This document shows positions 1 to 64,000 of a stretch of DNA of 64,000 nucleotides, piece after piece; positions within the stretch are counted from its first letter, which is position 1; the number at the start of each line of letters is the position of its first letter. This stretch comes from an uncultured Oscillospiraceae bacterium. Lineage in GTDB: Bacteria; Bacillota; Clostridia; Oscillospirales; Ruminococcaceae. The translations under genes and the position numbers were made by a program. The notes under the pieces are model-generated. The model searched no databases. It was not told where the DNA came from and worked only from the letters and a program-made list of their open reading frames with translations. The stretch is taken from NCBI GenBank assembly GCA_964369445.1, contig CAYJFU010000001.1, positions 3,409-67,408 of the forward strand, given 5' to 3'.

Positions 1-339
1 AAAACCGAAACGGTCGGCACCATCAACTTTGACGATTTTATGAACATCAGCCTCCTTGCCGCCGATGTTGTGGCGTGCGAAAAGGTGGAAAAGTCCAAAA
101 AGCTGTTGAAACTGACACTGAACGACGGCACCGGTGAGCGCACCGTTGTTTCCGGCATTGCAGAATTCTACTCGGCGCAGGATATGGTCGGCAAAAAGGT
201 AGCTATCGTAGCAAATCTAAAACCGGCAAAGCTGTGTGGTGTTATGAGCGAGGGCATGATCCTTGCGGCAGACACCGATGACAGGATAGAGGTCATCTTC
301 CTGCCGGAGAGCATTGCGGTAGGTAGTCGGATTAGGTGA
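1..339 (+). CDS. metG: Methionyl-tRNA synthetase, C-terminal tRNA-binding (EMAP/Trbp111-like) domain; 5' end lies outside the window
   Basis: The frame is open from nt 1. VEKSKKLLKLTLNDGTGERTVVSGIAEFY...KPAKLCGVMSEGMILAA matches the OB-fold tRNA-binding domain at the MetRS C-terminus. It is followed by a hairpin at 388-424. Confidence 0.8.
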   Translation, partial: KTETVGTINFDDFMNISLLAADVVACEKVEKSKKLLKLTLNDGTGERTVVSGIAEFYSAQDMVGKKVAIVANLKPAKLCGVMSEGMILAADTDDRIEVIFLPESIAVGSRIR

Positions 340-387
340 GTGGGCATTGCCTGTATATTAACCCATCTAACTCAATGAAACTTATTT

Positions 388-424
388 AAGAGCAATCCCC
401 CTATCGGTGGTGGGGTTGCTCTTT
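388..424 (+). terminator. Family B-like hairpin (B1) acting as the metG terminator
   Basis: aagagcaatcccc-ctatcggtggt-ggggttgctctt followed by tgatttt. Confidence 0.65.
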
Positions 425-500
425 GATTTTCACCAAAGGTGAAAATTCAGCGGAAAACAACAAGGTAAGCCTGTAAAATCAGCTCACAGAACAAATCTTA

Positions 501-703
501 TAGTCCTTAAACTTGAAGTCCAAAAGAATTTTGCCTATCAATGCGGTGGAAACATGTGCTACACGCTGTTCCTTTAATAGTACACCGAATTGTTAATTTT
601 GACGATAGCAAAACCGAAACATACTGTATGCATTTCGATTGACGCTAGCACAGATCGGCAAATTTTTTCACGAAGATGTGTTCGTTTTCAAGTTGAATAA
701 CTA
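501..703 (+). mobile_element. MITE-like element, family A, long form (A1)
   Basis: TAGTCCTTAAACTTGAAG...gaattttgcctatcaatgcgg...cctttaatagtacaccgaattgttaattttgacgatagcaaaaccgaaaca...tcgattgacgct...GTTTTCAAGTTGAATAACTA. TA flanks lie at 499-500 and 704-705, between the convergent metG and hydA genes. Confidence 0.75.
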
Positions 704-735
704 TATAACGAATTATTTAATCAGCTTTGATTATA

Positions 736-775
736 AAACAAATAACCCCTGCCACCGGCGGGGGTTATTTGTTTT
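736..775. terminator. Family B hairpin (B2), terminator position for hydA
   Basis: aaaacaaataacccc-tgccaccggcg-ggggttatttgtttt, 17 nt beyond the hydA stop. Confidence 0.7.
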
Positions 776-791
776 AACAATTTGTTCGGGA

Positions 792-2549
792 TTAATATCT
801 CTTGGTGCGCTCAACATATTTTGTGTGCAACAGCGCATGTGCCTTGTGGCTACCCGGTGCGCCAAGATATTCGCCGTAAAGGCTCTTGATGCTCTCATTG
901 TTATGGCTGACACGGTTTTTAGATGCCTTGTCCTCGCCGTAAAGTGCAGAAGCGCGCAGACCTTTGAGATCTTTAAAGTTGCGGACAACTGCCGGTTGTA
1001 CCGGCTGACCACCACCGTTTACACAGCCACCGGGGCAAGCCATAAACTCAATGAAGTCATATTCTGCCTCGCCGGCTTTGATGCGACGTAACACTTCGTG
1101 ACAGTTGGAAAGGCCGGAGGCTACACAAACACGAACCTTTACGCCTGCAACCTCGTATGTTGCTTCCTTGATGTTTTCTGTACCACGAACATCGTTAAAG
1201 TCAAGGCTTGCCGGCTCTTCGCCTGTAAGGGTTGCAACCGCTGTACGCAGTGCGGCTTCCATAACACCACCGGTTGCGCCAAAGATGTGTCCTGCGCCGG
1301 AGGCTTCGCCCAGAGCGGGGTCAAACTGCTCGTCCGGCAGGTTGACAAAGTCGATACCTGCGCGGTAGATAACGCGTGCAAGCTCACGTGTTGTAAGTGC
1401 TACGTCAACGTCCGGCAGACCTGAGGCCGCTTGGTTTTCACGTCCTACCTCAAACTTTTTAGCTGTGCAAGGCATGATGGACACTACAAAGATGTCCTCG
1501 GGCTTTTTGCCGATCTTTTCAGCATAGTATGTCTTTGCAACGGCACCGAACATCTGTTGCGGGCTCTTACAGGTGGACAGATTTTCGATAAAGTCGGGGT
1601 GGAAGGTCTCGCAGTATTTTACCCAACCCGGACTACAGCTTGTGATAAGCGGAAGTGTACCGCCGTGCTGTACGCGGTGTAAAAACTCGGTTGCCTCCTC
1701 CATGATGGTGAGGTCAGCGGCAAAGTCGGTGTCATAAACGCCGTCAAAGCCCAGGCGACGCAGTGCGGCAACCATCTTGCCCTCTACATTGGTGCCGATA
1801 GGCATGTGGAAAGCTTCGCCCAGTGTAGCACGTACCGACGGTGCTGTCTGCACGATAACATGCTTTGTGTCATCGGCAAGCGCCGCCCATACCTTATGGG
1901 AATCGTCTTTTTCAGCAATAGCGCCGGTCGGACAGACAACGATACACTGACCGCAGGATACGCAGGTACTGTCGTTTAAGTCTGCTTCAAAAGCACAAGC
2001 AACGTGAGTTTTAAATCCGCGCTCGTTAGCACCGATACAACCGACTGCCTGCCACTTGTTACATGCAGCGATACAGCGACGGCAAAGTATACATTTAGAG
2101 TCGTCACGTGTCATGTGGACGGCACTGTCGTCGGTGATGTACTCATTTTTAACACCGGCAAAACGGTCGGTGTTGGTTATGCCATACTCCTGACACAGGC
2201 GCTGAAGTTCACAGCTACCACTACGCACACAGCCAAGACAGTCCTGATTGTGTGTGGAAAGTGTCAGTTGCAGGTTAGTTTTGCGAGCGTTGTGCACGCG
2301 CGGACTTTGAGTGTTTATCTCCATGCCGGCGGCTACAGGGTGAACACAGGCAGTGACAAGACTGCGTGCGCCCTTGACCTCGACAACGCACACGCGACAT
2401 GCGCCGATGGCGTTGATTTCTTTGAGGTAGCACAGTGTGGGAATCTCTATTCCGAGGTCGTGGCAGACCTCCAAAATAGTCTTGCCCTCCTGCACCTCGT
2501 AATCAACACCGTTGATTTTTACATTAATGTTAGCCATTTTTTCCTCCAA
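792..2549 (-). CDS. hydA: [FeFe] hydrogenase catalytic subunit, multi-cluster bifurcating/NAD(P)-linked type (HydA/HndD-like)
   Basis: 585 aa with an N-terminal 2Fe-2S motif (CYLKEINAIGACRVC), a His-ligated cluster motif (HNQDCLGCVRSGSC) and two 4Fe-4S motifs (CILCRRCIAAC, CVSCGQCIVVCP). H-cluster motifs are TSCSPGW, MPCTAKKFE and EFMACPGGCVNGGGQP. It is the last gene of the hydC...hydB-hydA operon. Confidence 0.9.
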   Translation of the reverse strand: MEEKMANINVKINGVDYEVQEGKTILEVCHDLGIEIPTLCYLKEINAIGACRVCVVEVKGARSLVTACVHPVAAGMEINTQSPRVHNARKTNLQLTLSTHNQDCLGCVRSGSCELQRLCQEYGITNTDRFAGVKNEYITDDSAVHMTRDDSKCILCRRCIAACNKWQAVGCIGANERGFKTHVACAFEADLNDSTCVSCGQCIVVCPTGAIAEKDDSHKVWAALADDTKHVIVQTAPSVRATLGEAFHMPIGTNVEGKMVAALRRLGFDGVYDTDFAADLTIMEEATEFLHRVQHGGTLPLITSCSPGWVKYCETFHPDFIENLSTCKSPQQMFGAVAKTYYAEKIGKKPEDIFVVSIMPCTAKKFEVGRENQAASGLPDVDVALTTRELARVIYRAGIDFVNLPDEQFDPALGEASGAGHIFGATGGVMEAALRTAVATLTGEEPASLDFNDVRGTENIKEATYEVAGVKVRVCVASGLSNCHEVLRRIKAGEAEYDFIEFMACPGGCVNGGGQPVQPAVVRNFKDLKGLRASALYGEDKASKNRVSHNNESIKSLYGEYLGAPGSHKAHALLHTKYVERTKRY

Positions 2550-2554
2550 AAATC

Positions 2555-4342
2555 TTACTGCCTGACAATGGCATCAAATTTGCATTTTTCTATGCATGCG
2601 CCACATTTAATACAGGTATCGGTATCAATAACATGAGCCTGCTTAACTTCGCCACTGATAGCACTAACCGGACAAACACGCTTACAAGCTGTGCAACCCT
2701 TACACTTATCAGCAATAACAAAGAAATTGACAAGATCTTTACAAACGCCGGCAGGGCAACGTTTTTCGTTGATGTGTGCCTCATACTCGTGACGGAAGTA
2801 ACGCAGTGTCGAGAGTACCGGGTTTGGCGCTGTCTGACCCAGACCGCACAGAGAGTTGTCTTTAATGAAAGCCGCAAGCTCTTCGATATCATCAATATCC
2901 GACGGTTTGCCGTTGCCGGAAGTGATTTTTTCAAGCAGTTCAAGCAGACGCTTTGTACCAACACGGCACGGGGTACATTTACCACAGCTCTCGTCGACGG
3001 TGAAGTCAAGGAAGAACCTTGCGATGTCAACCATACAGGTCTCTTCGTCCATGACGATAAGACCGCCCGAACCCATCATGGAACCGATGGCGATAAGGTT
3101 GTCGTAGTCAATGGGGGTGTCGATAAGCGATGCGGGAATACAGCCACCGGACGGGCCACCCGTCTGAGCCGCTTTAAATTTCTTGCCGTTCGGGATACCG
3201 CCGCCGATGTCCTCGACGATCTCGCGCAGGGTTGTACCCATCGGGATTTCAACAAGGCCGGTATTATTTATCTTGCCGCCCAGAGCAAACACCTTTGTGC
3301 CCTTTGACTTTTCGGTACCCATCGAGGCGAACCACTCGGCACCGTTTAGGATAATCTGCGGAATGTTTGCGTATGTCTCAACGTTGTTGAGGATGGTGGG
3401 CTTGCCAAAAAGACCCTTGACCGCCGGGAACGGAGGACGGGGACGCGGCTCACCGCGGTTGCCCTCGATGGAGGTCATAAGAGCTGTCTCCTCACCGCAG
3501 ACAAATGCGCCCGCGCCGAGTTTTATCTCTAAATCAAAGTTAAAGCCTGTGCCGAAGATATTTTCGCCCATAACGCCGGACTCTTTTGCCTGGTCAAGAG
3601 CAATCTGTAGCCTTTTAACGGCGATGGGGTACTCAGCACGCACATAGACGTAACCCTTGTCAGCGCCGATAGCGTAGCCGGCAATTGCCATAGCTTCAAT
3701 AAGTACATGGGGGTCGCCCTCGAGCACACTTCTGTCCATAAATGCGCCGGGGTCACCCTCGTCAGCGTTACAGCAGACGTATTTTTGACTGCTTTCACTC
3801 GCCTTACATAGCTTCCACTTGATACCGGTCGGGAAACCGCCGCCGCCTCTGCCGCGCAGACCGCTGTCCAGAATTTCCTTTACAACGTCGTCCGGTGTCA
3901 TCTCGGTCAAAACCTTACCGAGTGCCGCGTAGCCGTCGTAAGCTACATACTCTTCAATCTTTTCGGGGTCGATAACACCACAGTTGCGAAGTGCAACACG
4001 CTTTTGCTTTTTGTAAAAGCCGGTGTCGTTGAGGGATTTGACGATGCCGTCTTCCACCGTCTCGGTATAGAGCAGGCGGGTGACGATACGTCCTTTGAGC
4101 AGATGCTCGGACACGATTTCAGGTATATCCTTGACGTCTACCATCGAGTAGAAAGCGCCTTCGGGATAGATAACAACAATCGGACCTAACGCACAAAGAC
4201 CGAAACAACCTGTTGTTACGACCTTGACTTCCTTTTCAAGACCTGCCGTGACAAGCTCTTTTTCAAAAGTCTCAATAATTTTTACACTGCCGGAGGAGGT
4301 ACAACCGGTACCGCCGCAGACAAGCACATGGGATCGATACAT
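2555..4342 (-). CDS. hydB: Hydrogenase NADH-binding flavoprotein subunit (NuoF/51-kDa-like, HydB/HndC)
   Basis: 595 aa with a thioredoxin-like 2Fe-2S N-terminus (VLVCGGTGC...CFGLCALGP), a GRGGGGFPTG FMN/NADH core and a C-terminal 2x[4Fe-4S] domain (CKGCTACKRVCP, CIKCGACIEKC). Confidence 0.9.
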   Translation of the reverse strand: MYRSHVLVCGGTGCTSSGSVKIIETFEKELVTAGLEKEVKVVTTGCFGLCALGPIVVIYPEGAFYSMVDVKDIPEIVSEHLLKGRIVTRLLYTETVEDGIVKSLNDTGFYKKQKRVALRNCGVIDPEKIEEYVAYDGYAALGKVLTEMTPDDVVKEILDSGLRGRGGGGFPTGIKWKLCKASESSQKYVCCNADEGDPGAFMDRSVLEGDPHVLIEAMAIAGYAIGADKGYVYVRAEYPIAVKRLQIALDQAKESGVMGENIFGTGFNFDLEIKLGAGAFVCGEETALMTSIEGNRGEPRPRPPFPAVKGLFGKPTILNNVETYANIPQIILNGAEWFASMGTEKSKGTKVFALGGKINNTGLVEIPMGTTLREIVEDIGGGIPNGKKFKAAQTGGPSGGCIPASLIDTPIDYDNLIAIGSMMGSGGLIVMDEETCMVDIARFFLDFTVDESCGKCTPCRVGTKRLLELLEKITSGNGKPSDIDDIEELAAFIKDNSLCGLGQTAPNPVLSTLRYFRHEYEAHINEKRCPAGVCKDLVNFFVIADKCKGCTACKRVCPVSAISGEVKQAHVIDTDTCIKCGACIEKCKFDAIVRQ

Positions 4343-4419
4343 ATAAAAGCACCATTAGCCTTTCCGCTCACAAATCATCAGGCTCGGAACCGCCGTGAGC
4401 AGTACGATTCCGTTATGTT

Positions 4420-4785
4420 TTATTTCGCGCCTATTGTGTATTCCGTAACTGCGTTGCCGTTGACAATGTGGTCGGTAACGATTTTAGAAACCTTTTCCGG
4501 TGACATTTTAACGTAGGTAACCTTTTCCTGACCCGGTACAAAAACTTCAACAACCGGCTCGTATTGGCAGATGCCTATGCAACCTGTCTGTGCAACCGTT
4601 ACATTTGTTAGTTTGCGCTTTGCAATTTCGTCCGAGAAGGATGTCAGCACGGGACGTGCTCCTGCCGCTATGCCGCATGTAGCCATACCAACAACGACGC
4701 GAATGTTGCCCTTTGCGTCGTCACGAACGCCGATGGTTTCTCTAGTCTTGTCGCGTAACGCTTTGAGTTCTTCCAAACTTTTCAT
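4420..4785 (-). CDS. Thioredoxin-like [2Fe-2S] ferredoxin (HndB-like small hydrogenase subunit)
   Basis: 121 aa with VVVGMATCGIAAGA...CIGICQYEPVV Cys motifs typical of NuoE-fold 2Fe-2S proteins. It is embedded in the hyd operon and overlaps the upstream gene. Confidence 0.75.
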   Translation of the reverse strand: MKSLEELKALRDKTRETIGVRDDAKGNIRVVVGMATCGIAAGARPVLTSFSDEIAKRKLTNVTVAQTGCIGICQYEPVVEVFVPGQEKVTYVKMSPEKVSKIVTDHIVNGNAVTEYTIGAK

Positions 4786-5318
4786 AATTTTATTTCCTCT
4801 GTATGCTCTTTTATATACTGCCGGACAAAAGCCGCAACGTCCGGCTCGGATAGCGGTACACCCTCTAAGATGTCTTTAAGCTGTACCGTGTCGGTGCAAA
4901 ACTCACCTTTTGGGGTAGCGTAGCGGTAGAAAAAATCCATATGCTCGTTACAGGTGATAAGCACCATAAATGTTTCGGTCATGTCGCCGACGGGCAAACA
5001 GTCGATGTGGCCCGTGTCAAAACTTGCTGTGACACAGGTGCCGACACCCGGCTCGGAGGTGATGTCGAAACTTCCGCCGGTCTGCTCTGCCGCCATTTTA
5101 AAAAACGGCACACCCAGCCCGACTCGTCTTGTCGTGCGCGATGTAAAAAACGGATCGGTGACATGCGCTAACTGCTCGGCGTCCATGCCGCAACCGTTAT
5201 CCCTCACAACAACGGTGAGACGGCTGTCTTTAAAGTCCAGCTCAATATCAACGCGTGTCGCCCCCGCCTTAACGGAGTTTTGCGCTATATCGAGTATGTT
5301 TAGCGACAGCTCTTGCAT
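4782..5318 (-). CDS. GHKL/HATPase_c-domain ATP-binding protein encoded inside the hydrogenase operon
   Basis: 178 aa. NILDIAQNSVKAGA...VRDNGCGMD...GLGVPF are the N, G1 and G2 boxes of histidine-kinase-like ATPases. The same position, between the nuoE-like and nuoF-like genes, is known from Thermoanaerobacter-type hyd operons. Confidence 0.7.
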   Translation of the reverse strand: MQELSLNILDIAQNSVKAGATRVDIELDFKDSRLTVVVRDNGCGMDAEQLAHVTDPFFTSRTTRRVGLGVPFFKMAAEQTGGSFDITSEPGVGTCVTASFDTGHIDCLPVGDMTETFMVLITCNEHMDFFYRYATPKGEFCTDTVQLKDILEGVPLSEPDVAAFVRQYIKEHTEEIKL

Positions 5319-5321
5319 AGT

Positions 5322-5819
5322 TTATATATTGTACTGTGCGAGTATGCCATCGACATCGTCTGTTGTCAGACGTCCGTGGACGTCCTCATTTACGGTGAGA
5401 ACCGGTGCAAGTCCACAAGCGCCGATACAGCGACATGCCTCAAGCGTGAACAGACCATCCTCGGTGGTCTCGCTGTTGCCGATGTTCAGTTTTTGGCTTA
5501 AACGGTCAAATATATCACCGGCGCCCTTAACGTAGCACGCGGTGCCAAGACATACAGAGATCGTGTACTTCCCCTTTGGATTTAGTGAGAACTGGGAGTA
5601 GAATGTTACAACGCCGTAAATTTGTTCCAGCGGCAACTCCAGTTCCTCCGAGACGACACGTTGAACCTCAATAGGGAGGTAGCCAAAGATTTCCTGAGCG
5701 ACCTGAAGTGCGGGCATAAGCGCACCTTGCTCGGATTTCATCTCATTCAGCTTTTTTCTCAGCGTGTCAATTTGCTCCGCAGTACCTTTAAACGGAGCAA
5801 CTTTAACATTTCCTGCCAT
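5322..5819 (-). CDS. hydC: Hydrogenase NuoE/24-kDa-like [2Fe-2S] subunit (HydC/HndA)
   Basis: 165 aa with CLGTACYVKG...CRCIGACGLAPV, the NuoE-type 2Fe-2S motif. It is the first gene of the operon. Confidence 0.85.
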   Translation of the reverse strand: MAGNVKVAPFKGTAEQIDTLRKKLNEMKSEQGALMPALQVAQEIFGYLPIEVQRVVSEELELPLEQIYGVVTFYSQFSLNPKGKYTISVCLGTACYVKGAGDIFDRLSQKLNIGNSETTEDGLFTLEACRCIGACGLAPVLTVNEDVHGRLTTDDVDGILAQYNI

Positions 5820-6025
5820 AGATAAATTCCTTTCTGAAGTATATAATTTTATAGCCTTAGTTAAAATTATATCATATAAAATCGTTAAAGGCTATAGCAA
5901 ATTTGTAAAAATTTTGAGTTTTTTTATTGCAAGGTGACGAACAGTAATGTATACTTAATTATATAGTTGAAATTTAGTGGCAAAACAGTCTCGGTGCAGA
6001 TAATACCGAGTTACCGCAAACTTAA

Positions 6026-6388
6026 ATGAGGTGTTTTATGACGATTGGTGATATAGTAAATATTTTAGGTGCTGAGCTTGTCTGCGGACAGGATCACATC
6101 GACACGGAGGTGCACACGGCCTGTGCAAGTGACATGATGAGCGATGTGCTCGCGTTTGTGAAAGATCAGGCGGTACTGCTGACCGGTCTTTTAAACACAC
6201 AGACGGTGCGTACAGCGGAGATGATGGATATTATTTGCATCGTGTTTGTGCGCGGCAAAAATCCCACTGAAGACATTATAGAGCTTGCAAACGAGCGTGG
6301 CATTGCGGTTGTTAAAACCGAAAAGCGCATGTTTGAGGCGGCAGGCCGACTTTACGCCGCCGGACTTGCCGGCGGAGACACGCACTGA
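6026..6388 (+). CDS. DRTGG-domain protein (alternative start at 6038)
   Basis: 120 aa. A small CBS-pair-associated-like DRTGG fold (VLLTGLLNTQTVRTAEMMDIICIVFVRGKNP...GIAVV). It is divergent from hydC and first in the sensor cluster. Confidence 0.6.
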   Translation: MRCFMTIGDIVNILGAELVCGQDHIDTEVHTACASDMMSDVLAFVKDQAVLLTGLLNTQTVRTAEMMDIICIVFVRGKNPTEDIIELANERGIAVVKTEKRMFEAAGRLYAAGLAGGDTH

Positions 6389-6405
6389 CACTTTAGGAGG
6401 TTAAC

Positions 6406-6837
6406 ATGAACAAGGACGACATACTTTTGACATTTACCGTGCCGGGTGACGATTTTACGCGCGCCGGCGAGGCCTCCAGCATAGTTAAGCGCAACTTAAA
6501 AAAATTAGGTCTGCCACCGGACACGATACGCCGTATTGCCATAGCTCTTTACGAGGGAGAAATTAATATGGCGATACATGCTCACGGCGGTGACATAGAG
6601 GTTGTTATCGGCAACGACTGCGTTGAGTTGCTTTTAAAGGACACAGGCCCCGGCATACCCGACATCGAAAAGGCGATGCAGGAGGGTTTTTCCACTGCTA
6701 CGGCACAGGTTCGCAATCTAGGGTTTGGTGCCGGCATGGGTCTGCCCAACATGAAACGCAACAGTGACAGCATAGATATACAGTCCGCCGTCGGGGAGGG
6801 CACAACAATAAAGATGATTGTAAACATACCGGAGTAA
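6406..6837 (+). CDS. RsbW/SpoIIAB-like anti-sigma-type Ser/Thr kinase (HATPase_c)
   Basis: 143 aa. ALYEGEINMAIHA...LKDTGPGIPD...GFGAGMGLPNM are GHKL ATPase boxes, and the RBS aggaggt lies upstream. Confidence 0.7.
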   Translation: MNKDDILLTFTVPGDDFTRAGEASSIVKRNLKKLGLPPDTIRRIAIALYEGEINMAIHAHGGDIEVVIGNDCVELLLKDTGPGIPDIEKAMQEGFSTATAQVRNLGFGAGMGLPNMKRNSDSIDIQSAVGEGTTIKMIVNIPE

Positions 6838-6841
6838 CTTC

Positions 6842-8164
6842 ATGTCAAGCAGTGACCAAAAATTTCATTCCGTGCGCCTTGACCGCGATAAATGTTGCGG
6901 ATGCACCAATTGTGTAAAGCGATGTCCAACCGAGGCGATAAGGGTGCGTGACGGTAAGGCGCGGATTATAGAGGACAGGTGTATCGACTGCGGCGAGTGC
7001 ATACGCGTGTGCAAACAGCACGCAAAACTGCCGGTTGTCGACCAGTTGTCGCAACTAGAGGCTTACAAGTATAAAATCGCCCTGCCGGCACCGGCACTTT
7101 TCGGGCAGTTTAATAACCTCGAAAGTGTTTCGACGGTGCTGTACGGACTACTGAAAATGGGGTTTGATGACATTTTCGAGGTGGCAAGGGCCGCAGAGTG
7201 CGTCAGTACATACACACGCTCGGAGCAGTTTTTCGACACCCTCACAAAGCCTATAATCAGCTCGGCATGTCCGGCGGTCGTGCGTTTAATTCGCGTGCGT
7301 TACCCCGAACTACTTGAAAACGTGCTTGCGCTCAACTCACCGATGGAGGTGGCGGCGCGCGCGGCGAGAGCCGAGGCGATGCAACAGCATGGACTTCGCT
7401 CCGAGGACATCGGCATATGCTTTATTTCCCCATGTGCGGCAAAGATGACAGCGACAAAGTCACCGCTTGGCACCGATTACTCCGCCGTTGACCTTGTTGT
7501 CGGCATAAGGGACGTCTATCCACTACTCATTCAAGCGATGAGCAAGCAGGATGATGCGGAACTGTACTCACAAGCAGGGCGCATAGGTCTGAGCTGGGGT
7601 AGCAGCGGCGGCGAGGCGGCGGCACTGTTGCGCAACAATTACCTTGCGGCGGACGGCATCGAAAACGTTATAAACGTGCTGGACAATCTGGAGGACGAAA
7701 AGCTTGCCGGACTTGATTTTGTCGAGCTCAATGCCTGTTGCGGCGGCTGTACCGGCGGCGTGCTAACCGTTGCAAACCCTTACATGAGCAACACCAATTT
7801 GAAAAGTTTAACCCAATACATGCCGGTGATGGGTCACGCTGTGTTGCAATGTCCCGACGAGGTTATAAGGTACGACAAGGAGCTTACACACCTGCCGGTG
7901 CTACAGCTCAACTCCGACAGGCGCACGGCACACGCAATGATGCAACAACTGCGCGATATAGAGGCACACCTGTATGGCATGGATTGCGGTGCATGCGGCG
8001 CACCGTCTTGCAAGGCGCTCGCTGAGGACATAGTGCGCGGCTTTGCCACCGAGGAATTTTGCATGTACAAGATGAAAGACAGGGTGCGCTCGGCGGCACA
8101 AAAGCTGTCGGAACTGTCCGAGATGTTCCCTCAGTTGAAGGAAACCGGCGAGTGGGAGGGGTAA
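6842..8164 (+). CDS. [FeFe]-hydrogenase-like protein with modified H-cluster motifs (putative sensory hydrogenase, HydS-like)
   Basis: 440 aa with an N-terminal 2x[4Fe-4S] domain (CCGCTNCVKRCP, CIDCGECIRVC). The Fe_hyd_lg_C-like core carries SSACP (vs TSCCP), SPCAAKMTA (vs MPCxxKxxE) and ELNACCGGCTGG (vs ExMACxxGCxxGGGQP). The C-terminus has a CGACGAPSC...C motif. Confidence 0.75.
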   Translation: MSSSDQKFHSVRLDRDKCCGCTNCVKRCPTEAIRVRDGKARIIEDRCIDCGECIRVCKQHAKLPVVDQLSQLEAYKYKIALPAPALFGQFNNLESVSTVLYGLLKMGFDDIFEVARAAECVSTYTRSEQFFDTLTKPIISSACPAVVRLIRVRYPELLENVLALNSPMEVAARAARAEAMQQHGLRSEDIGICFISPCAAKMTATKSPLGTDYSAVDLVVGIRDVYPLLIQAMSKQDDAELYSQAGRIGLSWGSSGGEAAALLRNNYLAADGIENVINVLDNLEDEKLAGLDFVELNACCGGCTGGVLTVANPYMSNTNLKSLTQYMPVMGHAVLQCPDEVIRYDKELTHLPVLQLNSDRRTAHAMMQQLRDIEAHLYGMDCGACGAPSCKALAEDIVRGFATEEFCMYKMKDRVRSAAQKLSELSEMFPQLKETGEWEG

Positions 8165-8174
8165 TCACACTCGG

Positions 8175-8202
8175 TTGACAAGTTATTATGTTTTGTGATA
8201 TT
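8175..8202 (+). promoter_or_regulatory. Candidate SigA-type promoter of the hicB/hicA cassette
   Basis: TTGACA (8175-8180), a 16-nt spacer ending in TGt, then GATATT (8197-8202), about 33 nt upstream of the 8235 start. Confidence 0.45.
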
Positions 8203-8234
8203 GTAGAGTTAGGATTTTCACCTGTGAGGGTTGC

Positions 8235-8453
8235 ATGGACTTAACAATCAATATGCTATGGGACAACGAGGCTTGTGTATGGGTAGCCACAAGCGACGAC
8301 ATCCCCGGACTTGTGCTTGAGATGGGATCTTTTGACGGTTTGGTTGAAAGGTTGCGATATGCAATACCCGAATTATTGGAGTTAAACAGTAGCAAATGCG
8401 GTTTTTGTGACCTAAATATTGTCACTAACCGCCACGTTCGGGTAGAAATGTAA
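8235..8453 (+). CDS. DUF1902 / HicB-like antitoxin-family protein
   Basis: 72 aa. WDNEACVWVATSDDIPGLVLEMGSFDGLVERLRYAIPELLELN resembles DUF1902 (HicB N-terminal fold). Its stop overlaps the start of the hicA remnant (TAATG). Confidence 0.55.
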   Translation: MDLTINMLWDNEACVWVATSDDIPGLVLEMGSFDGLVERLRYAIPELLELNSSKCGFCDLNIVTNRHVRVEM

Positions 8454-8790
8454 TGGCAGAATATGAAAAAAAGGTGCGCAAACTGTTATTGCAGAATAAT
8501 TGCTCTTTTGTAAGGCGCGGAATTGGTACAGTCCTATTTCTCGACGACATATATAGTCATTCAACTTTAAAAACGACATGAGATTGCCGAGCAGAAATTT
8601 CGCCTATCAAGGCGGAGGATTGAGTAATACTAAAGTATTGCGATTGACGACAACGCAGATAGACGGGATTTCTGCCGGGAAGATGTGGTGTTTTTCAAGT
8701 TGAAGGACTATAACTGTTGATACTCGCATAAAATCGCGTCACACGGCAAATGCAATATTAAAGCAATGTGGCATAAACTTTAAATTTTAA
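8453..8790 (+). pseudogene. hicA: HicA-family toxin gene remnant, interrupted by a MITE (8554-8710) and with an internal frame disruption
   Basis: The 5' part reads MAEYEKKVRKLLLQNNCSFVRRG. NWYSPISRRHI follows in another frame up to the element. Directly after the element and one TA, the frame continues TVDTRIKSRHTANAILKQCGINFKF*, a HicA-like C-terminus. Confidence 0.6.
8554..8710 (+). mobile_element. MITE-like element, family A, short form (copy A2), inserted in hicA
   Basis: Termini are TAGTCATTCAACTTTAAAAAC...GTTTTTCAAGTTGAAGGACTA, and the arms form an imperfect inverted repeat of roughly 65 bp. TA lies on both sides (8552-8553 and 8711-8712). Removing the element plus one TA restores the hicA frame. 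Confidence 0.8.
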
Positions 8791-8805
8791 CAAGGAGCAC
8801 CACCC

Positions 8806-9141
8806 ATGACAGTACAGCAACTTATCGACCACTGTAAATTTGATATAATCTGTGACGGTGACGGACTGGACAGCGCTATAACCCCCGACATCTACTGCTG
8901 TGACCTTTTGAGCTACGCTATGGTGCGCGCGCCACAGGACGGTGTGTGGGTAACCGTTATGGGTAACCGCAACGTCGTGGCGGTGGCATCGCTCACCGAT
9001 ACAGCATGCGTCATCATCGCCGACGGCAGTGTGCCGGACGAGGACGCGCTGAGCGCCGCGCGAGAACAGGGCGTCGTACTGCTCAAAAGCGGACTGCCGG
9101 TGTTTGAGACGGCAAAGCTTGTCGAGCAAGCACTGACATGA
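8806..9141 (+). CDS. DRTGG-domain protein (second copy)
   Basis: 111 aa. VTVMGNRNVVAVASLTDTACVIIADGSVPDEDALSAAREQGVVLL is DRTGG-like. RBS aaggag. It overlaps the start of the downstream PHP gene. Confidence 0.6.
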   Translation: MTVQQLIDHCKFDIICDGDGLDSAITPDIYCCDLLSYAMVRAPQDGVWVTVMGNRNVVAVASLTDTACVIIADGSVPDEDALSAAREQGVVLLKSGLPVFETAKLVEQALT

Positions 9142-9847
9142 GTTGTTTTTATGACCTACATATCCACACGGCACTGTCACCGTGCGGCGACGACGACATG
9201 ACCCCCAACAACATCGTCAACATGGCGCTGTTGTGTGAGTTGGATGTCATCGCCGTCACCGACCACAACTCCACCGCCAACTGCGAGGCGGTTGTAAACG
9301 CAGCGCAAGGTACCGGTCTTACCGTGCTGTGTGGCATGGAGCTGTGCACCTCCGAGGAGATACATGTCGTCTGCCTTTTGCCGGACGTCGACGCGGCGAG
9401 ATATTTCGGCAACTATGTAAAAAGCCGCAGTCTGCCCGTAAAAAACCGCAGTGACATATACGGGCGGCAACTGCTGATGGACGCGCAGGACAACATCGTC
9501 GGTGAGGAGCAGACGCTACTGCTGACCGCCGCCGACATCTCCGTCACAAACCTGCACCACATATTATACCACTACGGTGGTGTGGCTGTGCCGGCGCACA
9601 TCGAGCGCGAGAGTTACGGTATGTTGTCGGTGCTGGGCACAGTGCCACAGGACTGTTTTTCGGCGCGGTGGAGGTGAAACGTTACGAGAATTTTATTGCG
9701 CGCCCTACCTCAACCGATGTAAAACAGCGGTACAAAATCATCACGAGCAGTGATGCCCACAACCTTGCCTCTATTAACGAGGCGCAAAACACCCTGCCTG
9801 TGGGCGCTGATTTTAAAGATATACACGCATATTTAAGTGAGATTTAA
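9138..9847 (+). pseudogene. PHP-domain (polymerase/histidinol phosphatase-like) metal-dependent phosphoesterase with an apparent 1-nt frameshift near 9653-9660
   Basis: The N-terminus has FYDLHIHTALSPCGDDDMTP...VTDHNS. The ORF stops at 9677, but the -1 frame continues GAVEVKRYENFIARPTSTDVKQRYKIITSSDAHNLASINEAQN... to 9847. The total length of 710 nt is 3n+2, and the break falls at a T5 run. Confidence 0.7.
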
Positions 9848-10607
9848 ATTGAACAACGAAAGCATAATTACAAGCAGAAAAAACGAGCGCGTCGTGCGCA
9901 CCGCCGACATACTGCGCGGCAAAATAAAGGACGAGGGCGGACTTTTCGCCGTCGAGGGGGTGCGCCAGTGCAAAGACGCGCTTGCCGCCGGCGTACTGCG
10001 CGAGCTGTTTATCACAGAAAAATGCCTCGGCAAAAACCTGTGCTTCGACCTTGGTGACATACCGGTAAACATCGTTATGGAGCACGTTTATGAGCGCATA
10101 ACGCTGTTAAAATCGCCGGAAGGGGTGTGCGGTCTGTGCACTTTACCGATTGCGCCGACGTTAAAAAGCTCCGGGCGGTACGCGGTACTGTGCGACATAC
10201 AAAACCCCGAAAACGTTGGTGCTATACTGCGCAGTGCGGCAGCGTTTGGCTTTGATGCCGCGGTTATGGTGGGCAACTGTGCCGACGTGACAGGCGCAAA
10301 GACGGTGCGCGCGGCGGCAGGCGCGGTTTTTGTACTGCCCACGATGCGCATGAGTAGCGATGAATTTTTCACCATTACAAAAACGGAAAATCTGCGCACG
10401 ATAGCGATGACTTCGGCCGGTGACATAACGCTGGACGATTGCGCGGCGCAGGACGGCACGGCGGTGCTTATCGGCAACGAGGGCGCAGGGCTTACCTCCG
10501 ACGTAATATCGCAGTGCGACTCTACAGTGCGCATTGAACTGTGCGACTTTGAATCGCTAAACGCGGCGGTGGCGGCCGGCATTGTACTACACAAATTTAG
10601 GAGATAA
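9837..10607 (+). CDS. TrmH/SpoU-family RNA 2'-O-methyltransferase (RlmB-like); the true start is probably a few codons downstream
   Basis: 256 aa with NPENVGAILRSAAAFG...LIGNEGAGL...SLNAAVAAGIVL, the SpoU methylase motifs. Confidence 0.75.
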   Translation: MRFKLNNESIITSRKNERVVRTADILRGKIKDEGGLFAVEGVRQCKDALAAGVLRELFITEKCLGKNLCFDLGDIPVNIVMEHVYERITLLKSPEGVCGLCTLPIAPTLKSSGRYAVLCDIQNPENVGAILRSAAAFGFDAAVMVGNCADVTGAKTVRAAAGAVFVLPTMRMSSDEFFTITKTENLRTIAMTSAGDITLDDCAAQDGTAVLIGNEGAGLTSDVISQCDSTVRIELCDFESLNAAVAAGIVLHKFRR

Positions 10608-10616
10608 AAAGACATA

Positions 10617-11273
10617 ATGGCAGATGTAAACTTATTACCAATTGTAATGTCCGTTGTAATTTCATACCTTGTCGGCAGCATCATGTTTGCCGTTTTGATT
10701 TCAAAGGGGATCTACAAACAGGACATTCGAACCCTCGGCAGTAAAAACGCCGGCATGAGTAACATGATGCGTAACTTCGGCAAAAAGGCAGGTATCGGCA
10801 CATTTGTCGGCGACCTGCTCAAAGGCACTGTCGCGGTTGTCGTGTCATCGCAGATTGGCAGTGCTTTTGACGGTAATGAGTTGACGGTGGTGCTCTGCAC
10901 ATTTTTGGGCGCGCTCGGCGCAATGTTCGGACATATGTTCCCACTTTACTTTGGTTTTAAGGGTGGCAAGGGTGTCGCGACCGGTGTCGGCTGTGTGTTT
11001 GGTGTCAACCCCGTCGTCGCGCCGATACTGCTTATCATATTTTTTATAGCATTTAAGAGCACCGGCTACTTTTCCGTCGGCAGTATAGCCGGCACGGTGG
11101 CTTTCCCGATACTACATCCGCTTTATTCCATGCTTGTCGGGGTACAGCTTCTGCCTGTCGAACTTTTTTTGTCGGTTGTGCTTTCGGGTATTGTGGTGTT
11201 TATGCACCGCTCGAACCTCGTGCGCCTTATCAAACACACTGAGCCGAAATACGGCAGTAGCAAGAACAAATGA
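10617..11273 (+). CDS. plsY: Glycerol-3-phosphate acyltransferase PlsY
   Basis: 218 aa polytopic membrane protein with GSKNAGMSN and FKGGKGVATG motifs. Confidence 0.9.
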   Translation: MADVNLLPIVMSVVISYLVGSIMFAVLISKGIYKQDIRTLGSKNAGMSNMMRNFGKKAGIGTFVGDLLKGTVAVVVSSQIGSAFDGNELTVVLCTFLGALGAMFGHMFPLYFGFKGGKGVATGVGCVFGVNPVVAPILLIIFFIAFKSTGYFSVGSIAGTVAFPILHPLYSMLVGVQLLPVELFLSVVLSGIVVFMHRSNLVRLIKHTEPKYGSSKNK

Positions 11274-11944
11274 GCAGAATATACTTTACCGATGAAAGCG
11301 GCGCACTGTCGCAGGAGGATATCCGTCACATGACGCGTGTGTTGCGCGCCCGTGTGGGGGATGTTTTTCGTCTGTCCGACGGAGCGGGTAACGACTACAG
11401 CTGTGTAGTGACAAGCCTGTCGCCGTTTTTATACGAACAAAAGGCGCAACTGCCGCCGACCCTGCAACGTCGCCGGCTGACGGTGCTACTTGCCGCCTCA
11501 AAGCAGGACAAACTTGCAACGACAATACGTCGCCTGACGGAACTCGGCGCGGCGGACATAGTGATATTCAAATCCGCCAACGGCGATGCAACACTAAAGA
11601 ACTTTGACTTTAAAGCAGAGCGCTACAGGAAAATTGTTATAGAAGCGGCAAAACAGTGCGGACGCAGTACTCTGTGCAACATACACTTTGCAAAGGATTT
11701 TGCCGCGGCACTGGGCAGTGCGCACGGCAGTGTGATATTCTGCCACGAAAAGGCAACTGTGCGGCTTTCGCAGATAACAGTGACCGATGACGTGACGGTG
11801 TGCATCGGTCCCGAGGGCGGTTTTGACGACAAAGAGCTTGCGCTCGCCGAGCAACAGGGTGCCACAGCGGTGCTCATCTCCCAAAACGTGCTGAGATGCG
11901 AAACCGCCGCCATAGCGGCCGCGGCAATGGTTATGGAGATGTGA
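11270..11944 (+). CDS. rsmE: 16S rRNA (uracil1498-N3)-methyltransferase RsmE
   Basis: 224 aa with a PUA-like N-terminus (HMTRVLRARVGD) and a C-terminal IGPEGGF...LRCETAAI SPOUT knot. Confidence 0.85.
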   Translation: MSRIYFTDESGALSQEDIRHMTRVLRARVGDVFRLSDGAGNDYSCVVTSLSPFLYEQKAQLPPTLQRRRLTVLLAASKQDKLATTIRRLTELGAADIVIFKSANGDATLKNFDFKAERYRKIVIEAAKQCGRSTLCNIHFAKDFAAALGSAHGSVIFCHEKATVRLSQITVTDDVTVCIGPEGGFDDKELALAEQQGATAVLISQNVLRCETAAIAAAAMVMEM

Positions 11945-12039
11945 AAAAACAAAGTTTGACTAAAATTTTAGGAAGCTAAAGTTCATTGTGTAAGTGCAAA
12001 ATACAACTAGGGAATATTGAAAGCTTCAATTAGCGGTAA

Positions 12040-12086
12040 CCCATGTTTCTTATCCCCCGCCGATGGCGGCGGATAAGAAACATGGG
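12040..12086. repeat. Family B hairpin (B3)
   Basis: cccatgtttcttatcc-cccgccgatggcggc-ggataagaaacatggg. The stem is 16 bp and there is no T-tract. Confidence 0.7.
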
Positions 12087-12127
12087 AAGTCAAATTGAGC
12101 GCTATATGTCGACACCCCAATTGGCAA

Positions 12128-12294
12128 TTATTCGCATATATCTTGTTCGTCACACTCGCTAAACAACTTTTCACATTTCATGTGTGCATTAATGATAATG
12201 GCTTTGCTTTGACAAGGTCTCCCTCACCAATTTGGTCAAGTGTGTGACATGTAGCTGACATTAAAGTTAAATACATTTCTTTGTAAATGTTCAT
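12128..12294 (-). pseudogene. Small hypothetical ORF divergent from an XRE regulator, apparently frameshifted
   Basis: RBS ggaggtgataat, then ATG. It reads MNIYKEMYLTLMSATCHTLDQIGEGDLVKAK and then shifts frame to ...IIINAHMKCEKLFSECDEQDICE*. The length of 167 nt is 3n+2. No family is recognised with confidence. Confidence 0.3.
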
Positions 12295-12313
12295 ATTATC
12301 ACCTCCATCTATA

Positions 12314-12336
12314 TTTTAACCTGAAACAGGTTAAAA
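12314..12336. promoter_or_regulatory. Candidate operator palindrome between the small ORF and the XRE gene
   Basis: TTTTAACCTG-aaa-CAGGTTAAAA has perfect 10-bp arms and lies in the divergent intergenic region. Confidence 0.5.
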
Positions 12337-12402
12337 ATCAACACCTAATTTTGTTTGTGTCATACTAAAATACAATGAAGACACAAATTTTGCGGTGATG
12401 AT

Positions 12403-12609
12403 ATGACCCACAACTACCGACTTCGCGATCTGCGCGAGGATGCAGACCTTTCACAAAGCCAAGTGGCACAGTATTTAGGCATGTCACAAACCGGTTATTC
12501 GAAATACGAAACCTATGAAAACGACATACCGACACAGGTGCTGATCAAACTGGCAAAGTTTTACGACACAAGTGTCGATTACATTCTGGGATTGACAGGG
12601 GTGCGTTGA
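12403..12609 (+). CDS. XRE-family helix-turn-helix transcriptional regulator
   Basis: 68 aa. LRDLREDADLSQSQVAQYLGMSQTGYSKYETYENDIPTQVLIKLAKFYDTSVDYILGL is a classic HTH_3 domain. Confidence 0.8.
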   Translation: MTHNYRLRDLREDADLSQSQVAQYLGMSQTGYSKYETYENDIPTQVLIKLAKFYDTSVDYILGLTGVR

Positions 12610-12640
12610 CAATATCTGTTTTAGCCGAGCTATAGTGTTA

Positions 12641-12677
12641 AATAACACCCCCTCGCCGGCGGCGATGGGGTGTTATT
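12641..12677. terminator. Family B hairpin (B4) in a bidirectional-terminator position
   Basis: aataacacccc-ctcgccggcggcgat-ggggtgttatt followed by ctgttt. It lies between the convergent XRE (+) and hexokinase-like (-) genes. Confidence 0.6.
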
Positions 12678-12687
12678 CTGTTTGAAA

Positions 12688-13992
12688 TCAGTTCGGTGCA
12701 ACCACTGCCGCGGCTGTTCCTATCAGATTTGCATTGTCGGCGCTGATAATCTCGATATAGCGTCCGAGCTGCTTTTCAAGATAGTGCTCAAAGTAGTAGT
12801 TGAGTTTCGGGCGGAAGTATTTCGACTTGTAGAATGTCGTGCCCTCCGCAACGACACACACGGGGCGCACCTTGCTCTTGCCGCGTCCTGTGCGGATAAG
12901 CACTCCGGCAAACTGCAATACCGTAAGCTTAGCTATGCGCTCAAACATGGCATCGGCAAGCAATAGTATCGTCTCGATGTCGTCCGGCTGTGTGCACAGA
13001 TCGTTTAGCTCGCCGCTTTTGAGGGGGTCAAAGCAGAACTTGTCAATGTTCATCGCCTGTAGGCTTTGCATAGCCGCTATGTTTGCCGCCGTGCCTGCGC
13101 TGAACAGTCCGTCCTGCGCCGCCTGTTTGAGCCACAGCAAAAACATGCCGCCCTGATAAGCACCGCCGGTCATCTTTTCCATGAGGTGGTCGCCGGGTAT
13201 AAGCGTGCCGTTGTCTAGCGTGATGTCAAGCTCGGCGCGCGGCATACGGATGTATTTTCCGCTTTCGGTGTTGATAATCATACTGCCGCCAACCGCCATC
13301 GCCTCGGGGTTTTTGGTTATAAGCTCGGTCGGCTCGCTGTAGCACAGGTTGGTGCCTGTGCCAAGAATAAAGCCGATGTAGCCGTCGTATCTGCTGGGGT
13401 CACTGCACGCGACACCACCCATCAGCGATGCCACCGCGTCGTTGACAAGGCAGTACTTTTTGCCGGTAATACCGCGCTTTGCAAGCGTTTTTGCCACGCC
13501 CTCGCACACAAGGTTGCCCTTTGCGCCGTTGACGTAGACCTCCTTTGCAAGTGCAACGATAAGTCCGTCGCGTTCCTTTGTTATGTTGCACTCGTAGGAA
13601 AAGCATATGCCTACGTAGTCGCTCTCGTTTATCACCGGCATGAGGTAATCGCACAGCGTCTCGTTAAACTGCTCATACTCGATAGCGCCCTCGGTGCCGG
13701 GCATTGCGTACTTTTGAAAGTATTCCACCCTTGCGCCACCGCCCTCAAATATGACCGTCGCAACGCGCAGGTTTGTGCCGCCGGCATCGACGACAATCAC
13801 CTTTTCACCCTCTTTGACGTTTATGTCGGCGCTGACAAATGTCGGTATGGCACACAGCCCCGAATCGTCACTGCCGGCAAGACTTGTGCCCAAAAACTCG
13901 GCGTAGCGCTCGCTCTCGAGTGCAAGATCAAAGCTGTCCGCGCTTATGCCGTGACGTAATAAAAACTCTTTAACTGCCTGTGCTTTTGTCAT
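12688..13992 (-). CDS. Hexokinase-family sugar kinase
   Basis: 434 aa. VVDAGGTNLRVATV (hexokinase phosphate-1 motif DxGGTNxRV), FILGTGTN and an actin-ATPase fold signature. Confidence 0.65.
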   Translation of the reverse strand: MTKAQAVKEFLLRHGISADSFDLALESERYAEFLGTSLAGSDDSGLCAIPTFVSADINVKEGEKVIVVDAGGTNLRVATVIFEGGGARVEYFQKYAMPGTEGAIEYEQFNETLCDYLMPVINESDYVGICFSYECNITKERDGLIVALAKEVYVNGAKGNLVCEGVAKTLAKRGITGKKYCLVNDAVASLMGGVACSDPSRYDGYIGFILGTGTNLCYSEPTELITKNPEAMAVGGSMIINTESGKYIRMPRAELDITLDNGTLIPGDHLMEKMTGGAYQGGMFLLWLKQAAQDGLFSAGTAANIAAMQSLQAMNIDKFCFDPLKSGELNDLCTQPDDIETILLLADAMFERIAKLTVLQFAGVLIRTGRGKSKVRPVCVVAEGTTFYKSKYFRPKLNYYFEHYLEKQLGRYIEIISADNANLIGTAAAVVAPN

Positions 13993-14004
13993 GATGTCTC
14001 CTTT

Positions 14005-15114
14005 TTAGTCGGTGTATATTCTCTCAACGCGTGGGGATATGTTGCAGAGTATCTCGTAAACAATTGTACCGCTTCTGCGTGCTATTTCCATCGCGTCCAT
14101 CGCCGGATAAATGCCCATCAATACAACCTTGTCACCTATGTTCGGCTTATTGATGTCAGTCACGTCCACAACCAGCTGATCCATGCATACGTTGCCGATA
14201 ACCGGTGCCGGCTCTCCCCCCACCGACACGATACCGCACCCCGAAAGGTGTCGCGGATAGCCGTCGGCGTAGCCCACCGTAATTGTTGCCACGGTACGCT
14301 CGGTGGTGGCGCGGTAGGTTCGCCCATAGCTTACCGCCTCGCCTGCCGTGAGGGTGTGCACCTGTGCAACGGTGGCGTGTAGGCTCAGTACCGGTTGCAG
14401 CCCGTCTATGTCGATGTTGCCGGGAGGATAACCCAAAAGACCTATGCCGCAACGCGCCGTGTTGCACACATCAAAGCGACCAAAGGCGGTGCCGGCGGTG
14501 TTCTCGCTGTGAATGTAGGTAAAGTTCTGCCCCTTTACCGCAAAATCGCGCACCAAATTGACAAACAGTTGTTGCTGTGTGTGCGTAAACTCGGTGTCGT
14601 CGCTGTTTTCGCAGTCGGCAACGGCAAAGTGAGTGAAAATCCCCTCCGGTATCAGCGACGGCAAAGCAAACAGCTTTTGCATCCCCTGCCTGTCGTCATG
14701 CTTAAAGCCGAGACGGTTCATACCGGTGTCGACCTTTAGGTGGTACTTTATAGAAAGTCCGTGCTGTGCAAGCCGCTCGCTGTGACGGCGCGCGTAGTCG
14801 TAGTCGTACATGGTGGCGCAGATGTCGCGCTGTGCCGCCTCGACAATGTGCTCGCTCGAGATGTAGCCGAGCACGACGATGGGTTTTGTTATACCTGCCT
14901 CGCGCAGGCGAAAGCCCTCCTGTACCGTCGCGACGCCAAAAAGCTGCACCTTGTCGCAAATCGTCCTTGCCACCTCGGTGGCACCGTGGCCGTAACCGTC
15001 CGCTTTGACCACTGCCATGAGGTTTTTTTGCCCTGCAAAGCCGCGCATAACATCACAGTTATGGCGCAGTTTGGTGCGATTTACAACGGCAAAGCAACGA
15101 CTGTTATTACTCAT
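14005..15114 (-). CDS. alr: Alanine racemase
   Basis: 369 aa with AVVKADGYGHG (PLP-lysine motif) and a VSYGRTY...GYADGYPR core. Confidence 0.9.
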   Translation of the reverse strand: MSNNSRCFAVVNRTKLRHNCDVMRGFAGQKNLMAVVKADGYGHGATEVARTICDKVQLFGVATVQEGFRLREAGITKPIVVLGYISSEHIVEAAQRDICATMYDYDYARRHSERLAQHGLSIKYHLKVDTGMNRLGFKHDDRQGMQKLFALPSLIPEGIFTHFAVADCENSDDTEFTHTQQQLFVNLVRDFAVKGQNFTYIHSENTAGTAFGRFDVCNTARCGIGLLGYPPGNIDIDGLQPVLSLHATVAQVHTLTAGEAVSYGRTYRATTERTVATITVGYADGYPRHLSGCGIVSVGGEPAPVIGNVCMDQLVVDVTDINKPNIGDKVVLMGIYPAMDAMEIARRSGTIVYEILCNISPRVERIYTD

Positions 15115-16078
15115 AGACCTTCTTTATGCGGATATCCTCGCCGGCAAAGTGCAGTTGGTCGCAACTTCCGAGCAGGCGCGAAGAGATTTTCTCGGTGTAA
15201 CGCGCACAGAGCATATCCTGTGTTGTTATGTTGGTGGTGTATATGGTGCAACGCTTGGCATTCAAACGCTGATTCAGTATGTTGTACAGCGTGTTGAGCA
15301 TCGGCGCATTGACAAGTTCACTGCCCAAATCGTCGATGATGAGCATTTGCGTCTCGGTCAAAAAGTTGAGCACATGTGAGGCACCGCTTCGGCGCTCGGC
15401 TTCAAGCTCTGCAAATATATTGCCGGCACTGACGTACACGGCGGTAAAGCCGTTTTTCAGCACCTCGTTTGCAATGGCAAGCGCGAGGTGGGTTTTGCCA
15501 AGTCCTGCCTCCCCTATCATCAATATACTGCGGTTGTCGGGAGAAAAATGGGTGGCAAACTCTTTGCAGTAGTCGTAGATGTCCTGCATGTGTGCGCGTG
15601 ATGTCTTGCCAAGCTCCGGCACAAATGTCTCGGTGTAGTACTTTATGTCAAAGCTGTCAAAGTTTGAAAGTTCAAGGGGGGTCGCCTTTGCGAGGTCGTC
15701 GCGGATAAGTTCGTTTATCAGCGCGTGCACACAGCCACAGATATGCCCTTTATATCGACCTGTGTCACCGCACAGCGTGCACTCAAAGTCCGGCAAAAAG
15801 TCCTCATGGCGAACGCCGGCAGCTTGATACCGCTCTTCCAGCACCTTGTTCATGGTGGCGATGTGCCGCCCCGTCTGGTTGTGCAGTGCGCCGACAGCGG
15901 ACAGTTCCTGTGCAACTTTTTGCGACAACTCCTGCCGCTGAGCCTCCAGATGTTGCAGGTTCGGGTTGTTTTTGTACATCTGCTCCGTCTTTTTTTGCAG
16001 ACGTGCAAACGCGCGCTGTCGCCGTGTTGCTATGCGCGATATCGCCTTAGACTTGTACTGTTGGTATGAGAGCATCAA
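15107..16078 (-). CDS. DnaC/DnaI-like helicase-loader AAA+ ATPase
   Basis: 323 aa with a zinc-finger-like CTLCGDTGRYKGHICGC, Walker A GEAGLGKTHLA and Walker B LIIDDLG. Confidence 0.75.
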   Translation of the reverse strand: MMLSYQQYKSKAISRIATRRQRAFARLQKKTEQMYKNNPNLQHLEAQRQELSQKVAQELSAVGALHNQTGRHIATMNKVLEERYQAAGVRHEDFLPDFECTLCGDTGRYKGHICGCVHALINELIRDDLAKATPLELSNFDSFDIKYYTETFVPELGKTSRAHMQDIYDYCKEFATHFSPDNRSILMIGEAGLGKTHLALAIANEVLKNGFTAVYVSAGNIFAELEAERRSGASHVLNFLTETQMLIIDDLGSELVNAPMLNTLYNILNQRLNAKRCTIYTTNITTQDMLCARYTEKISSRLLGSCDQLHFAGEDIRIKKVYE

Positions 16079-17007
16079 CTGTCCTTTCTGCGCTTAAATG
16101 TCGGCACGGTAGCGCGATTTTTTATCATAACGTCGTCCTTTGGCGCTGTTGCTTTTGACGGTGTAGGGTTTATGTTAGAGCCGGAATACGCGGCGCGGAT
16201 GTCCTTTAACGTCTTTTTGCCCTCACCGTGCCATCGCGTCAATATGCCGTTTATATAGCGTATTTTGCGCTTGTCGCCGGCGTGCATGACCGCTTCTTTT
16301 ACAACTGCCTCATTAAAATCGTACTCCAAAAACCACCTTTCCACAAGTTTGGACTCAGCAAACGTCACCGAGTCGCTCGGTATGTCAAGTAGCGCGGCAG
16401 TGGTTTTGCAGTATTCCGCCACCTTATGTCGGCGTTCGAGGTGACGTTCGGCATCCGCTATCGTCGTTATGCCGGTCTGAAGCCAACCTTTGACCATCGT
16501 GTTGACATAGCGTATCGATGGCTTGTCACGCTCAAAGGCGCAGTGTGCAATGGCAAGCGCCAACATCTCGGTCGGTGCACCGTCACACAGCACAAGTGTC
16601 GCCAGAAGGGAAACGTCCCCCGGTGAAAGGGTGTGCCCGAGTATCTCCTGTGCCAGTCGCACAAGCGAGCGTATGTCCTCGTTATCGGCGGCGGCGAGCA
16701 GTGCATCACTTCGCGATATCTTAACGGGGGAATCCTTTATGTCTTTGGATGGTGACTTTTCGGTATCTCCACTGCTGACGATAAGCCCCAGTCCCTCTAA
16801 AAAATGCAGTTCCTTTTCTATCGTAGCGGGGGTGTACCTGCCGACAAGCTCGCTGTCGAGTTGGTGTATTGACATGGGGGTGGTGCTATAACAAAGACAG
16901 AGCGCAACACGCAGGCGCGCTTCGCTCATGGTGGACATTTTTTTCAATAGCAAAGAGGGCACTGTCACCCCCTCTTTGCGCGCGCCGTCTGCGAGGCTGT
17001 AGTTCAT
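16075..17007 (-). CDS. DnaD-domain replication initiation/membrane attachment protein
   Basis: 310 aa with two DnaD-like repeats (IRYVNTMVKGW, IRYINGILTRW). It is translationally coupled to the downstream dnaC-like gene. Confidence 0.7.
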   Translation of the reverse strand: MNYSLADGARKEGVTVPSLLLKKMSTMSEARLRVALCLCYSTTPMSIHQLDSELVGRYTPATIEKELHFLEGLGLIVSSGDTEKSPSKDIKDSPVKISRSDALLAAADNEDIRSLVRLAQEILGHTLSPGDVSLLATLVLCDGAPTEMLALAIAHCAFERDKPSIRYVNTMVKGWLQTGITTIADAERHLERRHKVAEYCKTTAALLDIPSDSVTFAESKLVERWFLEYDFNEAVVKEAVMHAGDKRKIRYINGILTRWHGEGKKTLKDIRAAYSGSNINPTPSKATAPKDDVMIKNRATVPTFKRRKDS

Positions 17008-17096
17008 TGTTGTTCTCGTGTTTTTAATGCGATAAATTTATTTTATCATATTTTAATGTGTTGTCAACAATTTGAAGAGGTTAACCGACGAATATT

Positions 17097-17139
17097 TTTG
17101 TATTACCTCCCCCGCCGGTGGCGGGGGAGGTAATACAAA
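17097..17139. repeat. Family B hairpin (B5), downstream of the GNAT gene
   Basis: tttgtattacctcc-cccgccggtggcggg-ggaggtaatacaaa is a near-perfect hairpin. Confidence 0.7.
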
Positions 17140-17186
17140 ACGAACCGTTAGTGTGCAAAGCCATTTGGAAACATTCTCTTAAATCA

Positions 17187-17705
17187 CTAACCATCAAAAC
17201 CGTAAACATCGCGGTAAATTTTTTCTTTATACTGAAGAAACTCCGATTTTTGCATCGGTGCACGGTTGCGCATAAGCAACATGGGGATGGGGTTTTTATC
17301 CGCCTCCAGCGCCGGCATTATGTAGTGGAAACCGTTGAGATAAAACCCCCTGTGGCGGTAAAACTCTATGCGCCTTGCCGTTTCTTCGTCGGTTGGAAGC
17401 TCCACTTCAAAACAGATAGGGCAGTTGTAAGCCTGTCGCAACTCACGCAACATAACACTTCCCACACCTGTTCCGCGCGCCTTTTTGCTGACGGCGAAAT
17501 GCTCGAGAAACACAAAGCCGTCCAGTTCGTACACCGCCATTACTGCTATAAGTTTTGACTGCAAAAATGTGCCGAATAGCTTATAGTCCGTGCGTTCCAA
17601 AAGGGCAAGTTGCCCCTGTTTACTGCGCAGTTCGTCAGGAGGAAAACTGTCCTTTAAAATCTTGTACACCTCATCAAACATCGATTTGTTCAGTTGTTTT
17701 AACAT
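17187..17705 (-). CDS. GNAT-family N-acetyltransferase
   Basis: 172 aa with LEHFAVSKKARGTGVGSVMLREL, the acetyl-CoA binding motif A (RGxGxG). Confidence 0.7.
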   Translation of the reverse strand: MLKQLNKSMFDEVYKILKDSFPPDELRSKQGQLALLERTDYKLFGTFLQSKLIAVMAVYELDGFVFLEHFAVSKKARGTGVGSVMLRELRQAYNCPICFEVELPTDEETARRIEFYRHRGFYLNGFHYIMPALEADKNPIPMLLMRNRAPMQKSEFLQYKEKIYRDVYGFDG

Positions 17706-17726
17706 AGCTTGCTCCTTTAGTGTTTT

Positions 17727-17856
17727 CCGGTACTGTTAAGTTAAAATGAATGAAATATCATAGCGCTCTTGAAAATACAACTGTTTTCTTTTTTTGTCTT
17801 TCTTCACTACTTAGGCGGTGAGGAAAGACAGGCAACCGATATTTTTTCTTAACTCG
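17727..17856 (+). repeat. Composite repeat, family C (copy C1), containing hairpin 17795-17830
   Basis: ccggtactgttaagttaaaatgaatgaaatatcatag...gaaaatacaa...hairpin tgtctttcttcac/gtgaggaaagaca...gatattttttcttaa. It lies in the divergent GNAT/rmuC promoter region. Confidence 0.6.
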
Positions 17857-17940
17857 AACAGAGACATAGGACTTTACTCCTTGCAATTCCCTCTCTGTTC
17901 ATTTATACTATAGAAAAGATGAAAATATTACGGAGATGTT

Positions 17941-19296
17941 ATGGATTTTATTATTTTGGGCGTTTTGGTACTGCTTACAGTTATAAATATAGCGGTGCTA
18001 ATACTAAACATAAAATTTTCAAAACGTGACGGCTTTGACCCGTCGGCTATGGCAGAGCAGTTTCGCCTGTCACGTGAGGAGCAGGCGAATGCACTGGCGC
18101 TTGCACTGCGCTCACAGACGGACATGCAAAACACGGCAATGGGGCAGATAAGCGATCGACAAAACGCCACCCTTGGGCAGATAAGCGAAAGGCAGAACGC
18201 ATCGCTTCGCGAGATGTCCGCCGCCATGAGCGAACGCCAGCAGCTTTTACAGTCAGGCATTGAGGCACAGCAAAAAAATCTTGCACAAAGCTTTCAGAAC
18301 TTCATGATGCAAAACAACCAAAACTTCGAAAACATTCGTGCCACAATGGAACAGCGCTTGCTAGCCATGACACAGCAAAACGAGAAAAAGCTCGAGGAGA
18401 TGCGTAACACCGTCGACCAAAAACTGCAAAAGACACTGGACGAAAAGCTCAACCGTTCCTTTTCACTTGTCAGCCAGCGGGTGGAGCAGGTTTACAAGGG
18501 GTTGGGCGAGATGCAAACACTTGCCGTCGGTGTCGGCGACCTGAAAAAGGTACTTGCCGGTGTTAAGACAAGGGGTATCCTAGGCGAAGTGCAACTTTCC
18601 GCTATCCTTGAAGAGATAATGACCGCTGAGCAGTACTGCGAAAATGTGCCGACAAAGCCCGGCTCTTCCGAGAGAGTGGAGTTTTGCATAAAACTACCCG
18701 GTGACGAGAGCGAGCACGTGCTACTGCCCATCGACGCAAAGTTTCCGGCGGACGTGTATATGGAGATTGTCGACGCATACGAGCGCGCCGACACCACCGC
18801 CGTGGCACAAGGACAAAAAAATCTCGAGCGCACGATAAAAGGTTTTGCAAAGGACATCAGGACAAAGTATGTAGAACCACCTTACACAACCGACTTCGCC
18901 GTCATGTTTTTGCCGACCGAGGGTCTGTTTGCGGAGGTGGTGCGCTGTGGAATATCGCAAAAGATACAGTCGGAATACAAGGTAATTGTTGCAGGCCCCA
19001 CAACGATGGCGGCACTGCTGTCCAGCTTGCAGATGGGCTTTAAAACGCTACAGATTAAAAAGCGTTCTTCGGAGGTGTGGCAGGTACTTGCCGCCGTCAA
19101 GTCGGAGTTTGAAAACTTCAACAAGGCGCTAACCTCAACGCAAAACCGACTGCGTCAGGCGCAGGACGAGCTGGAAAGCCTTGTAGGTGTGCGTTCACGG
19201 CAGATACAGCGCAAACTGCGCGGTGTGGAAATTGCTGCCACCTCCACACCTGCCGCAAATGACCTGCAAGCTGTCCTCCCGGAAATTGCTGAGTAA
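17941..19296 (+). CDS. rmuC: DNA recombination protein RmuC
   Basis: 451 aa with an N-terminal TM segment, a coiled coil and the RmuC nuclease-like domain (CIKLPGDESEHVLLPIDAKFP...FAVMFLPTEGLF). Confidence 0.85.
   Translation: MDFIILGVLVLLTVINIAVLILNIKFSKRDGFDPSAMAEQFRLSREEQANALALALRSQTDMQNTAMGQISDRQNATLGQISERQNASLREMSAAMSERQQLLQSGIEAQQKNLAQSFQNFMMQNNQNFENIRATMEQRLLAMTQQNEKKLEEMRNTVDQKLQKTLDEKLNRSFSLVSQRVEQVYKGLGEMQTLAVGVGDLKKVLAGVKTRGILGEVQLSAILEEIMTAEQYCENVPTKPGSSERVEFCIKLPGDESEHVLLPIDAKFPADVYMEIVDAYERADTTAVAQGQKNLERTIKGFAKDIRTKYVEPPYTTDFAVMFLPTEGLFAEVVRCGISQKIQSEYKVIVAGPTTMAALLSSLQMGFKTLQIKKRSSEVWQVLAAVKSEFENFNKALTSTQNRLRQAQDELESLVGVRSRQIQRKLRGVEIAATSTPAANDLQAVLPEIAE
18142..18207 (+). repeat. 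Tandem 33-nt (11-codon) duplication inside rmuC
   Basis: gggcagataagcgatcgacaaaacgccaccctt / gggcagataagcgaaaggcagaacgcatcgctt encode GQISDRQNATL / GQISERQNASL. Confidence 0.75.
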
Positions 19297-19304
19297 AATA
19301 CAAG

Positions 19305-19505
19305 CCAATTAACTGAAAAACGAAATAGTATTGCCGAGTGGAAGTTTCGCCTAACAGGACGGAAAGCATGGCCGGCACGTGATGATTCCTTAACAATCCA
19401 CCGAATAGTCAATATGCGGTGTCAAACCAAAATTCACTGCATGTTTTCCGTTTATCACAGGCGCCTGATAGGCGGGCTTTGTGCAGGTGAGTTTTGCCGG
19501 ATTGC
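19305..19505 (+). repeat. Family A element, long form, degenerate copy (A3)
   Basis: It shares ...aactgaaaaacgaaatagtattgccgag..gaagtttcgcctaacagg...ttccttaacaatccaccgaatagtcaat...caaaccaaaa... with A1 and A4. It fills the gap between convergent stop codons, and its ends are eroded. Confidence 0.5.
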
Positions 19506-19520
19506 ATCGGCTTGGCTGGG

Positions 19521-19907
19521 CTACCCCCCAAAGTCCTCCAGTAGGCGCCTAAGTTCCGACTCGTTTTTCACGACTATGCCCTCAGACAGCGCGGCGACAT
19601 CCTCTGGCGGCAGTACATCAAGGTATATATCGTAAACCTCGACGACCTTTCCGGACTCATCAAACAGCGCTACCATATCCCCCAGCGGCGCAAGGTGATA
19701 AAAATCCTGTGCTTGCTGTGTGGGCGGTTGTGGCTCACTTGAGTGCTGTGACACGTCCTCGACAACCGGCTCTGTCCTTAAATCGGAGTAGCTTGGCTCT
19801 TGTGTTGTCTGTTCGGCGCTCACCGGCACCGAGTACAAAAGCTGTATCGTTATGCTTACCACCATAACCACAGCGGTACAATAACCGAGAATCAACCACT
19901 TTTTCAT
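19521..19907 (-). CDS. Membrane-anchored hypothetical protein
   Basis: 128 aa with an N-terminal TM/signal anchor (WLILGYCTAVVMVVSITIQLL), a low-complexity linker and a small C-terminal domain (YDIYLDVLPPEDVAALSEGIVVKNESELRRLLEDF). The family is not recognised with confidence. Confidence 0.5.
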   Translation of the reverse strand: MKKWLILGYCTAVVMVVSITIQLLYSVPVSAEQTTQEPSYSDLRTEPVVEDVSQHSSEPQPPTQQAQDFYHLAPLGDMVALFDESGKVVEVYDIYLDVLPPEDVAALSEGIVVKNESELRRLLEDFGG

Positions 19908-20085
19908 AATTCACCCTATAATGTCGTTAAACTGAATGATTGTGTGACAGAAAGTGTTCCGACAACTCCATGCCTACCTCAATGAGTTGCACGGAAAAAC
20001 TAGTCAAAACCATTAGCCACTTCCCTGTACAGTATATTTATTGACATTAAAAAGGGTGAATATTCATATTGCGTTTTCATTTTGG

Positions 20086-20118
20086 ATTGCTACCCCCGTC
20101 CCCGACGGTGGAAGCATT
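20086..20118. repeat. Family B hairpin, degenerate (B6), abutting MITE A4
   Basis: attgctaccc-ccgtccccgacgg-tggaagcatt. It is preceded by cgttttcattttgg, the same lead-in as hairpin B9. Confidence 0.45.
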
Positions 20119-20130
20119 TGGGAATATCTT

Positions 20131-20349
20131 AAAGTTGTTTAACTTGAAATCTTCACAAAATTGCTGAGAAGAAATTTCGCCTATCATGGCTGAGAGTCCG
20201 CGCGCTGTGCGTTGTTCTTTTAACAATACACCGGATTATTAATTTTGCTGATGGCAAAACCTAAACAACTTTGTCGTATTACGATTGACGCGAGAGAAAC
20301 CTGTGGAATCTCTGCCGGAAGATTGTGGTGGATAAGTTAAATAATTGTA
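20131..20349 (+). mobile_element. Family A element, long form (A4)
   Basis: aaagttgtttaacttgaaa...gaaatttcgcctatcatggc...cttttaacaatacaccggattattaattttgctgatggcaaaacctaaaca...cgattgacgcg...ctctgccggaagattgtggtggataagttaaataattgta. It ends 1 nt before the yfcE-like stop codon. Confidence 0.65.
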
Positions 20350-20350
20350 A

Positions 20351-20830
20351 TCATATTCGCAAAATCACATGCTCAAAGCGTGGTTTTTTGCCCTCTTCAA
20401 GATGCATTACTCCGTAAGAATATTCTTCAAACGCACGCCCAAGTGCGCCGGGATTGAAAAGATGTATGTCATCTATTATATGATCAAACGGATGGTGTGT
20501 GTGGCCAAAAAGCACAATATCCGCGTCCTGTTGTTTTGCCACCTCGACCGTCTCCGCAAGCGATAGTTTCACATTGAGCAGGTTGCCATGGGTGTAAAGT
20601 ATCCTGTAACCCATAATCGTCACAAGGCCGTCGGTTTGGTAACTCTGTTCACGGTCACAGTTACCGCGCACTGCGTAAAATTGTAGTGCCGGAAACTCTT
20701 TACAAAAACCAACTATGTCTTTAATACCGTCACCCAGAAAAAAAATGCCGTCAGCGCCCTTAGCACTCTCGCACAGATGTGCAAGGTGCTTTGTGTTGCC
20801 GTGTGTGTCTGAAACGACTAAGTATGTCAT
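20351..20830 (-). CDS. YfcE/MJ0936-family metallophosphoesterase
   Basis: 159 aa with VVSDTHGN, GDG, GNCD and GHTH calcineurin-like motifs. Confidence 0.8.
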   Translation of the reverse strand: MTYLVVSDTHGNTKHLAHLCESAKGADGIFFLGDGIKDIVGFCKEFPALQFYAVRGNCDREQSYQTDGLVTIMGYRILYTHGNLLNVKLSLAETVEVAKQQDADIVLFGHTHHPFDHIIDDIHLFNPGALGRAFEEYSYGVMHLEEGKKPRFEHVILRI

Positions 20831-21660
20831 CTTTTTTCCAATGCTCCGTTGTAAAGTTTGTTTTTTGAAATGCCGGTTGCCCCCGACACCTCCTTTGCCG
20901 CCTGTGACAGTGCCATCCCCTGCTGTTCCAGCCGTAATACCTGTTGCAACGCCGTGTCAAAGTCCACCGCCTGCGTCTCCCCTGCCCCCTCTATGACAAG
21001 CACGTACTCGCCTTTGGGTTTTGTTTGGGTGTAAAGCTTTACCGCTTCGTCCAGCGTTGTATAATCGCAACTCTCGTAAATCTTTGTCAGTTCGTGATGT
21101 ATGCTTATGTTCCTGTCGCCGAGCGCTGTGTGCATGTCCTTTAACGTACGTAACAGTTTGTGTGGCGCCTCGTAAAAAATCATCGTGCGACGTTCGTTTT
21201 TCAGTGAAAGCAGGTGCTCACTCCTCGATTTTGCCGATGTCGACAAGAAACCCTCAAAGCAGAACTTTCCCGTTGAAAGTCCACTTACCGACAATGCAGT
21301 CACCGCCGCACATGCACCCGGTACCGCCACAACTTTTATACCCCTCTGGCGTGCCTCTCGCACCAGTATTTCACCCGGGTCAGACACCGCCGGTGTACCG
21401 GCATCGGTGCAAAGGGCACAACTCTCTCCCTGCTGTATTCTGTCCAAAATTGCGCTTCCGCAAACAAGATTATGCGCATGATATGCCGTAAGGGGCTTTT
21501 TTATTTCCAGTGCGTTTAGCAGTTTCGCTGTGACGCGCGTGTCCTCCGCCGCTATAAAATCCACACCACCGAGTATCCGTACCGCGCGGTAGGTTATGTC
21601 CCCGAGGTTACCTATCGGGGTCGCGACAACATACAGCGCCGCTGTTATCTGCTCAGCCAT
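20827..21660 (-). CDS. rsmI: 16S rRNA (cytidine1402-2'-O)-methyltransferase RsmI
   Basis: 277 aa with LYVVATPIGNLGDITYRA...AAEDTR...SDAGTP tetrapyrrole-methylase-fold motifs. Confidence 0.9.
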   Translation of the reverse strand: MAEQITAALYVVATPIGNLGDITYRAVRILGGVDFIAAEDTRVTAKLLNALEIKKPLTAYHAHNLVCGSAILDRIQQGESCALCTDAGTPAVSDPGEILVREARQRGIKVVAVPGACAAVTALSVSGLSTGKFCFEGFLSTSAKSRSEHLLSLKNERRTMIFYEAPHKLLRTLKDMHTALGDRNISIHHELTKIYESCDYTTLDEAVKLYTQTKPKGEYVLVIEGAGETQAVDFDTALQQVLRLEQQGMALSQAAKEVSGATGISKNKLYNGALEKR

Positions 21661-22390
21661 TTTCCCCTTTCGATTGTGAGTGTGAGTGCGATTTATATAT
21701 TCTCATAAGTTCCGCAGTGTGGTTTCCCCCTCGTGTCTCCACCACTAAATCAGGTAGTAGGTGCAGCCCCACTCCGCCGCCTTTGCGACCATCTATAAGC
21801 GCTAAAAAAGGTGCTCGACCGGATTTTGGACGCACAAACCTTAAACGTTTCGGCTCTATGCCGTGCGCGCGCATGATGCAAAATATATCCGCTATGCGCT
21901 GTGGCCGATGGCACATACAAAACCTGCCACCGTGCTTTAAATTTGCAGCCGCCGTCGCAACAACGTCGCTGAGCAACCCCTCGCGTTCATGCCTTATGGT
22001 GCTTCTGCTGTCATTTTGCGCCTTTTGACCACTTGTAAAATAAGGTGGGTTGCAACTTATCACGTCAAAAAGTTTTTCGCTTTTGTAGCCTTTTAAATCA
22101 CGGCACACAGGCTCTATATTTGTAATATTTTGCTGTGCTACGGCGCGCTTTATAAGCTGTACGGCATCAGGCTGTATCTCAAGCGCCACAATGCGCCCCC
22201 TCACGCCGCTATCATAAAACCGAAAGGGCATAATGCCGCAACCGCTACACAAATCCAAAACGGACTCCGCACGCCGAACGTTGCAAAAATGTGAAAGTAT
22301 CATGGCATCGGTACCAAACCTGTGGTTTTGGTCGATAAATAGCACCGTGCCGCCGCTTAATATTTCTTGTGTCATAACATATTCATTCAA
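21653..22390 (-). CDS. SAM-dependent N6-adenine methyltransferase, tRNA1(Val) m6A37 TrmN6/YfiC-like
   Basis: 245 aa with LDLCSGCGI (motif I) and CNPPYF (motif IV NPPY). Confidence 0.75.
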   Translation of the reverse strand: MNEYVMTQEILSGGTVLFIDQNHRFGTDAMILSHFCNVRRAESVLDLCSGCGIMPFRFYDSGVRGRIVALEIQPDAVQLIKRAVAQQNITNIEPVCRDLKGYKSEKLFDVISCNPPYFTSGQKAQNDSRSTIRHEREGLLSDVVATAAANLKHGGRFCMCHRPQRIADIFCIMRAHGIEPKRLRFVRPKSGRAPFLALIDGRKGGGVGLHLLPDLVVETRGGNHTAELMRIYKSHSHSQSKGENG

Positions 22391-22402
22391 CTATATTTAA
22401 GT

Positions 22403-22443
22403 AAAACGCACCAAGCCTTTCATTAAAAGACCGGTGCGCTTTT
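22403..22443 (-). terminator. Hairpin downstream of the ferredoxin gene
   Basis: On the minus strand it reads aaaagcgcaccgg...ggtgcgtttt, a stem followed by a T-run. Confidence 0.5.
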
Positions 22444-22479
22444 GTTGTTTTAAAAAGATTGAGTAGTAAAGTATTATGA

Positions 22480-22650
22480 TTATTCTTCGGAAATTGCATC
22501 GGTAGGACAGCAACCTTTGCAAGCGCCACAGTCTATGCATGTGTCGGCATTTATCTCGTAGTGCTCTGCACCCATAGATATTGCCTCAACGGGACATTCG
22601 CCCTCACAAGCGCCACAAGAAATGCAATCATTGTTAATAACGTGTGCCAT
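22480..22650 (-). CDS. fdx: Clostridial-type 2x[4Fe-4S] ferredoxin
   Basis: 56 aa starting at MAHVINNDCISCGACEGECP...CIDCGACKGCCP. RBS ggaggt lies upstream. The longer listed ORF (to 22770) is an upstream extension with no support. Confidence 0.85.
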   Translation of the reverse strand: MAHVINNDCISCGACEGECPVEAISMGAEHYEINADTCIDCGACKGCCPTDAISEE

Positions 22651-22691
22651 AATAAAACCTCCAGTTAAATATTGTATATCTTTGCTTGTAT

Positions 22692-22720
22692 ATTTTATCA
22701 CAATTGCCTTAAACACGCAA
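22692..22720 (-). promoter_or_regulatory. Candidate SigA promoter of the ferredoxin gene
   Basis: On the minus strand: TTGCGT, 17 nt, TAAAAT, preceded by TGa (extended -10). Confidence 0.45.
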
Positions 22721-22803
22721 GAGATTTTTTCAATACTGAGCAAAAAACTTACAAAATTTGCAAAACCCACTTATAGGCAACCCTCACCACCTAAACCAAA
22801 CAC

Positions 22804-22832
22804 TTGCAAAAGTTGGTAACAATTGTTATAAT
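22804..22832 (+). promoter_or_regulatory. Near-consensus SigA promoter of the XRE-cupin-acyl-CoA synthetase gene
   Basis: TTGCAA (22804-22809), a 17-nt spacer and TATAAT (22827-22832), 46 nt upstream of the ATG. Confidence 0.6.
22817..22828. promoter_or_regulatory. Perfect 12-bp palindrome overlapping the -10 region (candidate XRE operator)
   Basis: TAACAATTGTTA. A second ATTGT-ttt-ACAAT inverted repeat lies at 22844-22856. Confidence 0.5.
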
Positions 22833-22877
22833 GTAATGTAATTATTGTTTTACAATCTATTTTAAAGGAAACATATA

Positions 22878-25151
22878 ATGAGTAATTTTAATTTCAAACA
22901 GCAGTTATCCGAGGTTGCAAACAGAATTTGCGCTATGAGAGAAATTGTAGGGCTGTCGGTTGAGGCAATGGCGGAACAAACCGGTATTACGGTGCAGGAG
23001 TACCTCCTGTGTGAGTCCGGTGAAAAGGAGTTCAGCGTTACATTTATCTACCGCTGTGCCCATATATTCGGCATCGACCCGACGGATTTGTTAAAAGGCC
23101 TTGGCCCCACGCTTTCCAGTTATACCGTGACGCGCAAAGGTGACGGATTGCCCATGCTTCGCAAGGGGTTGCCGTGTCTTAACATGGCGCCACTGTTCAA
23201 GCAAAAGGTTGCCGAGCCGTATTTCGTCACCATTCCTTACTCTAAAGAGGAGGAAAACGCACCGATAAAGCTATCCTCGCATGACGGACAGGAGATGTTC
23301 ATCATATTAAAGGGTAGCCTGAGAATGCAACTGGACGAGCATGTCGAGCTACTATCTGAGGGCGACACGGTGTATTTTAACTGCTCGGTACCGCACGGTG
23401 TAGTTGCGGTGGGCGGTGAGCAATGTCAGCTTTATGCCATAATGTTAAAGGGCGAAAACCTGCCGAGTGCCGAACATGATACACAAGGTCAAAAATACAT
23501 AAAAAGGGCGCAGGTCCCGACCGTCGCACAGAAGTTTATCGACACGACGGTGGATGAGAACGGTGTTTTGACAAACATCACATTTAAAAACGATGACAGT
23601 TTTAACTTTGGCTTTGATGTTGTCGATGCCATAGCCGATAAAAATCCCGATAAACTCGCTATGCTTCACGTTTCAAGAGAGCACGAGGAGCGACGTTTTA
23701 CATTTGGGGAGTTAAAAATCGAATCCAACCGTGCACTCAACTACTTTAAAAGTCTCGGCATAAAAAAGGGCGACAAGGTGATGCTTGTGCTCAAGCGCCA
23801 CCATCAGTTTTGGACCTGCATGGTGGCACTGCACAAACTTGGCGCTATATCCATACCGGCAACCAACCAGTTGACGGAGCATGATTTCCTGTACCGATTT
23901 GACGCGGCTGAGGTCGATGCGCTTGTGTGCACCGGCGACGGCGACGTGTCGGACATGGCACGCTCAGCGGCGAGCAAGTGCAAAAAGCAACCGTTACTCA
24001 TTATGGCAAACGGTACTAAGGACGGTTGGCACAACTTTGACAGCGAGTACAAAGAGCACAGCGACCTTCACGAGCGCGCTGAGCAAAGTTCCTGCGGCGA
24101 CGAGCCGGTGCTGATGTTTTTCACCTCCGGCACGACCAGCTATCCCAAAATCGCCACACACAACCACAAATACGGTCTGGGGCATTATGTGACCGCCAAG
24201 TACTGGCACAACGTCAACCCCGACGGACTGCATTTCACCATATCAGACACCGGTTGGGGCAAGGCTGTTTGGGGCAAATTTTACGGTCAATGGCTGTGCG
24301 AAGCACCCGTGTTTACATATGATTTTGATAGATTTGACGCGCATGACCTGCTCGGCATGTTTGCAAAATACAATATCACCACCTTTTGTGCGCCACCCAC
24401 CATGTACAGATTTTTCATAAAAGAAGATCTTTCCAAATACGATTTGACGACGATAGAACACTCCACCGTCGCAGGTGAAGCACTAAACGCCGAGGTGTAT
24501 GAGCAGTGGAAAAAGGCGACCGGTTTGAGCCTGATGGAGGGCTTTGGGCAGACCGAAACCACGCTTGCCATCTACAACGCAGTCGGAACAACACCAAAAC
24601 CCGGCTCGATGGGCAAAGCAAACCCCCTCTACGATGTCGATATTATCATGCCGGACGGTAGCAGTGCCCCTGTCGGCGAGACCGGTGAAATCGTTATACG
24701 CTACGGTGACAAGCGCCCCTGTGGCCTGTTCGAGGGCTACTACAATGACGATGAGAAAAACGCCGCGGCGCATGAGGGCGGTGTCTATCACACCGGTGAC
24801 ACGGCATGGCGCGACGAGGACGGCTACTTTTGGTATGTGGGTCGTACCGATGACCTTATCAAGTCATCGGGTTACCGTATCGGCCCGTTTGAGATAGAAA
24901 GCGTAATAATGGAACTTCCCTTTGTTCTGGAATGTGCCGTAACGCCGGTGCCCGATCCGGATAGGGGGCAGATTGTCAAAGCAACAGTTGTGCTTGTAAA
25001 GGACACTCAGCCAACAGAGGAGTTAAAAAAGCAGATACAGAGCTATGTGAAAACGCACACTGCGCCTTATAAGTACCCGAGGATAGTGGAGTTTAGAGAG
25101 TCGTTGCCAAAGACTATAAGTGGTAAGATAAGGCGCGTTGAGTTAAGATAA
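22878..25151 (+). CDS. Fusion protein: XRE HTH + cupin sensor domain + AMP-forming (medium/short-chain) acyl-CoA synthetase
   Basis: 757 aa. Residues ~10-70 form an HTH_3 domain (REIVGLSVEAMAEQTGITVQEY). Residues ~120-190 form a cupin (HDGQEMFIILKGSL...GDTVYFNCSVPHG). The remainder is an ANL-superfamily enzyme (FFTSGTTSYPK, GYRIGPFEIES, SGKIRR). Confidence 0.75.
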   Translation: MSNFNFKQQLSEVANRICAMREIVGLSVEAMAEQTGITVQEYLLCESGEKEFSVTFIYRCAHIFGIDPTDLLKGLGPTLSSYTVTRKGDGLPMLRKGLPCLNMAPLFKQKVAEPYFVTIPYSKEEENAPIKLSSHDGQEMFIILKGSLRMQLDEHVELLSEGDTVYFNCSVPHGVVAVGGEQCQLYAIMLKGENLPSAEHDTQGQKYIKRAQVPTVAQKFIDTTVDENGVLTNITFKNDDSFNFGFDVVDAIADKNPDKLAMLHVSREHEERRFTFGELKIESNRALNYFKSLGIKKGDKVMLVLKRHHQFWTCMVALHKLGAISIPATNQLTEHDFLYRFDAAEVDALVCTGDGDVSDMARSAASKCKKQPLLIMANGTKDGWHNFDSEYKEHSDLHERAEQSSCGDEPVLMFFTSGTTSYPKIATHNHKYGLGHYVTAKYWHNVNPDGLHFTISDTGWGKAVWGKFYGQWLCEAPVFTYDFDRFDAHDLLGMFAKYNITTFCAPPTMYRFFIKEDLSKYDLTTIEHSTVAGEALNAEVYEQWKKATGLSLMEGFGQTETTLAIYNAVGTTPKPGSMGKANPLYDVDIIMPDGSSAPVGETGEIVIRYGDKRPCGLFEGYYNDDEKNAAAHEGGVYHTGDTAWRDEDGYFWYVGRTDDLIKSSGYRIGPFEIESVIMELPFVLECAVTPVPDPDRGQIVKATVVLVKDTQPTEELKKQIQSYVKTHTAPYKYPRIVEFRESLPKTISGKIRRVELR

Positions 25152-25163
25152 AAGTTGTTATAG

Positions 25164-25934
25164 GTGATGATGAATAGTAATGATACGGTGACAGTCGTCG
25201 CGAAAGCGGCATCCGACAAAACTATATTGTACAAAAAAAATCCAATAGGCTTTTTGATAAAAGCCGCACTTGCAGGCATGTATGTGGGCATATCGGTCAT
25301 ACTGTCCACGACGGTGGGGGTTGCCCTGCCCGTTAGCGAGGTTTACGGCACCAGCATTGTTCAAGGGTTGAGTTTTGGCGTCGGCATGAGCCTTGTGGTG
25401 ATGGCGGGTGGCGAACTTTTTACCGGCAACAACATGATAATGACGGTTGGAATAATGCAAAAAACCGTTAATTTGGGCAACACATTGCGATTGGGTGCTG
25501 TAAATCTGTTTGGAAATCTGCTGGGCGCTGTGCTTTTGACGGTTATGTTTGTGCTTTCCGGTTTAACGGACGGCACACTTGGCGAATATATTATAGAGGT
25601 GGCATACACAAAGATGTCGCTGTCCCCTGTGGAGCTTATCTTCAGGGGTGCGCTGTGCAACTTTTTGGTGTGTGCCGCTGTTTGGTGTAGCTGGCGCATG
25701 TCGTCGGAGAGCGGCAAGATTTTGGTTATATTAATGTGTCTTTTCGCCTTTGTGACATCGGGTTTTGAGCACAGCATCGCAAACATGTTGACCTTTGCTT
25801 CAGCTACCCTCATATCTGCGGATGTAAACGTTTTACTTGGCGGACTTTACAACCTCTTTTTTGTCATTATAGGCAACATGCTCGGTGGCATACTGCTTGT
25901 GGCGATACCAAATGTAATTTCAAGGCAACAATAA
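25164..25934 (+). CDS. Formate/nitrite transporter (FNT) family channel
   Basis: 256 aa with six TM segments, GGELFTGN and FEHSIANM signature motifs. The start is ambiguous among GTG 25164 and ATG 25167 or 25170. Confidence 0.85.
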   Translation: MMMNSNDTVTVVAKAASDKTILYKKNPIGFLIKAALAGMYVGISVILSTTVGVALPVSEVYGTSIVQGLSFGVGMSLVVMAGGELFTGNNMIMTVGIMQKTVNLGNTLRLGAVNLFGNLLGAVLLTVMFVLSGLTDGTLGEYIIEVAYTKMSLSPVELIFRGALCNFLVCAAVWCSWRMSSESGKILVILMCLFAFVTSGFEHSIANMLTFASATLISADVNVLLGGLYNLFFVIIGNMLGGILLVAIPNVISRQQ

Positions 25935-26015
25935 AAAAGATATGCTGCTTTTCATGCGCAATATCGAACTGTCTCGTTGGTGTAAATTATTGTCGGGTTG
26001 CACAAAAGACTGATG

Positions 26016-26058
26016 TTTGGACTGCTATCTCCGCCTTCGGCAGGAGTAGCAGTCCAAA
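26016..26058. terminator. Family B-like hairpin (B7) downstream of the FNT gene
   Basis: tttggactgctatctcc-gccttcggc-aggagtagcagtccaaa with a UUCG loop. Confidence 0.55.
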
Positions 26059-26225
26059 GCAAATTAAATGTAGTGCGACATCCCCACAAAAATCTTAAGA
26101 ATTCTGTAATATTACTTTAATTGACATATCTCGTCAAATATGATACTGTTTAATTGTAATTAATAGGTTAACAAGACATTTTTGCATACAATAATTATCG
26201 ACTTTGATTGTTTAGCGGGTGAGTT

Positions 26226-27815
26226 ATGGAGAAAAAAAATAGCACCGCCCGTCCGGTGAGACGCACAAGAAAGATGAGGATACTTGCGGCACAGCGCCGC
26301 CTTACAAACATAATCTTTGGGCGTGCCGGCGCTGTAATACTGCTGTTGTTGTTACAGGTACTGTTGTACGGTGTGGCTATAGCTATAGTGCAGATATACT
26401 TTTCCTACTGGTGGGCGGCAATGACGGCACTGTCTGTCGCGGTGGGAATATTTATGATAAATCGTAATGAACGTCCGTCGACCGTTATCACATGGCTTTT
26501 GGTGTTGATGGTTTTTCCGATAATGGGCACTCTTTTGTATTTTGAAACACGCAGCAATTTCGGACACAGAAGCATATACCGCCGCCTGCAAAGCATAAAG
26601 GACAGCACCTGTCCGCTTTTAAAGCAGGACGGTGAGGTTTACTCGCGTCTAAAACGCGGCGCACCCGGCATCTACAACCTTGCAAACTACACGCGCAAAT
26701 ACTCGGTGTCGCCGATTTATAGCGGCTCACCTGCTAGGTACTATCCCACAGCCGAGCCGATGTTTGAGGATGTTCTCAACAAAATAGAGTGGGCTGAAAG
26801 TTTTATCTTTATTGAATTCTTCATTATAGAAGAGGGGCGCATGTGGGGCGAAATATTGGAACTACTCGCACAAAAGTGCCGCGCCGGTGTTGACGTGCGC
26901 GTCATGTATGACGGCACCTGCTCCCTAACAAAATTGCCGTACAATTACCCCGATATGCTTCGCAGGCTCGGTATAAAATGCAAGGTGTTTTCGCCGTTCA
27001 GGCCACTTGTCTCTACCCATTACAACAACCGCGACCACCGCAAGATTTTGGTGGTGGACGGCAAATACGCCTTTACCGGCGGCGCAAACCTTGCTGACGA
27101 GTACATTAACGAAAAGTACCGCTTTGGGCACTGGAAAGATGCGGCGGTCATGCTGGAGGGCGAGGCGGTCAATGCATTTACCCTTATGTTTTTGCAGATG
27201 TGGAATATCGACAGCAAACCCGAGGATTTTGCGCCTTATTTAAACCGGCAGTCACCCACCACCTGCGAGGGATACATCCTCCCATACGAGGACTGTCCCC
27301 TCGACGAGGAGCGCGTTGGCGAGCAGGTTTATCTTGACATGATAAACTCAAGCAGACACAAACTTTATATAATGTCGCCGTATCTCGTGCTGGGTAGCGA
27401 GCTGAAACATGCGCTGTGCTATGCGGCAAAGCGCGGCGTTGAGGTTTCGATAATATTGCCGCGCACGCCGGACAAATGGTTTGTGTACGCACTGGGTCAC
27501 ACCTACTACAAACGTCTTATGGAGTGTGGTGTCAAAATTTACGAGTATCTGCCGGGGTTTATCCACTCAAAGGTTTTTGTCAGCGACAGCACAACGGCGG
27601 TCGTGGGCAGTATCAACCTTGATTACCGCAGTCTTTGCCACAGCTTTGAGTGTGCGGCGCTTTTCTATCGTCACCCCGTCATCAAGGATATAGAAAGGGA
27701 CTGTAAACAAACAATTGCGCAGTGCCTGCCGATGACAGAGCAACTGCGCAAAAAGGATTCATTTTATACAAAGGCTTTGGGTAGCTTTTTGAGGGTGTTT
27801 GCACCGCTTATATAA
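26226..27815 (+). CDS. cls: Cardiolipin synthase
   Basis: 529 aa with N-terminal TM helices and two HKD motifs (HRKILVVDG, IHSKVFVSD). Confidence 0.9.
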   Translation: MEKKNSTARPVRRTRKMRILAAQRRLTNIIFGRAGAVILLLLLQVLLYGVAIAIVQIYFSYWWAAMTALSVAVGIFMINRNERPSTVITWLLVLMVFPIMGTLLYFETRSNFGHRSIYRRLQSIKDSTCPLLKQDGEVYSRLKRGAPGIYNLANYTRKYSVSPIYSGSPARYYPTAEPMFEDVLNKIEWAESFIFIEFFIIEEGRMWGEILELLAQKCRAGVDVRVMYDGTCSLTKLPYNYPDMLRRLGIKCKVFSPFRPLVSTHYNNRDHRKILVVDGKYAFTGGANLADEYINEKYRFGHWKDAAVMLEGEAVNAFTLMFLQMWNIDSKPEDFAPYLNRQSPTTCEGYILPYEDCPLDEERVGEQVYLDMINSSRHKLYIMSPYLVLGSELKHALCYAAKRGVEVSIILPRTPDKWFVYALGHTYYKRLMECGVKIYEYLPGFIHSKVFVSDSTTAVVGSINLDYRSLCHSFECAALFYRHPVIKDIERDCKQTIAQCLPMTEQLRKKDSFYTKALGSFLRVFAPLI

Positions 27816-27836
27816 TACCAAGCCGATGTAATCCTA

Positions 27837-28292
27837 TTATTCTACACCAACAAAAGTTACCCCAATTATTTTAGGATTGTCCTCCGGTTTTGATTCATCA
27901 TAGATAGTATCGTCTATCGAAATCCACATACTGTATAAGCCATCATCGGATACCAGTTGTCCAACATAATAGCCCATTTCATCCACATCAAAGGTTATTA
28001 GTGGTAAATCGTCCGGAAATATAAAATTCTGCGGCATCTGCTGAATTTTATCCGATGTTGTTATATTGCCACTTTTGTAATCGCTAATCAATCCATCAAT
28101 CAGCTCACTGTATTTTTGCTCGTCAACTACCGTGGAATCGCTAACCGCCTGCTCTTGAGGTGCGTCAACATTTTGATCCACAGTCACATCCTCAGCTATT
28201 GTTTCTGACGAGGTTGCACCATTGCTACCTGAACATGCGCTTGCAAATAATAAAACAATCAAAGTAAGAAGAATTGCAATTGACTTTTTCAT
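27837..28292 (-). CDS. Putative lipoprotein, function unknown
   Basis: 151 aa with a signal peptide and lipobox (LLFASAC|SGS). Confidence 0.6.
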   Translation of the reverse strand: MKKSIAILLTLIVLLFASACSGSNGATSSETIAEDVTVDQNVDAPQEQAVSDSTVVDEQKYSELIDGLISDYKSGNITTSDKIQQMPQNFIFPDDLPLITFDVDEMGYYVGQLVSDDGLYSMWISIDDTIYDESKPEDNPKIIGVTFVGVE

Positions 28293-28307
28293 TGTGTGCT
28301 CCTTTTT

Positions 28308-28407
28308 CGAAAATACATCTACTTATCTTTCCGTTCATTCCTCCCCGTCGAAGGCAGGGAGGAATGAGAGAGTAACAACTATTTTTCCATGTTAAATTAA
28401 CAAAGCC
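28308..28407 (+). repeat. Composite repeat, family C (copy C2, left part truncated), containing hairpin 28335-28367
   Basis: gaaaatacatct...ccgttcattcctcccc-gtcgaagg-cagggaggaatgag...atttttccatgttaaattaacaaagcc. Confidence 0.6.
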
Positions 28408-28471
28408 CGGAAGTGGACAACGAAGATAAAATCGGGTGCTATTGTCCACACCCCCATTTTCTTGCTTTGAA

Positions 28472-29509
28472 TTAGTGCAGCGGTCTTGCAAAAAAACCAT
28501 CAATCGCCTTGACAAGGCCATACACGGCTTTTTCGTCTATCTGGTAATGGGTTAAAAACCTTAAAACTCCACCGTTTGCCGGCAAAGTTTTGTATCCACT
28601 TTGCAGTAGGTGCTCGCACAGCTTTTGCGCATCAAACTCCCGTGTGATTTTGACAAACAGCATGTTGATGTGTACATCGTCCATGACGCTTATATAAGGA
28701 AGCTTTGCAAGCTCGCTTGCGAGCAACTTTGCTGTTTTGTGGTCGTCGCCCAAACGCGCTGTCATCTCGTTTAGTGCGACTTTGCCTGCCGCCGCCACAA
28801 CACCTACTTGCCGCAATGCGCCGCCCATGCGTTTGCGGTTTTTTCTTGCCTTTGCGATAAACTGCTCCTCACCGCACAACATCGAACCCATCGGAGCCGC
28901 AAGACCTTTGGAAAGACAAAACATCACGCTGTCACAGTACTGTGCAACCTCTGCAGCCTCACAACCGAGCGCCGTTGCCGCGTTGAACAAACGCGCGCCA
29001 TCAAGGTGTACCGGCAGTGCGGTTTCCTTTGCGGCGGTGTAACAGTCGCGCATAACGTCAAGCTGCACGGCTATGCCGTTTGAGAGCGCGTTCTCAACGC
29101 AAACAAGCCCTGTTTCGGCGTTCAAAAAGCCGTCCGGTCGGCGCAGTCTGCGGATATCGTCACCGTGTAAAACACCGTCTGCATTGTCGGCGGTGCGCAT
29201 CGTCACACCTGCTATGAGCGCCGCCGCACCCAGTTCGTGCTCCACTATGTGTATGCGACCGCTACACACCACCTCGTCCGCTCTTTTTGTGTGGGTGAGC
29301 AGTGCCAGTTGATTGCCGAACGTGCCGCTGGGCACAAATACCGCCGCCTGTTTGCCTACAAGACGCGCGGCAAGCCGTTCCAGTTCATTTACCGTCGGGT
29401 CATCGCCGAACACATCATCACCGACCGCCGCCGTCGCCATCGCCTGACGCATTACCGCCGTCGGCTCGGTCACCGTATCACTTCGGAAGTCGTATTTGTA
29501 CTCATTCAT
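28472..29509 (-). CDS. ltaE: Low-specificity L-threonine aldolase
   Basis: 345 aa from MNEYKYDFRSDTVTEPT, with a PLP fold-type I core. The listed 377-aa ORF is an upstream read-through into a repeat element. Confidence 0.85.
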   Translation of the reverse strand: MNEYKYDFRSDTVTEPTAVMRQAMATAAVGDDVFGDDPTVNELERLAARLVGKQAAVFVPSGTFGNQLALLTHTKRADEVVCSGRIHIVEHELGAAALIAGVTMRTADNADGVLHGDDIRRLRRPDGFLNAETGLVCVENALSNGIAVQLDVMRDCYTAAKETALPVHLDGARLFNAATALGCEAAEVAQYCDSVMFCLSKGLAAPMGSMLCGEEQFIAKARKNRKRMGGALRQVGVVAAAGKVALNEMTARLGDDHKTAKLLASELAKLPYISVMDDVHINMLFVKITREFDAQKLCEHLLQSGYKTLPANGGVLRFLTHYQIDEKAVYGLVKAIDGFFARPLH

Positions 29510-29632
29510 CTTAGTATCCACCACATCTTTCCGGCAGAAATTCCGCCTATCTTCGCCCGTCTCAATCGCAATACATACAGCATGTTTCGATTTTGCCATC
29601 GGCAAAAATCAGGTTCTTGCTCTAAAGTAGTA
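29499..29632 (-). mobile_element. Family A element, partial copy (A5), abutting and overlapping the ltaE start
   Basis: The minus strand reads ...gatttttgccgatggcaaaatcgaaaca...tgcgattgagacgggcgaagataggcggaatttctgccggaaagatgtggtggatactaagATGAATGAGTA. The last 13 nt align with the family 3' TIR ...gTTGAATGACTA. Confidence 0.55.
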
Positions 29633-29657
29633 TCGCACAATTTTCGTTTCATTTTGG

Positions 29658-29690
29658 ATTACCTCCCCCGACTATGGCGGAGGAGGTAAT
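29658..29690. repeat. Family B hairpin (B9) with a conserved tail module (to ~29735)
   Basis: attacctcc-cccgactatggcgg-aggaggtaat. The tail ...acatcaagtttttgtgcAAACTGACAATGATTTT shares a 17-nt identity with 62571-62587. Confidence 0.65.
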
Positions 29691-29746
29691 TAAAAACACA
29701 TCAAGTTTTTGTGCAAACTGACAATGATTTTCCGTGCAACAAAATC

Positions 29747-30570
29747 CTATCGCCTTTTGCCGCGCTTTACGCTCTGTAGTACCGTCACCTCTTCCCTGTC
29801 AAAGGTCTTTGGAAGGACACTGTGCGGTAGCTTTACCTTAATAATGCCGGTCAGGACGTTTGCATCGGTAACATAGCCGTCACCGTCAGCGGTGCTCACC
29901 GTCGAGCCGACTGTCGGTGTAATTTTATTTAGATGTTTGTATGCCTCCTGCTCGTAGGATAGACAACACATAAGTCTGCCGCAACTTCCGCTTATCTTGG
30001 TGGGGTTTAGCGATAAACCCTGCTCTTTAGCCATCTTTATCGACACCGGCACAAAGTCGGTCAAAAATCTGTTACAGCAAAAAGCCTGACCGCACACCGA
30101 TATGCCGCCGACCATCTTGCTCTCGTCGCGCACACCTATCTGGCGCAGTTCAATACGAGTGTGAAAAGCCGATGCTAAATCCTTAACAAGTTCACGGAAA
30201 TCTACCCTGCCGTCCGCGGTGAAGTAAAATAACATCTTGGTGCGCTCGAAGTTGCACTCAACATCCACAAGGTTCATTTTGAGCTTGTGGTGAAGAATTT
30301 TTTCCTCACAGACATTATATGCCTCACGCTCTCTGCGGCGATTTTCCTCAAGACGACGTCTATCCACGCTGTCCGCTATGCGCACAACCCTTTTTATCGG
30401 TTTGTTAAACGGTTGTGTCAACACGTGGTTGCCGTGTGTGACACGCGCACAAGACTCTCCTAGGTTGGTGGTTACGATAACCCACTCGTCCGTCTCTATC
30501 TGCTTATCGCCCGGATCGAAGTAGTAGGGCGGCCGCCTTTTTTAAACTCTACTGTTATTACAGTTAACAT
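29747..30570 (-). pseudogene. yaaT: PSP1-domain protein YaaT (stage 0 sporulation/RicT-like) with an apparent 1-nt frameshift near 30527-30537
   Basis: RBS gaggaa, then ATG at 30570, reading MLTVITVEFKKGGR. The frame then shifts to ...PYYFDPGDKQIETDEWVIVTTNLGESCARV... and continues into the listed 225-aa ORF. The length of 824 nt is 3n+2, and the break lies in a gggcggccgcc run. Confidence 0.7.
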
Positions 30571-31450
30571 TGCATTCCTCTAATATTTTTTCACACAAAA
30601 GTGTCATAACAAGCTTTTGGTTCACGTTGCGTCCAAGTGCGTTTTGCGCCTCGTACACTGCGGACACAGCGGCGTTTGCCTGCGGATAACTGCCACTTAG
30701 TGGTGTAAAATCACCCTGTGCGGCGGCACCAAACAGGTGTGCAAGGCACAGTAAAAGGCATTGTACCGCCTGTTTGTCGTCGGTGCCCTTTTGCACTAAC
30801 GCAAGCAACAAGCCGTATGCGTCAGACGAAAATGCGCACTGCACCGCCTGCGATGCTCTAAGCAATAGTGAACGCTGTTTTTTTGATGCTACAAAACTCT
30901 TTAACAGTCCTATTCTACCGCGAAAGGCGCAAAAAAGCAACTGTTTTTCCAAAGGTTGCAATTTTTGTTTGTGCAAAAACTCATTAAAATCGGCATCGCT
31001 TACCGGCGCGAGTGTGTAAACCGCACAACGCGAACGCACCGTCGGCAGTATGTCGGCGGTGCTTTTTGCGGTCAGTACAAACAGTAACCCATTTGGGGGT
31101 TCTTCCAGTATTTTAAGCAGGGCATTTGCAGAGCTTGCGTTTAGTCGGTGCGCGTCTTTTATAATAACGGCACGACCGACACCGGCGAGCGCTGTCTCCT
31201 GTGAGGCACGTCGCACCTCGCGGATTTTTTCTATCTTAATCTCACCGGAAGCGCCCTCTCCCTCGACGACGGTGAGCTCGGACATGTCCGAGTGACCGCT
31301 GTGCTCCAAAAAAAGCCCTGCCAGTATTTTTGCCGCCACAAACCTACCACAGCCGTCCGGCGCGCATATGAGCGTCGTCCTACCGAGGGTCCCCTGCTGT
31401 TTACGCCGAGCGATGTCCTCTAAAAAGCTGTCATTTCCTAAAAACTGCAT
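30542..31450 (-). CDS. holB: DNA polymerase III delta' subunit
   Basis: 302 aa with a degenerate Walker A (CAPDGCGRF), LLKILEEPP and a SRC motif (TVRSRC). The synteny darA-holB-yaaT matches Bacillus. Confidence 0.8.
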   Translation of the reverse strand: MQFLGNDSFLEDIARRKQQGTLGRTTLICAPDGCGRFVAAKILAGLFLEHSGHSDMSELTVVEGEGASGEIKIEKIREVRRASQETALAGVGRAVIIKDAHRLNASSANALLKILEEPPNGLLFVLTAKSTADILPTVRSRCAVYTLAPVSDADFNEFLHKQKLQPLEKQLLFCAFRGRIGLLKSFVASKKQRSLLLRASQAVQCAFSSDAYGLLLALVQKGTDDKQAVQCLLLCLAHLFGAAAQGDFTPLSGSYPQANAAVSAVYEAQNALGRNVNQKLVMTLLCEKILEECNVNCNNSRV

Positions 31451-31773
31451 TAAATCTTAATAAACTTCTCCACATTGGTAACGAATATTGTCGCACCGCC
31501 AACCATAACTTCCAGCGGATAGGCGGCCGCTACACCCGGCCCATAAGACGCGCCGCTCGGCACAACCTCGGTGTGCTGTTTTGCACAGCCGGATATAATT
31601 TCTATAGCCTTATCTACCTTATCATCTTCCGTTACTGTCAGCAACGTTGTGTTTCCGGCCATCAAAAAACCGCCGGAAGTCGCCATGCGTGTTACAGAAA
31701 AACCACCCTTTGTAAGCAGATGTGAGACGGTCCCTGCGTCGTCCTTATTGACAATAGCTGTAATCATTTTCAT
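31450..31773 (-). CDS. darA: PII-like cyclic-di-AMP receptor DarA (YaaQ/PstA)
   Basis: 107 aa. MKMITAIVNKDDAGTVSHLLTKGGFSVTRMATSGGFLMAGNTTLL...VGGATIFV aligns closely with B. subtilis DarA as I remember it. Confidence 0.75.
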   Translation of the reverse strand: MKMITAIVNKDDAGTVSHLLTKGGFSVTRMATSGGFLMAGNTTLLTVTEDDKVDKAIEIISGCAKQHTEVVPSGASYGPGVAAAYPLEVMVGGATIFVTNVEKFIKI

Positions 31774-32051
31774 AACAAAACCTCATAAATGCTATGCTAC
31801 GGATGAGAAAACTCTCATCCATTACCTATATTATATACAAAATAGCTATAAAGCGCAAGCCGTTACAATGAATTTTATTAATTTTCGTAGGTTTAACAAA
31901 AATTTTATTAAGCATTTTGTTATTTTCAATGTATTGGCCTATTAATTCCGACCATTTGAAAGACGAGTTTTTGCTGTTTACCCTCTGTCTTGGCTTAGCT
32001 AAACTGAAGTATTCAAAAAAAGGGTTAACTTTGTGATGCCTTGAAAAATAT

Positions 32052-32088
32052 TCTCGAACAGTCGCCGGTGGCCGGGGACTGTTCGAGA
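32052..32088. terminator. Family B-like hairpin (B10) downstream of deoD
   Basis: tctcgaacagtc-gccggtggccggg-gactgttcgaga. Confidence 0.55.
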
Positions 32089-32158
32089 GAAAATTTGCCT
32101 ACTTGATCTGTTGACCTTGGGGGTAAAACCCCGTCCTACACTCGGTTATCAATACTAT

Positions 32159-32881
32159 TTACATATCCACCGCGGTATTAAGCGCTATCTCCATCATGTC
32201 GGTAAAGGAGCTTTGACGTTCCTCGCTTGTGGTGCTCTCGCCGGTCAGCAGATGGTCGGATATGGTAAAAAGACCCAGGGCACGCTTTTTGGCAAATGCC
32301 GCATTCATATAAAGCGCTGCACTTTCCATCTCGACACACAGTATACCTAGGTTTGCAAAGCGTGCTGCATATTCAGGCGAGGCATTGTAGAATATATCGG
32401 AGGAGTAGACGTTGCCGACACGATAAGACACACCTTGCTTTTTTGTGTGCTCCACGGCGGTGCTGAGCAAGTCAAAGTCCGCAATGGGGGCAAAGGTGCC
32501 GGGCAGTCGATACTGTGACACGTAGTTTGACTCGGTACTGGCGCCCATCGCAAGCACAACGTCGCGTATTTTAACCTCTTCACTCATACCACCTGCCGTG
32601 CCGACGCGTATGATGTTCTGCACGTCGTAAAAGTTGAAAAGCTCATACGAGTAGATGCCGATGGACGGCATACCCATGCCGCTACCCATGACCGAGACGG
32701 ATTTGCCTTTATACTTGCCGGTATAACCCAGCATACCGCGCACCTCGTTAAAGCAGACCGCTTCGCTTAAAAAGTTCTCGGCAATAAACTTTGCGCGCAA
32801 AGGGTCTCCCGGCATAAGTACCGTAGGTGCTACATCCCCGAGTTTTGCGCTTATGTGGGCGGTGGGTGTTTTGTTGCTCAT
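32159..32881 (-). CDS. deoD: Purine nucleoside phosphorylase, DeoD type
   Basis: 240 aa with TPTAHI...LMPGDPLRA...GMGMPS...VGTAGG...EMESAAL hexameric PNP motifs. Confidence 0.9.
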   Translation of the reverse strand: MSNKTPTAHISAKLGDVAPTVLMPGDPLRAKFIAENFLSEAVCFNEVRGMLGYTGKYKGKSVSVMGSGMGMPSIGIYSYELFNFYDVQNIIRVGTAGGMSEEVKIRDVVLAMGASTESNYVSQYRLPGTFAPIADFDLLSTAVEHTKKQGVSYRVGNVYSSDIFYNASPEYAARFANLGILCVEMESAALYMNAAFAKKRALGLFTISDHLLTGESTTSEERQSSFTDMMEIALNTAVDM

Positions 32882-33023
32882 TTTTCTTCCTCCTTAATTT
32901 ATTACTTGTAATTTTCGTTTATTTTGATATAATTAGCTTGGATAGTGTTGACACAAGTTGATTCAATTGCTTAAGTTGTCAACAGTGAGAACCATTCACT
33001 TAAAAGTCATCGGAGATGCACAT

Positions 33024-33761
33024 ATGATTACACTTGTGTCGGAATTTTTGGCTACACTCTTATTTGTGTTGCTCGGTCTTGGCATAGCCGCCCTTGGTGG
33101 TGCGACGGCCGGAACGCTCGGTGTGGCACTGAGTTTCGGCGTTGCTCTTTTTGTGGCACTGCTGATGTTCGGCAAAGGGCTCGCGGTTACCGCAAACCCT
33201 GCGCTCAGCCTTGCGCTTGCCGTCAACCGAACCATAAACTTTAAGTCGTTTTTGCTGTCCGTGGTAGGACAGTTTGCCGGTGCGCTGGTCGGTGGGTTGC
33301 TTGTTGTGCTTGTTGTGCAGTCGACGGGGCTTGGCGGTGTCGCGTACACAGGGCTTGCACAAAACGGATATTTCGAGCTGTCACCTGCGCGGCTTTCCAT
33401 GCCGATGACTATAGCGATAGAGGTTGTGCTCTCCTTCTTTTTGGCATTTTCGTATTGCGGCGCAAAAAAGCGCGAGGACAACAGTGTTGTTATTGCGGCA
33501 ACACAGGGCTTGCTGTTTTTTGTGTGTTACATGCTGCTGATACCGCTGGACGGCGGCGGTTTAAATCCGGCGCGCAGTCTTGCAAGCAACCTGTTTTACG
33601 GCGGCGATTATCTGTCACAGGTGTGGCTGTTTATAGCGGCACCACTTGTCGGTGGTCTCTTAGCAGGCCTCTTTACAATGACACGTAAACAACCCCCTGT
33701 CGAGCAGGAAACGGAGGACGAGGACGAGATACCTGCACCACGTAAAAAAAGCCTTAGGTGA
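33024..33761 (+). CDS. MIP-family channel (aquaporin/glycerol facilitator-like)
   Basis: 245 aa from MITLVSEFLATLLF with two NPA boxes (NPALSLA, NPARSLA). The acidic C-terminal tail is unusual. Confidence 0.85.
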   Translation: MITLVSEFLATLLFVLLGLGIAALGGATAGTLGVALSFGVALFVALLMFGKGLAVTANPALSLALAVNRTINFKSFLLSVVGQFAGALVGGLLVVLVVQSTGLGGVAYTGLAQNGYFELSPARLSMPMTIAIEVVLSFFLAFSYCGAKKREDNSVVIAATQGLLFFVCYMLLIPLDGGGLNPARSLASNLFYGGDYLSQVWLFIAAPLVGGLLAGLFTMTRKQPPVEQETEDEDEIPAPRKKSLR

Positions 33762-33832
33762 TACTATCTAATAATAGCTTTAATAATTATTTTTGTCAAG
33801 GTCGTTCCTAATAGGCGATAAACTCAATGATG

Positions 33833-33879
33833 TGTTTTTAATAGCTCCCCCGCCGAAGGCGTGGGAGCTATTAAAAACA
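33833..33879. terminator. Family B hairpin (B11) downstream of the MIP gene
   Basis: tgtttttaatagctcc-cccgccgaaggcgtg-ggagctattaaaaaca. Confidence 0.6.
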
Positions 33880-33930
33880 ATTAGCATCGAATTAACACGG
33901 TTGCAAAAATCTGCAAATTCTGTTACAATA

Positions 33931-34089
33931 TAGTTGTTCGACTTAAAAAAACGACACAAGATTTCCATGCGGAAATTTCGCCTGTCAACGCGTAAAATTG
34001 AGTGATGCTTTGTGCATCGCGATTGACGCTGGCGAAGATAGACGTTATCTCTACCCGGAAGGTGTTGTGGGTTTCATGTTGAATGACTA
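33931..34089 (+). mobile_element. MITE-like element, family A, short form (A6)
   Basis: TAGTTGTTCGACTTAAAAAAACGAC...gaaatttcgcctgtcaacgcg...gatgctttgtgcatc...gcgattgacgct...GGGTTTCATGTTGAATGACTA. TA flanks lie at 33929-33930 and 34090-34091, and the element is 32 nt upstream of hisH. Confidence 0.75.
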
Positions 34090-34121
34090 TATAACACAGG
34101 TATTATAATAAAGAGGAAATT

Positions 34122-34724
34122 ATGATAGCAGTAATAGATTACAAGGCGGGCAATGCCCCGAGCGTACGCTGTGCACTGGACAGGCTTGGCATCGAGTCAA
34201 AGCTGTGCGCTACACCCGAACAGTTGCAGGGCGCGACGCACATAATACTGCCCGGTGTAGGCAGTGCCGGCGCGACAATGACATCTCTTGCAGATAGTGG
34301 CTTTATCGAGGTACTGGGTGAGATGGTGGTTAAAAATCATCTGCCGTTTTTGGGTGTTTGTGTCGGTATGCAGATACTTTTTGAGCACAGCGAGGAAGAG
34401 GATGCAACCTGCCTTGGGTGGCTTGCCGGCGATGTAAAGCGCTTTACCGGTGAAGATTTGCGCATACCGCAGATGGGATGGAACAACGTCAGCTTTGTCA
34501 AGGACACCCCATTTGAGGCGAAAGACGACTACTTTTATTTTGTCAACAGTTACCATGTCTGCCCGAATACGGACACCGATGTGTGGGCTGTGGCAAACTA
34601 CGGCGGTGGTTTTGTGGCGGCGGTCAATCGCGATAACATATACGGCACTCAGTTCCACATCGAAAAGAGCGGCGAGGCCGGACTTGCGCTGTTGAAAGGT
34701 TTTTGTGCTACAAATGCAACCTAA
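34122..34724 (+). CDS. hisH: Imidazole glycerol phosphate synthase, glutamine amidotransferase subunit
   Basis: 200 aa with a class I GATase: GVCVGMQ (nucleophile elbow) and the FHIE catalytic His/Glu. Confidence 0.85.
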   Translation: MIAVIDYKAGNAPSVRCALDRLGIESKLCATPEQLQGATHIILPGVGSAGATMTSLADSGFIEVLGEMVVKNHLPFLGVCVGMQILFEHSEEEDATCLGWLAGDVKRFTGEDLRIPQMGWNNVSFVKDTPFEAKDDYFYFVNSYHVCPNTDTDVWAVANYGGGFVAAVNRDNIYGTQFHIEKSGEAGLALLKGFCATNAT

Positions 34725-34797
34725 AAGCTGCAAATGGCTTGTCTATTTGGGGTTGTCGCACTAAAGACAATTTTCACACGGATTAAAGGAGATACAC

Positions 34798-35595
34798 ATG
34801 CTTACTAAAAGACTTATTGCATGCTTTGACATTGTAAACGGTATGGTGACAAAGGCGCAAAAGTTTCAGGATAATATAGACGTTGCACCTGCGCGCGAGC
34901 TTGCCGGTGCCATGTATGACGGCGGTGTCGACGAGATAATTTTTTACGACATAAAGGCGAGCGCCGAAAAGCGCCGCATCGACCTTGTGACGGTTAAACA
35001 GGTTGCCGAGCGCGTTTTTGTACCTTTCACCGTCGGCGGCGGCATCAAGACACTTGATGACATGTACGACACGTTAAAAGCCGGTGCGGAAAAGATAAGC
35101 GTCGACAGCATGGCGGTGCGCAACCCCGAAATAATCACGCAGGGCGCAAAGGCGTTCGGAAGTCAGTGCATAGTGCTGTCCACGCAGGTAAAGCGCGGTG
35201 GTGTCAGCGAGCGCATACCGAGCGGTTATGAGGTTTTTATCGACGGTGCGGCGGTTGCAACGGGACTTGATGCGCTCGAGTGGGTTTTGCGCGGTCAGGA
35301 GCTTGGTGCCGGTGAGGTCTGCCTTAACAGCATAGACAATGACGGCATGGTAAGCGGCTACGATCTTGACATAACAAAGAGGGCGGCAGAGATGCTACGC
35401 ATACCGCTTATCGCCTCGGGTGGTGCCGGCAAGCCGGAGCATCTGAGCGACCTGTTTTTACAGACACAGGCGCAAGCTTGCATCATAAGCAGTATGTTAT
35501 ACTCACCGCGACTGCCAAAAAACTACACGATAGAGGAGCTTAAGTCGCACCTTGCGGATAAAGGTGTTAACGTGCGCCCCTATAGTGTGCGATGA
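34798..35595 (+). CDS. hisF: Imidazole glycerol phosphate synthase, cyclase subunit
   Basis: 265 aa. RLIACFDI...DEIIFYDI...FTVGGGI...ASGGAG is the (beta/alpha)8 HisF signature. Confidence 0.9.
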   Translation: MLTKRLIACFDIVNGMVTKAQKFQDNIDVAPARELAGAMYDGGVDEIIFYDIKASAEKRRIDLVTVKQVAERVFVPFTVGGGIKTLDDMYDTLKAGAEKISVDSMAVRNPEIITQGAKAFGSQCIVLSTQVKRGGVSERIPSGYEVFIDGAAVATGLDALEWVLRGQELGAGEVCLNSIDNDGMVSGYDLDITKRAAEMLRIPLIASGGAGKPEHLSDLFLQTQAQACIISSMLYSPRLPKNYTIEELKSHLADKGVNVRPYSVR

Positions 35596-36899
35596 TGAGC
35601 GTTAATATTGTCGGCGCAGGTCTTGCCGGTTGCGAGGCCGCGCTTTATCTTGCAAAACAAGGAATAAAGGTAAATCTTTACGAGCAAAAAACAATACATC
35701 GCTCCGCCGCGCACAGCACCGACCTGCCGGCGGAACTTGTCTGCTCCAACTCTTTCGGTGCTTTTCGTGAAAACAGCGCAAGCGGACTGCTCAAAAAGGA
35801 GATAACGCTTTTGGGTGGCAGTCTGTTTGACATCGCCCACAGTGTCAGCGTTCCGGCAGGCGGTGCGCTTGCGGTACAGCGCGACGATTTTTCCGCCGCT
35901 GTCAATTCGGCACTGCAACAACAGCCGAACATACTGCTTATCCGTGAGCGCGTCGACAACATTGAGGACATTGCAAACAGCGGTTTGACGATGGTCGCCA
36001 CCGGCCCCATGACCGACGGCGCTTTCGCGGACTCGCTGTTTGAACTTATTGGAGGCAACCTGTCCTACTACGATGCGGCGGCACCTATCGTGACGGCGGA
36101 CAGCCTTGATAAACAGCACTGTTTCAGTGCATCGCGGTACGGGCGCGGCACCGACGACTACATCAACTGCCCTATGACGCGCGAGCAATATTACGATTTT
36201 GTGCAGGCTTTGCTGGATGCCGAGCGCGCGCTTGTGCACGACTTTGACAAGGTCTACGAGGGCTGTATGCCGGTGGAGGTGCTTGCCTCACGCGGTGTGG
36301 ACAGCCTGCGTTTCGGCCCACTTAAACCGGTGGGACTAATCGACCCCTCGACCGACAAGCGTCCATTTGCCAACCTACAACTGCGTAAGGAGGACACGGG
36401 CGGACGGCTTTTGAACCTTGTGGGTTTTCAGACAAACCTCAAGTTTGGCGAACAGCGCCGAGTGTTCGGCATGATACCGGCGCTTAGCGGTGCGGAATAC
36501 GTGCGGTATGGTGTCATGCACCGCAACAGTTTTATAAATTCACCGCAGGTGCTAAACGCTGATCTGTCACTAAAAAGCCATCCCGACATTATACTTTGCG
36601 GCGGCATAACCGGCTTTGAGGGTTACAGCGAGTCGGTGGCGTGCGGTTTGCTTGCGGCGCGCTTTGTGCACGCACGGCTAAACGGCAAGCCGATAACACA
36701 CCCGCCGTTTGAAACGATGTGCGGTGGACTGTTGCGCCACATATTGACCGAGAGCAAAGACTTTCAGCCACAGGGTGCGGCTATGGGTTTACTGCCACCG
36801 CTACCCGAGCGCATCAAAGACAAACAGTTGCGCTACTCAGCGGTTGCAAATCGTGCACTGGAGGCACTTCGTCTGTATATCAATGCCGGTGCCGAATAA
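35592..36899 (+). CDS. trmFO: Methylenetetrahydrofolate-tRNA-(uracil54-C5)-methyltransferase TrmFO
   Basis: 435 aa with a VNIVGAGLAGCEAA FAD motif and GFQTNLKFGEQ. Its start overlaps the hisF stop (ATGA). Confidence 0.9.
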   Translation: MMSVNIVGAGLAGCEAALYLAKQGIKVNLYEQKTIHRSAAHSTDLPAELVCSNSFGAFRENSASGLLKKEITLLGGSLFDIAHSVSVPAGGALAVQRDDFSAAVNSALQQQPNILLIRERVDNIEDIANSGLTMVATGPMTDGAFADSLFELIGGNLSYYDAAAPIVTADSLDKQHCFSASRYGRGTDDYINCPMTREQYYDFVQALLDAERALVHDFDKVYEGCMPVEVLASRGVDSLRFGPLKPVGLIDPSTDKRPFANLQLRKEDTGGRLLNLVGFQTNLKFGEQRRVFGMIPALSGAEYVRYGVMHRNSFINSPQVLNADLSLKSHPDIILCGGITGFEGYSESVACGLLAARFVHARLNGKPITHPPFETMCGGLLRHILTESKDFQPQGAAMGLLPPLPERIKDKQLRYSAVANRALEALRLYINAGAE

Positions 36900-36923
36900 A
36901 AGTCAACATTTTAAAGGAAATAC

Positions 36924-36970
36924 TCCCGATTACCTACCCCCCGCCGATGGCGGATGGTAGGTAATCGGGA
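36924..36970. terminator. Family B hairpin (B12) downstream of trmFO
   Basis: tcccgattacctacc-ccccgccgatggcgg-atggtaggtaatcggga. Confidence 0.6.
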
Positions 36971-37039
36971 AAAATAATAGTACGCAATAGGAAGTTAATT
37001 CAGTAGCAACCTGCATTTCTTATCCGCACCCGGAATAAA

Positions 37040-37191
37040 GGCTTTGTTAATTTATAGTCAATTAACTTGAAATCCAATTATCACCCGTTCATTCCTCCCC
37101 ACCTTCGGCGGGGAGGAATGAACGGAAAGAAAAACGCTTGTGGTTTCGGGTTTACTGTGATATTTCAAACATTTTAACCTAACAGTGCCGG
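37040..37191 (-). repeat. Composite repeat, family C (copy C3, inverted), containing hairpin 37085-37125
   Basis: The reverse complement reads ccggcactgttaggttaaaatgtttgaaatatcacagtaaacccgaaaccacaagcg...ccgttcattcctccccgccgaaggtggggaggaatgaacgg...aattaacaaagcc. It also carries a family-A-like TIR (tagtcaattaacttgaaa) at 37053-37070. Confidence 0.65.
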
Positions 37192-37213
37192 AATAAATAC
37201 AAGGAGAAAGTCT

Positions 37214-37834
37214 ATGACCTGTTACATTGTAGCGGCTATGCCGACATGCGTTGAAATAGCGCCGCAAGAGGACGACTTTGTCATTGCTGTCGATGGCGGT
37301 TTTGCACAGCTTAAAGGGTTGCGCGCCGATGCTGTACTCGGTGACTTTGACTCGCTCGGCTACACACCGCACGGCGACAACGTGCTGACCTACGCCAAAG
37401 AAAAGGACGACACCGACACCATGCTGGCGGTAAAACTCGGCATGGAAAAAGGGTATCGTCACTTTGTCATTGTTGGGGGTATCGGTGGCAGATTTTGCCA
37501 CACCTTCGCAAACATCCAAACGCTCGCCTATATAGTTGAGCGTGGCGGCAGTGCCACACTTGTCGGTGACGACACACGCATGACGGTAATAAAAAACGAC
37601 ACCCTGCACCTGCCGCAAAAGGCAGAGGGCATCGTGTCGGTGTTCGCCTACAGCGGTGCGGCGCAAGGGGTGAGCATCAACGGTCTCAAATACGAGGTGC
37701 AAAACGCACAGCTGGTGCCCGACCTACCGCTCGGTGTCAGCAACGAGTTTTGCGGAAAACCTGCGGTTATCGAGGTTAAACACGGGATGTTGCTTATAGT
37801 AGTCAGTTTTGCTCCGCAAGATAATCAAGGCTAA
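37214..37834 (+). CDS. thiN: Thiamine diphosphokinase
   Basis: 206 aa with the GDFDSLG motif, KDDTD and a C-terminal TPK B1-binding domain. Confidence 0.8.
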   Translation: MTCYIVAAMPTCVEIAPQEDDFVIAVDGGFAQLKGLRADAVLGDFDSLGYTPHGDNVLTYAKEKDDTDTMLAVKLGMEKGYRHFVIVGGIGGRFCHTFANIQTLAYIVERGGSATLVGDDTRMTVIKNDTLHLPQKAEGIVSVFAYSGAAQGVSINGLKYEVQNAQLVPDLPLGVSNEFCGKPAVIEVKHGMLLIVVSFAPQDNQG

Positions 37835-38000
37835 CGTTGTGATACCGTGCAATGAGCACAGCGATGTTCAAAGGGATCTCACGCTCACCGCTCTCATAGC
37901 GGACATATGTCGTTTTGTGCATGTGCAACAGTGCCGACATCTCCGCCTGTGACAGGTCTGCATCCTCTCTTAAATCGCGTATACGCGGATAGCAACCCAA
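37803..38000 (-). CDS. XRE-family HTH regulator (TTG start), paralog of 12403-12609
   Basis: 65 aa with IRDLREDADLSQAEMSALLHMHKTTYVRYESGEREIP. RBS gaggtg. The 3' end overlaps thiN by 32 nt (convergent). Confidence 0.7.
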   Translation of the reverse strand: MGCYPRIRDLREDADLSQAEMSALLHMHKTTYVRYESGEREIPLNIAVLIARYHNVSLDYLAEQN

Positions 38001-38026
38001 AATTCACCTCTTTTTTATTGACATTG

Positions 38027-38042
38027 TACACCGTGTGGTGTA
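38027..38042. promoter_or_regulatory. Inverted repeat upstream of the XRE gene (candidate operator)
   Basis: TACACC-gtgt-GGTGTA overlaps a TACAAT -10-like hexamer on the minus strand. Confidence 0.4.
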
Positions 38043-38246
38043 TTAAAAATAGGTGACTTATGATAAAATGTGAAAGTGACTAATGCCTGTATTACAAAGA
38101 TGAACATTGTGTATTTGATGAAATCAAAATAAATTACATAGGTATGTGTGACAGCTATATCTTTCCCAATATCCCCGACGAAGACATGGTATATTACAAG
38201 ACATTGACCTTTGAGCGGTGGGCAAAGGACTGTCCTTAAACCATTA

Positions 38247-39350
38247 TCACCACCCAACAAGCAACAACTCCGCCAGTGCCTGTGCGGCATATTTCCCTGC
38301 CCTTAGCGCTTCGTCCAGCGTATTGGCGTGACCGCCAACCTCCAGTAACAGTGCGCCGGTGGACAGCTGTTGGTTATAATTGCGATAGTCAAACAGTATA
38401 GGGCGCGTGAAAGTCGGGTACATTGACTCCATCGCCGTCTGATATGCCGATGCAAATGCCAAATTTTGCAGATAGTTCGGCATACCCATCGTACCGTCGT
38501 CAGCACCTGAAATGAGCATGACCTGCGCTGTCTTTTCGCCGTTTATAAGGGTGACCGGTTTTAGTCTTGTGCCGTCACTCTGTTGCAGTGCATCGCGGTG
38601 CACATCCAGCACCACCTTTATTGATGGGTACTGCGCAAGGTACTGTTGCACAGTCATCGCCGAGGCATCGTAACTGCCATTATAGGAAAACTCGTCATGC
38701 AGTGTAGTGTCGTGTATCGTGTTGATTCCGGCGCTGTTGAGCACTTCCGTCATAACAGCACCGACCGCGACAATGTTTTGTGTTTTATCGGCGCTACGAC
38801 TACCCACGGCAGGGTCATAGTAGCCTAAATCCTCTGGGTCATAGCTCTCGGTGCCGTGGGTGTGGTATATCAGCACCTGCGGCTCATCAGAATACGGTTC
38901 AACAAAAAACGACGGCTGCTGTGCTGCCGCCTCGGCAACGCCACTGTTTGGCACCGAAGTCAAGTTCCATATGTATCCGGCAGAAAGACCTATCGTTCGG
39001 TTATCCATCGATGCTGTCATCGTTAGCTGTTCTATCGGCCCCATTCCGACCGGAGGTGTAACCTGAAAGTCCGTTGAAAGTACCGCCTGTGTGTGCGCCG
39101 GTGTCTGTTCGGTGGCTGCTGGCGACTGTGATGTGTCAATGGATGGTATAGCTTGCCAAAAGCCTCTGTTATCCGCCTGCACCGACGGTGTGCTTTCCAA
39201 AACAGATTGTTCTATATATGATGTGCCCTCCACCGGTGTAAAAAGCAGTGATGTGAGGTTTGCAATGCCGGCCAATATAAATAGCAGCGCACAAGGCAGC
39301 ACCGCACCGTGCAACAACCTTTTGCGTCGCAAACTTTTTTTAAGACACAT
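38247..39350 (-). CDS. spoIIP: Stage II sporulation protein P
   Basis: 367 aa with an N-terminal membrane anchor and IYHTHGTESY...DVHRDAL, the SpoIIP amidase-like core. Confidence 0.8.
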   Translation of the reverse strand: MCLKKSLRRKRLLHGAVLPCALLFILAGIANLTSLLFTPVEGTSYIEQSVLESTPSVQADNRGFWQAIPSIDTSQSPAATEQTPAHTQAVLSTDFQVTPPVGMGPIEQLTMTASMDNRTIGLSAGYIWNLTSVPNSGVAEAAAQQPSFFVEPYSDEPQVLIYHTHGTESYDPEDLGYYDPAVGSRSADKTQNIVAVGAVMTEVLNSAGINTIHDTTLHDEFSYNGSYDASAMTVQQYLAQYPSIKVVLDVHRDALQQSDGTRLKPVTLINGEKTAQVMLISGADDGTMGMPNYLQNLAFASAYQTAMESMYPTFTRPILFDYRNYNQQLSTGALLLEVGGHANTLDEALRAGKYAAQALAELLLVGW

Positions 39351-39382
39351 GCTTTAAACCTCCTTCTATTAGTTTTGTCACT

Positions 39383-39551
39383 GTTATTGCTCCGCCAATT
39401 AAACAGTGGATAAGATTGGCGAGTGATTTTGCCTGTAGTGCAAGGAAAAGGTTCTTTTTAATGCTTTGTGCATTAAAAATGGTTCTTTGACGCCGCAATA
39501 CGGGTAAAATCGCCGTCAAGATTGTCCGCAGTTTAGTTGGTGGAGCAATAA
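39383..39551 (+). repeat. Palindromic element related to family A (A7) with different outer TIRs
   Basis: The arms are TTATTGCTCCGCCAATTAAACAG...gattggcgagtgattttgcctgtagtgc...central hairpin aatgctttgtgcatt...ctttgacgccgcaatacgggtaaaatcgccgtcaag...CAGTTTAGTTGGTGGAGCAATAA. Confidence 0.6.
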
Positions 39552-39690
39552 GTTAAAGTGAATGAAATATCACAGTAACCCCGAAAACACAAGTGTTTTT
39601 CTTTTCGTTCATTCCTCCCCGCCGAAGGCGGGGAGGAATGAACGGGTGATAAATATTTTTCCTTATTAAATTAACAAAGCCTTCGTTTTA
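39552..39690 (+). repeat. Composite repeat, family C (copy C4), containing hairpin 39606-39644
   Basis: gttaaagtgaatgaaatatcacagtaaccccgaaaacacaagtg...cgttcattcctccccgccgaaggcggggaggaatgaacg...atatttttccttattaaattaacaaagcc. It lies in the divergent spoIIP/HD promoter region. Confidence 0.65.
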
Positions 39691-39714
39691 GTACCGCTAC
39701 GTTACTGTGGTCGT

Positions 39715-39756
39715 TTTGGATGGCTTCCCCTGTCCACGGCGGGGAAACCATCCAAA
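39715..39756. repeat. Family B hairpin (B15)
   Basis: tttggatggcttcccc-tgtccacggc-ggggaaaccatccaaa followed by cacatcaaca. Its position between divergent genes is not terminator-like. Confidence 0.6.
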
Positions 39757-39995
39757 CACATCAACATACACAAATGCGCCACAAATACTTTATATTGATA
39801 AATATATTAAGACATCCTCAGGTTTATGCAAAAACTTGCTTAAAAATAACAATTTAAGTTAGTTACGTAAAACTTTCACACTTTTTTCACTTATCGTGCT
39901 ATCTTTTTAAGTTTGCTTGTGTTACTATTGTCGCATAGGGCTGTCACACTAACATTTTTTGTATTTTGATTTGAATTTACTATTTTACGACCCTA

Positions 39996-40526
39996 ATGCA
40001 AGACTTATCAAAAGGTAAATTTTATATGAGCGTTTTTGAGATGGAATTTTTCGAGCATATTTCCGACCTTGTCGACAACCCCGATGTGCTACATATGAGA
40101 AACGTACCGCACCACTCCGACGATGCCAGTTGTTATGACCACAGTCTTTATGTATCTTACGTTAGCTTTGTTTTATGCAAGCGTTTAAAGTTAAACGCGC
40201 GTGCCGCCGCAAGGGGTGGTCTGTTGCACGACCTGCACCTTAATGAATTTAAAGATGGGCGCCTTAAGCTTTGGAAGCGTTTTTTATGGCTGTCGCAACA
40301 CCCGAAACTAGCTCTAAAAAATGCAGTAGACCGCTTTGACCTCACAAAATGTGAGCAGGACATCATTCGCAAGCACATGTGGCCGATAAGCATATTGAGC
40401 ACACCTCGCTACGTGGAAAGCCTCATCGTCAACGCCGTTGATACCTACTGCGCCGCCGTTGAGTTTTTGGGTCTTTATCATCGCACAAAGGCAAGAAGAG
40501 TTATCGATCCGCTTTTGGTGGTTTAA
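39996..40526 (+). CDS. HD-domain phosphohydrolase (alternative start 40026)
   Basis: 176 aa with HHSDDASCYDHSLYVS...LLHDL, an HD-superfamily His...HD...D pattern. Confidence 0.7.
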   Translation: MQDLSKGKFYMSVFEMEFFEHISDLVDNPDVLHMRNVPHHSDDASCYDHSLYVSYVSFVLCKRLKLNARAAARGGLLHDLHLNEFKDGRLKLWKRFLWLSQHPKLALKNAVDRFDLTKCEQDIIRKHMWPISILSTPRYVESLIVNAVDTYCAAVEFLGLYHRTKARRVIDPLLVV

Positions 40527-40536
40527 AAAACAGCAC

Positions 40537-40581
40537 AAAACAGGGATATACCAAGCATTTTGCAAGGTATATCCCTGTTTT
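40537..40581 (+). terminator. Rho-independent terminator
   Basis: aaaacagggatatacc-aagcattttgcaa-ggtatatccctgtttt. Confidence 0.75.
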
Positions 40582-40807
40582 TGCGTCCATAGATAGCTAC
40601 GGTTGTTAGCAAATTAAGCAAACCGAAATATCGCCCTAAAATGTCAACTATCTAGGGTACGTTGACGCCATTTAAATAGTGCAGATTTTAGGTAAATTTT
40701 TGACCGGTAAATTAAAAAAATTATACTTCTTTGTGCGCTGTAAGTTTATGTAGCGAATGCTGGCAGAAAATTGCCAAAAGATGTGCTTTGAACAGTAATC
40801 AAACGCA

Positions 40808-42220
40808 CTATCTATCACCGTAACATTTTATATCGACCGAGTTGCGCACTACCTCTTTAAAGTCGGAATACGCTATTTCCTTGTGTGCGTGCAGTTGCAA
40901 CAAAATGTTACCGATAGCTGTTGCGTCCGCCGGACCTGCCATAACCGGCAGGTTGCACAAGTCACTGATAAGCTGACACATAAAGGCATCTTTGCAACCT
41001 CCGCCGATAACGTTTATCGCGGTTATCGTTTTTCCGGTGAGGGTTTGCAACGACTGTACCGCCTGCTTGTATTTGTGCGCTAAACTTTCATAAACACACC
41101 TAAAAAGTGCGGCATGTGTCGACGGTGCCTTTGCGTAGGTCGCAAGACATGCCGCGTTTATCTTCGCGTGCATATCACCCGGTGCAAAAAATTCGTAACT
41201 GTCAACGTCGATGACAAATCCCTCGGACGGTGCGCTCTGCGCCATCTGCTCGATGAGTGCAAAATCGTATTCAACACCGTTTCGCTTTAGGTCACGCACA
41301 AGCTCCTGCAATATCCAAAGACCCATGACGTTTTTCAGTATACGGTAGTAACCGTCATGACCACCCTCATGTGCTATGTTTTGTTCATAGGCATAGTCGT
41401 TTATGTAGGTCTCACGCGACAGCAATCCGACAAGCGACCACGTTCCACTACTTATTATAACAGTGTCTTCATCCGCAACCGACGCGGCAAACGCACTTGC
41501 GGTATCGTGTTCACATACGCTGACAACCTCCATCGGCGAACAACCTACATCGTGGCAAAACTGTGAGGTCATACTTCCGGAAATGGTGCCCGGGCGTACC
41601 GTCTCGCCAAATAGCCCTGCGTCCAACCCGAGCACGCCGGCTATGCGTGTCGACAGTGTGTGCTCGCCTATATTATAAAGCTGGCTTACCGAGGACACGG
41701 TGTACTCGTTGACGACATTGCCGGTTAGATAATATGTCAGCAGGTCCGGCAAAAACATCATTTTATAAGCTTTCTTGTAGATGTAGTCCTGCTCGGCGGC
41801 TTTCATCGCGGCAAGTTGCATGTACGTGTTAAACAGCGCGTACTGGTTGCCGGTAATCGTGTGGAGGTCTTTGGGTGCTATCCAAGCGTTTATCTGCTTT
41901 TCGTAACGTTTTGTGCGCAGGTCACGGTAACACCGCACCGGTGACAGCAATTCTCCCTGCTTGTTTATAAAAGAGAAGTCGTTGCAAAAAGAATCCATGC
42001 CGATGGATACAATCGGCTCACTTGTAGCTTTCAGCGCCTTTTGCACGCCTGTTTTCAAGTTGTCAAATATCCCTAAAAAGTTCCAATAAAGTCCGCCTTG
42101 CAGTTCTATAGGGTAGTTTTGAAATTTGTGAATAGTTTTGATGTCGAGTTTATCGCCATTAAAGCTACACAAGAACATCTTGCCGCCACTACCACCAAGG
42201 TCAAAAGCAACAACATTCAT
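40808..42220 (-). CDS. FGGY-family sugar kinase (rhamnulokinase-like)
   Basis: 470 aa with VAFDLGGSGGK (phosphate-1), SSGTWSL and VIGGGCKD motifs. Confidence 0.8.
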   Translation of the reverse strand: MNVVAFDLGGSGGKMFLCSFNGDKLDIKTIHKFQNYPIELQGGLYWNFLGIFDNLKTGVQKALKATSEPIVSIGMDSFCNDFSFINKQGELLSPVRCYRDLRTKRYEKQINAWIAPKDLHTITGNQYALFNTYMQLAAMKAAEQDYIYKKAYKMMFLPDLLTYYLTGNVVNEYTVSSVSQLYNIGEHTLSTRIAGVLGLDAGLFGETVRPGTISGSMTSQFCHDVGCSPMEVVSVCEHDTASAFAASVADEDTVIISSGTWSLVGLLSRETYINDYAYEQNIAHEGGHDGYYRILKNVMGLWILQELVRDLKRNGVEYDFALIEQMAQSAPSEGFVIDVDSYEFFAPGDMHAKINAACLATYAKAPSTHAALFRCVYESLAHKYKQAVQSLQTLTGKTITAINVIGGGCKDAFMCQLISDLCNLPVMAGPADATAIGNILLQLHAHKEIAYSDFKEVVRNSVDIKCYGDR

Positions 42221-42271
42221 AAAATTATTCCTCTCGCTGTCAATACACCCCTAAATAAGGCATATCTATAA

Positions 42272-42297
42272 AACACCCTGCCGTCCGGCGAAGTGTT
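42272..42297 (-). terminator. Possible terminator hairpin after the DeoR gene
   Basis: The minus strand reads aacacttcgcc-ggac-ggcagggtgtt followed by ttata. It has a GC-rich apex like family B. Confidence 0.4.
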
Positions 42298-42339
42298 CTT
42301 CTTTTTGTGTTACAGTTAATTTATTTTATTTACAGTTAT

Positions 42340-43131
42340 CTATCTTGCCGGTGCCACCACAACCTTTATTTCGGTATCTTTCAAAAAGTCAAGGCTTGCA
42401 ACCTCGGCGCTTGAATCGGTTATGATGTAATCCACCGCACTAAATTCCGACAAAAATATCGGACTTGTTTTGTTGAATTTTGTGTTGTCCGCAAGTATAA
42501 AAGTTTCTTGCGAACGCTCTATCATCGTTCGCTTTACTTCAAGCGACTGCAAGCTGGCATCTGCGAGCTTGTTGTGTTTACTTATGCCGGCACAGGATAA
42601 AAAAGCCTTGTTGGGGAAATACTGCTCGGCGTTTGCGATGGTTGTAGTACCGTTTACAGACAGATTTTTGCTGTGCAATATTCCTCCAAGGCAAATTATC
42701 GTGTGTTTTTGGTTGAAATTCTTAGAGGCCTCCAACATAAACTGTATTGAGTTTGTGAGAATATTGACGTGAATATCAGGATCGATAAATCTGCTGAGAT
42801 AAACGGTGGTCGAGCTGTTATCGACATAAATGGTATCTTCATCTTTAATATAGGAGGCGGCTTTTCGACAAATTTCAAGCTTTTGTTGGAGTTGTTGCCT
42901 GCCGCGCACTGAGATAGGATACTCCGTCGGCTCTTGAGTTGCGGTAGGGTTAGCTACCGGCACTGCACCGCCATAGGTACGCTCAAGCGAGCCTTTTATC
43001 TCAAGCTCTCTTAAATCGCGTCGAATCGTCTCTTTGGAGGTGTTGAACTTTTGCGCCAACTCGTTGACTTCAACGCTTCCCTCACCGTCCAAAATATTTA
43101 TAATGGCCGCTTTTCTTTCTATACTAAACAT
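42340..43131 (-). CDS. DeoR/GlpR-family transcriptional repressor
   Basis: 263 aa with an N-terminal wHTH (VNELAQKFNTSKETIRRDLRELE) and a C-terminal sugar-phosphate sensor domain. Confidence 0.85.
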   Translation of the reverse strand: MFSIERKAAIINILDGEGSVEVNELAQKFNTSKETIRRDLRELEIKGSLERTYGGAVPVANPTATQEPTEYPISVRGRQQLQQKLEICRKAASYIKDEDTIYVDNSSTTVYLSRFIDPDIHVNILTNSIQFMLEASKNFNQKHTIICLGGILHSKNLSVNGTTTIANAEQYFPNKAFLSCAGISKHNKLADASLQSLEVKRTMIERSQETFILADNTKFNKTSPIFLSEFSAVDYIITDSSAEVASLDFLKDTEIKVVVAPAR

Positions 43132-43271
43132 AATAATTCTTTCAAATCATGTTAAACCGATACAGAGTGTGCTGACAATTTTTGTGCAGTGTGGATTTTG
43201 TGCAATATTGCCAATACACCCCGATTATATAGTTCTATTTTACCAATAATTGTCCTATTTGTCAACGCAAC

Positions 43272-43877
43272 CTATATACAGTCCTTGACGGTTGAGCAGT
43301 ACGCGTCACACTCGATGCGCTCTAACATGCTGTACGCTTTGTACAGGTCGGGGCCACTAACTACAACGCCGTGCAAGGTAAGTATGACACCGAGCGGTTT
43401 TTGCTCTGACAGCGGTCGTTGTTCTTCAAAGTAGTTGTAAACGTTAATCGACAGCTCATCGGTGTAGGCCTTGGTGTAGGGTAGGCATTTGACATATCCT
43501 CTTCCGAGTGTTGCTTCCGTTACGTTTGGTATGTCTTTGCCCTGTGCCACAAACGGCATACAGTAAAATGGGTGCGCGTGTATAGTGCAGCCTATTTCCT
43601 TGATATTTTTAAGTATCAGGGCGTGCATGAGACCTTCACGCGACAGCTTGCCTGTGCCCTCTAATATGTTCTGATCGTAATCGATAAGAAGGAAATCATC
43701 CTCTACAAGGTCGCAAAATTTTGTCTCGGACATAAGCGACGGCGAAATAAGTATGCGGTTGTCGTCAACACGTACTGCAAAGTTACCGCCTGCCGCGTTG
43801 GTTAAGCGACGCTCCCAGATAAGTTTTGCCACCTTTACCATCTCGCGGCGCATCTCTACGTAAGATAAGTTGCTCAT
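43272..43877 (-). CDS. Class II aldolase/adducin-family protein (FucA/RhaD-like)
   Basis: 201 aa with GGNFAVR...HAHPFY...TLHGVVV, Zn-His motifs typical of fuculose-1-P aldolase-type enzymes. Confidence 0.8.
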   Translation of the reverse strand: MSNLSYVEMRREMVKVAKLIWERRLTNAAGGNFAVRVDDNRILISPSLMSETKFCDLVEDDFLLIDYDQNILEGTGKLSREGLMHALILKNIKEIGCTIHAHPFYCMPFVAQGKDIPNVTEATLGRGYVKCLPYTKAYTDELSINVYNYFEEQRPLSEQKPLGVILTLHGVVVSGPDLYKAYSMLERIECDAYCSTVKDCI

Positions 43878-43910
43878 TTTTTCTGTTCTCCTTTATATTT
43901 TAATGTAACC

Positions 43911-44058
43911 TCGTGCAAAACACGTGGAACTAATAACTAAGGGTGAATAGTGAATGACTACTTTTAATTTGCAGTGTAGCAAATTCAAGTTCTTTTGCAT
44001 TTAAAGTAAATTATTTTAGTCGGAAACAACTTGAATCTTTCACCGTTAGTCTTTAGCT
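43911..44058 (-). promoter_or_regulatory. 5' leader/promoter block paralogous to 52071-52205
   Basis: Read in gene sense, it shares ordered blocks GCTAAAGAC ... GACTAA ... TAAAAGTAG ... CTATTCACC ... CA(C/T)GTGT(T)TTGCACG(A/T)GG with the region upstream of the OYE-like gene. Confidence 0.45.
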
Positions 44059-44107
44059 GTTAGTCGCAAATGCGTTTTGCACCTGCCTTTTTTGTTTTTT
44101 GATAACT

Positions 44108-45046
44108 CTATTCAAGTTGCTCTATGACAATGTCTTTTAACAGTGCTTTTGCACGTTCCAAATCATAGCCTACACTCAGCTCAGACTCCGAGGCGGAGCT
44201 TGATATTGCCGTTGCAAAGCGCAAGCCCTCTTCAACGGACAAGCCGTTTTCGTACCCATAAATCAAACCTGCAAGGTAGCAATCGCCGCAACCGGCAGTG
44301 TTTTTGGTCACCGTGTAAGACGGTGTTGTCGCCCTAAAAATACCTTGTGGTGTTTTTATTATGGATCCGATTTTCCCGAGCGAAACAGCGATACAATCGA
44401 TATCATAACTATCCAGCGAGTGTATCGCCGCCAGTACATCTGCCTCATCGGTAGTTACTTTACGCTTGCAAAGTTGCGACATCTCGTCCAGGTTGGGTTT
44501 TATCATAAACAGCTTTTCTTCGATGCAGGTCATGAGATACGCTTCACTGGCGTCCAGTATTATCTTCACCTCTTTGTCGCGCATGGCCTTACAAATTTTA
44601 TTATAGACGTAAATGTCTGCGCTGTTTGAGGCGTCGCCGGCAAGTACAAGTATGTCACCGCTTTTTACGTTTTTGGTAAGAACCGCTATGATATCTTCGA
44701 CATCCGCGTCGGTGAGGTCGGGACCTTTGCAAGCTACGACAGTACATTCACCCGTGGGCTCAATAAGCAGGTAGTTGGTTCGGCTGTCCTCATCCTCCCT
44801 GTAAACAAAGTCGGTTTTGATGTTAAAGTCTTCAAGCATTTCGACAATTTGTTTACCGGTTGGGCCGTGTACCACGCCGCAAGCTATATTTTTGACGCCG
44901 CACAGCTGTAAGTTTATAGATACATGGGTGCCCTTTCCGCCTATTGTGTCCTGTATCCTAGAAACTCTACAGGTAAAATCTCTTGTCAGGCTCTGTACAT
45001 ATAGTAGTTTGTCAATTGCAGGGTTTAGGGTGAGTGTGTGAACCAT
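44108..45046 (-). CDS. PfkB-family hexose-phosphate kinase (1-phosphofructokinase/tagatose-6-P kinase-like)
   Basis: 312 aa from MVHTLTLNPAIDK with GGKGTHVS and TAGCGDCYLAG (the DTxGAGD-like anion hole). Confidence 0.8.
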   Translation of the reverse strand: MVHTLTLNPAIDKLLYVQSLTRDFTCRVSRIQDTIGGKGTHVSINLQLCGVKNIACGVVHGPTGKQIVEMLEDFNIKTDFVYREDEDSRTNYLLIEPTGECTVVACKGPDLTDADVEDIIAVLTKNVKSGDILVLAGDASNSADIYVYNKICKAMRDKEVKIILDASEAYLMTCIEEKLFMIKPNLDEMSQLCKRKVTTDEADVLAAIHSLDSYDIDCIAVSLGKIGSIIKTPQGIFRATTPSYTVTKNTAGCGDCYLAGLIYGYENGLSVEEGLRFATAISSSASESELSVGYDLERAKALLKDIVIEQLE

Positions 45047-45335
45047 CAATTCACCTCCGGTCAAAATTGTTACACAATCATTATATAACACAAACGGAAA
45101 TAAATCAACACAAACGGAACAAAAAATTATCTTCTACTTTTTGCACAATTGTTAACGGTTTTTATTATGTATTCGTCCAAAAATTGCAAAACTTGCATAA
45201 TAAGCATTGAAATATGCCGATTTCTATGCTATACTCAAACTCATAAAACACATAAACACAAAATATCCCACACCAAAACAGCTATTTACAAACATAAACA
45301 AACATTAACACATTTAAAAGAGGGGAGGAAACGCA

Positions 45336-46313
45336 ATGCATTTAGGTTTTTTTACCGCTAACTTCACAGAAAAGCCGCTAGAAGAAGTGGCAAAAATGGT
45401 AGCCGGATATGGTTATGAGTCTCTGGAGATACCCGCTTATGAGGGAAACGGTCAACTTGAAACAAAAGACGTATTGATCGGCAACAACGCCCAAAACATT
45501 AAAAAGATGGTTGCATCTTACGGGTTGCACATAACAGCACTCAGCAACCACGCGGATTCGTTCTTGATAATGGGTCCCACCGGCAAGGAGACGGACTTTA
45601 TATATAAAGGAACAGCCGAGGAAAAGATAAAACACGGCACCGAAAGTCTTATCCGCACGGCGCAGGCCGCAAACGCGCTGGAAGCCCCCGTTGTGGTCGG
45701 TTACCCCGGCGTTGAGAACTGGGGACGCTTTTTCTTCTTTCCTTACGGCGAGGGCTGGGCGGAGTACGAAGAGCAGTTCGCTGAGCGCTTCACCCCGATA
45801 CTTGACAAATTTAAAGAGTACGGCGTTAAGTTTGCGATAGAAATTCACCCAAACAGCTTTGTGTATGACATACATACCGCTGTCAAGGCACTGGAGCTTG
45901 TAAATTATCACCCGGCACTGGGTTACAACTTTGATCCGGCAAACACCCTTTACCTCATGATAGATCCTGCCGTTGTCATCGACACACTTAAAGACAGGAT
46001 TTACCACGTACACGCAAAGGATGCCGAGCTTGCCGCACACAACATCGCAATGGGCGGCACCATGATGCACGGCGACATGGGTGCACTTAACCACACTTAC
46101 CGTTTCCGCATACCGGGATGGGGACAGGTTAACTGGAAACAGGTCATAACCGAACTTTCCTTAATAGGTTACGACGGCCCACTCAGCTATGAGCATGAAG
46201 ACGTGACTATGAGCCGCATGGACGGAGTGGAAAAGGTAGCGGACTTTTTAAAACCGCTTATCATAAAGTCCCCCTATGAGGGCAGACAGGATAAACTATT
46301 CAATAAAGATTAG
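45336..46313 (+). CDS. Xylose-isomerase-like TIM-barrel sugar(-phosphate) isomerase/epimerase
   Basis: 325 aa with an AP_endonuc_2 fold (FAIEIHPNS...NFDPAN...HVHAKD...SYEHED metal ligands). Confidence 0.8.
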   Translation: MHLGFFTANFTEKPLEEVAKMVAGYGYESLEIPAYEGNGQLETKDVLIGNNAQNIKKMVASYGLHITALSNHADSFLIMGPTGKETDFIYKGTAEEKIKHGTESLIRTAQAANALEAPVVVGYPGVENWGRFFFFPYGEGWAEYEEQFAERFTPILDKFKEYGVKFAIEIHPNSFVYDIHTAVKALELVNYHPALGYNFDPANTLYLMIDPAVVIDTLKDRIYHVHAKDAELAAHNIAMGGTMMHGDMGALNHTYRFRIPGWGQVNWKQVITELSLIGYDGPLSYEHEDVTMSRMDGVEKVADFLKPLIIKSPYEGRQDKLFNKD

Positions 46314-46328
46314 ACGGAGGGTAGAACG

Positions 46329-47390
46329 TTGGCTAAAATGATGAGGGCGCAGGTAGTTGAGAGCGTCGGTAAAATGGTTATGAAAGAGGTTCCGGTGCCA
46401 CAAATCAGCAGCGGAGAGGCTCTAATTAAAGTACATATGTGCGGCATCTGCGGCACCGACTACAAAATTCTTCACGGCGAGTATGCCAGCGAGTATCTTC
46501 CGCTCATCTCGGGTCACGAGTTTTGGGGTGTTGTGGAAGAGGTCGGCGCAAACTCGATGGGCTTAAAGGTTGGCGACAGGGTGTCGGTTGATCTGTGTAT
46601 GCCGTGCGGCACCTGTTATTTCTGCCGCAGAGGGGACCAACTTCTGTGTGCGACATTTACACAGCTCGGTATCCACACCGATGGCGCATTTGCCGAGTAT
46701 GTCAAGGCACAGATACAAAACTGCTACAAAATCCCCGATTGCATCGACGACAACACTGCGACATTCATCGAGCCGATGACAGCGGTACTACAGGGCTCTA
46801 AAAAAATGAACCTTAAAATTGCCTCTAGCCTTGTAGTTATCGGTTGCGGACTTGGCATACTGCATGCCGCACTCGGCAAACTCAGGGGCGCGGCACCGGT
46901 TATAGTTATCGGCGACAGCGAGCGCAGGCTCAAAATTGCAAAGGACATGGGTGTCGATTACACCATCAACATCAACGAAGTTAAAGATCCCGTCGCAAAG
47001 GTCATGGAGCTTACAGACGGTGTCGGCGCAGACTACGTTTTAGAGGCGGTCGGACATCCGGCAACCTACAAGCAGGCATTTGAAATGGTGCGTCGCGGCG
47101 GTACTGTTGAGGCTTTCGGCGTTGTACAACAGGGCAAAACCGTCGATGTAGAACCTTATGAGTTCGTGCTCGGCGAGAAAAAGGTTTCGGGCAGCTGTGC
47201 CGGTATCGGCAACGACTGGGGCGATGTCATAAGACTGCTGGAGTACGGTAGAGTGGATCCCTCACCGCTGTTTAGCAAAGTGGTTCCACTTGAAGATCTA
47301 GCAGCCGCCATACAGGAGAGCCACGACGACAAAGAGATCACAAGGATATTCGTGTCGCCGCTTGTAAACGAAGTGGTGGAGATAAATTAA
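46329..47390 (+). CDS. Zn-dependent medium-chain dehydrogenase (polyol/threonine dehydrogenase-like)
   Basis: 353 aa with CGICGTDYKILHGE...GHEFWG and a structural Zn site CMPCGTCYFCRRGDQLLC, plus a GCGLGILHA Rossmann fold. The listed start is TTG; an ATG at 46338 is also possible. Confidence 0.85.
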   Translation: MAKMMRAQVVESVGKMVMKEVPVPQISSGEALIKVHMCGICGTDYKILHGEYASEYLPLISGHEFWGVVEEVGANSMGLKVGDRVSVDLCMPCGTCYFCRRGDQLLCATFTQLGIHTDGAFAEYVKAQIQNCYKIPDCIDDNTATFIEPMTAVLQGSKKMNLKIASSLVVIGCGLGILHAALGKLRGAAPVIVIGDSERRLKIAKDMGVDYTININEVKDPVAKVMELTDGVGADYVLEAVGHPATYKQAFEMVRRGGTVEAFGVVQQGKTVDVEPYEFVLGEKKVSGSCAGIGNDWGDVIRLLEYGRVDPSPLFSKVVPLEDLAAAIQESHDDKEITRIFVSPLVNEVVEIN

Positions 47391-47452
47391 CAAACTTTGG
47401 CTATAGAGACTGAAATCTCTGTACATAAAAATAATAAGAAAGGTGCAAAATT

Positions 47453-48781
47453 ATGAAAAAACTACTCAGTATCCTACTAGCACTGTCGCTTGTGGCAACA
47501 TTTGCGGCATGTAGCGCAGCTCCTGCAGAGCCTGCAGCTACAGAAGAGGCCTCACAGGCCACAGAAGAACCGGCAGCGGAAGAAGAGGCCGCAGAATCCG
47601 GCGAGGCTGTACAGATCATCTGGGGTTCCGGCCCGCTTGAAAATGATTCCAAAGCAATGATTATAGAGGCTTTTAACTCTTCACAAGACGCTATAGAACT
47701 GGTTGGTGTAGAGCTTTCCGCTGATGCTACAGAACAGCACAACACATATGTAACCAGCTTTTCTGGCAACTCCAACGACTACGACATCTTTACTTCCAAC
47801 GTGCCGTGGCCCGGTGAATTCTCACAGGCAGGTTATGCAATGGCACTTGACCGCTACATCGAGCGTGACGGCATCGACATGAGCCAATATGTACCGGGTT
47901 ATGTTGACAGCTACACCTTCCAAGGCCAACTTTGGGGTATCCCGACATTTGGTAACGTTCCTCTTCTTTACTACAGAACTGACATCGTTGAAACAGCTCC
48001 CACCACATGGGAAGAGTTGCTCAGCATGGCTCAGGAATACCAGGGCACAAACGACACAACATACGGCTACCTCATTCAGGCGGCACAGTACGAAGGTCTG
48101 ACCTGCAACACCGTTGATATGATTGCAGCATACGGCGGCGAAGTACTTGACGGCGACGGCGTTCCGGTTATCGACTCTGAGGGCACAATTGCTGCTCTTG
48201 ACATTATGCAACAGTTTGTAACTTCTGGCATACTTCCCGATGATGTTACAACACACAAAGAGGCAAACTCTACTGAGCTGTTCCTTGCCGGTGATGCTGT
48301 ATTTATGCGCAACTGGCCGTCCGCTTGGAGAGATATGACCGATCCCGAAAAATCCAGTGTAGTTGACATGGTTGCATACACACCGCTACCCTCGGGCAGT
48401 GAGCGCTCTGCCGGAACACTCGGCGGCTGGGGCACAATGATCTATGCAAACACACTGCATCCGGATGAGGCTTGGGAAGCTGTAAAGTTTATCGCCGGTA
48501 CAGAAGGACAAAAGATATTTGCTGTAGAAGGTGCATCGCTTCCGACACTGTTGCCGCTTTATGAGGATGCAGACGTTCTGGAAGCAAACCCGATGTTCGC
48601 TGATAACATGGCGCAGGCTATGAGCGATGCTGTAAAGCGTCCGGTTACACCTATCTACACCGAAATTTCCGAAATCATTCAGATCGAGACAACCAACGTA
48701 CTTTTAGGTTCTACAACACCTGCCGACGCCGCTGCAAACATGCAGACACAGATGCAGGAAGCCATAGACAGCAATACTTAA
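47453..48781 (+). CDS. ABC transporter extracellular solute-binding lipoprotein (CUT1 sugar family)
   Basis: 442 aa with lipobox LVATFAAC|S, a low-complexity A/E/P linker and an SBP_bac_1-like body. Confidence 0.85.
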   Translation: MKKLLSILLALSLVATFAACSAAPAEPAATEEASQATEEPAAEEEAAESGEAVQIIWGSGPLENDSKAMIIEAFNSSQDAIELVGVELSADATEQHNTYVTSFSGNSNDYDIFTSNVPWPGEFSQAGYAMALDRYIERDGIDMSQYVPGYVDSYTFQGQLWGIPTFGNVPLLYYRTDIVETAPTTWEELLSMAQEYQGTNDTTYGYLIQAAQYEGLTCNTVDMIAAYGGEVLDGDGVPVIDSEGTIAALDIMQQFVTSGILPDDVTTHKEANSTELFLAGDAVFMRNWPSAWRDMTDPEKSSVVDMVAYTPLPSGSERSAGTLGGWGTMIYANTLHPDEAWEAVKFIAGTEGQKIFAVEGASLPTLLPLYEDADVLEANPMFADNMAQAMSDAVKRPVTPIYTEISEIIQIETTNVLLGSTTPADAAANMQTQMQEAIDSNT

Positions 48782-48819
48782 TAGCAGAACAGGGGTTTTC
48801 ACACTGAAGTGACTGCAAC

Positions 48820-48862
48820 TTCAAATTGTTTCCTCCGCCGATGGTGGGGGAAACAATTTGAA
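48820..48862. repeat. Family B hairpin (B16) between the SBP and permease genes
   Basis: ttcaaattgtttcc-tccgccgatggtggg-ggaaacaatttgaa followed by aaacatcat. It is positioned like an intra-operon attenuator or stabiliser. Confidence 0.6.
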
Positions 48863-48909
48863 AAACATCATATCTTTGAAGGATGCCCCGCACTTTTTGA
48901 GGTGAAATA

Positions 48910-50241
48910 ATGAAACTTTCAGGTCTTGGTAAGGGTGGTGTACACAGAAACGGTTTGTCCGAGACACAGCTGGCATGGGTATTGCTTTTTCCGGCACTGC
49001 TTATCATATTCAGCCTTGCGTTTTTTCCGGTTTTGCGCACATTTTATTTGAGCCTTTTTGATTTAAGGCTTAACCACCCCACAAAAAATGTCACACAGCT
49101 GGACTACGGCTACAATATTGAGCGTGTGGGTGATGCCAACTATCGTTTTAACAGAATAATTAATGCCGCTATCGATGCTGAGACCAATACCGATACAAAG
49201 CAGGACTTGGAGCAGGTCAAGTTGGATTATGAAGTCTACTTTACAGACTTTTTACAGGCAACAAGTTCCGGCGACGAATACGACATTGTATACGATTTAC
49301 AAAGTAACATGGATACCGTCCCACTGGAATATTCCTTTTATACTATTGACAACAATTTAGCAGGGGCATTTCAAGCGGAACTTCTTAGGTTGCAAGGGAT
49401 TTTAGAACCTTATATCGAAACAGCCACCGACGGGCAATCGGTAAAGCTTGCCTCACAGGTGTTCGATGATATAAACTATTCCATCATATCCCCTAACTTT
49501 ATCGGTCTTGATAACTACATATCATACTTTCAGGACTCAAGGATGTGGGAAGCGCTTGCACGCACGGTTGTTTTCGGCGTCTTTGCGGTAATGTTTGAGT
49601 TTTTGATCGGACTTAGTATTGCACTGTTGATGAACAGAGCCTTCAAAGGACGTGGAATTGTGCGCGCCGCCGTCTTGGTGCCATGGGCTATACCTGCCTC
49701 GGTATCCGCACTTATATGGCGTTTTATGTACGACGGGCAATACGGTGTGCTATCCGGATTTTTTGAGCAACTGGGCATCATTGAGAGCAGGGGTCAAATA
49801 CTTACCGATGGCGTAACGACAATGGCCGGCCTTATACTTGCCGACGTATGGAAAACAAGCCCTTATGTATCGCTGTTGTTGCTTGCAGGACTTCAGTCCA
49901 TCGACGCTTCTTACTATGAAGCCGCAAGGGTGGACGGCGCAAACAGAATACAACAGTTTTTCAGGATAACTCTTCCGCTGTTAAAGCCATCGATACTTGT
50001 TGCGGTTATGTTCCGTACTATGGATGCACTCAGGGTGTTCGACCTTGTCTCGGTTATGACAGGTGGTGGCCCTGCAAACGGAACTGAGGTAATTACGCTT
50101 TACACATATAAAGAGATGTTCGGCAACATGATGTTCGGTGCCGGCTCCGCTCTTTCGGTAATAATATTTGTATGTCTTGCGGCGTTTTGCATATTTTACA
50201 TAAAAGTGTTCGGGGTCGAACTCATCAAAGTTGATAAGTAG
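48910..50241 (+). CDS. Sugar ABC transporter permease (MalF-like) with a large extracytoplasmic insertion
   Basis: 443 aa with an EAA loop (YEAARVDGANRIQQFFRITLP). About 150 aa are inserted after TM1 (residues ~55-205). Confidence 0.85.
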   Translation: MKLSGLGKGGVHRNGLSETQLAWVLLFPALLIIFSLAFFPVLRTFYLSLFDLRLNHPTKNVTQLDYGYNIERVGDANYRFNRIINAAIDAETNTDTKQDLEQVKLDYEVYFTDFLQATSSGDEYDIVYDLQSNMDTVPLEYSFYTIDNNLAGAFQAELLRLQGILEPYIETATDGQSVKLASQVFDDINYSIISPNFIGLDNYISYFQDSRMWEALARTVVFGVFAVMFEFLIGLSIALLMNRAFKGRGIVRAAVLVPWAIPASVSALIWRFMYDGQYGVLSGFFEQLGIIESRGQILTDGVTTMAGLILADVWKTSPYVSLLLLAGLQSIDASYYEAARVDGANRIQQFFRITLPLLKPSILVAVMFRTMDALRVFDLVSVMTGGGPANGTEVITLYTYKEMFGNMMFGAGSALSVIIFVCLAAFCIFYIKVFGVELIKVDK

Positions 50242-50254
50242 GGGGTGAAGTGAT

Positions 50255-51097
50255 ATGAATAGTGCTCCGGCAATAAAATTTGCAAAAAACGTTGGCTTTT
50301 ACACGGCAATTGTTATATTTATCTGCGTTATGCTCTTCCCCTTTTACTGGCAGCTTTTGACCTCGTTAAAACCGGCTGTTGAGCTGACACACGTACAGAT
50401 GTGGCCAAACTTTGCTACCGCTTCGCTTAACAACTATGTGACGATTTTTACACAAAATAACTTTGGTCGTTACATGATAAACAGCCTTATTGTTGCAGGT
50501 CTAACCACCGTTATCGGTATAACGCTTGCAAGCTCCGCCTCCTACGCACTGGCAAGGCTGAAATTTAAAGGCAAAGCTATCGTCTTGGGGCTAATACTGT
50601 CATGTAGTATGTTCCCGCACATCGCAGTACTATCCCCTATCTACATATTTATCAACGATTTGGGATTAAGAAACACCTACTGGGGACTTGTTATCCCTTA
50701 CCTTGCATTCGCACTGCCGCTATCGGTTTGGTATCTGACAATTTTCTTTAAAACGATACCTTTTGAACTTGAAGAAGCGGCAAAGATAGATGGATGCACA
50801 CCGGTGCAGGCGCTTTTAAAGGTTATTATACCACTTGCGATACCGGGCACATTTACAACTGCTATTCTGGTGTTCATTCAAGCTTGGAATGAATATTTGC
50901 TGTCCTTGACAATCAATACCGATGACAATTTCAGAACTATTCCTGTCGGTATCACCATGTTCAGAGGCGAGTTTGAAATGCCGTGGATAGAAAATGCAGC
51001 GGCGATAGTTGTCGTCACAATCCCCATTGCGTGCATAGTTTTGTTACTGCAACGTCGAATTGTTTCCGGACTTACCTCCGGCGCTGTCAAGGGTTAA
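50255..51097 (+). CDS. Sugar ABC transporter permease (MalG-like)
   Basis: 280 aa with an EAA loop (LEEAAKIDGCTPVQALLKVIIP). Confidence 0.85.
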   Translation: MNSAPAIKFAKNVGFYTAIVIFICVMLFPFYWQLLTSLKPAVELTHVQMWPNFATASLNNYVTIFTQNNFGRYMINSLIVAGLTTVIGITLASSASYALARLKFKGKAIVLGLILSCSMFPHIAVLSPIYIFINDLGLRNTYWGLVIPYLAFALPLSVWYLTIFFKTIPFELEEAAKIDGCTPVQALLKVIIPLAIPGTFTTAILVFIQAWNEYLLSLTINTDDNFRTIPVGITMFRGEFEMPWIENAAAIVVVTIPIACIVLLLQRRIVSGLTSGAVKG

Positions 51098-51150
51098 TAA
51101 AACACAGACACAGGTTTAAAACATTAGAGTAAAATAAGAAAGGGTAAAAA

Positions 51151-51864
51151 ATGATTAAGATTAGAAGATTTGACAAAGAGAGATCTGACCTCGGACACGA
51201 GGGTACCGTTGTTGCACATAAAATCCTTCCGGAAGGACACCGTGCACCGTTCAACCACAAGTACGGATACCTTGAAAACCGCCATACCATGCTCGGTCAC
51301 TCACACCCCACAGATGAGATATATCATGTAGTTTTCGGCAAGGGTACCGTTATCGTTGGCGGCGAAAACAGAGAGGTTAGCGCAGGCGATGTTATCGACA
51401 TACCGGCAGGCGTGTGGCACACCATGTCATGTGGTGACGAAGGCCCGATTTGCTGGGCATGTTACTGGTGGGAGGTTATCCCCGAGGGACGTGTTGTACC
51501 CGAGGGCATAAGTGTCAAGCGTTTTGATGTCAACTCCAAAACAACATACGATGCACACGATGGCTCCATCAAGGCTGACAAAGTCTGCCCTCCCGGCATG
51601 ACAGCCCCATTTGAGCACCAGTACGGCTACCTCGAGCCGGGCAAAACAATGGAAGGTCACGCCCATGAGACCGGCGAGTGCTATGTAGTTACCGGCGGTA
51701 GCGGTTATGTCATCATCGGCGATGAAAAGGCTGAGATAAAAGATGGCGACGTCATTGAAATTCCGGTAGATATCTGGCACACCATGACAGCAAGCGACAA
51801 CGAGACACTGACGTGGTTTGCGCTGTGGTGGGATGTTAAAGACGAGTACCTGTTCCAGCCGTAA
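51151..51864 (+). CDS. Bicupin protein of unknown function
   Basis: 237 aa with two tandem cupin modules: HSHPTDEIYHVVFGKG...GDVIDIPAGVWH and HAHETGECYVVTGGSG...GDVIEIPVDIWH. Confidence 0.7.
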   Translation: MIKIRRFDKERSDLGHEGTVVAHKILPEGHRAPFNHKYGYLENRHTMLGHSHPTDEIYHVVFGKGTVIVGGENREVSAGDVIDIPAGVWHTMSCGDEGPICWACYWWEVIPEGRVVPEGISVKRFDVNSKTTYDAHDGSIKADKVCPPGMTAPFEHQYGYLEPGKTMEGHAHETGECYVVTGGSGYVIIGDEKAEIKDGDVIEIPVDIWHTMTASDNETLTWFALWWDVKDEYLFQP

Positions 51865-52070
51865 AAAGCGAAGCGGTAGTTTATCAGAAAAATGAAGATA
51901 AATTAATTTGTTTTAGCTTAGGTAGTGTAGTCACGAGTGTTAAGCCGTCCGATTTTGGCGCTTTTACGCCTTGTCTAAAGATAAACCCCTCAAAATCTGC
52001 GCGTTTCAACTCTTGACGACACTATCTAACAGGACATATAAGATAAGCACAAAACACACTTACAAACGAT

Positions 52071-52205
52071 GGCTAAAGACTTATATTGATTTTGACTAAC
52101 CTCAATCTTTTGAATATTCAACAGAAATAAAGTATTTTACATCAAGTAAAAGTAGCTATTCACCTTTCGTCTTTATTTTCATGTGTGTTGCACGTGGCTA
52201 AGGGC
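52071..52205 (+). promoter_or_regulatory. 5' leader/promoter block paralogous to 43911-44058
   Basis: ggctaaagac...tttgactaacc...ttgaatattcaa...aagtaaaagtagctattcacc...catgtgtgttgcacgtgg. It ends ~28 nt before the RBS of the OYE-like gene. Confidence 0.45.
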
Positions 52206-52232
52206 ACAAAACTAAAAAAAGGAGTTTAAGAC

Positions 52233-53474
52233 ATGGGATACAAAGAGACATTGCTGGATCCGATTAAAATCGGAAACCGCACAGCTCAAAACAGATTTTT
52301 TATACAGGCGATGGAATGTAACGACGAGGACGAGACAGGTAACCCCTCACCGTCCACAACCGAAAGATACTGTAAACTTGCACAGGGTGAGGCAGGCTTA
52401 ATCTCCCTTGAAGCTATTTCCGTCACACGCGAGAGCCGCTCACGCGACAATCAGCTTATGATCATGCCGGAAAACGAAAAGCCTCTGACCGAGTTTGTCA
52501 AGGCAGTGCATGATGCAAACCCGAAAAGCCTGTTTGTATTTCAGCTGACACATTCCGGCGAGCTGTCAAACCCGGCATTTTCGCGCAGGGTTACACCAAA
52601 ACCGCTTCCGGGACTTGGTGGCGACCTCTTGACAGAGGACGAAGTGGACAAGATCATGGACAAGTTTGTGCTTGCCTCCAAAATAGCACATGCCGCCGGC
52701 GCAGACGGTGTTGACCTTAAACTGTGCCACGGCTATCTCGGCTCGCAGATGCTACGTCCGTACAATGACCGTAACTGGAAATACGGCGGTTCGTGGGAGA
52801 ACAGAAGCCGCTTTGCGTTTGAGCTTATCGAGCGCATAACCAAAGAGGTTAACGATCCGAACTTTATTATCGGTTCCAAAATATCCGCATGGGAAGGTTT
52901 CCCCGGTGGCTTTGGCACCGAAGCACCCGACTCCCCTATCATGTGCCTTGACGAGCCCATCAAGTTGATAAAAGGTCTTGAAGAGCGCGGCGCAAGCTAC
53001 ATCATCCAGTCCGCAGGTAGCCCGTCCATCACCATAAGCCTAACACAGGTTGACAAACACATCCCCTACTACTCCTACCTACACCAGTACTGGGCAAAGG
53101 AATTCAAAAAGGCATTAAAGCCGGAGACGGTACTTATCGGCTCCAACTTCTCGCCCTACAGAAACGGCAAAAACGGTCTGTGTGCCGTGACACAGGAGGA
53201 AAGCAGTCTTTTGAACTACGGCGCATGGTGCATTGAAAACGGCGCTGTCGACATGATAGGTCTGGGTCGCCAGTCTTTCGCAGATCCGCTCATGGCGAAA
53301 AAACTGCGCGAGGGCAACGAGGCAGACATAAAGTACTGCACCGTCTGCGACAACTGCCTGGAGCTTTTGATACAGCAGAGCAAAGTAGGTTGCTGTACAT
53401 TCAACCCCGAGGCCACAAAATGGCTTGTCGAGACAAGAAAAGAAAAAGGCAAACTCAGGGTTCATCATACTTAA
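52233..53474 (+). CDS. Old-Yellow-Enzyme/2,4-dienoyl-CoA-reductase-like FMN oxidoreductase, TIM-barrel + Fe-S motif only
   Basis: 413 aa with an Oxidored_FMN N-terminus (IKIGNRTAQNRFFIQAMECND...LTHSG...HGYLGSQ) and a C-terminal CTVCDNC...CC motif resembling the 4Fe-4S site of FadH-type enzymes. No C-terminal FAD/NAD domain is present. Confidence 0.8.
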   Translation: MGYKETLLDPIKIGNRTAQNRFFIQAMECNDEDETGNPSPSTTERYCKLAQGEAGLISLEAISVTRESRSRDNQLMIMPENEKPLTEFVKAVHDANPKSLFVFQLTHSGELSNPAFSRRVTPKPLPGLGGDLLTEDEVDKIMDKFVLASKIAHAAGADGVDLKLCHGYLGSQMLRPYNDRNWKYGGSWENRSRFAFELIERITKEVNDPNFIIGSKISAWEGFPGGFGTEAPDSPIMCLDEPIKLIKGLEERGASYIIQSAGSPSITISLTQVDKHIPYYSYLHQYWAKEFKKALKPETVLIGSNFSPYRNGKNGLCAVTQEESSLLNYGAWCIENGAVDMIGLGRQSFADPLMAKKLREGNEADIKYCTVCDNCLELLIQQSKVGCCTFNPEATKWLVETRKEKGKLRVHHT

Positions 53475-53493
53475 ATTCAACTGAATATAGATT

Positions 53494-53541
53494 AAAAACA
53501 GAAATGACCTCATGCAATCGGCATGAGGTCATTTCTGTTTT
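53494..53541. terminator. Bidirectional Rho-independent terminator
   Basis: aaaaacagaaatgacctcatgc-aatc-ggcatgaggtcatttctgtttt lies between convergent genes. Confidence 0.8.
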
Positions 53542-53763
53542 ATTGCCGATTTTTCTTTATTTCTCTGGCAACAAAATCAATAATTTCTTCCGGTGTCGGT
53601 GTCTCACCTTTATGATGCACCATTTTTTGATAATTTGAGGTTGTACTATTTTTCGGTACATTTCGATATGCTTCATTTATCGCCTCTTGCATTTCTCTGC
53701 GCATCTGTTTAACAGATATTCCATGTTGTTTTGCTAATTCCGAATGGCTTTTTTGCTATCCAT
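53540..53763 (-). pseudogene. Small Spo0A-C-terminal-like / phage-type DNA-binding protein gene with a 1-nt frameshift
   Basis: It reads MDSKKAIR and then shifts frame to ELAKQHGISVKQMRREMQEAINEAYRNVPKNSTTSNYQKMVHHKGETPTPEEIIDFVAREIKKNRQ*. The length of 224 nt is 3n+2, and the break is at cgg|aatt (53738-53742). Confidence 0.45.
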
Positions 53764-53808
53764 TTCATTCCCTTTCCCGTACCATTAGTTACATATTAAC
53801 ACATATAA

Positions 53809-53843
53809 GGTGTAAATACAATATATAAATGTGTATTTACACC
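53809..53843. promoter_or_regulatory. 12-bp-arm inverted repeat in a divergent promoter region (candidate operator)
   Basis: GGTGTAAATACA-atatataaatg-TGTATTTACACC. Confidence 0.5.
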
Positions 53844-53991
53844 ATAATAGTTGCTCCTATATTGGTGAAAAATACTTTAAAATTATTGTGTGTTTAGATA
53901 GTGTTAACAAGGTCAATAGCTTAGAGGCACATTCTCGTTTACTTTTAATTGTTGACATTGTTATATTAGCACTAGTAATGGGAGGTGTTGT

Positions 53992-54213
53992 ATGGAAGAC
54001 CATCAAGAGGAATTTGCCAAAATCGGTTTAAACATAATGTTTTACAGAAAACGCATGGGCATAACACAGGATAGGCTTGCGGAGCTTACATCCTTCAGCC
54101 GCAACCACATACAACAGATAGAGACCGCAAAAGCCACACCTAGTGTCGCGGCACTTCTGTCGATAGCCGAGGCGCTGAACATACCGCCCGCCAAACTTTT
54201 TAATTTTGATTAA
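53992..54213 (+). CDS. XRE-family HTH regulator
   Basis: 73 aa with RKRMGITQDRLAELTSFSRNHIQQIETAKATPSVAALLSIAEALNI. Confidence 0.75.
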   Translation: MEDHQEEFAKIGLNIMFYRKRMGITQDRLAELTSFSRNHIQQIETAKATPSVAALLSIAEALNIPPAKLFNFD

Positions 54214-54230
54214 TGTCGAAAACTTAACGC

Positions 54231-54276
54231 ATGAAATCCCATCATACCGCCGTTTGTCAGCATGATGGGATTTCAT
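54231..54276. terminator. Bidirectional terminator hairpin between convergent XRE genes
   Basis: atgaaatcccatcat-accgccgtttgtcagc-atgatgggatttcat. Confidence 0.7.
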
Positions 54277-54288
54277 TGTCGGTTATTT

Positions 54289-54528
54289 TTACATCCAGCG
54301 CTTATTTGCTTTTTTCTCATCCGTAAGACCCAACAAATAATCGACACTTGTATCATAAAGCACCGATAACTTTATCAGCGCATCAATCGGATAATTCAAA
54401 ACACCTATTTCATACTGTGAGTATGTATTTTGTTTTACGTTAATATAATCTGCAACAAACTTTTGTGTATAATCGTTGTCTATGCGCAGGTTTCTTATGC
54501 GCTCAAATTTTAGTATCTCTGTTCTCAT
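54289..54528 (-). CDS. XRE-family HTH regulator
   Basis: 79 aa with IRNLRIDNDYTQKFVADYINVKQNTYSQYEIGVLNYPIDALIKLSVLYDTSVDYLLGL. Confidence 0.75.
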   Translation of the reverse strand: MRTEILKFERIRNLRIDNDYTQKFVADYINVKQNTYSQYEIGVLNYPIDALIKLSVLYDTSVDYLLGLTDEKKANKRWM

Positions 54529-54639
54529 AAAACCTCTCCTTGATGTGTTTAATAGAATACATTATCTGAAATAAAGATATTAAAATTTATCTTGTTTTGA
54601 GATATAATTGCATTGCTATAGTTTATACTGAGGTCACAT

Positions 54640-54912
54640 ATGAATTTATTTACAGAAATAGAAAAAACATATCCCGACATAGAAAAGCAGTTTAAGAAAA
54701 GAGATTTAGCAGAATTTAAACATCATAATTTCGGTATGCTCATGGACTATCATTTTAGTCTGGGTACATGGATACGCAACAATTGCATTTACGGTGATAC
54801 TTCACTTGCTAAAGAATTTGAAAAGGTCGGTATCGACCATCCGGATGATATGTCCGGTTTTATCATTGAAATGTTTTTTATATATTGCAACAGCAAAAAT
54901 TCGAAATTTTAA
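54640..54912 (+). CDS. Hypothetical small protein
   Basis: 90 aa in an AT-rich islet, divergent from the XRE gene. The GTWIRNN...GIDHPDDMSGFII pattern is vaguely familiar from a DUF family, but I cannot name it with confidence. Confidence 0.45.
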   Translation: MNLFTEIEKTYPDIEKQFKKRDLAEFKHHNFGMLMDYHFSLGTWIRNNCIYGDTSLAKEFEKVGIDHPDDMSGFIIEMFFIYCNSKNSKF

Positions 54913-55050
54913 TTACCGTCAAATTACTACATTTTTTATGTTTTTGCAGAAAAATTGTCACACAACTATCGCAAAACCGCCTATTGCAGTTTTGCGTTTT
55001 TGTGGTATAATGAAAAAAAGACTATTCCCAAAAAAGGATTACCACAAACT

Positions 55051-55728
55051 ATGCAGGAAACCATTCTCTCCTTTGTCGCAAGAGCGCTTGTGCTTTTGAC
55101 CGCAATCCCGATACACGAATCCGCCCATGCCTACGTTGCAAGCCGTCTGGGCGATAATACTGCGCGCTTTCAAGGGCGTATTTCCTTAAACCCTGCCGTA
55201 CACTTTGACCTGATGGGTTTTGCGTGTATGATACTTGCCGGCATAGGTTGGGCAAAGCCGGTGCCCATCAACTCCTATAACTTTAGGGGCGACAGGCGTG
55301 TCGGCATGGCCATTTCCGCCGCGGCAGGCCCTATTTCCAATCTTCTCGTAGCGCTCGTTGCGGTGCTTTTGGGCAGGATAGCATTTTTCTTTTTCTCATT
55401 CGGGCTTGTGAGCGGTGTGGCTCAAACCATCGTTTATGTGCTGTACTACATCTTTATAACGATGGCGCAGATAAACGTACTGCTTGCAATTTTCAATCTC
55501 ATTCCGATACCACCGTTTGACGGCTCGCGTATCTTTAACCTTATCCTGCCGGAAAAATATTACTTTAAAGTCATGCAGTACGAGCGCTTTATTTTCATGG
55601 GCTTGTTTATCGTACTGATATTCGGTGTACTGGATTACCCACTTGCGGTTGCCAGTAACTTTATCCTTGATATACTGCTGTGGCTGACAAACTTTGTTCA
55701 GGTGCTGCTTTCGATGATATTTCTATGA
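55051..55728 (+). CDS. Site-2 protease (M50) family membrane metalloprotease
   Basis: 225 aa from MQETILSF with HESAHA (HExxH) in TM1 and NLIPIPPFDGSR (the NxxPxxxxDG motif). Confidence 0.8.
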   Translation: MQETILSFVARALVLLTAIPIHESAHAYVASRLGDNTARFQGRISLNPAVHFDLMGFACMILAGIGWAKPVPINSYNFRGDRRVGMAISAAAGPISNLLVALVAVLLGRIAFFFFSFGLVSGVAQTIVYVLYYIFITMAQINVLLAIFNLIPIPPFDGSRIFNLILPEKYYFKVMQYERFIFMGLFIVLIFGVLDYPLAVASNFILDILLWLTNFVQVLLSMIFL

Positions 55729-56438
55729 CGGAGCTGACCTTTAAAGCCAAGGACTTTGAGGGTCCTTTAGACCTATTGCTTGCGCTTGCGGCAAAAAACA
55801 AGATGAGCCTTTTCGACATAGATTTAATAGCGCTCATTGATCAGTATCTCGAGATTATCAAGGATATGCAGTCCGGTCGCCTTGAGGTCGCAAGCGAGTT
55901 TATCGACATGGCTTCCCGTCTTGTGCTTTTAAAATCGGTTCATCTACTTCCGCGCTCGCAGGAGGCGGAAAAGATAAAGCAGGAACTCACCGGCCGACTT
56001 GTGGAGTACGCTCTGTGCAAAAATGTGGCACAGAAGTTGCGCTGTATGTCCGAGGGACGATTTTACGCGGTGCGAGAGCCGATGACGGTGCCGTTTGACA
56101 CCACCTACTCCAATCAACACGACATAACTCTGCTTATCGCGGCATACAACTCAGCGTATGACAGAAAACGCTCGATTCGTATGCCGACGCAGGAACAGTT
56201 TGAGCCACTTGTTGCAAAGCCGATGGTGTCGGTAAACACTCGCATAGATTTTTTACGGCTGACGCTGAAAAACGGTCGTTGCAGGCTGAGTGACGTGTTC
56301 AACTCACAGGATAAAAGCTGCAATGTGGCGACATTTTTGGCGATACTGGAACTGCTACACAGCAACAGTCTTGCCGTTGAAGAGGGCATGTACATAAGAC
56401 TTACCGACGAAAAGGGAGCGGACATTGAAGCAATATAA
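55725..56438 (+). CDS. scpA: Segregation and condensation protein A
   Basis: 237 aa from MTELTFKAKDFEGPLDLLLALAAKNKMSLFDIDL. Its start overlaps the upstream stop (ATGA). Confidence 0.85.
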   Translation: MTELTFKAKDFEGPLDLLLALAAKNKMSLFDIDLIALIDQYLEIIKDMQSGRLEVASEFIDMASRLVLLKSVHLLPRSQEAEKIKQELTGRLVEYALCKNVAQKLRCMSEGRFYAVREPMTVPFDTTYSNQHDITLLIAAYNSAYDRKRSIRMPTQEQFEPLVAKPMVSVNTRIDFLRLTLKNGRCRLSDVFNSQDKSCNVATFLAILELLHSNSLAVEEGMYIRLTDEKGADIEAI

Positions 56439-56967
56439 AGGGGCTATTGAAGCGATGCTCTTTGCGGTAGCCGAACCTATCAGCGCCGCCAAACTTGCCG
56501 AAGTGTTGCAGATATCCGAGCAGGACACGGTGGCGCTTTTGAATATGCTTCAGGACGACTACCTGCGTGAGGGGCGCGGACTTGTGCTACTTCGCTTTGA
56601 GGATAGATGGCAGCTGTCCAGCGATCCGTCCTTTGAGGGTTATGTGCGCGGCATACTCGACAACCGCCGCAACACACCACTCTCACCCTCCGCGCTTGAG
56701 ATACTTGCCGTTGTGGCTTACAATCAGCCGGTGTCGCGCTCTTTTGTCGAGCAGGTGCGCGGTGTCGACTGCACAAGCGGCATCTCAACCTTGCAAAACA
56801 AAGGTCTCATCGAAGAGCAGGGACGGCTTGACCTGCCGGGCAGACCGATAGCCTACGGCACAACCGATGTGTTTTTGCGCGCTTTCGGGTTGTCCTCACT
56901 CGACGAGCTACCCAGTTTATCCGACCAAAACGAGGGGTTGCTTGCCGGTTACATAGAGGAAGAATAG
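56425..56967 (+). CDS. scpB: Segregation and condensation protein B
   Basis: 180 aa with AIEAMLFAVAEPIS...LSPSALEILAVVAYNQPVSR...GRPIAYGTT, a tandem wHTH. Confidence 0.85.
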   Translation: MKQYKGAIEAMLFAVAEPISAAKLAEVLQISEQDTVALLNMLQDDYLREGRGLVLLRFEDRWQLSSDPSFEGYVRGILDNRRNTPLSPSALEILAVVAYNQPVSRSFVEQVRGVDCTSGISTLQNKGLIEEQGRLDLPGRPIAYGTTDVFLRAFGLSSLDELPSLSDQNEGLLAGYIEEE

Positions 56968-56970
56968 TTC

Positions 56971-57621
56971 ATGGGGTTTTGGGGTATTTTACTTATAATA
57001 CTGGCATCGCTTGTTTTGATTGTGCTTATACTGCTCATAATTCCTTTGGGAGTGGTGGTCAACTACGACGGGCTGAGTGCACAGACGGCTGTTAAAATAA
57101 AGGTATGGCTGTTCAGTTTCACACTCGACACCGATAAACCCAAAAAGAAAAAGCTCAAAAAGCCAAAGAAAAAGGTCGAGAAAAAACAAGAGGATACAAA
57201 ACCGCCTGAAAGTCAGCTCAAGAGGTTTAAACGACTTTACAAAAAGTACCGGCGAGAGATACAACAGCTCCCCACGCTTATTTACAAAATCATCGCAAGC
57301 ATTAAGATTTACAACATTGTCATTGTCCATTACGTCCACAGCGAGGACGCAGCGGACACCGCCATAAGTGTGGGCAGGAACTACGCGTTGTTCTCAGGGG
57401 CGGTTGCCGCCGTATCGCCACCATTTAACCTTACATTCAAACAGGTGGAGTTTGTGCCGGACTTTGCGGGCGTTTTTAAAGACAGGGCAAAGGTTTCGCT
57501 CACCGCGACGACAAGCATACTAAAACTTATCATTGTCGCCGTTTGGTTTTATAAGAGGGTACGTAAAAAGCCACAAAGAAAGACAATACAACACACAAAA
57601 AAACAAACTGAAAAGAGGTAA
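56971..57621 (+). CDS. DUF2953/YtfI-like sporulation membrane protein
   Basis: 216 aa with an N-terminal TM and a K-rich linker. Its position upstream of ytfJ matches Bacillus/Clostridium. Confidence 0.6.
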   Translation: MGFWGILLIILASLVLIVLILLIIPLGVVVNYDGLSAQTAVKIKVWLFSFTLDTDKPKKKKLKKPKKKVEKKQEDTKPPESQLKRFKRLYKKYRREIQQLPTLIYKIIASIKIYNIVIVHYVHSEDAADTAISVGRNYALFSGAVAAVSPPFNLTFKQVEFVPDFAGVFKDRAKVSLTATTSILKLIIVAVWFYKRVRKKPQRKTIQHTKKQTEKR

Positions 57622-57623
57622 AC

Positions 57624-58028
57624 ATGAGTACTGAAAAGATGAATGATCACCCTATAGTTGACCTTCTGGACGTTGCCATCAAGCGCATAAACGAATCGGT
57701 GCACAGCAACGCCACCATCGGCGCGCCCATCGCAATGGAAAACGGAACGATTATATTGCCGGTTTCCAAGGCGAGTTTTGGCATGGCCTCCGGCGGCAGT
57801 GATCTGCCTACAGCGCACCCAAAAGACAAGTTCGGCGGTGGCGCAGGCGCAGGTGTATCGCTTGTTCCTGTGGCATTTTTGGTATGCACCGGCGATGATG
57901 TAAAGCTGTTACAGCTTGCCGACACCTCCAACAACGTTGACAGGTTGCTCAGCATGATGCCGGAGCTTATCGACAAGGTCGGCTCACTTATAAAAAAAGA
58001 AAAGAAAGACGAAACTGAAGATGAATGA
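57624..58028 (+). CDS. ytfJ: GerW/YtfJ-family sporulation protein
   Basis: 134 aa with ILPVSKASFGMASGG...FGGGAGAGVSLVPVAFLV. Confidence 0.75.
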   Translation: MSTEKMNDHPIVDLLDVAIKRINESVHSNATIGAPIAMENGTIILPVSKASFGMASGGSDLPTAHPKDKFGGGAGAGVSLVPVAFLVCTGDDVKLLQLADTSNNVDRLLSMMPELIDKVGSLIKKEKKDETEDE

Positions 58029-58761
58029 AGTTAGAATACAAAAACTGCTGTCGGAACTGGGGGTCTGCTCACGCCGTGAGGCGGACAGGCTTGTTGCGGC
58101 AGGCAAGGTAAAGGTCAACGGGCATCCGGCACGTGTCGGCGACAAGATAGATCCACAAAAGTCCGTGCTGATGGTGGATGGCAAACGTGTACATATACCG
58201 CGCCGTAGTGAGCTTTACTACTACATGCTCAACAAGCCGCGCGGCTACATAACAACCCTTTCCGACGAGCTTGACCGCCGCAACATCACCACCTTCACCG
58301 AGGGTCTGCCGGTGAGGGTTTACCCGGTCGGCCGCCTTGACAAAGACAGCGAGGGCATGTTGTTTTTGACCAACGACGGCGCTTTTGCCAACATGCTCAC
58401 CCACCCGTCCTTTGAGATAAGCAAGGTCTACCGCGTGACCGTCACCCCCCACGCCACCGAGGAGCAGATAATGGAACTTTCTTCCGGCGTTGTACTGGAC
58501 GATGGCAGTAAGACGTTACCCTGCAATATAAGGGTGCTTGCTGACGAGCCTAACCGCACCGTCCTTGAGTTTACCATCAAGCAGGGCAAAAATCGCCAGA
58601 TACGGCGCATGTGTTCCGCTGTGAGCTTGCAGGTGGCGCGCCTATCGCGCAAACAGGTAGGTCCCGTTAAACTGTCGATGCTTCGCCCCGGCGAGATACG
58701 CGAGCTTAAACCGTCGGAGGTGAATTCACTGAGAGCCAGCGCAAGAAAAGGAAAAAAATGA
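58021..58761 (+). CDS. rluB: RsuA/RluB-family pseudouridine synthase
   Basis: 246 aa with an S4 domain (RIQKLLSELGVCSRREADRLV), catalytic GRLDKDSEG and KNRQIRRM. Confidence 0.85.
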   Translation: MNEVRIQKLLSELGVCSRREADRLVAAGKVKVNGHPARVGDKIDPQKSVLMVDGKRVHIPRRSELYYYMLNKPRGYITTLSDELDRRNITTFTEGLPVRVYPVGRLDKDSEGMLFLTNDGAFANMLTHPSFEISKVYRVTVTPHATEEQIMELSSGVVLDDGSKTLPCNIRVLADEPNRTVLEFTIKQGKNRQIRRMCSAVSLQVARLSRKQVGPVKLSMLRPGEIRELKPSEVNSLRASARKGKK

Positions 58762-59114
58762 TAAGGATAACGCAAATTTTAGAGCCTTTTATGCTTGACC
58801 ACTTTAACAAAGGACGTTTTGATACAGAAATTTTTGGTTTTTTGGCAAGCAGCGCAAACGGCACCGTAGGAGTACTGTTAGCACAGCAAAACGGCGATAT
58901 TACAGAGATTTTAGAGGTTGACGCACAGGAAGCGCAGGTGCGTGACGGACTTGTTCGCGCAACAATTTCTCACACAATGCGACAAGGTGCATTGACATTT
59001 TCAACACAAAGCGCTATAATATTGGGTGAGAGTTTTTCTTTAGAGAAAGACACCAATTATAACATAGAGGAATTTTTTGCACGAGGGTGCAATCACAATC
59101 AACAACGGGGGTAA
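58758..59114 (+). CDS. Hypothetical protein
   Basis: 118 aa, translationally coupled to rluB. No family is recognised. Confidence 0.4.
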   Translation: MIRITQILEPFMLDHFNKGRFDTEIFGFLASSANGTVGVLLAQQNGDITEILEVDAQEAQVRDGLVRATISHTMRQGALTFSTQSAIILGESFSLEKDTNYNIEEFFARGCNHNQQRG

Positions 59115-59117
59115 TCT

Positions 59118-60440
59118 ATGGCAAAAACATCTATGGACGTGTTTGCAACGTTTTTCGACGAGGGCAAATACACCACCATGTACACACAAAAAAGCGCTTC
59201 GATATCTGTCGGGGTCGGCTTTGTCTGTGGCAGTGAAGTAGTAAGCGTTGCACAAAACGGCAATGCACTTTGCGCCGCCGACATGAAAAAGTGGGTACGT
59301 GCAATTGAGCTGGCCGGCAAAATCGGCGTACCGCTCTTCACATTCTATGCATCGTCCGGCGCAGTGCTTGATGGTGGCGTCGCACCTTTGACCGGCTATG
59401 CCGACATCTTAAAGGCAAGCGCCAACGTCAGCGGTGTAGTACCGCAGATAGCGGTCGTCACAGGCACATGCGGCGGCAACAGCGCACTTCTCGCCGCAAC
59501 ATCCGACATCTGTGTAATGAGCGAGGAGGGTGAACTGTTTTTAACACCCCCATACACAGCCGCGGCAACCGGCAAAAAGACAGCCGGCGCAGGTTCTGCG
59601 GCAAGCGCCGCCGACAGCGGTGTTGCACACATCGTCGTCAAGACAAACGCTGAGGCAGTCTTAAAGGCACAGGCTCTTGCTGAGCTTCTGCCCTCCAACA
59701 ATCTCACCGTTCCGTCACTGTTTGAGGAGTCCGCTCCCTCCGGCGCATTTCAGAGCGCTGCTTTCAGCCCCGAAAAGGCTGTTGCCGGTTTAGCCGACAG
59801 TGCAAACCTTGTTTCGCTGTTCGACAACATTGAGTCGGTATACGTAGCTCTTGGCACTGTTGATGGCACCGTAACAGGTTTTGTAGCCACCGACAACGGC
59901 AAGGGTATCTGCACACTCGGCGCGGCAAAGGCCGCACGTTTTGTCCGTCTGTGTGACATGTACAACATTCCCGTTGTAACAGTGCTTGCAACATGCGGAT
60001 TTACAAAATCCAGCGAAAACGACATTGCCGGTGGTATCAGAAACGCCGCACTACTTGCCTCGACATACTCCGACGCCACAACAGCTAAGGTTCTCGTCGT
60101 TGCGGGACAGGCTATCGGCGCGGCCTACACAGCTTTCAGCGCATGTGACGTTGTAATCGCCGCAGACGGCGCTGTCGTCTCTCCGCTTGCACCGGAAGCC
60201 GCCGCTACAGTTGTGTACGCTGAGGAGCTTAAAGCTTCGAAAAACATCCCCGAGGACACAAAAAAATACGCTGCCGAATATATTGCGACATACTGCAACG
60301 CTGACGCACTTGACAATGCCGGCATTTGCGAGGTTCGTTGCAACGATTCCGCCGTGCGCGGTGCTGTTGCCGATTCGCTTGCGATACTTGCAACAAAGCG
60401 TGTAACCCGTCAACCGAAAAAATACGGCTCCGCTCTGTAA
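59118..60440 (+). CDS. Carboxyltransferase-domain protein (12S/PccB-like) with divergent motifs
   Basis: 440 aa. SGVVPQIAVVTGTCGGNSALLAATSDICVM and AAKAARFVRLCDMYNIPVVTVLATCGF align with crotonase-fold carboxyltransferases. It is shorter than typical 12S subunits, and the Gly-rich motifs are altered. Confidence 0.7.
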   Translation: MAKTSMDVFATFFDEGKYTTMYTQKSASISVGVGFVCGSEVVSVAQNGNALCAADMKKWVRAIELAGKIGVPLFTFYASSGAVLDGGVAPLTGYADILKASANVSGVVPQIAVVTGTCGGNSALLAATSDICVMSEEGELFLTPPYTAAATGKKTAGAGSAASAADSGVAHIVVKTNAEAVLKAQALAELLPSNNLTVPSLFEESAPSGAFQSAAFSPEKAVAGLADSANLVSLFDNIESVYVALGTVDGTVTGFVATDNGKGICTLGAAKAARFVRLCDMYNIPVVTVLATCGFTKSSENDIAGGIRNAALLASTYSDATTAKVLVVAGQAIGAAYTAFSACDVVIAADGAVVSPLAPEAAATVVYAEELKASKNIPEDTKKYAAEYIATYCNADALDNAGICEVRCNDSAVRGAVADSLAILATKRVTRQPKKYGSAL

Positions 60441-60482
60441 AGCACGGATGTCGACTGTCTAAATAATAAGGAGTAAAGTTAA

Positions 60483-60848
60483 ATGAAAAACTATAAAATC
60501 ACCGTTAACGGCACAACCTACGATGTTGCTGTAGAAGAGTCCGGCGCGTCCTCTGCACCGGCAGCCGCTCCCGTAGCTGCTGCACCTGCGGCACCTGCCG
60601 CGGCACCGGCAGCCGCTCCGGCCGCACCGACAGCAGGCACACCGGTTACAGCACCTATGCCCGGCAACATCCTTGACGTTAAGGTCGCAGTAGGCGCGGC
60701 TGTAAAATCCGGCGACGTGCTTATTCTTCTCGAAGCGATGAAGATGGAAAACGACATCGTTGCACCTGCAGACGGCACAGTAGCCGCCATCAATGTTAAA
60801 AAAGGTGACACCGTCAACTCCGGCGATGCCCTTGTAGTACTCAACTAG
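60483..60848 (+). CDS. Biotin carboxyl carrier protein (1.3S-like)
   Basis: 121 aa with an Ala/Pro linker and the biotinyl-lysine motif LEAMKMEN. Confidence 0.85.
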   Translation: MKNYKITVNGTTYDVAVEESGASSAPAAAPVAAAPAAPAAAPAAAPAAPTAGTPVTAPMPGNILDVKVAVGAAVKSGDVLILLEAMKMENDIVAPADGTVAAINVKKGDTVNSGDALVVLN

Positions 60849-60880
60849 CCGCAAGCTGTCACGAAAGGAAGACAACACCT

Positions 60881-62278
60881 ATGGCAAAAGTAAAAATTAC
60901 CGAAGTTGCTCTGCGCGACTCTCACCAGTCTCTCATTGCAACCCGTATGACCACCGATGAGATGAGACCTATCCTGTCCACAATGGATAAAGTGGGTTAT
61001 TTTTCCGCAGAAGTTTGGGGCGGTGCTACATTCGATGCATGTATCCGTTTCCTCGATGAAGATCCGTGGGAGCGTCTGCGTACCATCCGCAAAGAGATGC
61101 CCAACACAAAATTGCAGATGTTGTTCCGCGGCCAGAACATGCTCGGATACCGTCACTATGCCGATGACGTCGTTTACTACCTCGTTCAAAAGTGCATAAG
61201 CAACGGCATCGACATTATCCGTATATTTGACGCGCTCAACGACGTGCGTAACCTTGCAACCGCCATCAAAGCGGCTAAAAAAGAGGGTGGACATGTTCAG
61301 GCAGCTATCAGCTACACTAAAAGCCCTGTGCACTCCAACGAGTACTTTGCAAAATACGCAAAGGATCTCGAAAACGAGGGTGCAGACAGCATCTGTATCA
61401 AGGACATGGCCGGTCTGCTTGACCCCTATGCCACATATGAGCTTGTTGCGGCACTTAAAAAGGATCTTAGCATCCCGATTGATATCCACAGTCACTACAC
61501 AAGTGGTCTTGCTTCCATGTCCATCTTGAAGGGCATCGAGGCAGGCGCTGAAATCATCGACACCTCCATCTCGCCACTGGCTATGGGTACATCCCACATG
61601 GCGACAGAGACACTTGTTGCGGCGCTTGCCGGCTCGGAGTACGACACAGGTCTTGACCTGAAACTGCTCAACGAGGTGCGTGACTACTTCGCAACACTGC
61701 GCGATAAGTACCTTGACAACAAACTGCTGTCGCCGAAGGTAATGGGCGTTGACGCAAACACACTGCTTTACCAAGTTCCCGGCGGTATGCTTTCCAACCT
61801 TATCAGCCAGCTGAAAGAGGCCGGCAAATCCGATAAGTTTGAGGACGTTCTTAAGGAAATCCCCCGTGTGCGTGAGGACAGTGGTTATCCGCCACTTGTT
61901 ACACCGACATCGCAAATTGTCGGCACACAGGCAGTTTTCAACGTCATCATGGGCGAGCGCTACAAGACGGTAACAAAAGAGTTTAAGGCAATGGTTAAGG
62001 GCGAATACGGCAAGACACCTGCCCCCATCTCCGCTGAGTTCTTAAAGAAGATTCTCGGCAGTGAAGAGCCGATAACCTGCCGTCCGGCAGACCTGCTCAC
62101 CGACGAGCTTGACAAGCTGAAAGAAGAGGCTCAAAAGTGGTCGCGCCAGGAGGAGGACGTGCTGACATACGCACAGTTCCCACAGGTTGCACCGAAGTTC
62201 TTTGAGAGCCGCAACAACAAGATTGTCGGCGTAGACGGCGACCATGTCGATCTCGCAAACAAAAGTCACATCGTTTAG
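60881..62278 (+). CDS. Oxaloacetate decarboxylase alpha / transcarboxylase 5S-type pyruvate carboxyltransferase subunit (no biotinyl domain)
   Basis: 465 aa. ITEVALRDSHQSL...MLFRGQN...HSHYTSG is an HMGL-like TIM barrel, followed by a PYC_OADA domain. Confidence 0.9.
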   Translation: MAKVKITEVALRDSHQSLIATRMTTDEMRPILSTMDKVGYFSAEVWGGATFDACIRFLDEDPWERLRTIRKEMPNTKLQMLFRGQNMLGYRHYADDVVYYLVQKCISNGIDIIRIFDALNDVRNLATAIKAAKKEGGHVQAAISYTKSPVHSNEYFAKYAKDLENEGADSICIKDMAGLLDPYATYELVAALKKDLSIPIDIHSHYTSGLASMSILKGIEAGAEIIDTSISPLAMGTSHMATETLVAALAGSEYDTGLDLKLLNEVRDYFATLRDKYLDNKLLSPKVMGVDANTLLYQVPGGMLSNLISQLKEAGKSDKFEDVLKEIPRVREDSGYPPLVTPTSQIVGTQAVFNVIMGERYKTVTKEFKAMVKGEYGKTPAPISAEFLKKILGSEEPITCRPADLLTDELDKLKEEAQKWSRQEEDVLTYAQFPQVAPKFFESRNNKIVGVDGDHVDLANKSHIV

Positions 62279-62303
62279 AGATAGACGTTCAACTTAAAAA
62301 ACG

Positions 62304-62352
62304 AACCCTGTCAGAGCGGCTTGTCCGCTTTTGACAGGGTTTGAGTTTTTTT
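62304..62352 (+). terminator. Rho-independent terminator of the carboxylase operon
   Basis: aaccctgtcagagcgg-cttg-tccgcttttgacagggtt followed by tgagttttttt. Confidence 0.85.
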
Positions 62353-62507
62353 AGATATATCGATATTATGCCATTTTTGAGTAATTCATGCCGTTATACA
62401 CACCTATTTTAACAAATCTATTGTTTTATTAGTATATAAGTAGTACAATTAGCTTATTGATAATGAATATCAACAATTCGGGTGAAATTCCTGTCGCATT
62501 TGTTACA

Positions 62508-62552
62508 CTTTTGATTGCATCCCCCGCCGGTGGTGTGGGAAGCAATCAAAAG
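62508..62552. repeat. Family B hairpin (B17) with a conserved tail module (to ~62590)
   Basis: cttttgattgcatcc-cccgccggtggtgtg-ggaagcaatcaaaag, then gacatcatttttttgtatAAACTGACAATGATTTT. It sits between a canonical terminator and the gnd RBS. Confidence 0.65.
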
Positions 62553-62600
62553 GACATCATTTTTTTGTATAAACTGACAATGATTTTTAGGAGAATTATC

Positions 62601-64000
62601 ATGAAAAAAGCAGATATAGGTGTTATCGGTCTTGCGGTTATGGGCGAAAATCTTGTTTTAAATATGGAGTCAAAGGGCTTTACTGTTGCTGTGTACAACA
62701 GGACTTACGCCAAAGTTGAGCACTTTTTACATGGCAGGGCGAGCGGTAAAAACATCGTCGGCTGTGCGACGCTTGCCGATTTTGTCTCCGGTATAGAAAA
62801 GCCGCGCAAGATCATGATGATGGTCAAAGCCGGTAGTGCGGTTGATACGCTTATCGACAGCCTGCTGGAGCTTACCGACGAGGGTGATATCATCATTGAC
62901 GGCGGCAATAGCAACTTTACCGACACGATAAGGCGTACAGCTTATGTGGAGCAAAAAGGTCGATTGTACGTCGGGTGTGGTGTCTCCGGCGGTGAAGAGG
63001 GCGCGTTAAACGGGCCGTCACTTATGCCGGGTGGGTCGCGCGGTGCGTGGGAGGCTGTAAAACCGATAATGCACGCTATCTGCGCCAAGGTCGAGGACGG
63101 CACCCCGTGCTGTGACTGGGTCGGCTCAGACGGTGCAGGGCACTTTGTAAAGATGGTTCACAACGGCATCGAGTACGGCGACATGCAACTTATCTGCGAA
63201 GCGTACCAGCTCATGCGCGTCCTGCTCGGCATGTCAGCGGCAGATATGCAACCGATTTTCGAGCAGTGGAACAAAGGGGAGCTGGACAGCTATCTCATTG
63301 AGATAACCGCTAATATTTTGGGGCATGTAGAGCCAAACGGCACCCCGACAGTTGATATTATACTTGACCGCGCCGGACAAAAGGGAACCGGCAAATGGAC
63401 GGTTATAAATGCTTTAGACGAGGGCGAACCGCTGACGCTCATCGGTGAATCGGTGTTTGCGCGGTGCCTGTCAGCGCTGAAAGAAGAGCGTGTGGCGGCA
63501 AGCGGCTTGTTTTCCGTTGAAAAAGTGTCGTTTGACGGCGATAAACAGGCGTTTATTGAGGATATCCGCGCGGCACTGCTTGTTTCAAAAATAATGTCGT
63601 ATGCTCAAGGTTATTCGCTAATGCGCGCGGCGGCGGCAACGCACGATTGGGATTTGCAATACGGCGAAATAGCGCTTATGTGGCGTGGCGGATGCATAAT
63701 ACGCTCGGCATTTTTGGGCAAAATACGTGAAGCTTTCGCAAAAAACCCTGCGCTTGTCAACCTGATACTTGACCCGTATTTTGCCGACGTCATCAAGCGA
63801 GCCGTGCCGGCATGGCGCAACGTCGTTGCCACCGCGGCACAGCACGGCGTGGCGGTGCCCGCCATGAGCGCCGCACTCTGCTACTTTGACGGCTACACCA
63901 CTGCTTCACTTCCGGCTAATCTTTTACAGGCTCAGCGTGACTACTTCGGCGCACACACATACGAGCGCACCGACAAAGCGTCCGGCGAGTTTTTCCACAC
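62601..64000 (+). CDS. gnd: 6-phosphogluconate dehydrogenase (decarboxylating); 3' end lies outside the window
   Basis: My own translation reads MKKADIGVIGLAVMGENLVLNMESKGF...DGGNSNF...GVSGGEEGA...GHFVKMVHNGIEYGDMQLI. The frame is open to nt 64000. Confidence 0.9.
   Translation, partial: MKKADIGVIGLAVMGENLVLNMESKGFTVAVYNRTYAKVEHFLHGRASGKNIVGCATLADFVSGIEKPRKIMMMVKAGSAVDTLIDSLLELTDEGDIIIDGGNSNFTDTIRRTAYVEQKGRLYVGCGVSGGEEGALNGPSLMPGGSRGAWEAVKPIMHAICAKVEDGTPCCDWVGSDGAGHFVKMVHNGIEYGDMQLICEAYQLMRVLLGMSAADMQPIFEQWNKGELDSYLIEITANILGHVEPNGTPTVDIILDRAGQKGTGKWTVINALDEGEPLTLIGESVFARCLSALKEERVAASGLFSVEKVSFDGDKQAFIEDIRAALLVSKIMSYAQGYSLMRAAAATHDWDLQYGEIALMWRGGCIIRSAFLGKIREAFAKNPALVNLILDPYFADVIKRAVPAWRNVVATAAQHGVAVPAMSAALCYFDGYTTASLPANLLQAQRDYFGAHTYERTDKASGEFFH

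What the first reader, a model, noticed from the sequence alone, without database searches (positions are those of the whole stretch)
499..39551. Dense MITE-like family (family A): TIR-bounded palindromic elements of ~157-219 bp with TA flanks, at least 7 copies in 40 kb and no transposase in the window
Seven related copies lie at 501-703, 8554-8710, ~19305-19505, 20131-20349, 29499-29632 (inverted, partial), 33931-34089 and the diverged 39383-39551. They share termini of the form TAGT(C/T)NTT(C/A)AACTT(T/G)AA...TTCAAGTTGAANNACTA. They also share long imperfectly complementary arms containing GAAATTTCGCCTATCA and its partner GATAGRCGGGATTTCTGCC, a conserved CGATTGACG box and a small central hairpin (for example gatgctttgtgcatc). 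There are two size classes. The short form is 157-159 bp. The long form is ~203-219 bp and carries an extra central module (ctttaaYaRtacaccgRattRttaattttg...gcaaaaccNaaaca). The three best-preserved copies are each flanked by TA on both sides. For the 8554-8710 copy, removing the element plus one TA restores an interrupted reading frame. A 2-bp TA target-site duplication is the hallmark of IS630/Tc1-mariner-mobilised MITEs. At roughly one copy per 6-8 kb, the element would be present in hundreds of copies genome-wide if this window is representative. I do not recognise the sequence as a described repeat or Rfam family.
Basis: partly seen in the sequence, partly recalled or inferred. Interest (0 to 1): 0.7.

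Follow-up and report, generated by a model that had tools for sequence, protein, structure and literature searches.

The report
IS630-type MITE family in Oscillospiraceae
The repeats are real: they are small, non-coding "hitch-hiker" transposons (MITEs) that insert at TA dinucleotides and carry the same end sequences as an IS630-family insertion sequence, which makes them an ordinary but previously undescribed member of a well-known class.

Summary
Four copies (A1, A2, A4, A6) are bounded by 20-22 bp inverted termini (TAGTC...GACTA, degenerate in A4) and TA on both sides. A3 and A5 lack one terminus, and A7 is diverged.

The same family occurs in at least four related uncultured Oscillospiraceae MAGs, again almost always TA-flanked. 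Mobility is shown in two ways:
- Copy 8554-8710 splits a hicA toxin gene. Deleting the element plus one TA (159 bp) restores a sequence 70-81% identical, without a gap at the junction, to intact 64-65 aa HicA proteins.
- One MAG has a copy at a site that is empty in the syntenic locus of another MAG.

An 898-bp, TA-flanked IS630-family insertion sequence found in metagenomes has a right end matching the element termini at 20-21 of 22 positions. Its 282-aa transposase (after a -1 frameshift) has an HTH domain and a DD35E motif.

No transposase lies in the window or in any related genomic DNA sampled, so the partner is inferred, not shown, for these genomes.

This is a new member of a known kind, comparable to pneumococcal RUP/IS630-Spn1. 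Two things remain unexplained: a strand-asymmetric hairpin with compensatory changes, and 95% conservation of one copy across species.

The parts
501..703 (+). Copy A1: long form (203 bp) with both termini, and TA at 499-500 and 704-705
   Evidence: nhmmer E=7.6e-44. Sequence read. 82% identity to the cross-species long-form consensus, flanks TA/TA.
8554..8710 (+). Copy A2: short form (157 bp) with intact termini, and TA at 8552-8553 and 8711-8712. Youngest copy; it is inserted in hicA.
   Evidence: nhmmer E=9e-39. 95.5% identity to the consensus from other species. 84-95% to individual MAG copies. RNA fold -60.4 kcal/mol, z = -7.5.
8453..8790 (+). hicA toxin pseudogene, interrupted by A2 and carrying a 14-nt deletion. 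Exons are 8453-8553 and 8713-8790. Its partner hicB (DUF1902) at 8235-8453 is intact.
   Evidence: The reconstructed 59-aa product is 70-81% identical over 100% of its length to intact 64-65 aa PF07927 HicA proteins. The junction RHI|TVD is ungapped. DUF1902 E=1.7e-21.
19302..19506 (+). Copy A3: long form with a degenerate 5' terminus (AAGCCAATTAAC) and no 3' terminus. It starts 6 nt after the rmuC stop codon.
   Evidence: nhmmer E=2.9e-41, model positions 4-194 only. 76% identity to consensus, flanks not TA. Sequence read.
20132..20347 (+). Copy A4: long form with degenerate termini (AAGTTG...AATTG), and TA at 20130-20131 and 20348-20349. It lies 3 nt from the stop codon of the gene at 20351-20830(-).
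   Evidence: nhmmer E=2.2e-49. 82% identity to consensus, TA/TA. Sequence read.
29499..29640 (-). Copy A5: 5'-truncated long form. The ATG (29509-29507) and a GGTGGA ribosome-binding-like motif of the beta-eliminating-lyase gene (28472-29509, minus strand) lie inside its terminal repeat.
   Evidence: nhmmer E=1.8e-37, model positions 66-212. The Pfam Beta_elim_lyase match starts at residue 7 of the ORF that begins at 29509. Sequence read.
33931..34089 (+). Copy A6: short form (159 bp) with both termini, and TA at 33929-33930 and 34090-34091. It sits 32 nt upstream of a glutamine amidotransferase gene.
   Evidence: nhmmer E=1.2e-39. 80% identity to consensus, TA/TA. A promoter-like match has its -35 (TTGAAT) in the right terminus, but this is a consensus match only.
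39383..39551 (+). Copy A7: diverged copy with decayed termini
   Evidence: nhmmer E=2.7e-18. 79% identity over the alignable part.
37055..37076 (+). Solo terminus TAGTCAATTAACTTGAAATCCA, preceded by TA and embedded in a copy of a different repeat (family B)
   Evidence: 22/22 identical to the right terminus of the subfamily found in MAG CAYJGF. Sequence read.
62282..62303 (+). Solo terminus relic TAGACGTTCAACTTAAAAAACG, 3 nt after the stop of the gene at 60881-62278 and followed by a terminator-like hairpin
   Evidence: 19/22 match to the left terminus. Sequence read. My estimate of the chance expectation for <=3 mismatches in 128 kb is about 3e-4.

Best explanation
Family A is a family of non-autonomous DNA transposons (MITEs). 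Each element is 136-225 bp with no ORF and has 20-22 bp terminal inverted repeats (TAGTCATTCAACTTGAAAA...). These repeats are the recognition ends of an IS630-family (DD35E) transposase supplied in trans.

The transposase would bind both ends, excise the element and paste it into a TA dinucleotide, which is duplicated on either side. Copies land in intergenic DNA and at gene ends, and then decay.

Shown here:
- the family itself and its TA flanks;
- one insertion with a reconstructable TA duplication;
- one filled site matched by an empty site;
- a TA-flanked IS630 element with matching ends.

Inferred:
- that this transposase, or a close relative, mobilises the family;
- that such a transposase is or was present in these genomes;
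- the side effects in this window, namely a dead hicA toxin gene and a start codon plus RBS-like motif for the lyase gene lying within copy A5.
For: - Seven copies in the window, and about 30 more in four Oscillospiraceae MAGs at unrelated sites.
- TA flanks 15/18 left ends and 16/18 right ends, and conservation stops beyond the TA.
- Removing 8554-8712 (159 bp) restores hicA: 70-81% identity to intact HicA, 100% coverage, no gap at the junction.
- An orthologous intergenic site is filled in CAYJMO (L120 5290-5490) and empty in CAYJGF (L111). The left breakpoint falls exactly after AAAATA.
- Independent insertions of opposite orientation lie downstream of rmuC in the window and in CAYJMO. CAYJGF and CAYJKY have none there.
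- An exact 19-mer of the terminus hits the end of an IS630 transposase gene (L113).
- Two 99%-identical 898-bp IS copies at different sites (L116, L117) define ends in register with the MITE ends. All six IS right ends are followed by TA.
- The fused transposase scores 172.8 bits against NCBIfam transpos_IS630 (cutoff 100) and matches HTH_Tnp_IS630 plus DDE_3.
- Copies show no orientation bias relative to neighbouring genes, about 10 versus 9 (crude gene calls).
- Private mutations in stems are symmetric, 15 G.U versus 15 A.C, as expected for decaying dead copies.
Against: - No IS630 transposase was found in the window, or in about 0.3 Mb of DNA sampled from MITE-bearing MAGs.
- The IS copies found are in AT-rich contigs (32-35% G+C) of other, unidentified hosts.
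- Similarity between the IS and the MITE is confined to the terminal 22 nt or so. The interiors are unrelated.
- Both MITE ends resemble the IS right end. The IS left end matches only 16/23.
- Cut-and-paste of duplex DNA does not explain two observations. First, the hairpin is more stable on one strand. Second, variants shared between copies are G.U in 13 helix columns but A.C in only 1.
- No population data exist for the window's own species. The nearest RmuC relative is 69% identical.
Confidence: 0.88

Rival explanations
1. The element is primarily a structured RNA, or a strand-specific single-stranded DNA hairpin, that is under selection. It could be an RNA-stability or RNase III target, a terminator/attenuator module, or a regulator of the transposase. 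Under this reading, its conservation and spread reflect that function rather than mere parasitism. Transposition by IS630 would be only the vehicle.
For: - 58 predicted pairs, 96.4% of cells paired, and 12 pairs with changes on both sides. None of 500 shuffles reaches the observed covariation.
- The + strand folds better than the - strand: RNA -60.4 versus -49.7 kcal/mol, DNA -34.4 versus -28.7.
- Variants shared by two or more copies are G.U in 13 columns and A.C in 1.
- The long form adds three more hairpins whose stems are kept while their loops vary.
- The interior is invariant in 18 copies from several species, and A2 is 95.5% identical to a consensus from genomes whose RmuC is only 60-69% identical.
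Against: - Orientation relative to flanking transcription units is about even, 10 versus 9, which a cis-acting RNA would not show.
- Most covarying cells come from one split between two subfamilies, so they represent few independent events.
- Co-variation of the two termini is equally expected from co-evolution with a transposase.
- The structure was predicted on the + strand, which favours counting G.U pairs. One conserved C.A also exists.
- No Rfam family matches.
- Window copies decay freely, at 76-82% identity and with lost termini.
Confidence: 0.1
2. The elements are mobilised by something other than an IS630 transposase, such as a single-strand hairpin-dependent enzyme (IS200/IS605-type or integron-like). 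Under this reading, the match to the IS630 end is coincidental.
For: - The hairpin is strand-asymmetric.
- The terminus contains RYYYAAC/GTTRRRY-like words (ATTCAAC ... GTTGAAT), as seen by eye.
- No transposase is found nearby.
Against: - The IS and MITE ends coincide base for base, including the flanking TA, at 20-21 of 22 positions.
- The hicA site shows a 2-bp TA duplication. IS200/IS605 elements make no duplication (from my own knowledge of ISfinder family definitions).
- The window has no integrase and no cassette organisation. Its genes are housekeeping genes in mixed orientation.
Confidence: 0.02

Closest known systems
RUP (repeat unit of pneumococcus) and IS630-Spn1, Streptococcus pneumoniae
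   Same: Both are non-coding MITEs in a Firmicute. Both have termini resembling those of an IS630-family IS, insert at TA, and are thought to be moved in trans. RUP is mainly intergenic but also inserts within IS elements; family A copies lie between genes and at gene ends, with one inside hicA. The RUP properties are taken from Delihas 2008 (PMC2229807).
   Different: RUP is 107 bp with about 9-bp TIRs and 108 copies in a cultured pathogen. Family A is 136-225 bp with 20-22 bp TIRs, has modular hairpin inserts, and is found only in uncultured Oscillospiraceae. No sequence comparison with RUP was made, because its sequence was not to hand.
Correia / NEMIS elements of Neisseria
   Same: Both have TA at their termini, TIRs of about 24 bp, and two main size classes that differ by an internal block of about 50-60 bp. 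Both fold as long stem-loops and can contribute promoter elements. Size classes and TA are from PMC2229807; the promoter and RNase III roles are from my own knowledge. The terminus TATAGTCAATTAAC... loosely recalls Correia's TATAGCGGATTAAC... (from memory, not tested).
   Different: Correia elements occur in a proteobacterial host, and the 2008 review (PMC2229807) names no IS partner for them. Here an IS630 element with matching ends was found. Family A is not a member of this family.
ISY100-like small IS630-family insertion sequences and their MITEs in cyanobacteria
   Same: The partner IS here is 898 bp, encodes a 282-aa HTH + DD35E transposase and is TA-flanked. Its transposase is 38% identical to unannotated sequences on Synechocystis PCC 6803 plasmids, and 39-47% identical to annotated IS630 transposases elsewhere. 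That ISY100 is about 950 bp with a 282-aa transposase and a TA target is from my own knowledge.
   Different: The IS here needs a -1 frameshift at an A8 run to join its two ORFs. Identity to these relatives is low, and the host clade is different.
ERIC/IRU and YPAL repeats of enterobacteria
   Same: These are whole-length imperfect palindromes of 127-168 bp, located between genes and co-transcribed with them, and they come in variants with internal inserts (PMC2229807).
   Different: ERIC and YPAL have very short TIRs (7 bp) and no known transposase, and they show no sequence relation to family A.

Membership tests
Bacterial MITE (non-autonomous TIR transposon) | Small size (<300 bp) and no coding capacity | tested here: met
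   Elements are 136-225 bp. Only chance ORFs of about 40 aa cross A2.
Bacterial MITE (non-autonomous TIR transposon) | Terminal inverted repeats | tested here: met
   Termini of 20-22 bp pair in all full copies, and both ends co-vary between subfamilies.
Bacterial MITE (non-autonomous TIR transposon) | Target-site duplication | tested here: met
   At the hicA site the net insertion is 159 bp, that is 157 + TA. Intact homologues read R-H-I-T-V-D across the junction.
Bacterial MITE (non-autonomous TIR transposon) | Multiple dispersed copies and presence/absence differences at homologous sites | tested here: met
   About 37 copies across five genomes. A site filled in CAYJMO is empty in CAYJGF. 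The comparison is between species, not between strains.
Bacterial MITE (non-autonomous TIR transposon) | An autonomous element with the same ends in the same genome | tested here: inconclusive
   An IS with matching ends exists in metagenomes. None was found in the window or in about 0.3 Mb of MITE-bearing MAG DNA. Whole genomes could not be scanned.
IS630/Tc1-mariner-mobilised element | Insertion at TA with 2-bp duplication | tested here: met
   The IS copies are also TA-flanked at six distinct sites.
IS630/Tc1-mariner-mobilised element | Termini match those of an element encoding an IS630-family DDE transposase | tested here: met
   Identity to the IS right end is 21/22 (L113) and 20/22 (L116). 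The transposase scores 172.8 bits against NF033545 (cutoff 100) and matches HTH_Tnp_IS630 plus DDE_3 with D..D(35)E.
IS630/Tc1-mariner-mobilised element | Transposase binds and moves the element | not testable with these tools
   This needs a binding or transposition assay.
Any Rfam RNA family | Covariance-model match at or near the gathering score | tested here: not met
   There are no hits at gathering score in the whole window. At E <= 1, two elements gave nothing or only noise of 11-18 bits against cutoffs of 60-88.
Integron attC site | Cassette array with an integrase, uniform orientation and one site per cassette | tested here: not met
   Copies are separated by 0.8-11 kb of housekeeping genes in mixed orientation, with no integrase.
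RUP / Correia (specific families) | Sequence similarity to the family consensus | not tested
Length, TIR length and host all differ.

The most novel reading that the evidence does not exclude
The propagating ('master') lineages of this MITE may be under selection for a strand-specific folded nucleic acid, either an RNA or a single-stranded DNA intermediate. This is suggested by three observations:
- compensatory changes in the stems;
- tolerance of G.U but not A.C in variants shared between copies;
- near-invariance of the interior across species whose housekeeping proteins are only 60-69% identical.

If true, the element would be more than a pair of transposase-binding ends. It could be a mobile structured-RNA module, or an IS630-type element whose transposition or regulation depends on a hairpin.
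Probability: 0.12. Interest if true: 0.55.

Novelty: new member of a known kind. Interest (0 to 1): 0.3.

Why it matters
- It adds a documented MITE/IS630 pair for Oscillospiraceae, a gut-associated clade known almost only from MAGs. I found no description of this family (literature searches; Rfam).
- At least three MAG contigs end inside a copy, consistent with the repeat fragmenting short-read assemblies. A model of the family would therefore help with assembly, annotation and strain typing.
- The window also gives clean examples of what such elements do: they can kill a toxin gene, and one here contains a gene's start codon and RBS-like motif.
- One copy is 95% identical to copies in distantly related species, which suggests recent horizontal spread within one community.
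- None of this changes current understanding of MITEs.

Tried and rejected
- Phage or plasmid origin: megablast of the first 20 kb against phages gave one irrelevant 74% hit, and blastn of A2 against plasmids gave nothing.
- The single genome-contig scan with GAAATTTCGCCTRTCANNGC: about 75 of the 110 stretches were a coding motif of a conserved gene (probably Lon protease, by eye), not the repeat.
- Exact-protein look-ups for window proteins (hicB, the 440-aa hydrogenase-like protein, RmuC) found no contig. No sister strains were therefore available.
- Pfam, NCBIfam and PDB searches with the reconstructed HicA gave nothing usable. The large protein database was needed to identify it.
- A search with the 40-aa transposase C-terminus returned only one truncated relic.
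- The search for related loci with the transposase in viral contigs found nothing, and terminus patterns of subfamily 2 in viral contigs gave only chance hits.
- blastn of the IS against all MITE loci found no interior similarity.
- Integron attC and IS200/IS605-type readings were considered and rejected (see the rival explanations).
- The promoter scan at A6 gave a hybrid -35/-10 match, but no more matches than in shuffled sequence.

Full report
**Observation.**
The seven claimed copies align as one family. A profile built from them recovers exactly those seven loci in the window: 496-709, 8551-8715, 19299-19506, 20127-20351, 29494-29640 (minus strand), 33928-34094 and 39378-39556. The profile recovers no further copy in the rest of the window. 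Diagnostic motifs are far above shuffled expectation, at 7 versus 1.2 and 10 versus 0.14.

Read base by base, four copies have both termini and TA on both sides: A1 (501-703), A2 (8554-8710), A4 (20132-20347) and A6 (33931-34089). A3 has lost its 3' terminus, A5 its 5' arm, and A7 is diverged. A fuzzy search for the terminus also found two solo relics. One is at 37055-37076, 22/22 identical to a subfamily terminus. The other is at 62282-62303, with 19/22 matches.

The long form equals the short form plus a block of about 62 nt. That block folds as three extra hairpins under a common long stem.

**Context.**
The window is ordinary chromosomal DNA of a spore-forming Clostridia-type organism. Forty ORFs scanned include hydrogenase subunits, SpoIIP, RmuC, DnaD/DnaC-like proteins, alanine racemase and sugar kinases. 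None is a transposase. It is not phage DNA. Its RmuC exists once in the large protein collection, on a 92,922-bp NCBI contig. The next relatives, at 60-69% identity, are uncultured Oscillospiraceae MAGs.

**The family elsewhere.**
One scan of species-representative genomes with an internal 20-mer returned true copies only from four Oscillospiraceae MAGs of project ERP123703: CAYJGF, CAYJMO, CAYJJX and CAYJDA. The other stretches were a coding motif. In total, 29 copies in loci plus 7 in the window were collected. Further forms of about 136 nt and about 180 nt exist.

Eighteen full short copies align at 84% mean column identity. TA precedes 15/18 left ends and follows 16/18 right ends, and similarity stops beyond the TA. 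Three MAG contigs end inside a copy (L005, L107, L120), so MAG copy numbers are underestimates.

Density is uneven. Unbiased 11-21 kb samples around rmuC hold 0, 0 and 3 copies, against 7 in this window.

**Proof of insertion and of the TA duplication.**
A2 lies in a hicBA module. hicB (8235-8453) is an intact DUF1902 protein. Downstream, removing 8554-8712 (element plus one TA, 159 bp) joins ...NWYSPISRRHI to TVDTRIKSRHTANAILKQCGINFKF. The reconstructed 59-aa protein is 70-81% identical over its full length to hundreds of intact 64-65 aa HicA toxins (PF07927). These read ...SP(I/L)S.RH(I/V)TVDT(K/R)IKSRHTANA... with no gap at the junction.

DNA of two intact modules confirms the codons CA(C/T) (ATT/GTG) AC(C/T) GTT GA(C/T) across the site. 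The ancestral target was therefore the TA in CAT-ATA-ACT. The flanking TA is duplicated target, not part of the element.

The only gap against the intact proteins is a 5-residue stretch (KGDHDI) further upstream. It corresponds to a 14-nt frameshifting deletion.

**Filled versus empty site.**
CAYJMO and CAYJGF share gene order around rmuC. Between the flagellin gene and the next gene, CAYJMO carries a long-form copy (L120 5290-5490). CAYJGF does not. The alignment is about 90% identical up to AAAATA, where the element starts in CAYJMO, and it resumes about 20 nt beyond the element.

Downstream of rmuC, the window has A3 in one orientation and CAYJMO has a copy in the other. CAYJGF and CAYJKY have none there.

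**The partner.**
An exact 19-mer of the terminus found, in viral contigs, the end of a contig (L113). There it is the last 19 nt of an element whose adjacent ORF ends ...PELNPIEKLWANMKKFLRNFLHNFSSLDDAINSFFQVE*, with the stop codon inside the terminus. A metagenome scan with the IS-specific junction gave four more loci.

L116 (8790-9687) and L117 (485-1382) are 99.3% identical 898-bp copies at unrelated sites. Both are flanked by TA, which fixes the element ends. All six right ends seen are followed by TA and then by unrelated sequence.

The element has two ORFs joined by a -1 shift at an A8 run. The fused 282-aa protein matches NCBIfam transpos_IS630 at 172.8 bits (cutoff 100), and Pfam HTH_Tnp_IS630 plus DDE_3, with D...D(35)E. 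Its nearest annotated relatives are IS630-family transposases at 39-47% identity.

The ends line up as follows:
- MITE left end: TA|TAGTCATTCAACTTGAAAAACG
- MITE right end, reverse complement: TA|TAGTCCTTCAACTTGAAAACCA
- IS right end: TA|TAGTCATTCAACTTGAAAAAAG (L113) and TA|TAGTCATTCAACCTGAAAAAAG (L116)
- IS left end: TA|TACTAATTCCACTTTAAATCAG

Similarity ends after about 22 nt.

**Limits of the partner evidence.**
The IS copies sit in AT-rich contigs of unidentified hosts (32-35% G+C; 44% for L113). tblastn finds no such transposase in the window or in any MITE-bearing locus fetched.

**Structure.**
The short form folds as one long imperfect hairpin: RNA -60.4 kcal/mol with z = -7.5, DNA -34.4 kcal/mol. 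On 18 copies, 58 pairs are 96.4% paired and 12 pairs change on both sides. No shuffle or slid register comes close to these values.

Most double changes separate two subfamilies, so they represent few independent events. Those in the termini (ATTCAAC/GTTGAA versus AATTAAT/GTTAATT) are equally what co-evolution with a transposase predicts.

An oddity remains. The complementary strand folds about 10 kcal/mol worse as RNA and about 6 kcal/mol worse as DNA. Variants shared by two or more copies are G.U in 13 helix columns but A.C in only 1. Private variants, by contrast, are 15 versus 15. One conserved C.A also exists. Private mutations thus look neutral, as expected for dead copies, while the propagating lineages look constrained on one strand.

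Orientation relative to neighbouring genes is about even (crude ORF calls). This argues against a cis-acting RNA role for the dispersed copies.

**Age and spread.**
A2 is 95.5% identical to a consensus built from other species. The other window copies are 76-82% identical to their consensus. One recent arrival among old decaying copies, together with high cross-species identity, suggests recent horizontal movement within one community. This is inference.

**Local effects (inference).**
- hicA is inactivated.
- The start codon and a GGTGGA motif of the beta-eliminating-lyase gene lie in the terminal repeat of A5.
- A3 and A4 lie 6 and 3 nt from stop codons.
- At A6, a -35-like TTGAAT in the terminus pairs with a flank -10, but this is no better than chance.

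**Comparison with known systems.**
The closest analogue is pneumococcal RUP with IS630-Spn1: a Firmicute MITE, termini like those of an IS630 element, and a TA target. Correia elements share TA termini, long TIRs and two size classes that differ by an internal block (Delihas 2008, PMC2229807).

No Rfam family matches. Literature searches found no description of this family.

**Verdict.**
This is a new member of a known kind.

Noticed in passing
window 17737-17880(+), 28308-28407(+), 37040-37180(-), 39549-39690(+): This is a second, unrelated repeat family of about 140 nt. Its core is a small hairpin (GAAAACACAAGTGTTTTTC) followed by a G+C-rich hairpin (CGTTCATTCCTCCCCGCCGAAGGCGGGGAGGAATGAACG). 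Its ends, TGTTAAGTTAAA... and ...TAAATTAACAAAGCC, look like short inverted repeats, so it may be another MITE. The 37-kb copy contains the solo family-A terminus.
   Followed up: partly
window 17096-17141, 20080-20125, 29652-29697, 33834-33879, 39714-39759, 48819-48864, 62508-62553: Seven long terminator-like hairpins share one architecture: an A/T-rich outer stem with a CCCCCGCCG-loop-GGCGGGGG core. Their outer stems differ but remain complementary. 29643-29731 and 62499-62587 also share about 40 nt downstream (76% identity). Three of the hairpins lie within 100 nt of family-A copies.
   Followed up: no
window 8235-8790: The hicB(DUF1902)-hicA toxin-antitoxin module has an intact antitoxin. 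Its toxin is inactivated twice, by a 14-nt deletion and by the MITE. Intact versions of the same two-gene module sit in prophage-like regions of other Clostridia MAGs (L126, L127).
   Followed up: yes
L054 5512-5540: A 27-bp mini-derivative (TAGTCA joined directly to TTTTTCAAGTTGAATGACTT) abuts a full copy through a shared TA. It is either an extreme internal deletion or an excision remnant next to a second insertion.
   Followed up: no
window 28472-29509 (-) with 29499-29640: The beta-eliminating-lyase (threonine-aldolase-like) gene appears to start at an ATG created inside the terminal repeat of truncated copy A5. There the consensus AAGTTGAATGACTA reads AAGATGAATGAGTA. A GGTGGA motif lies 7 nt upstream.
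   Followed up: partly
L116 9140-9150 (and L117, L118): The IS630-type element needs a -1 shift at an A8 run (CGAAAAAAAAGAC) to fuse its HTH and DDE ORFs. The same arrangement is seen in L116 and L117, and tblastn shows the same two-frame split in L118. This suggests programmed frameshifting or transcriptional slippage rather than decay.
   Followed up: partly
L005, L107, L120 (contig ends): Three MAG contigs terminate inside family-A copies. Short-read assemblies therefore break at this repeat, and copy numbers in MAGs are underestimates.
   Followed up: no
L111 11330-11900: In MAG CAYJGF, the 590-bp spacer after rmuC is packed with G+C-rich palindromic blocks (for example GGGGACGG...CCGTCCCC and CACATC...GATGTGGGGGG) that are unrelated to family A.
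   Followed up: no

Follow-up and report, generated by a model that had tools for sequence, protein, structure and literature searches.

A widespread gene cassette around a group D, putatively sensory [FeFe] hydrogenase, and its slightly damaged copy beside a bifurcating hydrogenase operon in an uncultured Oscillospiraceae bacterium

The neighbourhood considered here is already known in outline: publications from 2010-2012 onwards associate HydS-type [FeFe] hydrogenases with a kinase and with bifurcating HydABC. Following Calusinska 2010, Carere et al. 2012 (PMC3561251) described M2e 'monomeric sensory' hydrogenases upstream of trimeric bifurcating hydrogenases with a kinase in between, the loci being Cthe_0335 of Clostridium thermocellum, Athe_1292 and Csac_1857 of Caldicellulosiruptor and Teth39_1463 of Thermoanaerobacter. 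These papers mention just 'a histidine/serine kinase', while the DRTGG proteins, the PHP protein and the second GHKL protein are undiscussed in the searchable literature, in which no paper was found that ties DRTGG to a sensory hydrogenase cassette or mentions Cthe_0334, 0336 or 0337, the accessory genes of C. thermocellum. TamHydS of Thermoanaerobacter mathranii (PMC8163306, PMC10407848, PMC13104023) is likewise encoded beside a kinase-like ATPase and bifurcating HydABC. Identification of the interaction partners of this sensor is still called for in a 2026 paper (PMC13104023), in agreement with the first-pass annotation, according to which the signalling logic has not been worked out experimentally.

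A second set of described systems comprises the group C (M2f) HydS/HfsB proteins, namely HydS of Thermotoga maritima and of Ruminococcus albus and the hfsABCD locus of Thermoanaerobacterium (PMC5707799, PMC11837493, PMC10055695). Here, too, a hydrogenase-like sensor that has lost the relay Cys and carries a C-terminal cluster is encoded near hydrogenase genes and is tied to Ser/Thr phospho-signalling, and in these respects it may be likened to the present cassette; deletion of hfsB alters adhE expression and ethanol yield, which lends genetic support to a regulatory role (same sources). The HoxBC-HoxJ-HoxA system of Cupriavidus necator also employs a low-activity hydrogenase as H2 sensor and controls hydrogenase genes through a kinase, but its [NiFe] hydrogenase is of an unrelated class and its canonical histidine kinase and response regulator are absent here.

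The window, a stretch of 64,000 nucleotides, harbours the gene set and the hyd operon where they had first been annotated, and Pfam searches and coordinates recovered every gene and motif:

792-2549, minus strand: hydA, 585 aa, catalytic [FeFe] hydrogenase subunit (group A) of a HydABC-type bifurcating enzyme
2555-4342, minus strand: hydB, 595 aa, NuoF-like FMN/NADH subunit (Pfam Complex1_51K, NADH_4Fe-4S, SLBB, Fer4)
4420-4785, minus strand: small thioredoxin-like [2Fe-2S] ferredoxin, 'HydD'-like, 121 aa (Pfam 2Fe-2S_thioredx)
4782-5318, minus strand: stand-alone GHKL ATP-binding protein inside the hyd operon, 178 aa (Pfam HATPase_c 1.7e-18, HATPase_c_3)
5322-5819, minus strand: hydC, 165 aa, NuoE-like [2Fe-2S] subunit (Pfam 2Fe-2S_thioredx 1.2e-50)
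5820-6037, no strand: divergent intergenic region with promoter-like hexamers facing both ways
6038-6388, plus strand: DRTGG1, 116 aa from the ATG at 6038 of an ORF that opens at 6026, single domain (Pfam DRTGG 2.5e-9)
6406-6837, plus strand: SpoIIAB/RsbW-like GHKL kinase-type protein, 143 aa (Pfam HATPase_c_2 6.7e-11)
6842-8164, plus strand: HydS, group D (M2e, TamHydS-type), putatively sensory [FeFe] hydrogenase, 440 aa, with 2x[4Fe-4S], H-domain and C-terminal Cx2Cx4Cx16C cluster domain
8165-8805, plus strand: insert of 641 bp that splits the cassette between HydS and DRTGG2
8806-9141, plus strand: DRTGG2, 111 aa (Pfam DRTGG 6.3e-7)
9138-9847, plus strand: PHP-domain metal-dependent phosphoesterase, frameshifted (Pfam PHP 2.6e-9)

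The hydA product combines Pfam Fe_hyd_lg_C (2.7e-101) with Fe_hyd_SSU, Fer2_4 and NADH-G_4Fe-4S_3, and among solved structures it matches HydA1 of Acetobacterium woodii best (7Q4V, 5e-199), the two sharing TSCSPGW as motif 1. The start of the small ferredoxin gene overlaps the GHKL stop; the two genes adjoin each other in 44 related loci, and in locus L089 the ferredoxin still accompanies GHKL and cassette although hydC and hydA are absent. Between hydC and DRTGG1 a promoter-like TTGCAA-17-TATACT occurs at 5927-5955, whereas an Rfam search of 5820-6037 gave no RNA family match and a search for a conserved operator upstream of the cassette revealed no common palindrome or Rex-like box across 100 loci. 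Unlike the TamHydS locus, the present cassette diverges from hydC and features an insert and a broken PHP gene. All genes of the annotated five-gene run exist, but it had been overlooked that PHP is not a single open frame and that the insert is present.

HydS carries eight Cys in two 4Fe-4S motifs at its N-terminus, the H-domain motifs SSACP (A142), SPCAAK (S196) and ELNACCGGCTGG, and a C-terminal CGACGAPSC-x16-C that constitutes the Cx2Cx4Cx16C pattern and matches Pfam FeS (PF04060), while a PAS domain is lacking. HMMER alignment to Desulfovibrio HydAB structures places A142 on the first Cys of TSCCP, and this relay position is Cys in 0 of 109 family representatives, so that the loss of the relay Cys, previously read from SSACP, is borne out. 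At the M353 position, 94 of the 110 aligned rows have Ser or Thr; S255, E258, D271 and E295 are invariant and correspond, by numbering, to TamHydS S249, E252, D265 and E289 at a constant offset of +6 (PMC10407848). In a quick tree, the phylogeny that had been suggested as a check, HydS falls in a clade of 46 rows with a support of 99, apart from catalytic HydA. Because of its domain order, A142, S196, the Cx2Cx4Cx16C motif, the missing PAS domain, the invariant Ser/Glu/Asp/Glu residues and the separate clade, the 440-aa protein is, on the grounds of its sequence, a group D/M2e sensory-type and not a catalytic hydrogenase; the paralog was thus rightly taken as sensory, though it does not belong to the PAS-bearing group C. 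It resembles TamHydS in the 2x[4Fe-4S] N-domain, Ala in place of the relay Cys, a Ser in the M353 position, the Ser, Glu, Asp and Glu residues of the group D proton path (compared via the constant numbering offset and family conservation, not by direct alignment), the C-terminal Cys pattern and the lack of PAS. On the other hand, M497 is represented by Asn in the present HydS and by Leu in TamHydS, at a position that is poorly conserved according to the TamHydS paper.

Among the neighbouring proteins, the AF2 model of DRTGG1 (pLDDT 91.5) has as top folds AF1212 (2IOJ, TM 0.82), the DRTGG domain of the CBS-PPase (3L2B) and the HPrK/P N-domain; these fold matches rule out a STAS fold for the DRTGG proteins. 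The SpoIIAB-like protein matches NCBIfam spIIAB (5.5e-14) and SpoIIAB in the PDB (3.5e-8), retains the N, G1 and G2 boxes with intact ATP-binding boxes and shows the conserved motifs YEGEINMxIHA, DxGPGI and GFGAGMGLPN. Since its small HATPase_c_2 kinase is most similar to SpoIIAB and the same operon encodes small neighbouring partners and a phosphoesterase, the cassette resembles the SpoIIAB-SpoIIAA-SpoIIE and RsbW-RsbV-RsbU partner-switching modules, but it differs from them in the fold of the DRTGG partners, in the second GHKL protein and in the lack of a STAS antagonist, PP2C phosphatase and sigma factor. None of these, and no DNA-binding part, was found in the cassette or its linked genes, as the first-pass annotation had stated for DNA-binding parts. 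The stand-alone GHKL protein is devoid of a DHp/His domain, and its AF2 model (pLDDT 91.3) resembles histidine-kinase CA domains, BCKDK/PDK and MutL; its motifs I and II are MutL-like, and MutL, PMS2 and TopoVI-B give full-length matches. Judging from this model, it could be either a kinase or a MutL-like ATPase, and its being as MutL-type-ATPase-like as kinase-like counts against the signalling reading preferred below. Mitochondrial PDK/BCKDK and their dedicated phosphatases likewise use a GHKL fold as Ser kinase to switch a redox enzyme complex, and the CBS-DRTGG insert of family II pyrophosphatases (3L2B/3L31) pairs the DRTGG fold with CBS in an enzyme-regulating unit; both likenesses are analogies from fold matches only and imply no common ancestry of the whole system.

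In the neighbourhood survey that had been proposed, 75 of 76 related loci contained DRTGG1, kinase, HydS, DRTGG2 and PHP together, as did all 20 distant loci, which were drawn from 15 families; 18 of these 20 loci hold the cassette beside hydC-GHKL-fdx-hydB-hydA in a tight string of 10 genes; the gene-number spacing of the M2e loci of Carere et al. 2012 fits this string. Across 401 genomes, HydS and the hyd-operon GHKL co-occur in 149, with HydS only in 3, GHKL only in 14 and neither in 235. Natural fusions connect the same proteins: DRTGG2 is joined to the C-terminus of HydS in 7 of 150 family representatives and in L113, L114, L115 and L121, DRTGG1 to HydS in two representatives (P0143 and P0194), and the kinase to HydS in one (P0156) and in L117, the HydS fusions of L113-L115, L117 and L121 being single ORFs in genome DNA. 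Moreover, L100 and L101 carry a DRTGG1-kinase fusion, and L090, L091 and L095 one of PHP with GHKL. On the basis of gene order and fusions, the small neighbour proteins are likely signalling partners of HydS. The GHKL protein belongs to the signalling set, as had been claimed, because of the PHP+GHKL fusions and its presence in 149 of 152 HydS-positive genomes.

It is improbable that the six proteins are instead accessory or assembly subunits of HydABC, such as maturation, repair or activity-gating chaperones, with HydS serving for the entry of electrons or H2 and not as a sensor that signals. The low bidirectional catalysis kept by TamHydS (PMC8163306), the tightness of the 10-gene string in distant loci and the translational coupling of the GHKL gene between hydC and the small ferredoxin would suit such a role. 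However, the cassette is not adjacent to hydABC in 20 of 45 judgeable Oscillospirales loci (~44%) and lies away from it in L004 and L005. Several HydS-less cassettes, in which a CBS pair is fused to the SpoIIAB-like kinase, likewise stand alone, and the HydS architecture is elsewhere fused straight to GGDEF or sigma54-AAA+/HTH outputs. To our knowledge, none of the cassette proteins is part of the purified and cryo-EM HydABC complexes (7Q4V, 8A6T, 7P5H), which further counts against this role.

The nearest solved relatives of PHP (7UG9, 3E0F, 2YB1) are nucleotide phosphoesterases of the RNase AM and pAp-phosphatase types, which argues against a protein-phosphatase role, though these matches, with E-values of 6e-6 to 5e-4 over just 80-126 N-terminal residues, are too weak to fix the substrate. 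The cassette might represent a module of nucleotide signalling instead of protein phosphorylation, in which HydS couples the H2 state to energy-charge sensing, a reading to which we assign a rather low probability. A TrpH/YciV-like PHP would then degrade a small nucleotide (pAp, pGpG, Ap4A or a cyclic nucleotide), adenine nucleotides would be the ligands of DRTGG and CBS, as they are in CBS-DRTGG pyrophosphatases, and both GHKL proteins would be ATP-driven switches. RNase AM (7UG9) and pAp phosphatase (2YB1) as PHP relatives, weak NCBIfam matches to RNase RNM and nucleoside bisphosphate phosphatase, the 3L2B match of DRTGG1, the replacement or accompaniment of HydS by CBS pairs on the kinase and the MutL-like GHKL features are in line with it. 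On the contrary, the cassette holds no messenger cyclase or synthetase, the kinase is closest to SpoIIAB, a true protein kinase, and the weakness of the PHP matches weighs against it as well.

The reading we prefer, and hold to be moderately probable, is that HydS acts as a slow sensor that reports the H2/redox state to DRTGG1, the SpoIIAB-like kinase, DRTGG2, PHP and GHKL, the set tuning the adjacent HydABC. Reduction of the H-cluster by H2 would first change the conformation of HydS, a step that the literature has shown for TamHydS and not for the present protein. Subsequently, the signal would leave via the C-terminal Fe-S domain towards DRTGG2, which stands where group C HydS has its fused PAS domain, just as PHP stands in for the PP2C partner of those systems. 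The C-terminal cluster in TamHydS undergoes no reduction by H2 (2026 study, PMC13104023), which argues against this step and renders redox signalling through the cluster unlikely. In a complex of HydS, DRTGG1 and the SpoIIAB-like kinase, the ATP-dependent activity of the latter would then be switched, its target perhaps being a Ser/Thr that is conserved in the DRTGG proteins; DRTGG, being no STAS fold and having no known phospho-acceptor site, speaks against this step. Finally, PHP and the second GHKL would form an opposing or downstream unit whose post-translational target may be HydABC or a regulator encoded elsewhere. The absence of linked genes for DNA-binding proteins or sigma factors is a point against this overall reading.

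In the present genome, the insert contains a DUF1902/HicB-like ORF at 8235-8453 (Pfam DUF1902 1.7e-21), a broken hicA remnant and a MITE of ~165 bp (about 8547-8714) with at least 30 genome copies of 76-92% identity, and it widens the HydS-DRTGG2 gap to 641 bp versus 31 bp in the close relative L004. The start of PHP overlaps the DRTGG2 stop (ATGA); its N-part spans 9138-9677 (179 aa, stop at 9677), whereas the C-part with the SDAH motif lies in another frame and ends at 9847. The shift falls on a T5 run at 9656-9660, where a 67%-identical relative reads ...DCFFG... within an intact protein of 237 aa; intact copies in relatives have 236-237 aa, and tblastn recovered the gene as two segments that differ in frame and gave no further genomic copy. 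ORF statistics of the assembly are normal, so assembly-wide indel noise is unlikely, and the shift, which amounts to one T within a homopolymer, may reflect an error, a recent mutation or slippage that is reversible. Because its sole PHP gene is frameshifted and the hicB/MITE insert parts hydS from DRTGG2-PHP, the module is probably impaired here, as far as the DNA indicates. A decaying remnant without function in this genome, for which the single-copy frameshifted PHP and the split operon speak, would have parallels in HydS and PHP fragments in L106, the lack of PHP in L048 and stops inside HydS in G154, G169 and G081. This is nonetheless a minority view, since the genes of HydS, the kinase, DRTGG1, DRTGG2 and GHKL remain intact and preserve the residues invariant in the family, the frameshift may have the causes just named, and the insert supplies its own promoter-like site (TTGACA-16-TG-GATATT at 8175-8202), with no plus-strand terminator found ahead of DRTGG2.

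Taken together, the cassette is very widespread and is slightly damaged in the present genome. HydS behaves, to judge from the CBS-pair kinases of HydS-less cassettes and the fusions of its architecture to other outputs, as an exchangeable input, and since cassettes often lie away from hydABC, the output need not be HydABC.

Two divergent gene strings are found in the window: hydC-GHKL-fdx-hydB-hydA on the minus strand, which encodes the electron-bifurcating [FeFe] hydrogenase HydABC together with two small accessory proteins, and the cassette DRTGG1-kinase-HydS-DRTGG2-PHP on the plus strand. All genes that the first-pass annotation had assigned to this putative H2-sensing module were recovered at their positions by ORF calling and Pfam searches:

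792-2549, minus strand: hydA
2555-4342, minus strand: hydB
4420-4785, minus strand: thioredoxin-like [2Fe-2S] protein of 121 aa (fdx)
4782-5318, minus strand: stand-alone GHKL ATP-binding protein of 178 aa
5322-5819, minus strand: hydC (gene call and Pfam)
6038-6388, plus strand: DRTGG1, its ORF opening at 6026 (Pfam)
6406-6837, plus strand: HATPase_c_2 protein of 143 aa, the kinase (Pfam HATPase_c_2)
6842-8164, plus strand: hydrogenase-like protein HydS of 440 aa (Pfam Fe_hyd_lg_C, 1.9e-31)
8806-9141, plus strand: DRTGG2 (Pfam)
9138-9847, plus strand: PHP phosphoesterase gene, frame broken

No known regulatory RNA was detected in 5700-9000, and no common palindromic operator or Rex-like box was found upstream of DRTGG1 in 100 loci. 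The catalytic HydA reads TSCSPGW at 1620-1650 (minus strand), where TSCCPxW would be expected. A defect of HydA was considered and dropped, since the solved and active HydA1 of Acetobacterium woodii (7Q4V) and 35 of 36 related HydA proteins carry TSCSPGW too; the motif is a normal variant of the bifurcating clade.

Group D (subclass M2e) of the putatively sensory hydrogenases is defined by a pair of N-terminal clusters, absence of the relay cysteine (Ala137 in TamHydS, the enzyme of Thermoanaerobacter mathranii), Ser or Thr at the M353 position and a poorly conserved M497, and furthermore by the proton path S249/E252/D265/E289, a C-terminal Cx2Cx4Cx16C motif and the lack of a PAS domain (PMC8163306, PMC10407848, PMC13104023). 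The motifs previously read from the 440-aa protein, namely SSACP, SPCAAK, ELNACCGGCTGG, the N-terminal clusters and the C-terminal CGACGAPSC...C, are all present. Eight cysteines in two N-terminal 4Fe-4S motifs (C18, C21, C24, C28, C47, C50, C53 and C57; Pfam Fer4 family) are kept in 98-110 of the 110 rows of the family alignment, as are the four H-cluster ligands C143, C198, C299 and C303 in 108-109 rows. The proposed replacement of the relay cysteine by alanine holds after HMMER alignment with the Desulfovibrio HydAB structures, where A142 falls on the first Cys of TSCCP; among 109 full-length family representatives (50%-identity clusters) this position, C299 of CpI, is occupied by A, S, F or T and never by Cys. 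The M353 position corresponds to S196 (within SPC), with T in 50 and S in 44 rows of the family (94/110), and the M497 position is variable across the alignment, in agreement with the published description. A142, S196, S255, E258, D271 and E295 match TamHydS or group D positions at a constant offset of +5/+6 and are invariant in 16 relatives. The last four of these correspond to the TamHydS proton path by a constant +6 offset, a match made by numbering rather than by direct alignment with TamHydS; Glu is found at 258 in 84 and at 295 in 101 of the 110 rows. The C-terminal motif comprises C382, C385, C390 and C407 (CGACGAPSC-x16-C; Pfam FeS PF04060, 3.9e-9).

HydS ends 33 residues past the last of these cysteines and yields no Pfam match to a PAS domain. 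Hence, assignment to Group C (M2f) fails, since no PAS is fused after the C-terminal cluster. In a quick maximum-likelihood tree of the sequences gathered here, a set that left out TamHydS and the named group A-G references, the window HydS lies within a clade of 46 rows (SH-aLRT 99) whose members are linked to the cassette and about 440 aa long, and catalytic HydA is placed on the opposite side. The paralog therefore does not group with the catalytic hydrogenases. TamHydS and the window HydS have in common the two N-terminal clusters, Ala at the relay position, Ser/Thr at M353, the C-terminal Cx2Cx4Cx16C and the lack of PAS, so that by its sequence the window protein fits Group D and the TamHydS type. 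Slow, CO-tolerant H2 turnover and an H2-induced structural change are known for TamHydS alone (PMC8163306).

The neighborhood of the cassette is conserved far beyond chance. Among 82 related loci (80 species genomes and two contigs), the flanks sufficed to judge the cassette in 76 and adjacency to the hyd genes in 45. The five genes occur in the same order in 75 of the former, and hydC-GHKL-fdx-hydB-hydA adjoins them in 25 of the latter, in ten cases divergently as in the window and in 15 co-directionally. Distant loci, drawn from 15 families of the phylum with HydS proteins 35-46% identical, have all five functions in 20 of 20 cases and an adjacent hydABC in 18, mostly as a single 10-gene string. 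The earlier expectation of conserved co-occurrence is thereby borne out. Moreover, the GHKL protein of the hyd operon, already counted as part of the set, proved to belong to it: in 401 genomes sampled evenly across the phylum, of which related ones are not independent, HydS (E<=1e-40) is present in 152 and the hyd-operon-type GHKL (by profile, E<=1e-25) in 163, with 149 genomes having both, three HydS only, 14 GHKL only and 235 neither, a pattern that extends across about 100 genera.

The copy in the window adds little on its own, being an ordinary one that is set apart just by a mobile-element insert and a broken PHP gene. The insert, which the first-pass annotation overlooked, comprises 641 bp (8165-8805) between hydS and DRTGG2, a gap of 31 bp in the close relative L004 (67% identical). 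Within it lie a DUF1902/HicB-like ORF (8235-8453; Pfam 1.7e-21), the remains of a broken hicA, a promoter-like site close to the consensus and, at about 8547-8714, a MITE of roughly 165 bp that occurs at least 30 times in the genome; no plus-strand terminator was found before DRTGG2. A PHP-domain gene is present as first proposed, starting at 9138. It is not one open frame: the frame from this start ends in a stop at 9677, and what follows as far as 9847, the SDAH metal motif included, lies in a different frame. A run of five T (9656-9660), at the place where the proteins of relatives have DCFFG, marks the break, and the full metal set HxH ... DHN ... E ... H ... PAH ... SDAH, intact in relatives, is split between the two frames of this gene, which is single-copy in the genome. 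Assembly-wide indel noise is an unlikely source because the ORF statistics of the assembly are normal (coverage 85%, median length 294 aa), though a single assembly error may possibly account for the break. Programmed -1 frameshifting at UGU UUU UCG was considered and set aside as remote, because the A-site codon cannot re-pair. All other parts of the cassette are intact and retain the family-invariant residues, and the right flank is syntenic and intact, as the order of the SpoU-type rRNA methylase, PlsY and RsmE genes at 9837-11944, downstream of PHP, equals that in L004. Decay of the cassette is seen in other lineages as well.

With respect to the partner proteins, the 143-aa kinase retains the N, G1 and G2 boxes and resembles SpoIIAB most closely (NCBIfam spIIAB 5.5e-14, short of the curated threshold; PDB SpoIIAB 3.5e-8). 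An anti-sigma-type Ser kinase of the HATPase_c_2 family is thus common to the cassette and the SpoIIAB/RsbW partner-switching systems. In those systems, however, the kinase phosphorylates a STAS antagonist, opposed by a PP2C phosphatase, and has a sigma factor as target, whereas the cassette has DRTGG partner genes instead and a PHP protein as its phosphoesterase. The confident DRTGG1 model (pLDDT 91.5) matches AF1212 (2IOJ, TM 0.82), the DRTGG domain of a CBS-pyrophosphatase regulatory region (3L2B) and the HPrK/P N-domain; its top 50 listed matches include no STAS protein. No sigma factor was found among the annotated neighbor genes around the cassette (SpoU, PlsY and RsmE in the window). 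Both DRTGG families share the conserved motifs D-[LM]-[LM]-S-x-V and [LV]-T-[GV], which are candidate sites and nothing more. HoxJ/HoxA-like two-component systems, in turn, employ a DHp/HisKA phospho-acceptor and a receiver-domain regulator. Neither occurs in the cassette, which has no Pfam match to HisKA or Response_reg, as had been noted from the sequence; both GHKL proteins (143 and 178 aa) are bare catalytic domains. The 178-aa protein is likewise modeled with confidence (pLDDT 91.3), its first ~105 residues resembling histidine-kinase catalytic domains and BCKDK/PDK and its full length weakly matching MutL, PMS2 and TopoVI-B, so that it may be a kinase or an ATPase. The nearest solved relatives of PHP are RNase AM and pAp-phosphatase-type enzymes, with weak E-values, and its role as a protein phosphatase is an assumption. 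A module built around a nucleotide signal is considered unlikely.

Gene fusions link the proteins further, the open frames being as follows:

DRTGG1 + kinase, one ORF: L100, L101
PHP + GHKL, one ORF of ~430 aa: L090, L091, L095, the separate GHKL then missing from the hyd operon
HydS + DRTGG2: 7 of the best 150 family representatives
DRTGG1 + HydS: 2 of the best 150 family representatives
kinase + HydS: 1 of the best 150 family representatives
HydS + DRTGG2, single ORF in genome DNA: L113, L114, L115, L121
kinase + HydS, single ORF in genome DNA: L117

PHP + GHKL frames of 425-456 aa occur in nine genomes of two families, and a separate DRTGG2 gene is absent in L113, L114 and L121. From the 14 genomes with GHKL only, seven loci were fetched. 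Four (L107, L108, L109 and L112) encode DRTGG1, a kinase in which a CBS pair is joined to the SpoIIAB-like domain, DRTGG2, PHP and GHKL but no HydS, and the other three (L106, L110 and L111) are decayed or reduced versions; in L089, CBS-kinase and HydS are both present. The HydS-less loci thus argue for a core of DRTGG1, kinase, DRTGG2, PHP and GHKL, of which HydS appears to be the usual yet exchangeable input. Three of the four lie away from any hydrogenase operon, and no conserved output gene was found beside these free-standing cassettes, the neighbors differing from cell-wall amidases at one locus to a DUF134 gene and the Rnf operon at another (L108). A merely accessory or assembly role of the cassette proteins is regarded as very improbable.

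Elsewhere, the HydS architecture is joined within one protein to classical signaling outputs. On contig 43 of the same genome (L002:1165-3024, plus strand), a third hydrogenase-like gene encodes a 619-aa protein in which 2x[4Fe-4S], an H-domain with SQPCP at the TSCCP position and a weak FeS domain are joined to a GGDEF diguanylate cyclase domain; it is a candidate one-component sensor of H2 or redox state that would signal through c-di-GMP. Two genomes that belong to one family (L100:12553-14778, minus strand; L101:5625-7874, plus strand) encode, directly upstream of the cassette, a protein of ~745 aa that combines the complete HydS architecture (2x4Fe4S, H-domain and FeS domain) with a sigma54-interaction AAA+ domain and a Fis-type HTH, making it a candidate H2-sensing enhancer-binding protein. 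Both fusions support a sensor role of this architecture.

On balance, the cassette is probably an H2- or redox-responsive signaling module functionally tied to HydABC, its individual steps being held with much less confidence than the module as a whole. H2 would act on the H-cluster and change the conformation of HydS, as demonstrated for TamHydS alone, and the signal would pass via the C-terminal domain of HydS to DRTGG2, placed where group C has its PAS. A 2026 study found the C-terminal cluster not to be reduced by H2, which speaks against a simple redox relay by way of this cluster (PMC13104023). A complex of HydS, DRTGG1 and kinase would switch the latter, and PHP with GHKL could form the opposing or downstream unit, with HydABC or an unlinked regulator as its target. 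Quite tentatively, and against our own expectation, the cassette and GHKL might constitute a non-canonical switch of six proteins, in which DRTGG2 would receive the HydS signal as a functional equivalent of the group C PAS, DRTGG1 would be antagonist or substrate of the SpoIIAB-like kinase, PHP and the second GHKL would act as a PDK/PDP-like kinase-phosphatase pair in posttranslational control of the bifurcating HydABC, and the sensor slot would swap between HydS (H2) and the CBS pair (adenylate state).

The link between HydS, kinase and bifurcating hydrogenase is already known, and the window locus is an ordinary further instance of it. Carere et al. 2012 (PMC3561251), with reference to Calusinska 2010, described M2e 'sensory' hydrogenases upstream of trimeric bifurcating ones, often with a kinase between, and Land et al. 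2020 noted a kinase-like ATPase beside TamHydS. In the searchable literature, no paper was found that ties DRTGG to the HydS cassette, and the accessory genes Cthe_0334, 0336 and 0337 of C. thermocellum go unmentioned. TamHydS has been characterized spectroscopically, its interaction partners and signaling route still being listed as sought as of 2026. From gene order and fusions, a few candidate partners emerge that can be tested: DRTGG2, DRTGG1 and the SpoIIAB-like kinase, then PHP with GHKL. Of the genomes sampled from this large anaerobe phylum, about 38% encode a Group D HydS, usually beside the bifurcating hydrogenase that determines how much H2 is released by gut, rumen and biofuel fermenters, and the data suggest that a more general DRTGG/GHKL/PHP switch takes HydS as one exchangeable input.

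What the first reader, a model, noticed from the sequence alone, without database searches (positions are those of the whole stretch)
8235..8790. A HicB/HicA cassette sits inside the hydrogenase-sensor operon, and its toxin gene is killed by a MITE insertion plus an internal lesion
A DUF1902/HicB-like ORF (8235-8453) is followed by an overlapping ORF (TAATG) that starts MAEYEKKVRKLLLQNNCSFVRRG. The sequence NWYSPISRRHI then appears in a different frame and runs straight into the MITE terminus (cat ata|TAGTC...). Immediately after the element and its TA, the same frame continues TVDTRIKSRHTANAILKQCGINFKF*, which looks like the ...LKQxGI/L C-terminus of HicA toxins. The toxin gene therefore shows a clean insertion event with a reconstructable empty site, which is direct evidence that family A has been mobile. 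The frame break between VRRG and NWYSP lies where I recall HicA-type proteins carrying a G-x-H catalytic segment, so this would be a second inactivating lesion. The antitoxin-like gene and its promoter (TTGACA-16-TGtGATATT) look intact, leaving an orphan antitoxin. The whole cassette also splits a gene cluster (DRTGG-kinase-HydS-like / DRTGG-PHP) that I believe is normally contiguous.
Basis: partly seen in the sequence, partly recalled or inferred. Interest (0 to 1): 0.6.

Follow-up and report, generated by a model that had tools for sequence, protein, structure and literature searches.

The report
Dead hicA toxin, orphan hicB antitoxin
A small toxin-antitoxin gene pair picked up from elsewhere sits inside a hydrogen-sensing operon of an uncultured Clostridia bacterium; its toxin gene has been killed twice (a 16-base deletion and a mobile mini-element), which is ordinary genome decay but shows cleanly that the mini-element family has moved.

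Summary

- **hicB:** 8235-8453 encodes a 72-aa DUF1902 protein (Pfam E=1.7e-21).
- **hicA:** it starts at 8453, overlapping the hicB stop by one base, and is a pseudogene with two independent lesions.
  - A single 16-nt deletion relative to intact homologues (junction about 8522/8523) removes K-G-D-H-D-I, including the invariant catalytic-type His, and shifts the frame.
  - A 157-nt MITE with a TA duplication (8554-8712) follows. Joining its flanks restores the conserved ...RHITVDT... frame.
- **Family:** read through, the remnant is 75-88% identical to 64-65-aa proteins that pass the Pfam HicA threshold and model as the HicA fold.
- **Context:** in 22 of 25 relatives with a HydS-like match, DRTGG2 follows directly (exact gap -4 to +66 nt in nine measured). 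None carries hicAB there. The cassette is 40% GC against 55-58% in the flanks.
- **MITE family:** 27 full-length copies in this genome, present in 6 of 8 sister species. No IS630-type transposase was found.

This is ordinary toxin-first TA decay. The scan has reported a similar case on other DNA (e1-1084903).

The parts
6842..8164 (+). HydS-like [FeFe]-hydrogenase paralogue (440 aa), the gene upstream of the cassette
   Evidence: Pfam Fe_hyd_lg_C E=1.9e-31, plus FeS and Fer4 domains. Orthologues in 25 of 40 relatives.
8175..8202 (+). Promoter-like site TTGACA-16-GATATT with an upstream TG, 33 nt before hicB
   Evidence: Consensus scan, 10 of 12 matches. Not conserved in homologous cassettes. 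Function is inferred only.
8235..8453 (+). hicB: an open 72-aa DUF1902-only antitoxin gene. It is the only DUF1902 gene in this genome, and no intact hicA is present.
   Evidence: Pfam DUF1902 E=1.7e-21. PDB 1WV8 (TTHA1013) E=1.7e-11. Single DUF1902 hit and no PF07927 hit in the own genome. 62 of 76 DUF1902 loci elsewhere have a HicA-like match just downstream.
8453..8521 (+). hicA remnant, N-terminal 23 codons (helix 1 and strand 1), in the original frame
   Evidence: Identical or near-identical to intact HicA homologues, residues 1-23.
8519..8526 (+). Junction of the 16-nt deletion (GGAA|TTGG, between about 8522 and 8523). It removes codons K24-I29, including the invariant His, and shifts the frame by -1.
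   Evidence: One 16-nt gap in the DNA alignment to the intact gene in L031. The protein alignment lacks K-G-D-H-D-I. H27 is invariant in 44 intact homologues.
8521..8553 (+). hicA remnant, middle 11 codons (NWYSPISRRHI), -1 frame
8554..8710 (.). 157-nt MITE, termini TAGTC...GACTA, with imperfect terminal inverted repeats of about 22 nt and an internal inverted repeat. It folds as a long hairpin.
   Evidence: Inverted repeats. 27 full-length copies in the genome. 91% identical to the family consensus. RNA fold -62.8 kcal/mol, z=-8.8. No Rfam family.
8711..8712 (.). Right copy of the duplicated TA target. The left copy is 8552-8553.
   Evidence: Base count at the empty site against the intact homologue. 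Most family copies are flanked by ta...ta.
8713..8790 (+). hicA remnant, C-terminal 25 codons plus stop (strand 3 and helix 2, ...SRHTANAILKQCGINFKF*)
8806..9141 (+). DRTGG2 gene. Its AAGGAG ribosome-binding site starts 3 nt after the hicA stop.
   Evidence: Pfam DRTGG E=6.3e-07. It follows HydS-like at -4 to +66 nt in nine relatives measured exactly.

Best explanation
A horizontally acquired two-gene type II toxin-antitoxin cassette lodged in the short or overlapping junction between the HydS-like gene and the DRTGG2-PHP genes of a hydrogenase-associated signalling operon. The cassette is hicB (DUF1902-only antitoxin, 72 aa) followed by hicA (64-aa RNase toxin with a dsRBD-like fold).

The toxin gene was then inactivated twice, and either lesion alone is sufficient.
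- A 16-nt deletion removes the strand1-strand2 turn and the invariant His of the G-D-H motif, and shifts the frame.
- A 157-nt non-autonomous transposable element (MITE) inserted at a TA, duplicating it. It places a TAG directly after residue 39 and cuts off strand 3 and helix 2.

Both lesions look recent. The three hicA fragments carry no further stops and keep 38 of 40 conserved residues.

hicB remains open with a promoter-like site and is now an orphan. Its openness is most simply explained by lack of time to decay, not by demonstrated selection.

Shown: the gene identities, both lesions, the TA duplication, the multi-copy mobile family, and the derived position in the operon. Inferred: horizontal origin (from GC content and absence in relatives), recency, order of events, promoter activity, and loss of toxicity.
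For: - **Identity of hicB.** Pfam DUF1902 E=1.7e-21; PDB 1WV8 E=1.7e-11.
- **Identity of hicA.** The read-through remnant finds 571 proteins, best E=5.9e-27, nearly all carrying PF07927. Intact homologues score 26.7-38.2 bits against a cut-off of 27, with three of four above it; the remnant scores 15.1. A model of homologue P0001 has pLDDT 92.8 and topology H-E-E-E-H. Its top PDB matches are HicA chains 6G26_E/F (TM 0.69-0.73), 1WHZ and 4P78_C.
- **Lesions.** There is a single 16-nt gap and a gap-free empty site against the intact gene in L031. K-G-D-H-D-I is missing. H27 is invariant in 44 homologues. A single conserved His is essential for HicA RNase activity (PMC6159526).
- **MITE family.** 27 full-length copies with TA flanks. 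It is present in 6 of 8 sister species and in 0 of 40 other genera sampled. None of the other 26 full-length copies was shown to interrupt a gene.
- **Pairing.** The same 72-aa plus 64-aa architecture recurs, with the genes overlapping by one base or abutting. It lies next to phage-type integrases or stands alone. 62 of 76 DUF1902 loci have a HicA-like match downstream. The DUF1902-hicA juxtaposition is noted in PMC10865869.
- **Derived position.** The order DRTGG1-kinase-HydS-DRTGG2-PHP is conserved in 24 of 25 relatives, and none has hicAB there. Exact gaps are -4 to +66 nt, against 641 nt here. GC is 0.40-0.42 in the cassette against 0.55-0.58 in the flanks.
- **Orphan status.** The own genome has no other PF07927 hit and only one DUF1902 hit.
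- **Recency.** The hicA remnant departs at only 2 of 40 conserved columns, and both variants also occur in intact homologues.
Against: - The genome is a 91%-complete, 120-contig MAG. The lesions therefore rest on one assembly.
- No same-species sequence exists in the collections searched: the next-best HicB is 69% identical and the next-best HydS is 69%. There is therefore no orthologous empty site, no population data and no way to order the two lesions.
- The remnant alone does not reach Pfam's HicA threshold.
- hicB departs at 5 of 35 conserved columns, against 0-2 in 16 Bacillota homologues, so it may itself be drifting.
- No transposase that could move the MITE was found.
- An intact hicA could hide in the unassembled 9% of the genome.
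Confidence: 0.9

Rival explanations
1. Assembly artefact. The 16-nt gap and/or the MITE at this position are mis-assemblies of a metagenome bin, such as a repeat-induced chimera, and the real hicA is intact.
For: The genome is a fragmented MAG of 120 contigs. MITE copies are repeats that can mislead assemblers. The nearby PHP gene has a one-base frameshift in a T5 run. Reads could not be checked.
Against: The insertion has a precise TA duplication and restores the frame exactly when the flanks are joined, which a chimera would not produce. The closest other copy in this genome is only 92% identical, so this copy is unique. A 16-nt loss is not a homopolymer error. 325 homopolymers of 5 or more bases lie inside intact long open frames of the window.
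Confidence: 0.04
2. The orphan hicB is kept by selection. It could act as an anti-addiction or immunity gene that neutralises HicA brought in by prophages or integrative elements. Alternatively, its promoter may now drive DRTGG2-PHP.
For: hicB is full length with a promoter-like site. Intact homologous cassettes sit beside phage-type integrases. No terminator-like site lies on the + strand between hicB and DRTGG2.
Against: The lesions look recent, so an open hicB needs no selection to explain it. hicB carries 5 replacements at conserved columns. It has no DNA-binding domain. There are no expression or population data.
Confidence: 0.15
3. The cassette is ancestral to the operon and was lost in all the other lineages examined.
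For: Two sister species also have an extra gene at this junction, so the site tolerates additional content.
Against: hicAB is absent from all 25 relatives with the operon, across 10 families. Several relatives have overlapping ATGA stop-start coupling at the junction. Cassette GC is 15 points below the flanks. Homologous cassettes occur in unrelated contexts and phyla. The genes at this junction in G001 and G005 are unrelated to hicAB.
Confidence: 0.02

Closest known systems
HicAB type II toxin-antitoxin systems (E. coli HicAB; Burkholderia pseudomallei HicAB, PDB 6G26; Yersinia pestis HicA3B3, PDB 4P78; Streptococcus pneumoniae HicBA)
   Same: The toxin is small (about 60 aa) with helix-strand-strand-strand-helix topology and a single essential His after strand 1. 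The genes are adjacent, overlapping by one base or abutting. The intact homologues here match Pfam HicA_toxin and model onto 6G26 and 4P78 (PMC6159526).
   Different: The gene order is antitoxin first. The antitoxin is only a 72-aa DUF1902 domain, without the RHH or HTH DNA-binding domain of canonical HicB. The motif is G-D-H rather than G-S-H. In this window the toxin is a pseudogene.
DUF1902 / TTHA1013 of Thermus thermophilus (PDB 1WV8); DUF1902 domains in HicB noted by Gerdes 2024 (PMC10865869)
   Same: The window's HicB aligns to 1WV8 over residues 3-52 with E=1.7e-11. The juxtaposition of DUF1902 genes with hicA reported in that paper is reproduced here in 62 of 76 loci.
   Different: This copy has lost its partner toxin. 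It shows 5 replacements at otherwise conserved positions.
TA-duplicating bacterial MITEs: Correia/NEMIS elements of Neisseria, RUP of Streptococcus pneumoniae (attributed to IS630-Spn1), and other IS630/Tc1-mariner-derived MITEs (from general knowledge)
   Same: It is about 100-160 nt with terminal inverted repeats and a TA target duplication. It occurs in tens of copies per genome, mostly intergenic, with strong hairpin potential.
   Different: There is no sequence similarity to any Rfam family, phage or plasmid record. No IS630-type DDE_3 transposase was found in this genome or in 8 sister MAGs. The family is restricted to one genus among those sampled.
Earlier scan finding e1-1084903: dead hicAB remnant inside a pur operon of an Omnitrophota MAG
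   Same: A TA pair is lodged between genes of an operon, the toxin is interrupted by a small mobile repeat element, and the case was judged ordinary decay.
   Different: It is a different phylum and a different element. In that case the antitoxin is also frameshifted; here it is still open.

Membership tests
HicA toxin (Pfam PF07927) | Significant match to the HicA_toxin profile | tested here: inconclusive
   The window's read-through remnant scores 15.1 bits (E=0.025), below the 27-bit cut-off, although it aligns over profile positions 2-58. Its 75-88% identical intact homologues score 26.7-38.2 bits, three of four above the cut-off. Descent from a HicA gene is therefore secure, but the remnant itself fails.
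HicA toxin (Pfam PF07927) | dsRBD-like alpha-beta-beta-beta-alpha fold | tested here: met
   Tested on intact homologue P0001. The AlphaFold model has pLDDT 92.8 with elements H3-14, E18-22, E27-32, E37-42, H48-58. The top Foldseek PDB matches are HicA chains 6G26_E/F (TM 0.69-0.73), 1WHZ and 4P78_C; E-values are weak (0.09-0.4) because the protein is short. The window copy lacks the strand1-strand2 turn and is cut before strand 3.
HicA toxin (Pfam PF07927) | Conserved catalytic His in the G-x-H segment | tested here: not met
   The segment is deleted in the window. H27 is invariant in 44 intact homologues. The His is essential in S. pneumoniae HicA (PMC6159526). The window copy is therefore a pseudogene, not a functional member.
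HicA toxin (Pfam PF07927) | Encoded next to a cognate HicB-type antitoxin gene | tested here: met
   hicB and hicA overlap by one base (TAATG). The same architecture is seen in L060-L069.
HicA toxin (Pfam PF07927) | RNase activity or growth arrest on expression | not testable with these tools
   Requires expression in a laboratory strain.
HicB antitoxin, DUF1902 type (Pfam PF08972) | Match to DUF1902 / the HicB N-domain fold | tested here: met
   E=1.7e-21, 76.6 bits against a cut-off of 22. PDB 1WV8 E=1.7e-11.
HicB antitoxin, DUF1902 type (Pfam PF08972) | Regular pairing with a hicA gene | tested here: met
   62 of 76 DUF1902 loci from genome contigs have a HicA-like match directly downstream. 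Also noted in PMC10865869.
HicB antitoxin, canonical two-domain type | C-terminal RHH or HTH DNA-binding domain | tested here: not met
   The protein is 72 aa. The only Pfam hit is DUF1902 at residues 3-56, and 16 residues remain.
MITE (non-autonomous DNA transposon) | Terminal inverted repeats, small size, no coding capacity | tested here: met
   157 nt. Arms 8547-8574 / 8690-8717 are 86% complementary. Consensus terminus TAGTCATTCAACTTGAAAAAC.
MITE (non-autonomous DNA transposon) | Target-site duplication and a demonstrable empty site | tested here: met
   TA lies on both sides. Joining the flanks aligns without a gap to an intact hicA and restores the frame. Most of the 27 copies have ta...ta flanks. 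The empty site comes from a homologous gene in another organism, not from an orthologous locus.
MITE (non-autonomous DNA transposon) | Multi-copy dispersed family | tested here: met
   27 full-length copies plus fragments in 2.15 Mb. 5-38 matches in each of 6 sister species.
IS630/Tc1-mariner-derived MITE | A cognate DDE_3 transposase with matching ends in the genome or its relatives | tested here: not met
   No PF13358 hit in the own genome or in 8 sister MAGs. Long TIR pairs enclose ordinary genes. All these genomes are incomplete MAGs, so absence is not proven.

The most novel reading that the evidence does not exclude
The disarmed cassette may not be mere debris. The orphan DUF1902 HicB could be retained as trans-acting immunity against HicA toxins brought in by the prophage-like elements that carry the intact homologues. 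Its promoter, followed by the MITE hairpin, may now control the distal half (DRTGG2-PHP) of the hydrogenase-sensor operon independently of HydS. MITE insertion would then be the selected disarming step.
Probability: 0.12. Interest if true: 0.45.

Novelty: new member of a known kind. Interest (0 to 1): 0.25.

Why it matters
- **Mobility of the MITE family.** The locus gives a textbook-clean, base-resolved insertion event for a so far undescribed, genus-restricted family: TA duplication, a 157-nt element, and exact frame restoration. That shows the family has transposed. It also gives a defined substrate (the terminal sequences) for finding the unknown transposase.
- **Toxin-first decay.** It adds one more case of toxin-first decay of a DUF1902-type HicBA module. 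The three further decayed partners seen in passing suggest that orphan DUF1902 genes commonly arise this way.
- **Effect on the hydrogenase-sensor operon.** A normally overlapping or tightly spaced HydS-DRTGG2 junction is now separated by 641 nt that carry a promoter-like site and a -63 kcal/mol hairpin. Anyone using this genome to infer operon regulation should know this.

None of this changes current understanding of TA systems or MITEs.

Tried and rejected
- **Same-species variants with an intact or empty locus.**
  - Exact-protein look-ups for HicB, DRTGG2 and the kinase found nothing.
  - Homology searches gave no HicB above 69% and no HydS-like protein above 69% identity.
  - The genome-contig scan gave HicB relatives of at most about 70% identity over partial matches and about 65% over near-full length.
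  - Without such variants the order and age of the lesions cannot be resolved.
- **Parent transposase of the MITE.**
  - There is no DDE_3/IS630 hit in the own genome or in the genus.
  - TIR pairs 1.7-3.2 kb apart enclose ordinary genes such as a MATE-like transporter and clpP-clpX.
  - There is no similarity in plasmid or phage records.
  - There is no Rfam family; the only hit is a chance plant miRNA at E=0.71.
- **HicA in solved structures.** A sequence profile of the HicA subfamily against PDB sequences found only spurious RecA repeats. The HicA relation needed Pfam and a fold search instead.
- **Relaxed selection on hicB.** The window's HicB is about 1 sd below the HicB-versus-HicA identity trend and has 5 conserved-column departures. 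This is suggestive, not decisive.
- **Phage carriage.** Only a 53%-identical hit in Salmonella phage SEN22 was found.
- **Ancestral cassette.** Considered and rejected; see the rival explanations.

Full report
**Observation**

- An ORF at 8235-8453 encodes 72 aa. It matches Pfam DUF1902 with E=1.7e-21, 76.6 bits against a cut-off of 22. It also matches the solved DUF1902 protein TTHA1013 (PDB 1WV8) with E=1.7e-11.
- Its stop overlaps by one base (TAATG) an ATG at 8453 that opens MAEYEKKVRKLLLQNNCSFVRRG (8453-8521).
- The -1 frame then reads NWYSPISRRHI (8521-8553) and meets TAG at 8554.
- After 159 nt, the same frame resumes at 8713 as TVDTRIKSRHTANAILKQCGINFKF and stops at 8788-8790.
- A TTGACA-16-GATATT site with an upstream TG lies at 8175-8202. 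This is a consensus match only.

**Identity of the broken gene**

HicA is a bacterial toxin-antitoxin toxin, so I read the three fragments through for searching.
- The 59-residue read-through alone gives only a sub-threshold Pfam HicA_toxin hit: E=0.025, 15.1 bits, although it spans profile positions 2-58.
- It finds 571 proteins in the 5.8-billion-protein collection. The best has E=5.9e-27, and aligned identity is 75-88%. All but two of the 120 listed are 64-65 aa, and nearly all carry PF07927.
- Four of these intact homologues score 26.7-38.2 bits; three exceed the 27-bit cut-off.
- An AlphaFold model of the closest one (P0001, built on a 44-sequence alignment) has pLDDT 92.8 and topology helix 3-14, strands 18-22, 27-32 and 37-42, helix 48-58.
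- Its four best PDB matches are HicA structures: B. pseudomallei 6G26 chains E and F (TM 0.69-0.73), T. thermophilus 1WHZ, and Y. pestis HicA3 4P78_C. Foldseek E-values are weak, as expected for 64 residues.

The ancestral gene was therefore a HicA toxin.

**Lesion 1: a 16-nt deletion**

The protein alignment shows that the window lacks exactly K-G-D-H-D-I between FVRRG and WYSP. At the DNA level there is one 16-nt gap against the intact gene in L031 (GGAA[16 nt]TTGG). The junction is at about 8522/8523. The deletion removes the strand1-strand2 turn and the first residue of strand 2, and shifts the frame by -1. The lost His (H27) is invariant in 44 intact homologues. HicA toxins have a single conserved His that is essential for RNase activity, shown by H36A in S. 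pneumoniae HicA (PMC6159526). That H27 is the equivalent residue rests on its position in the G-x-H motif after strand 1 and on the Pfam alignment. It was not shown by a residue-level structural superposition.

**Lesion 2: a MITE insertion**

- The insert has imperfect terminal inverted repeats: arms 8547-8574 and 8690-8717 are 86% complementary. It also has an internal inverted repeat.
- As RNA it folds into one long hairpin of -62.8 kcal/mol, z=-8.8.
- BLAST finds 53 matches in the 2.15-Mb genome. My own extraction gives 27 full-length copies with termini TAGTYRTTCAACTTGAAAAAC...GACTA, mostly flanked ta|...|ta.
- Joining the two flanks gives CAT ATA ACT GTT (H-I-T-V). This aligns gap-free with CAC GTA ACA GTC in the intact homologue and with the conserved RH[IV]TVDT of the family.
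- Counting TA dinucleotides at the site fixes the element at 157 nt (8554-8710) with a 2-nt TA duplication (8552-8553 and 8711-8712). A 4-nt duplication would leave two extra bases.

This is a genuine transposition footprint.

**The MITE family**

- The hicA copy is among the four copies closest to the family consensus at 91%. No two copies in this genome are more than about 92% alike.
- The hicA fragments show almost no extra damage. I therefore read the 9% divergence as diversity among source copies, not as time since insertion.
- The family occurs in 6 of 8 sister species, at up to 92% identity. It was not found in 40 other genera of the family.
- No IS630-type DDE_3 transposase was found in this genome or in the eight sister MAGs. 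Widely spaced TIR pairs enclose ordinary genes.
- Plasmid, phage and Rfam searches were empty. The mobilising enzyme is unknown.
- After in-silico excision, none of the other 26 full-length copies was shown to interrupt a gene. Most have under 30 open codons on one side of the site, and the exceptions (C70, C35, C52) were not resolved. This fits purifying selection against genic insertions except in a dispensable or harmful gene.

**Is hicB-hicA a real pair?**

Intact homologues show the same architecture: a 72-aa DUF1902 gene followed by a 64-aa hicA that overlaps it by one base or abuts it. They lie at the edge of integrase-bearing elements (L060-L065) or as a bare two-gene cassette between unrelated genes (L066-L069). 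Among 76 DUF1902 loci fetched from species-representative genomes of many phyla, 62 have a HicA-like match immediately downstream. This agrees with the remark in PMC10865869 that many DUF1902 genes adjoin hicA. Unlike canonical HicB, this antitoxin has no room for a DNA-binding domain.

**Position in the operon**

- The order DRTGG1 - HATPase kinase - HydS-like - DRTGG2 - PHP is found in 24 of 25 relatives that have the HydS-like gene, across ten families.
- In nine relatives measured exactly, the HydS stop and the DRTGG2 start are -4 to +66 nt apart. Three have an overlapping ATGA.
- Here they are 641 nt apart, and the interval is entirely the cassette plus the MITE.
- None of the relatives has hicAB there.
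- Cassette GC is 0.40-0.42, against 0.55-0.58 on both sides.

Insertion of a foreign cassette is the parsimonious reading. One qualification: sister species G001 and G005 carry an unrelated 241-aa or 202-aa gene with a hydrophobic N-terminus at the same junction. The junction evidently tolerates inserts in this genus.

**State of the antitoxin**

The own genome has no other PF07927 match and only this one DUF1902 gene, so hicB is an orphan in this 91%-complete assembly. It is full length, but it departs from the consensus at 5 of 35 well-conserved columns (Y3L, A35G, F65I, S67T, E71V). Sixteen Bacillota homologues depart at 0-2 columns. The hicA remnant departs at only 2 of 40 columns, and both variants also occur in intact genes. 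Because the toxin fragments are so well preserved, the lesions are probably recent. An open hicB therefore needs no selective explanation. Retention as an anti-addiction gene remains possible but is unsupported.

Decayed hicA next to an open DUF1902 gene recurs elsewhere. In L078 hicA is truncated right after residue G23. L076 and L091 are further cases. The scan has earlier notes of a comparable dead hicAB in a pur operon (e1-1084903) and of an orphan DUF1902 gene (e1-4250814).

**Limits**

- No other genome or contig of this species exists in the collections searched. The assembly cannot be cross-checked, and the order of the two lesions cannot be determined.
- An artefact is unlikely. The TA duplication and frame restoration are exact, and this MITE copy is unique in sequence. 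A 16-nt loss is not a homopolymer slip, and 325 homopolymers of 5 or more bases sit inside intact long frames of the window.

**Verdict**

This is a recently disarmed DUF1902-type HicBA module, a new instance of a well-known kind of decay. Its added value is that it documents the mobility and the TA target of an undescribed, genus-restricted MITE family.

Noticed in passing
window 9138-9847 (T5 run at 9656-9660): The PHP gene downstream of DRTGG2 is split into a 179-aa and a 59-aa piece by a one-base frameshift in a T5 run. Relatives encode 237-239 aa, and their ...DCFFGAVEVK... continues in the other frame here. It is either a real second lesion in the distal half of the operon or a single assembly error.
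   Followed up: partly
L034:2871-3596 (G001) and L035:2861-3469 (G005): Two sister species carry an unrelated 241-aa or 202-aa gene, with a hydrophobic N-terminus and a Ser/Thr-rich linker, at exactly the HydS/DRTGG2 junction where this genome carries hicBA. The junction seems to be a recurrent landing site in this genus.
   Followed up: partly
L078:3066-3137; L076:3200-3290; L091:3207-3250: Other genomes show an open DUF1902 gene followed by a decayed hicA. L078 stops right after ...FQRHG, the same point as the deletion here. L076 is frameshifted. L091 keeps only about 14 codons.
   Followed up: partly
window 33931-34089; 29519-29574; TIR-like sites near 703 and 62282: Further full, partial or terminal copies of the same MITE family lie in the window. 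The whole genome holds 99 TIR-like sites, which suggests several related MITE subfamilies sharing one terminus.
   Followed up: partly
G000 C70:2412-2569 (outside the window): Removing this MITE copy upstream of clpP-clpX, plus 2 nt, fuses a 300+ aa open frame on one side with the clpP frame. The upstream gene's stop codon may be supplied by the element or by its TA.
   Followed up: no
window 8235-8453: The window's HicB is unusually isolated. The next-best protein among 5.8 billion is 69% identical, whereas the dead HicA is up to 88% identical to intact proteins in alignment A1.
   Followed up: partly
L057/L058 (G023 C7:23515-24640): The HydS-like gene of relative G023 is split into two matches with an in-frame TAG, possibly another decaying copy of the sensor gene.
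   Followed up: no
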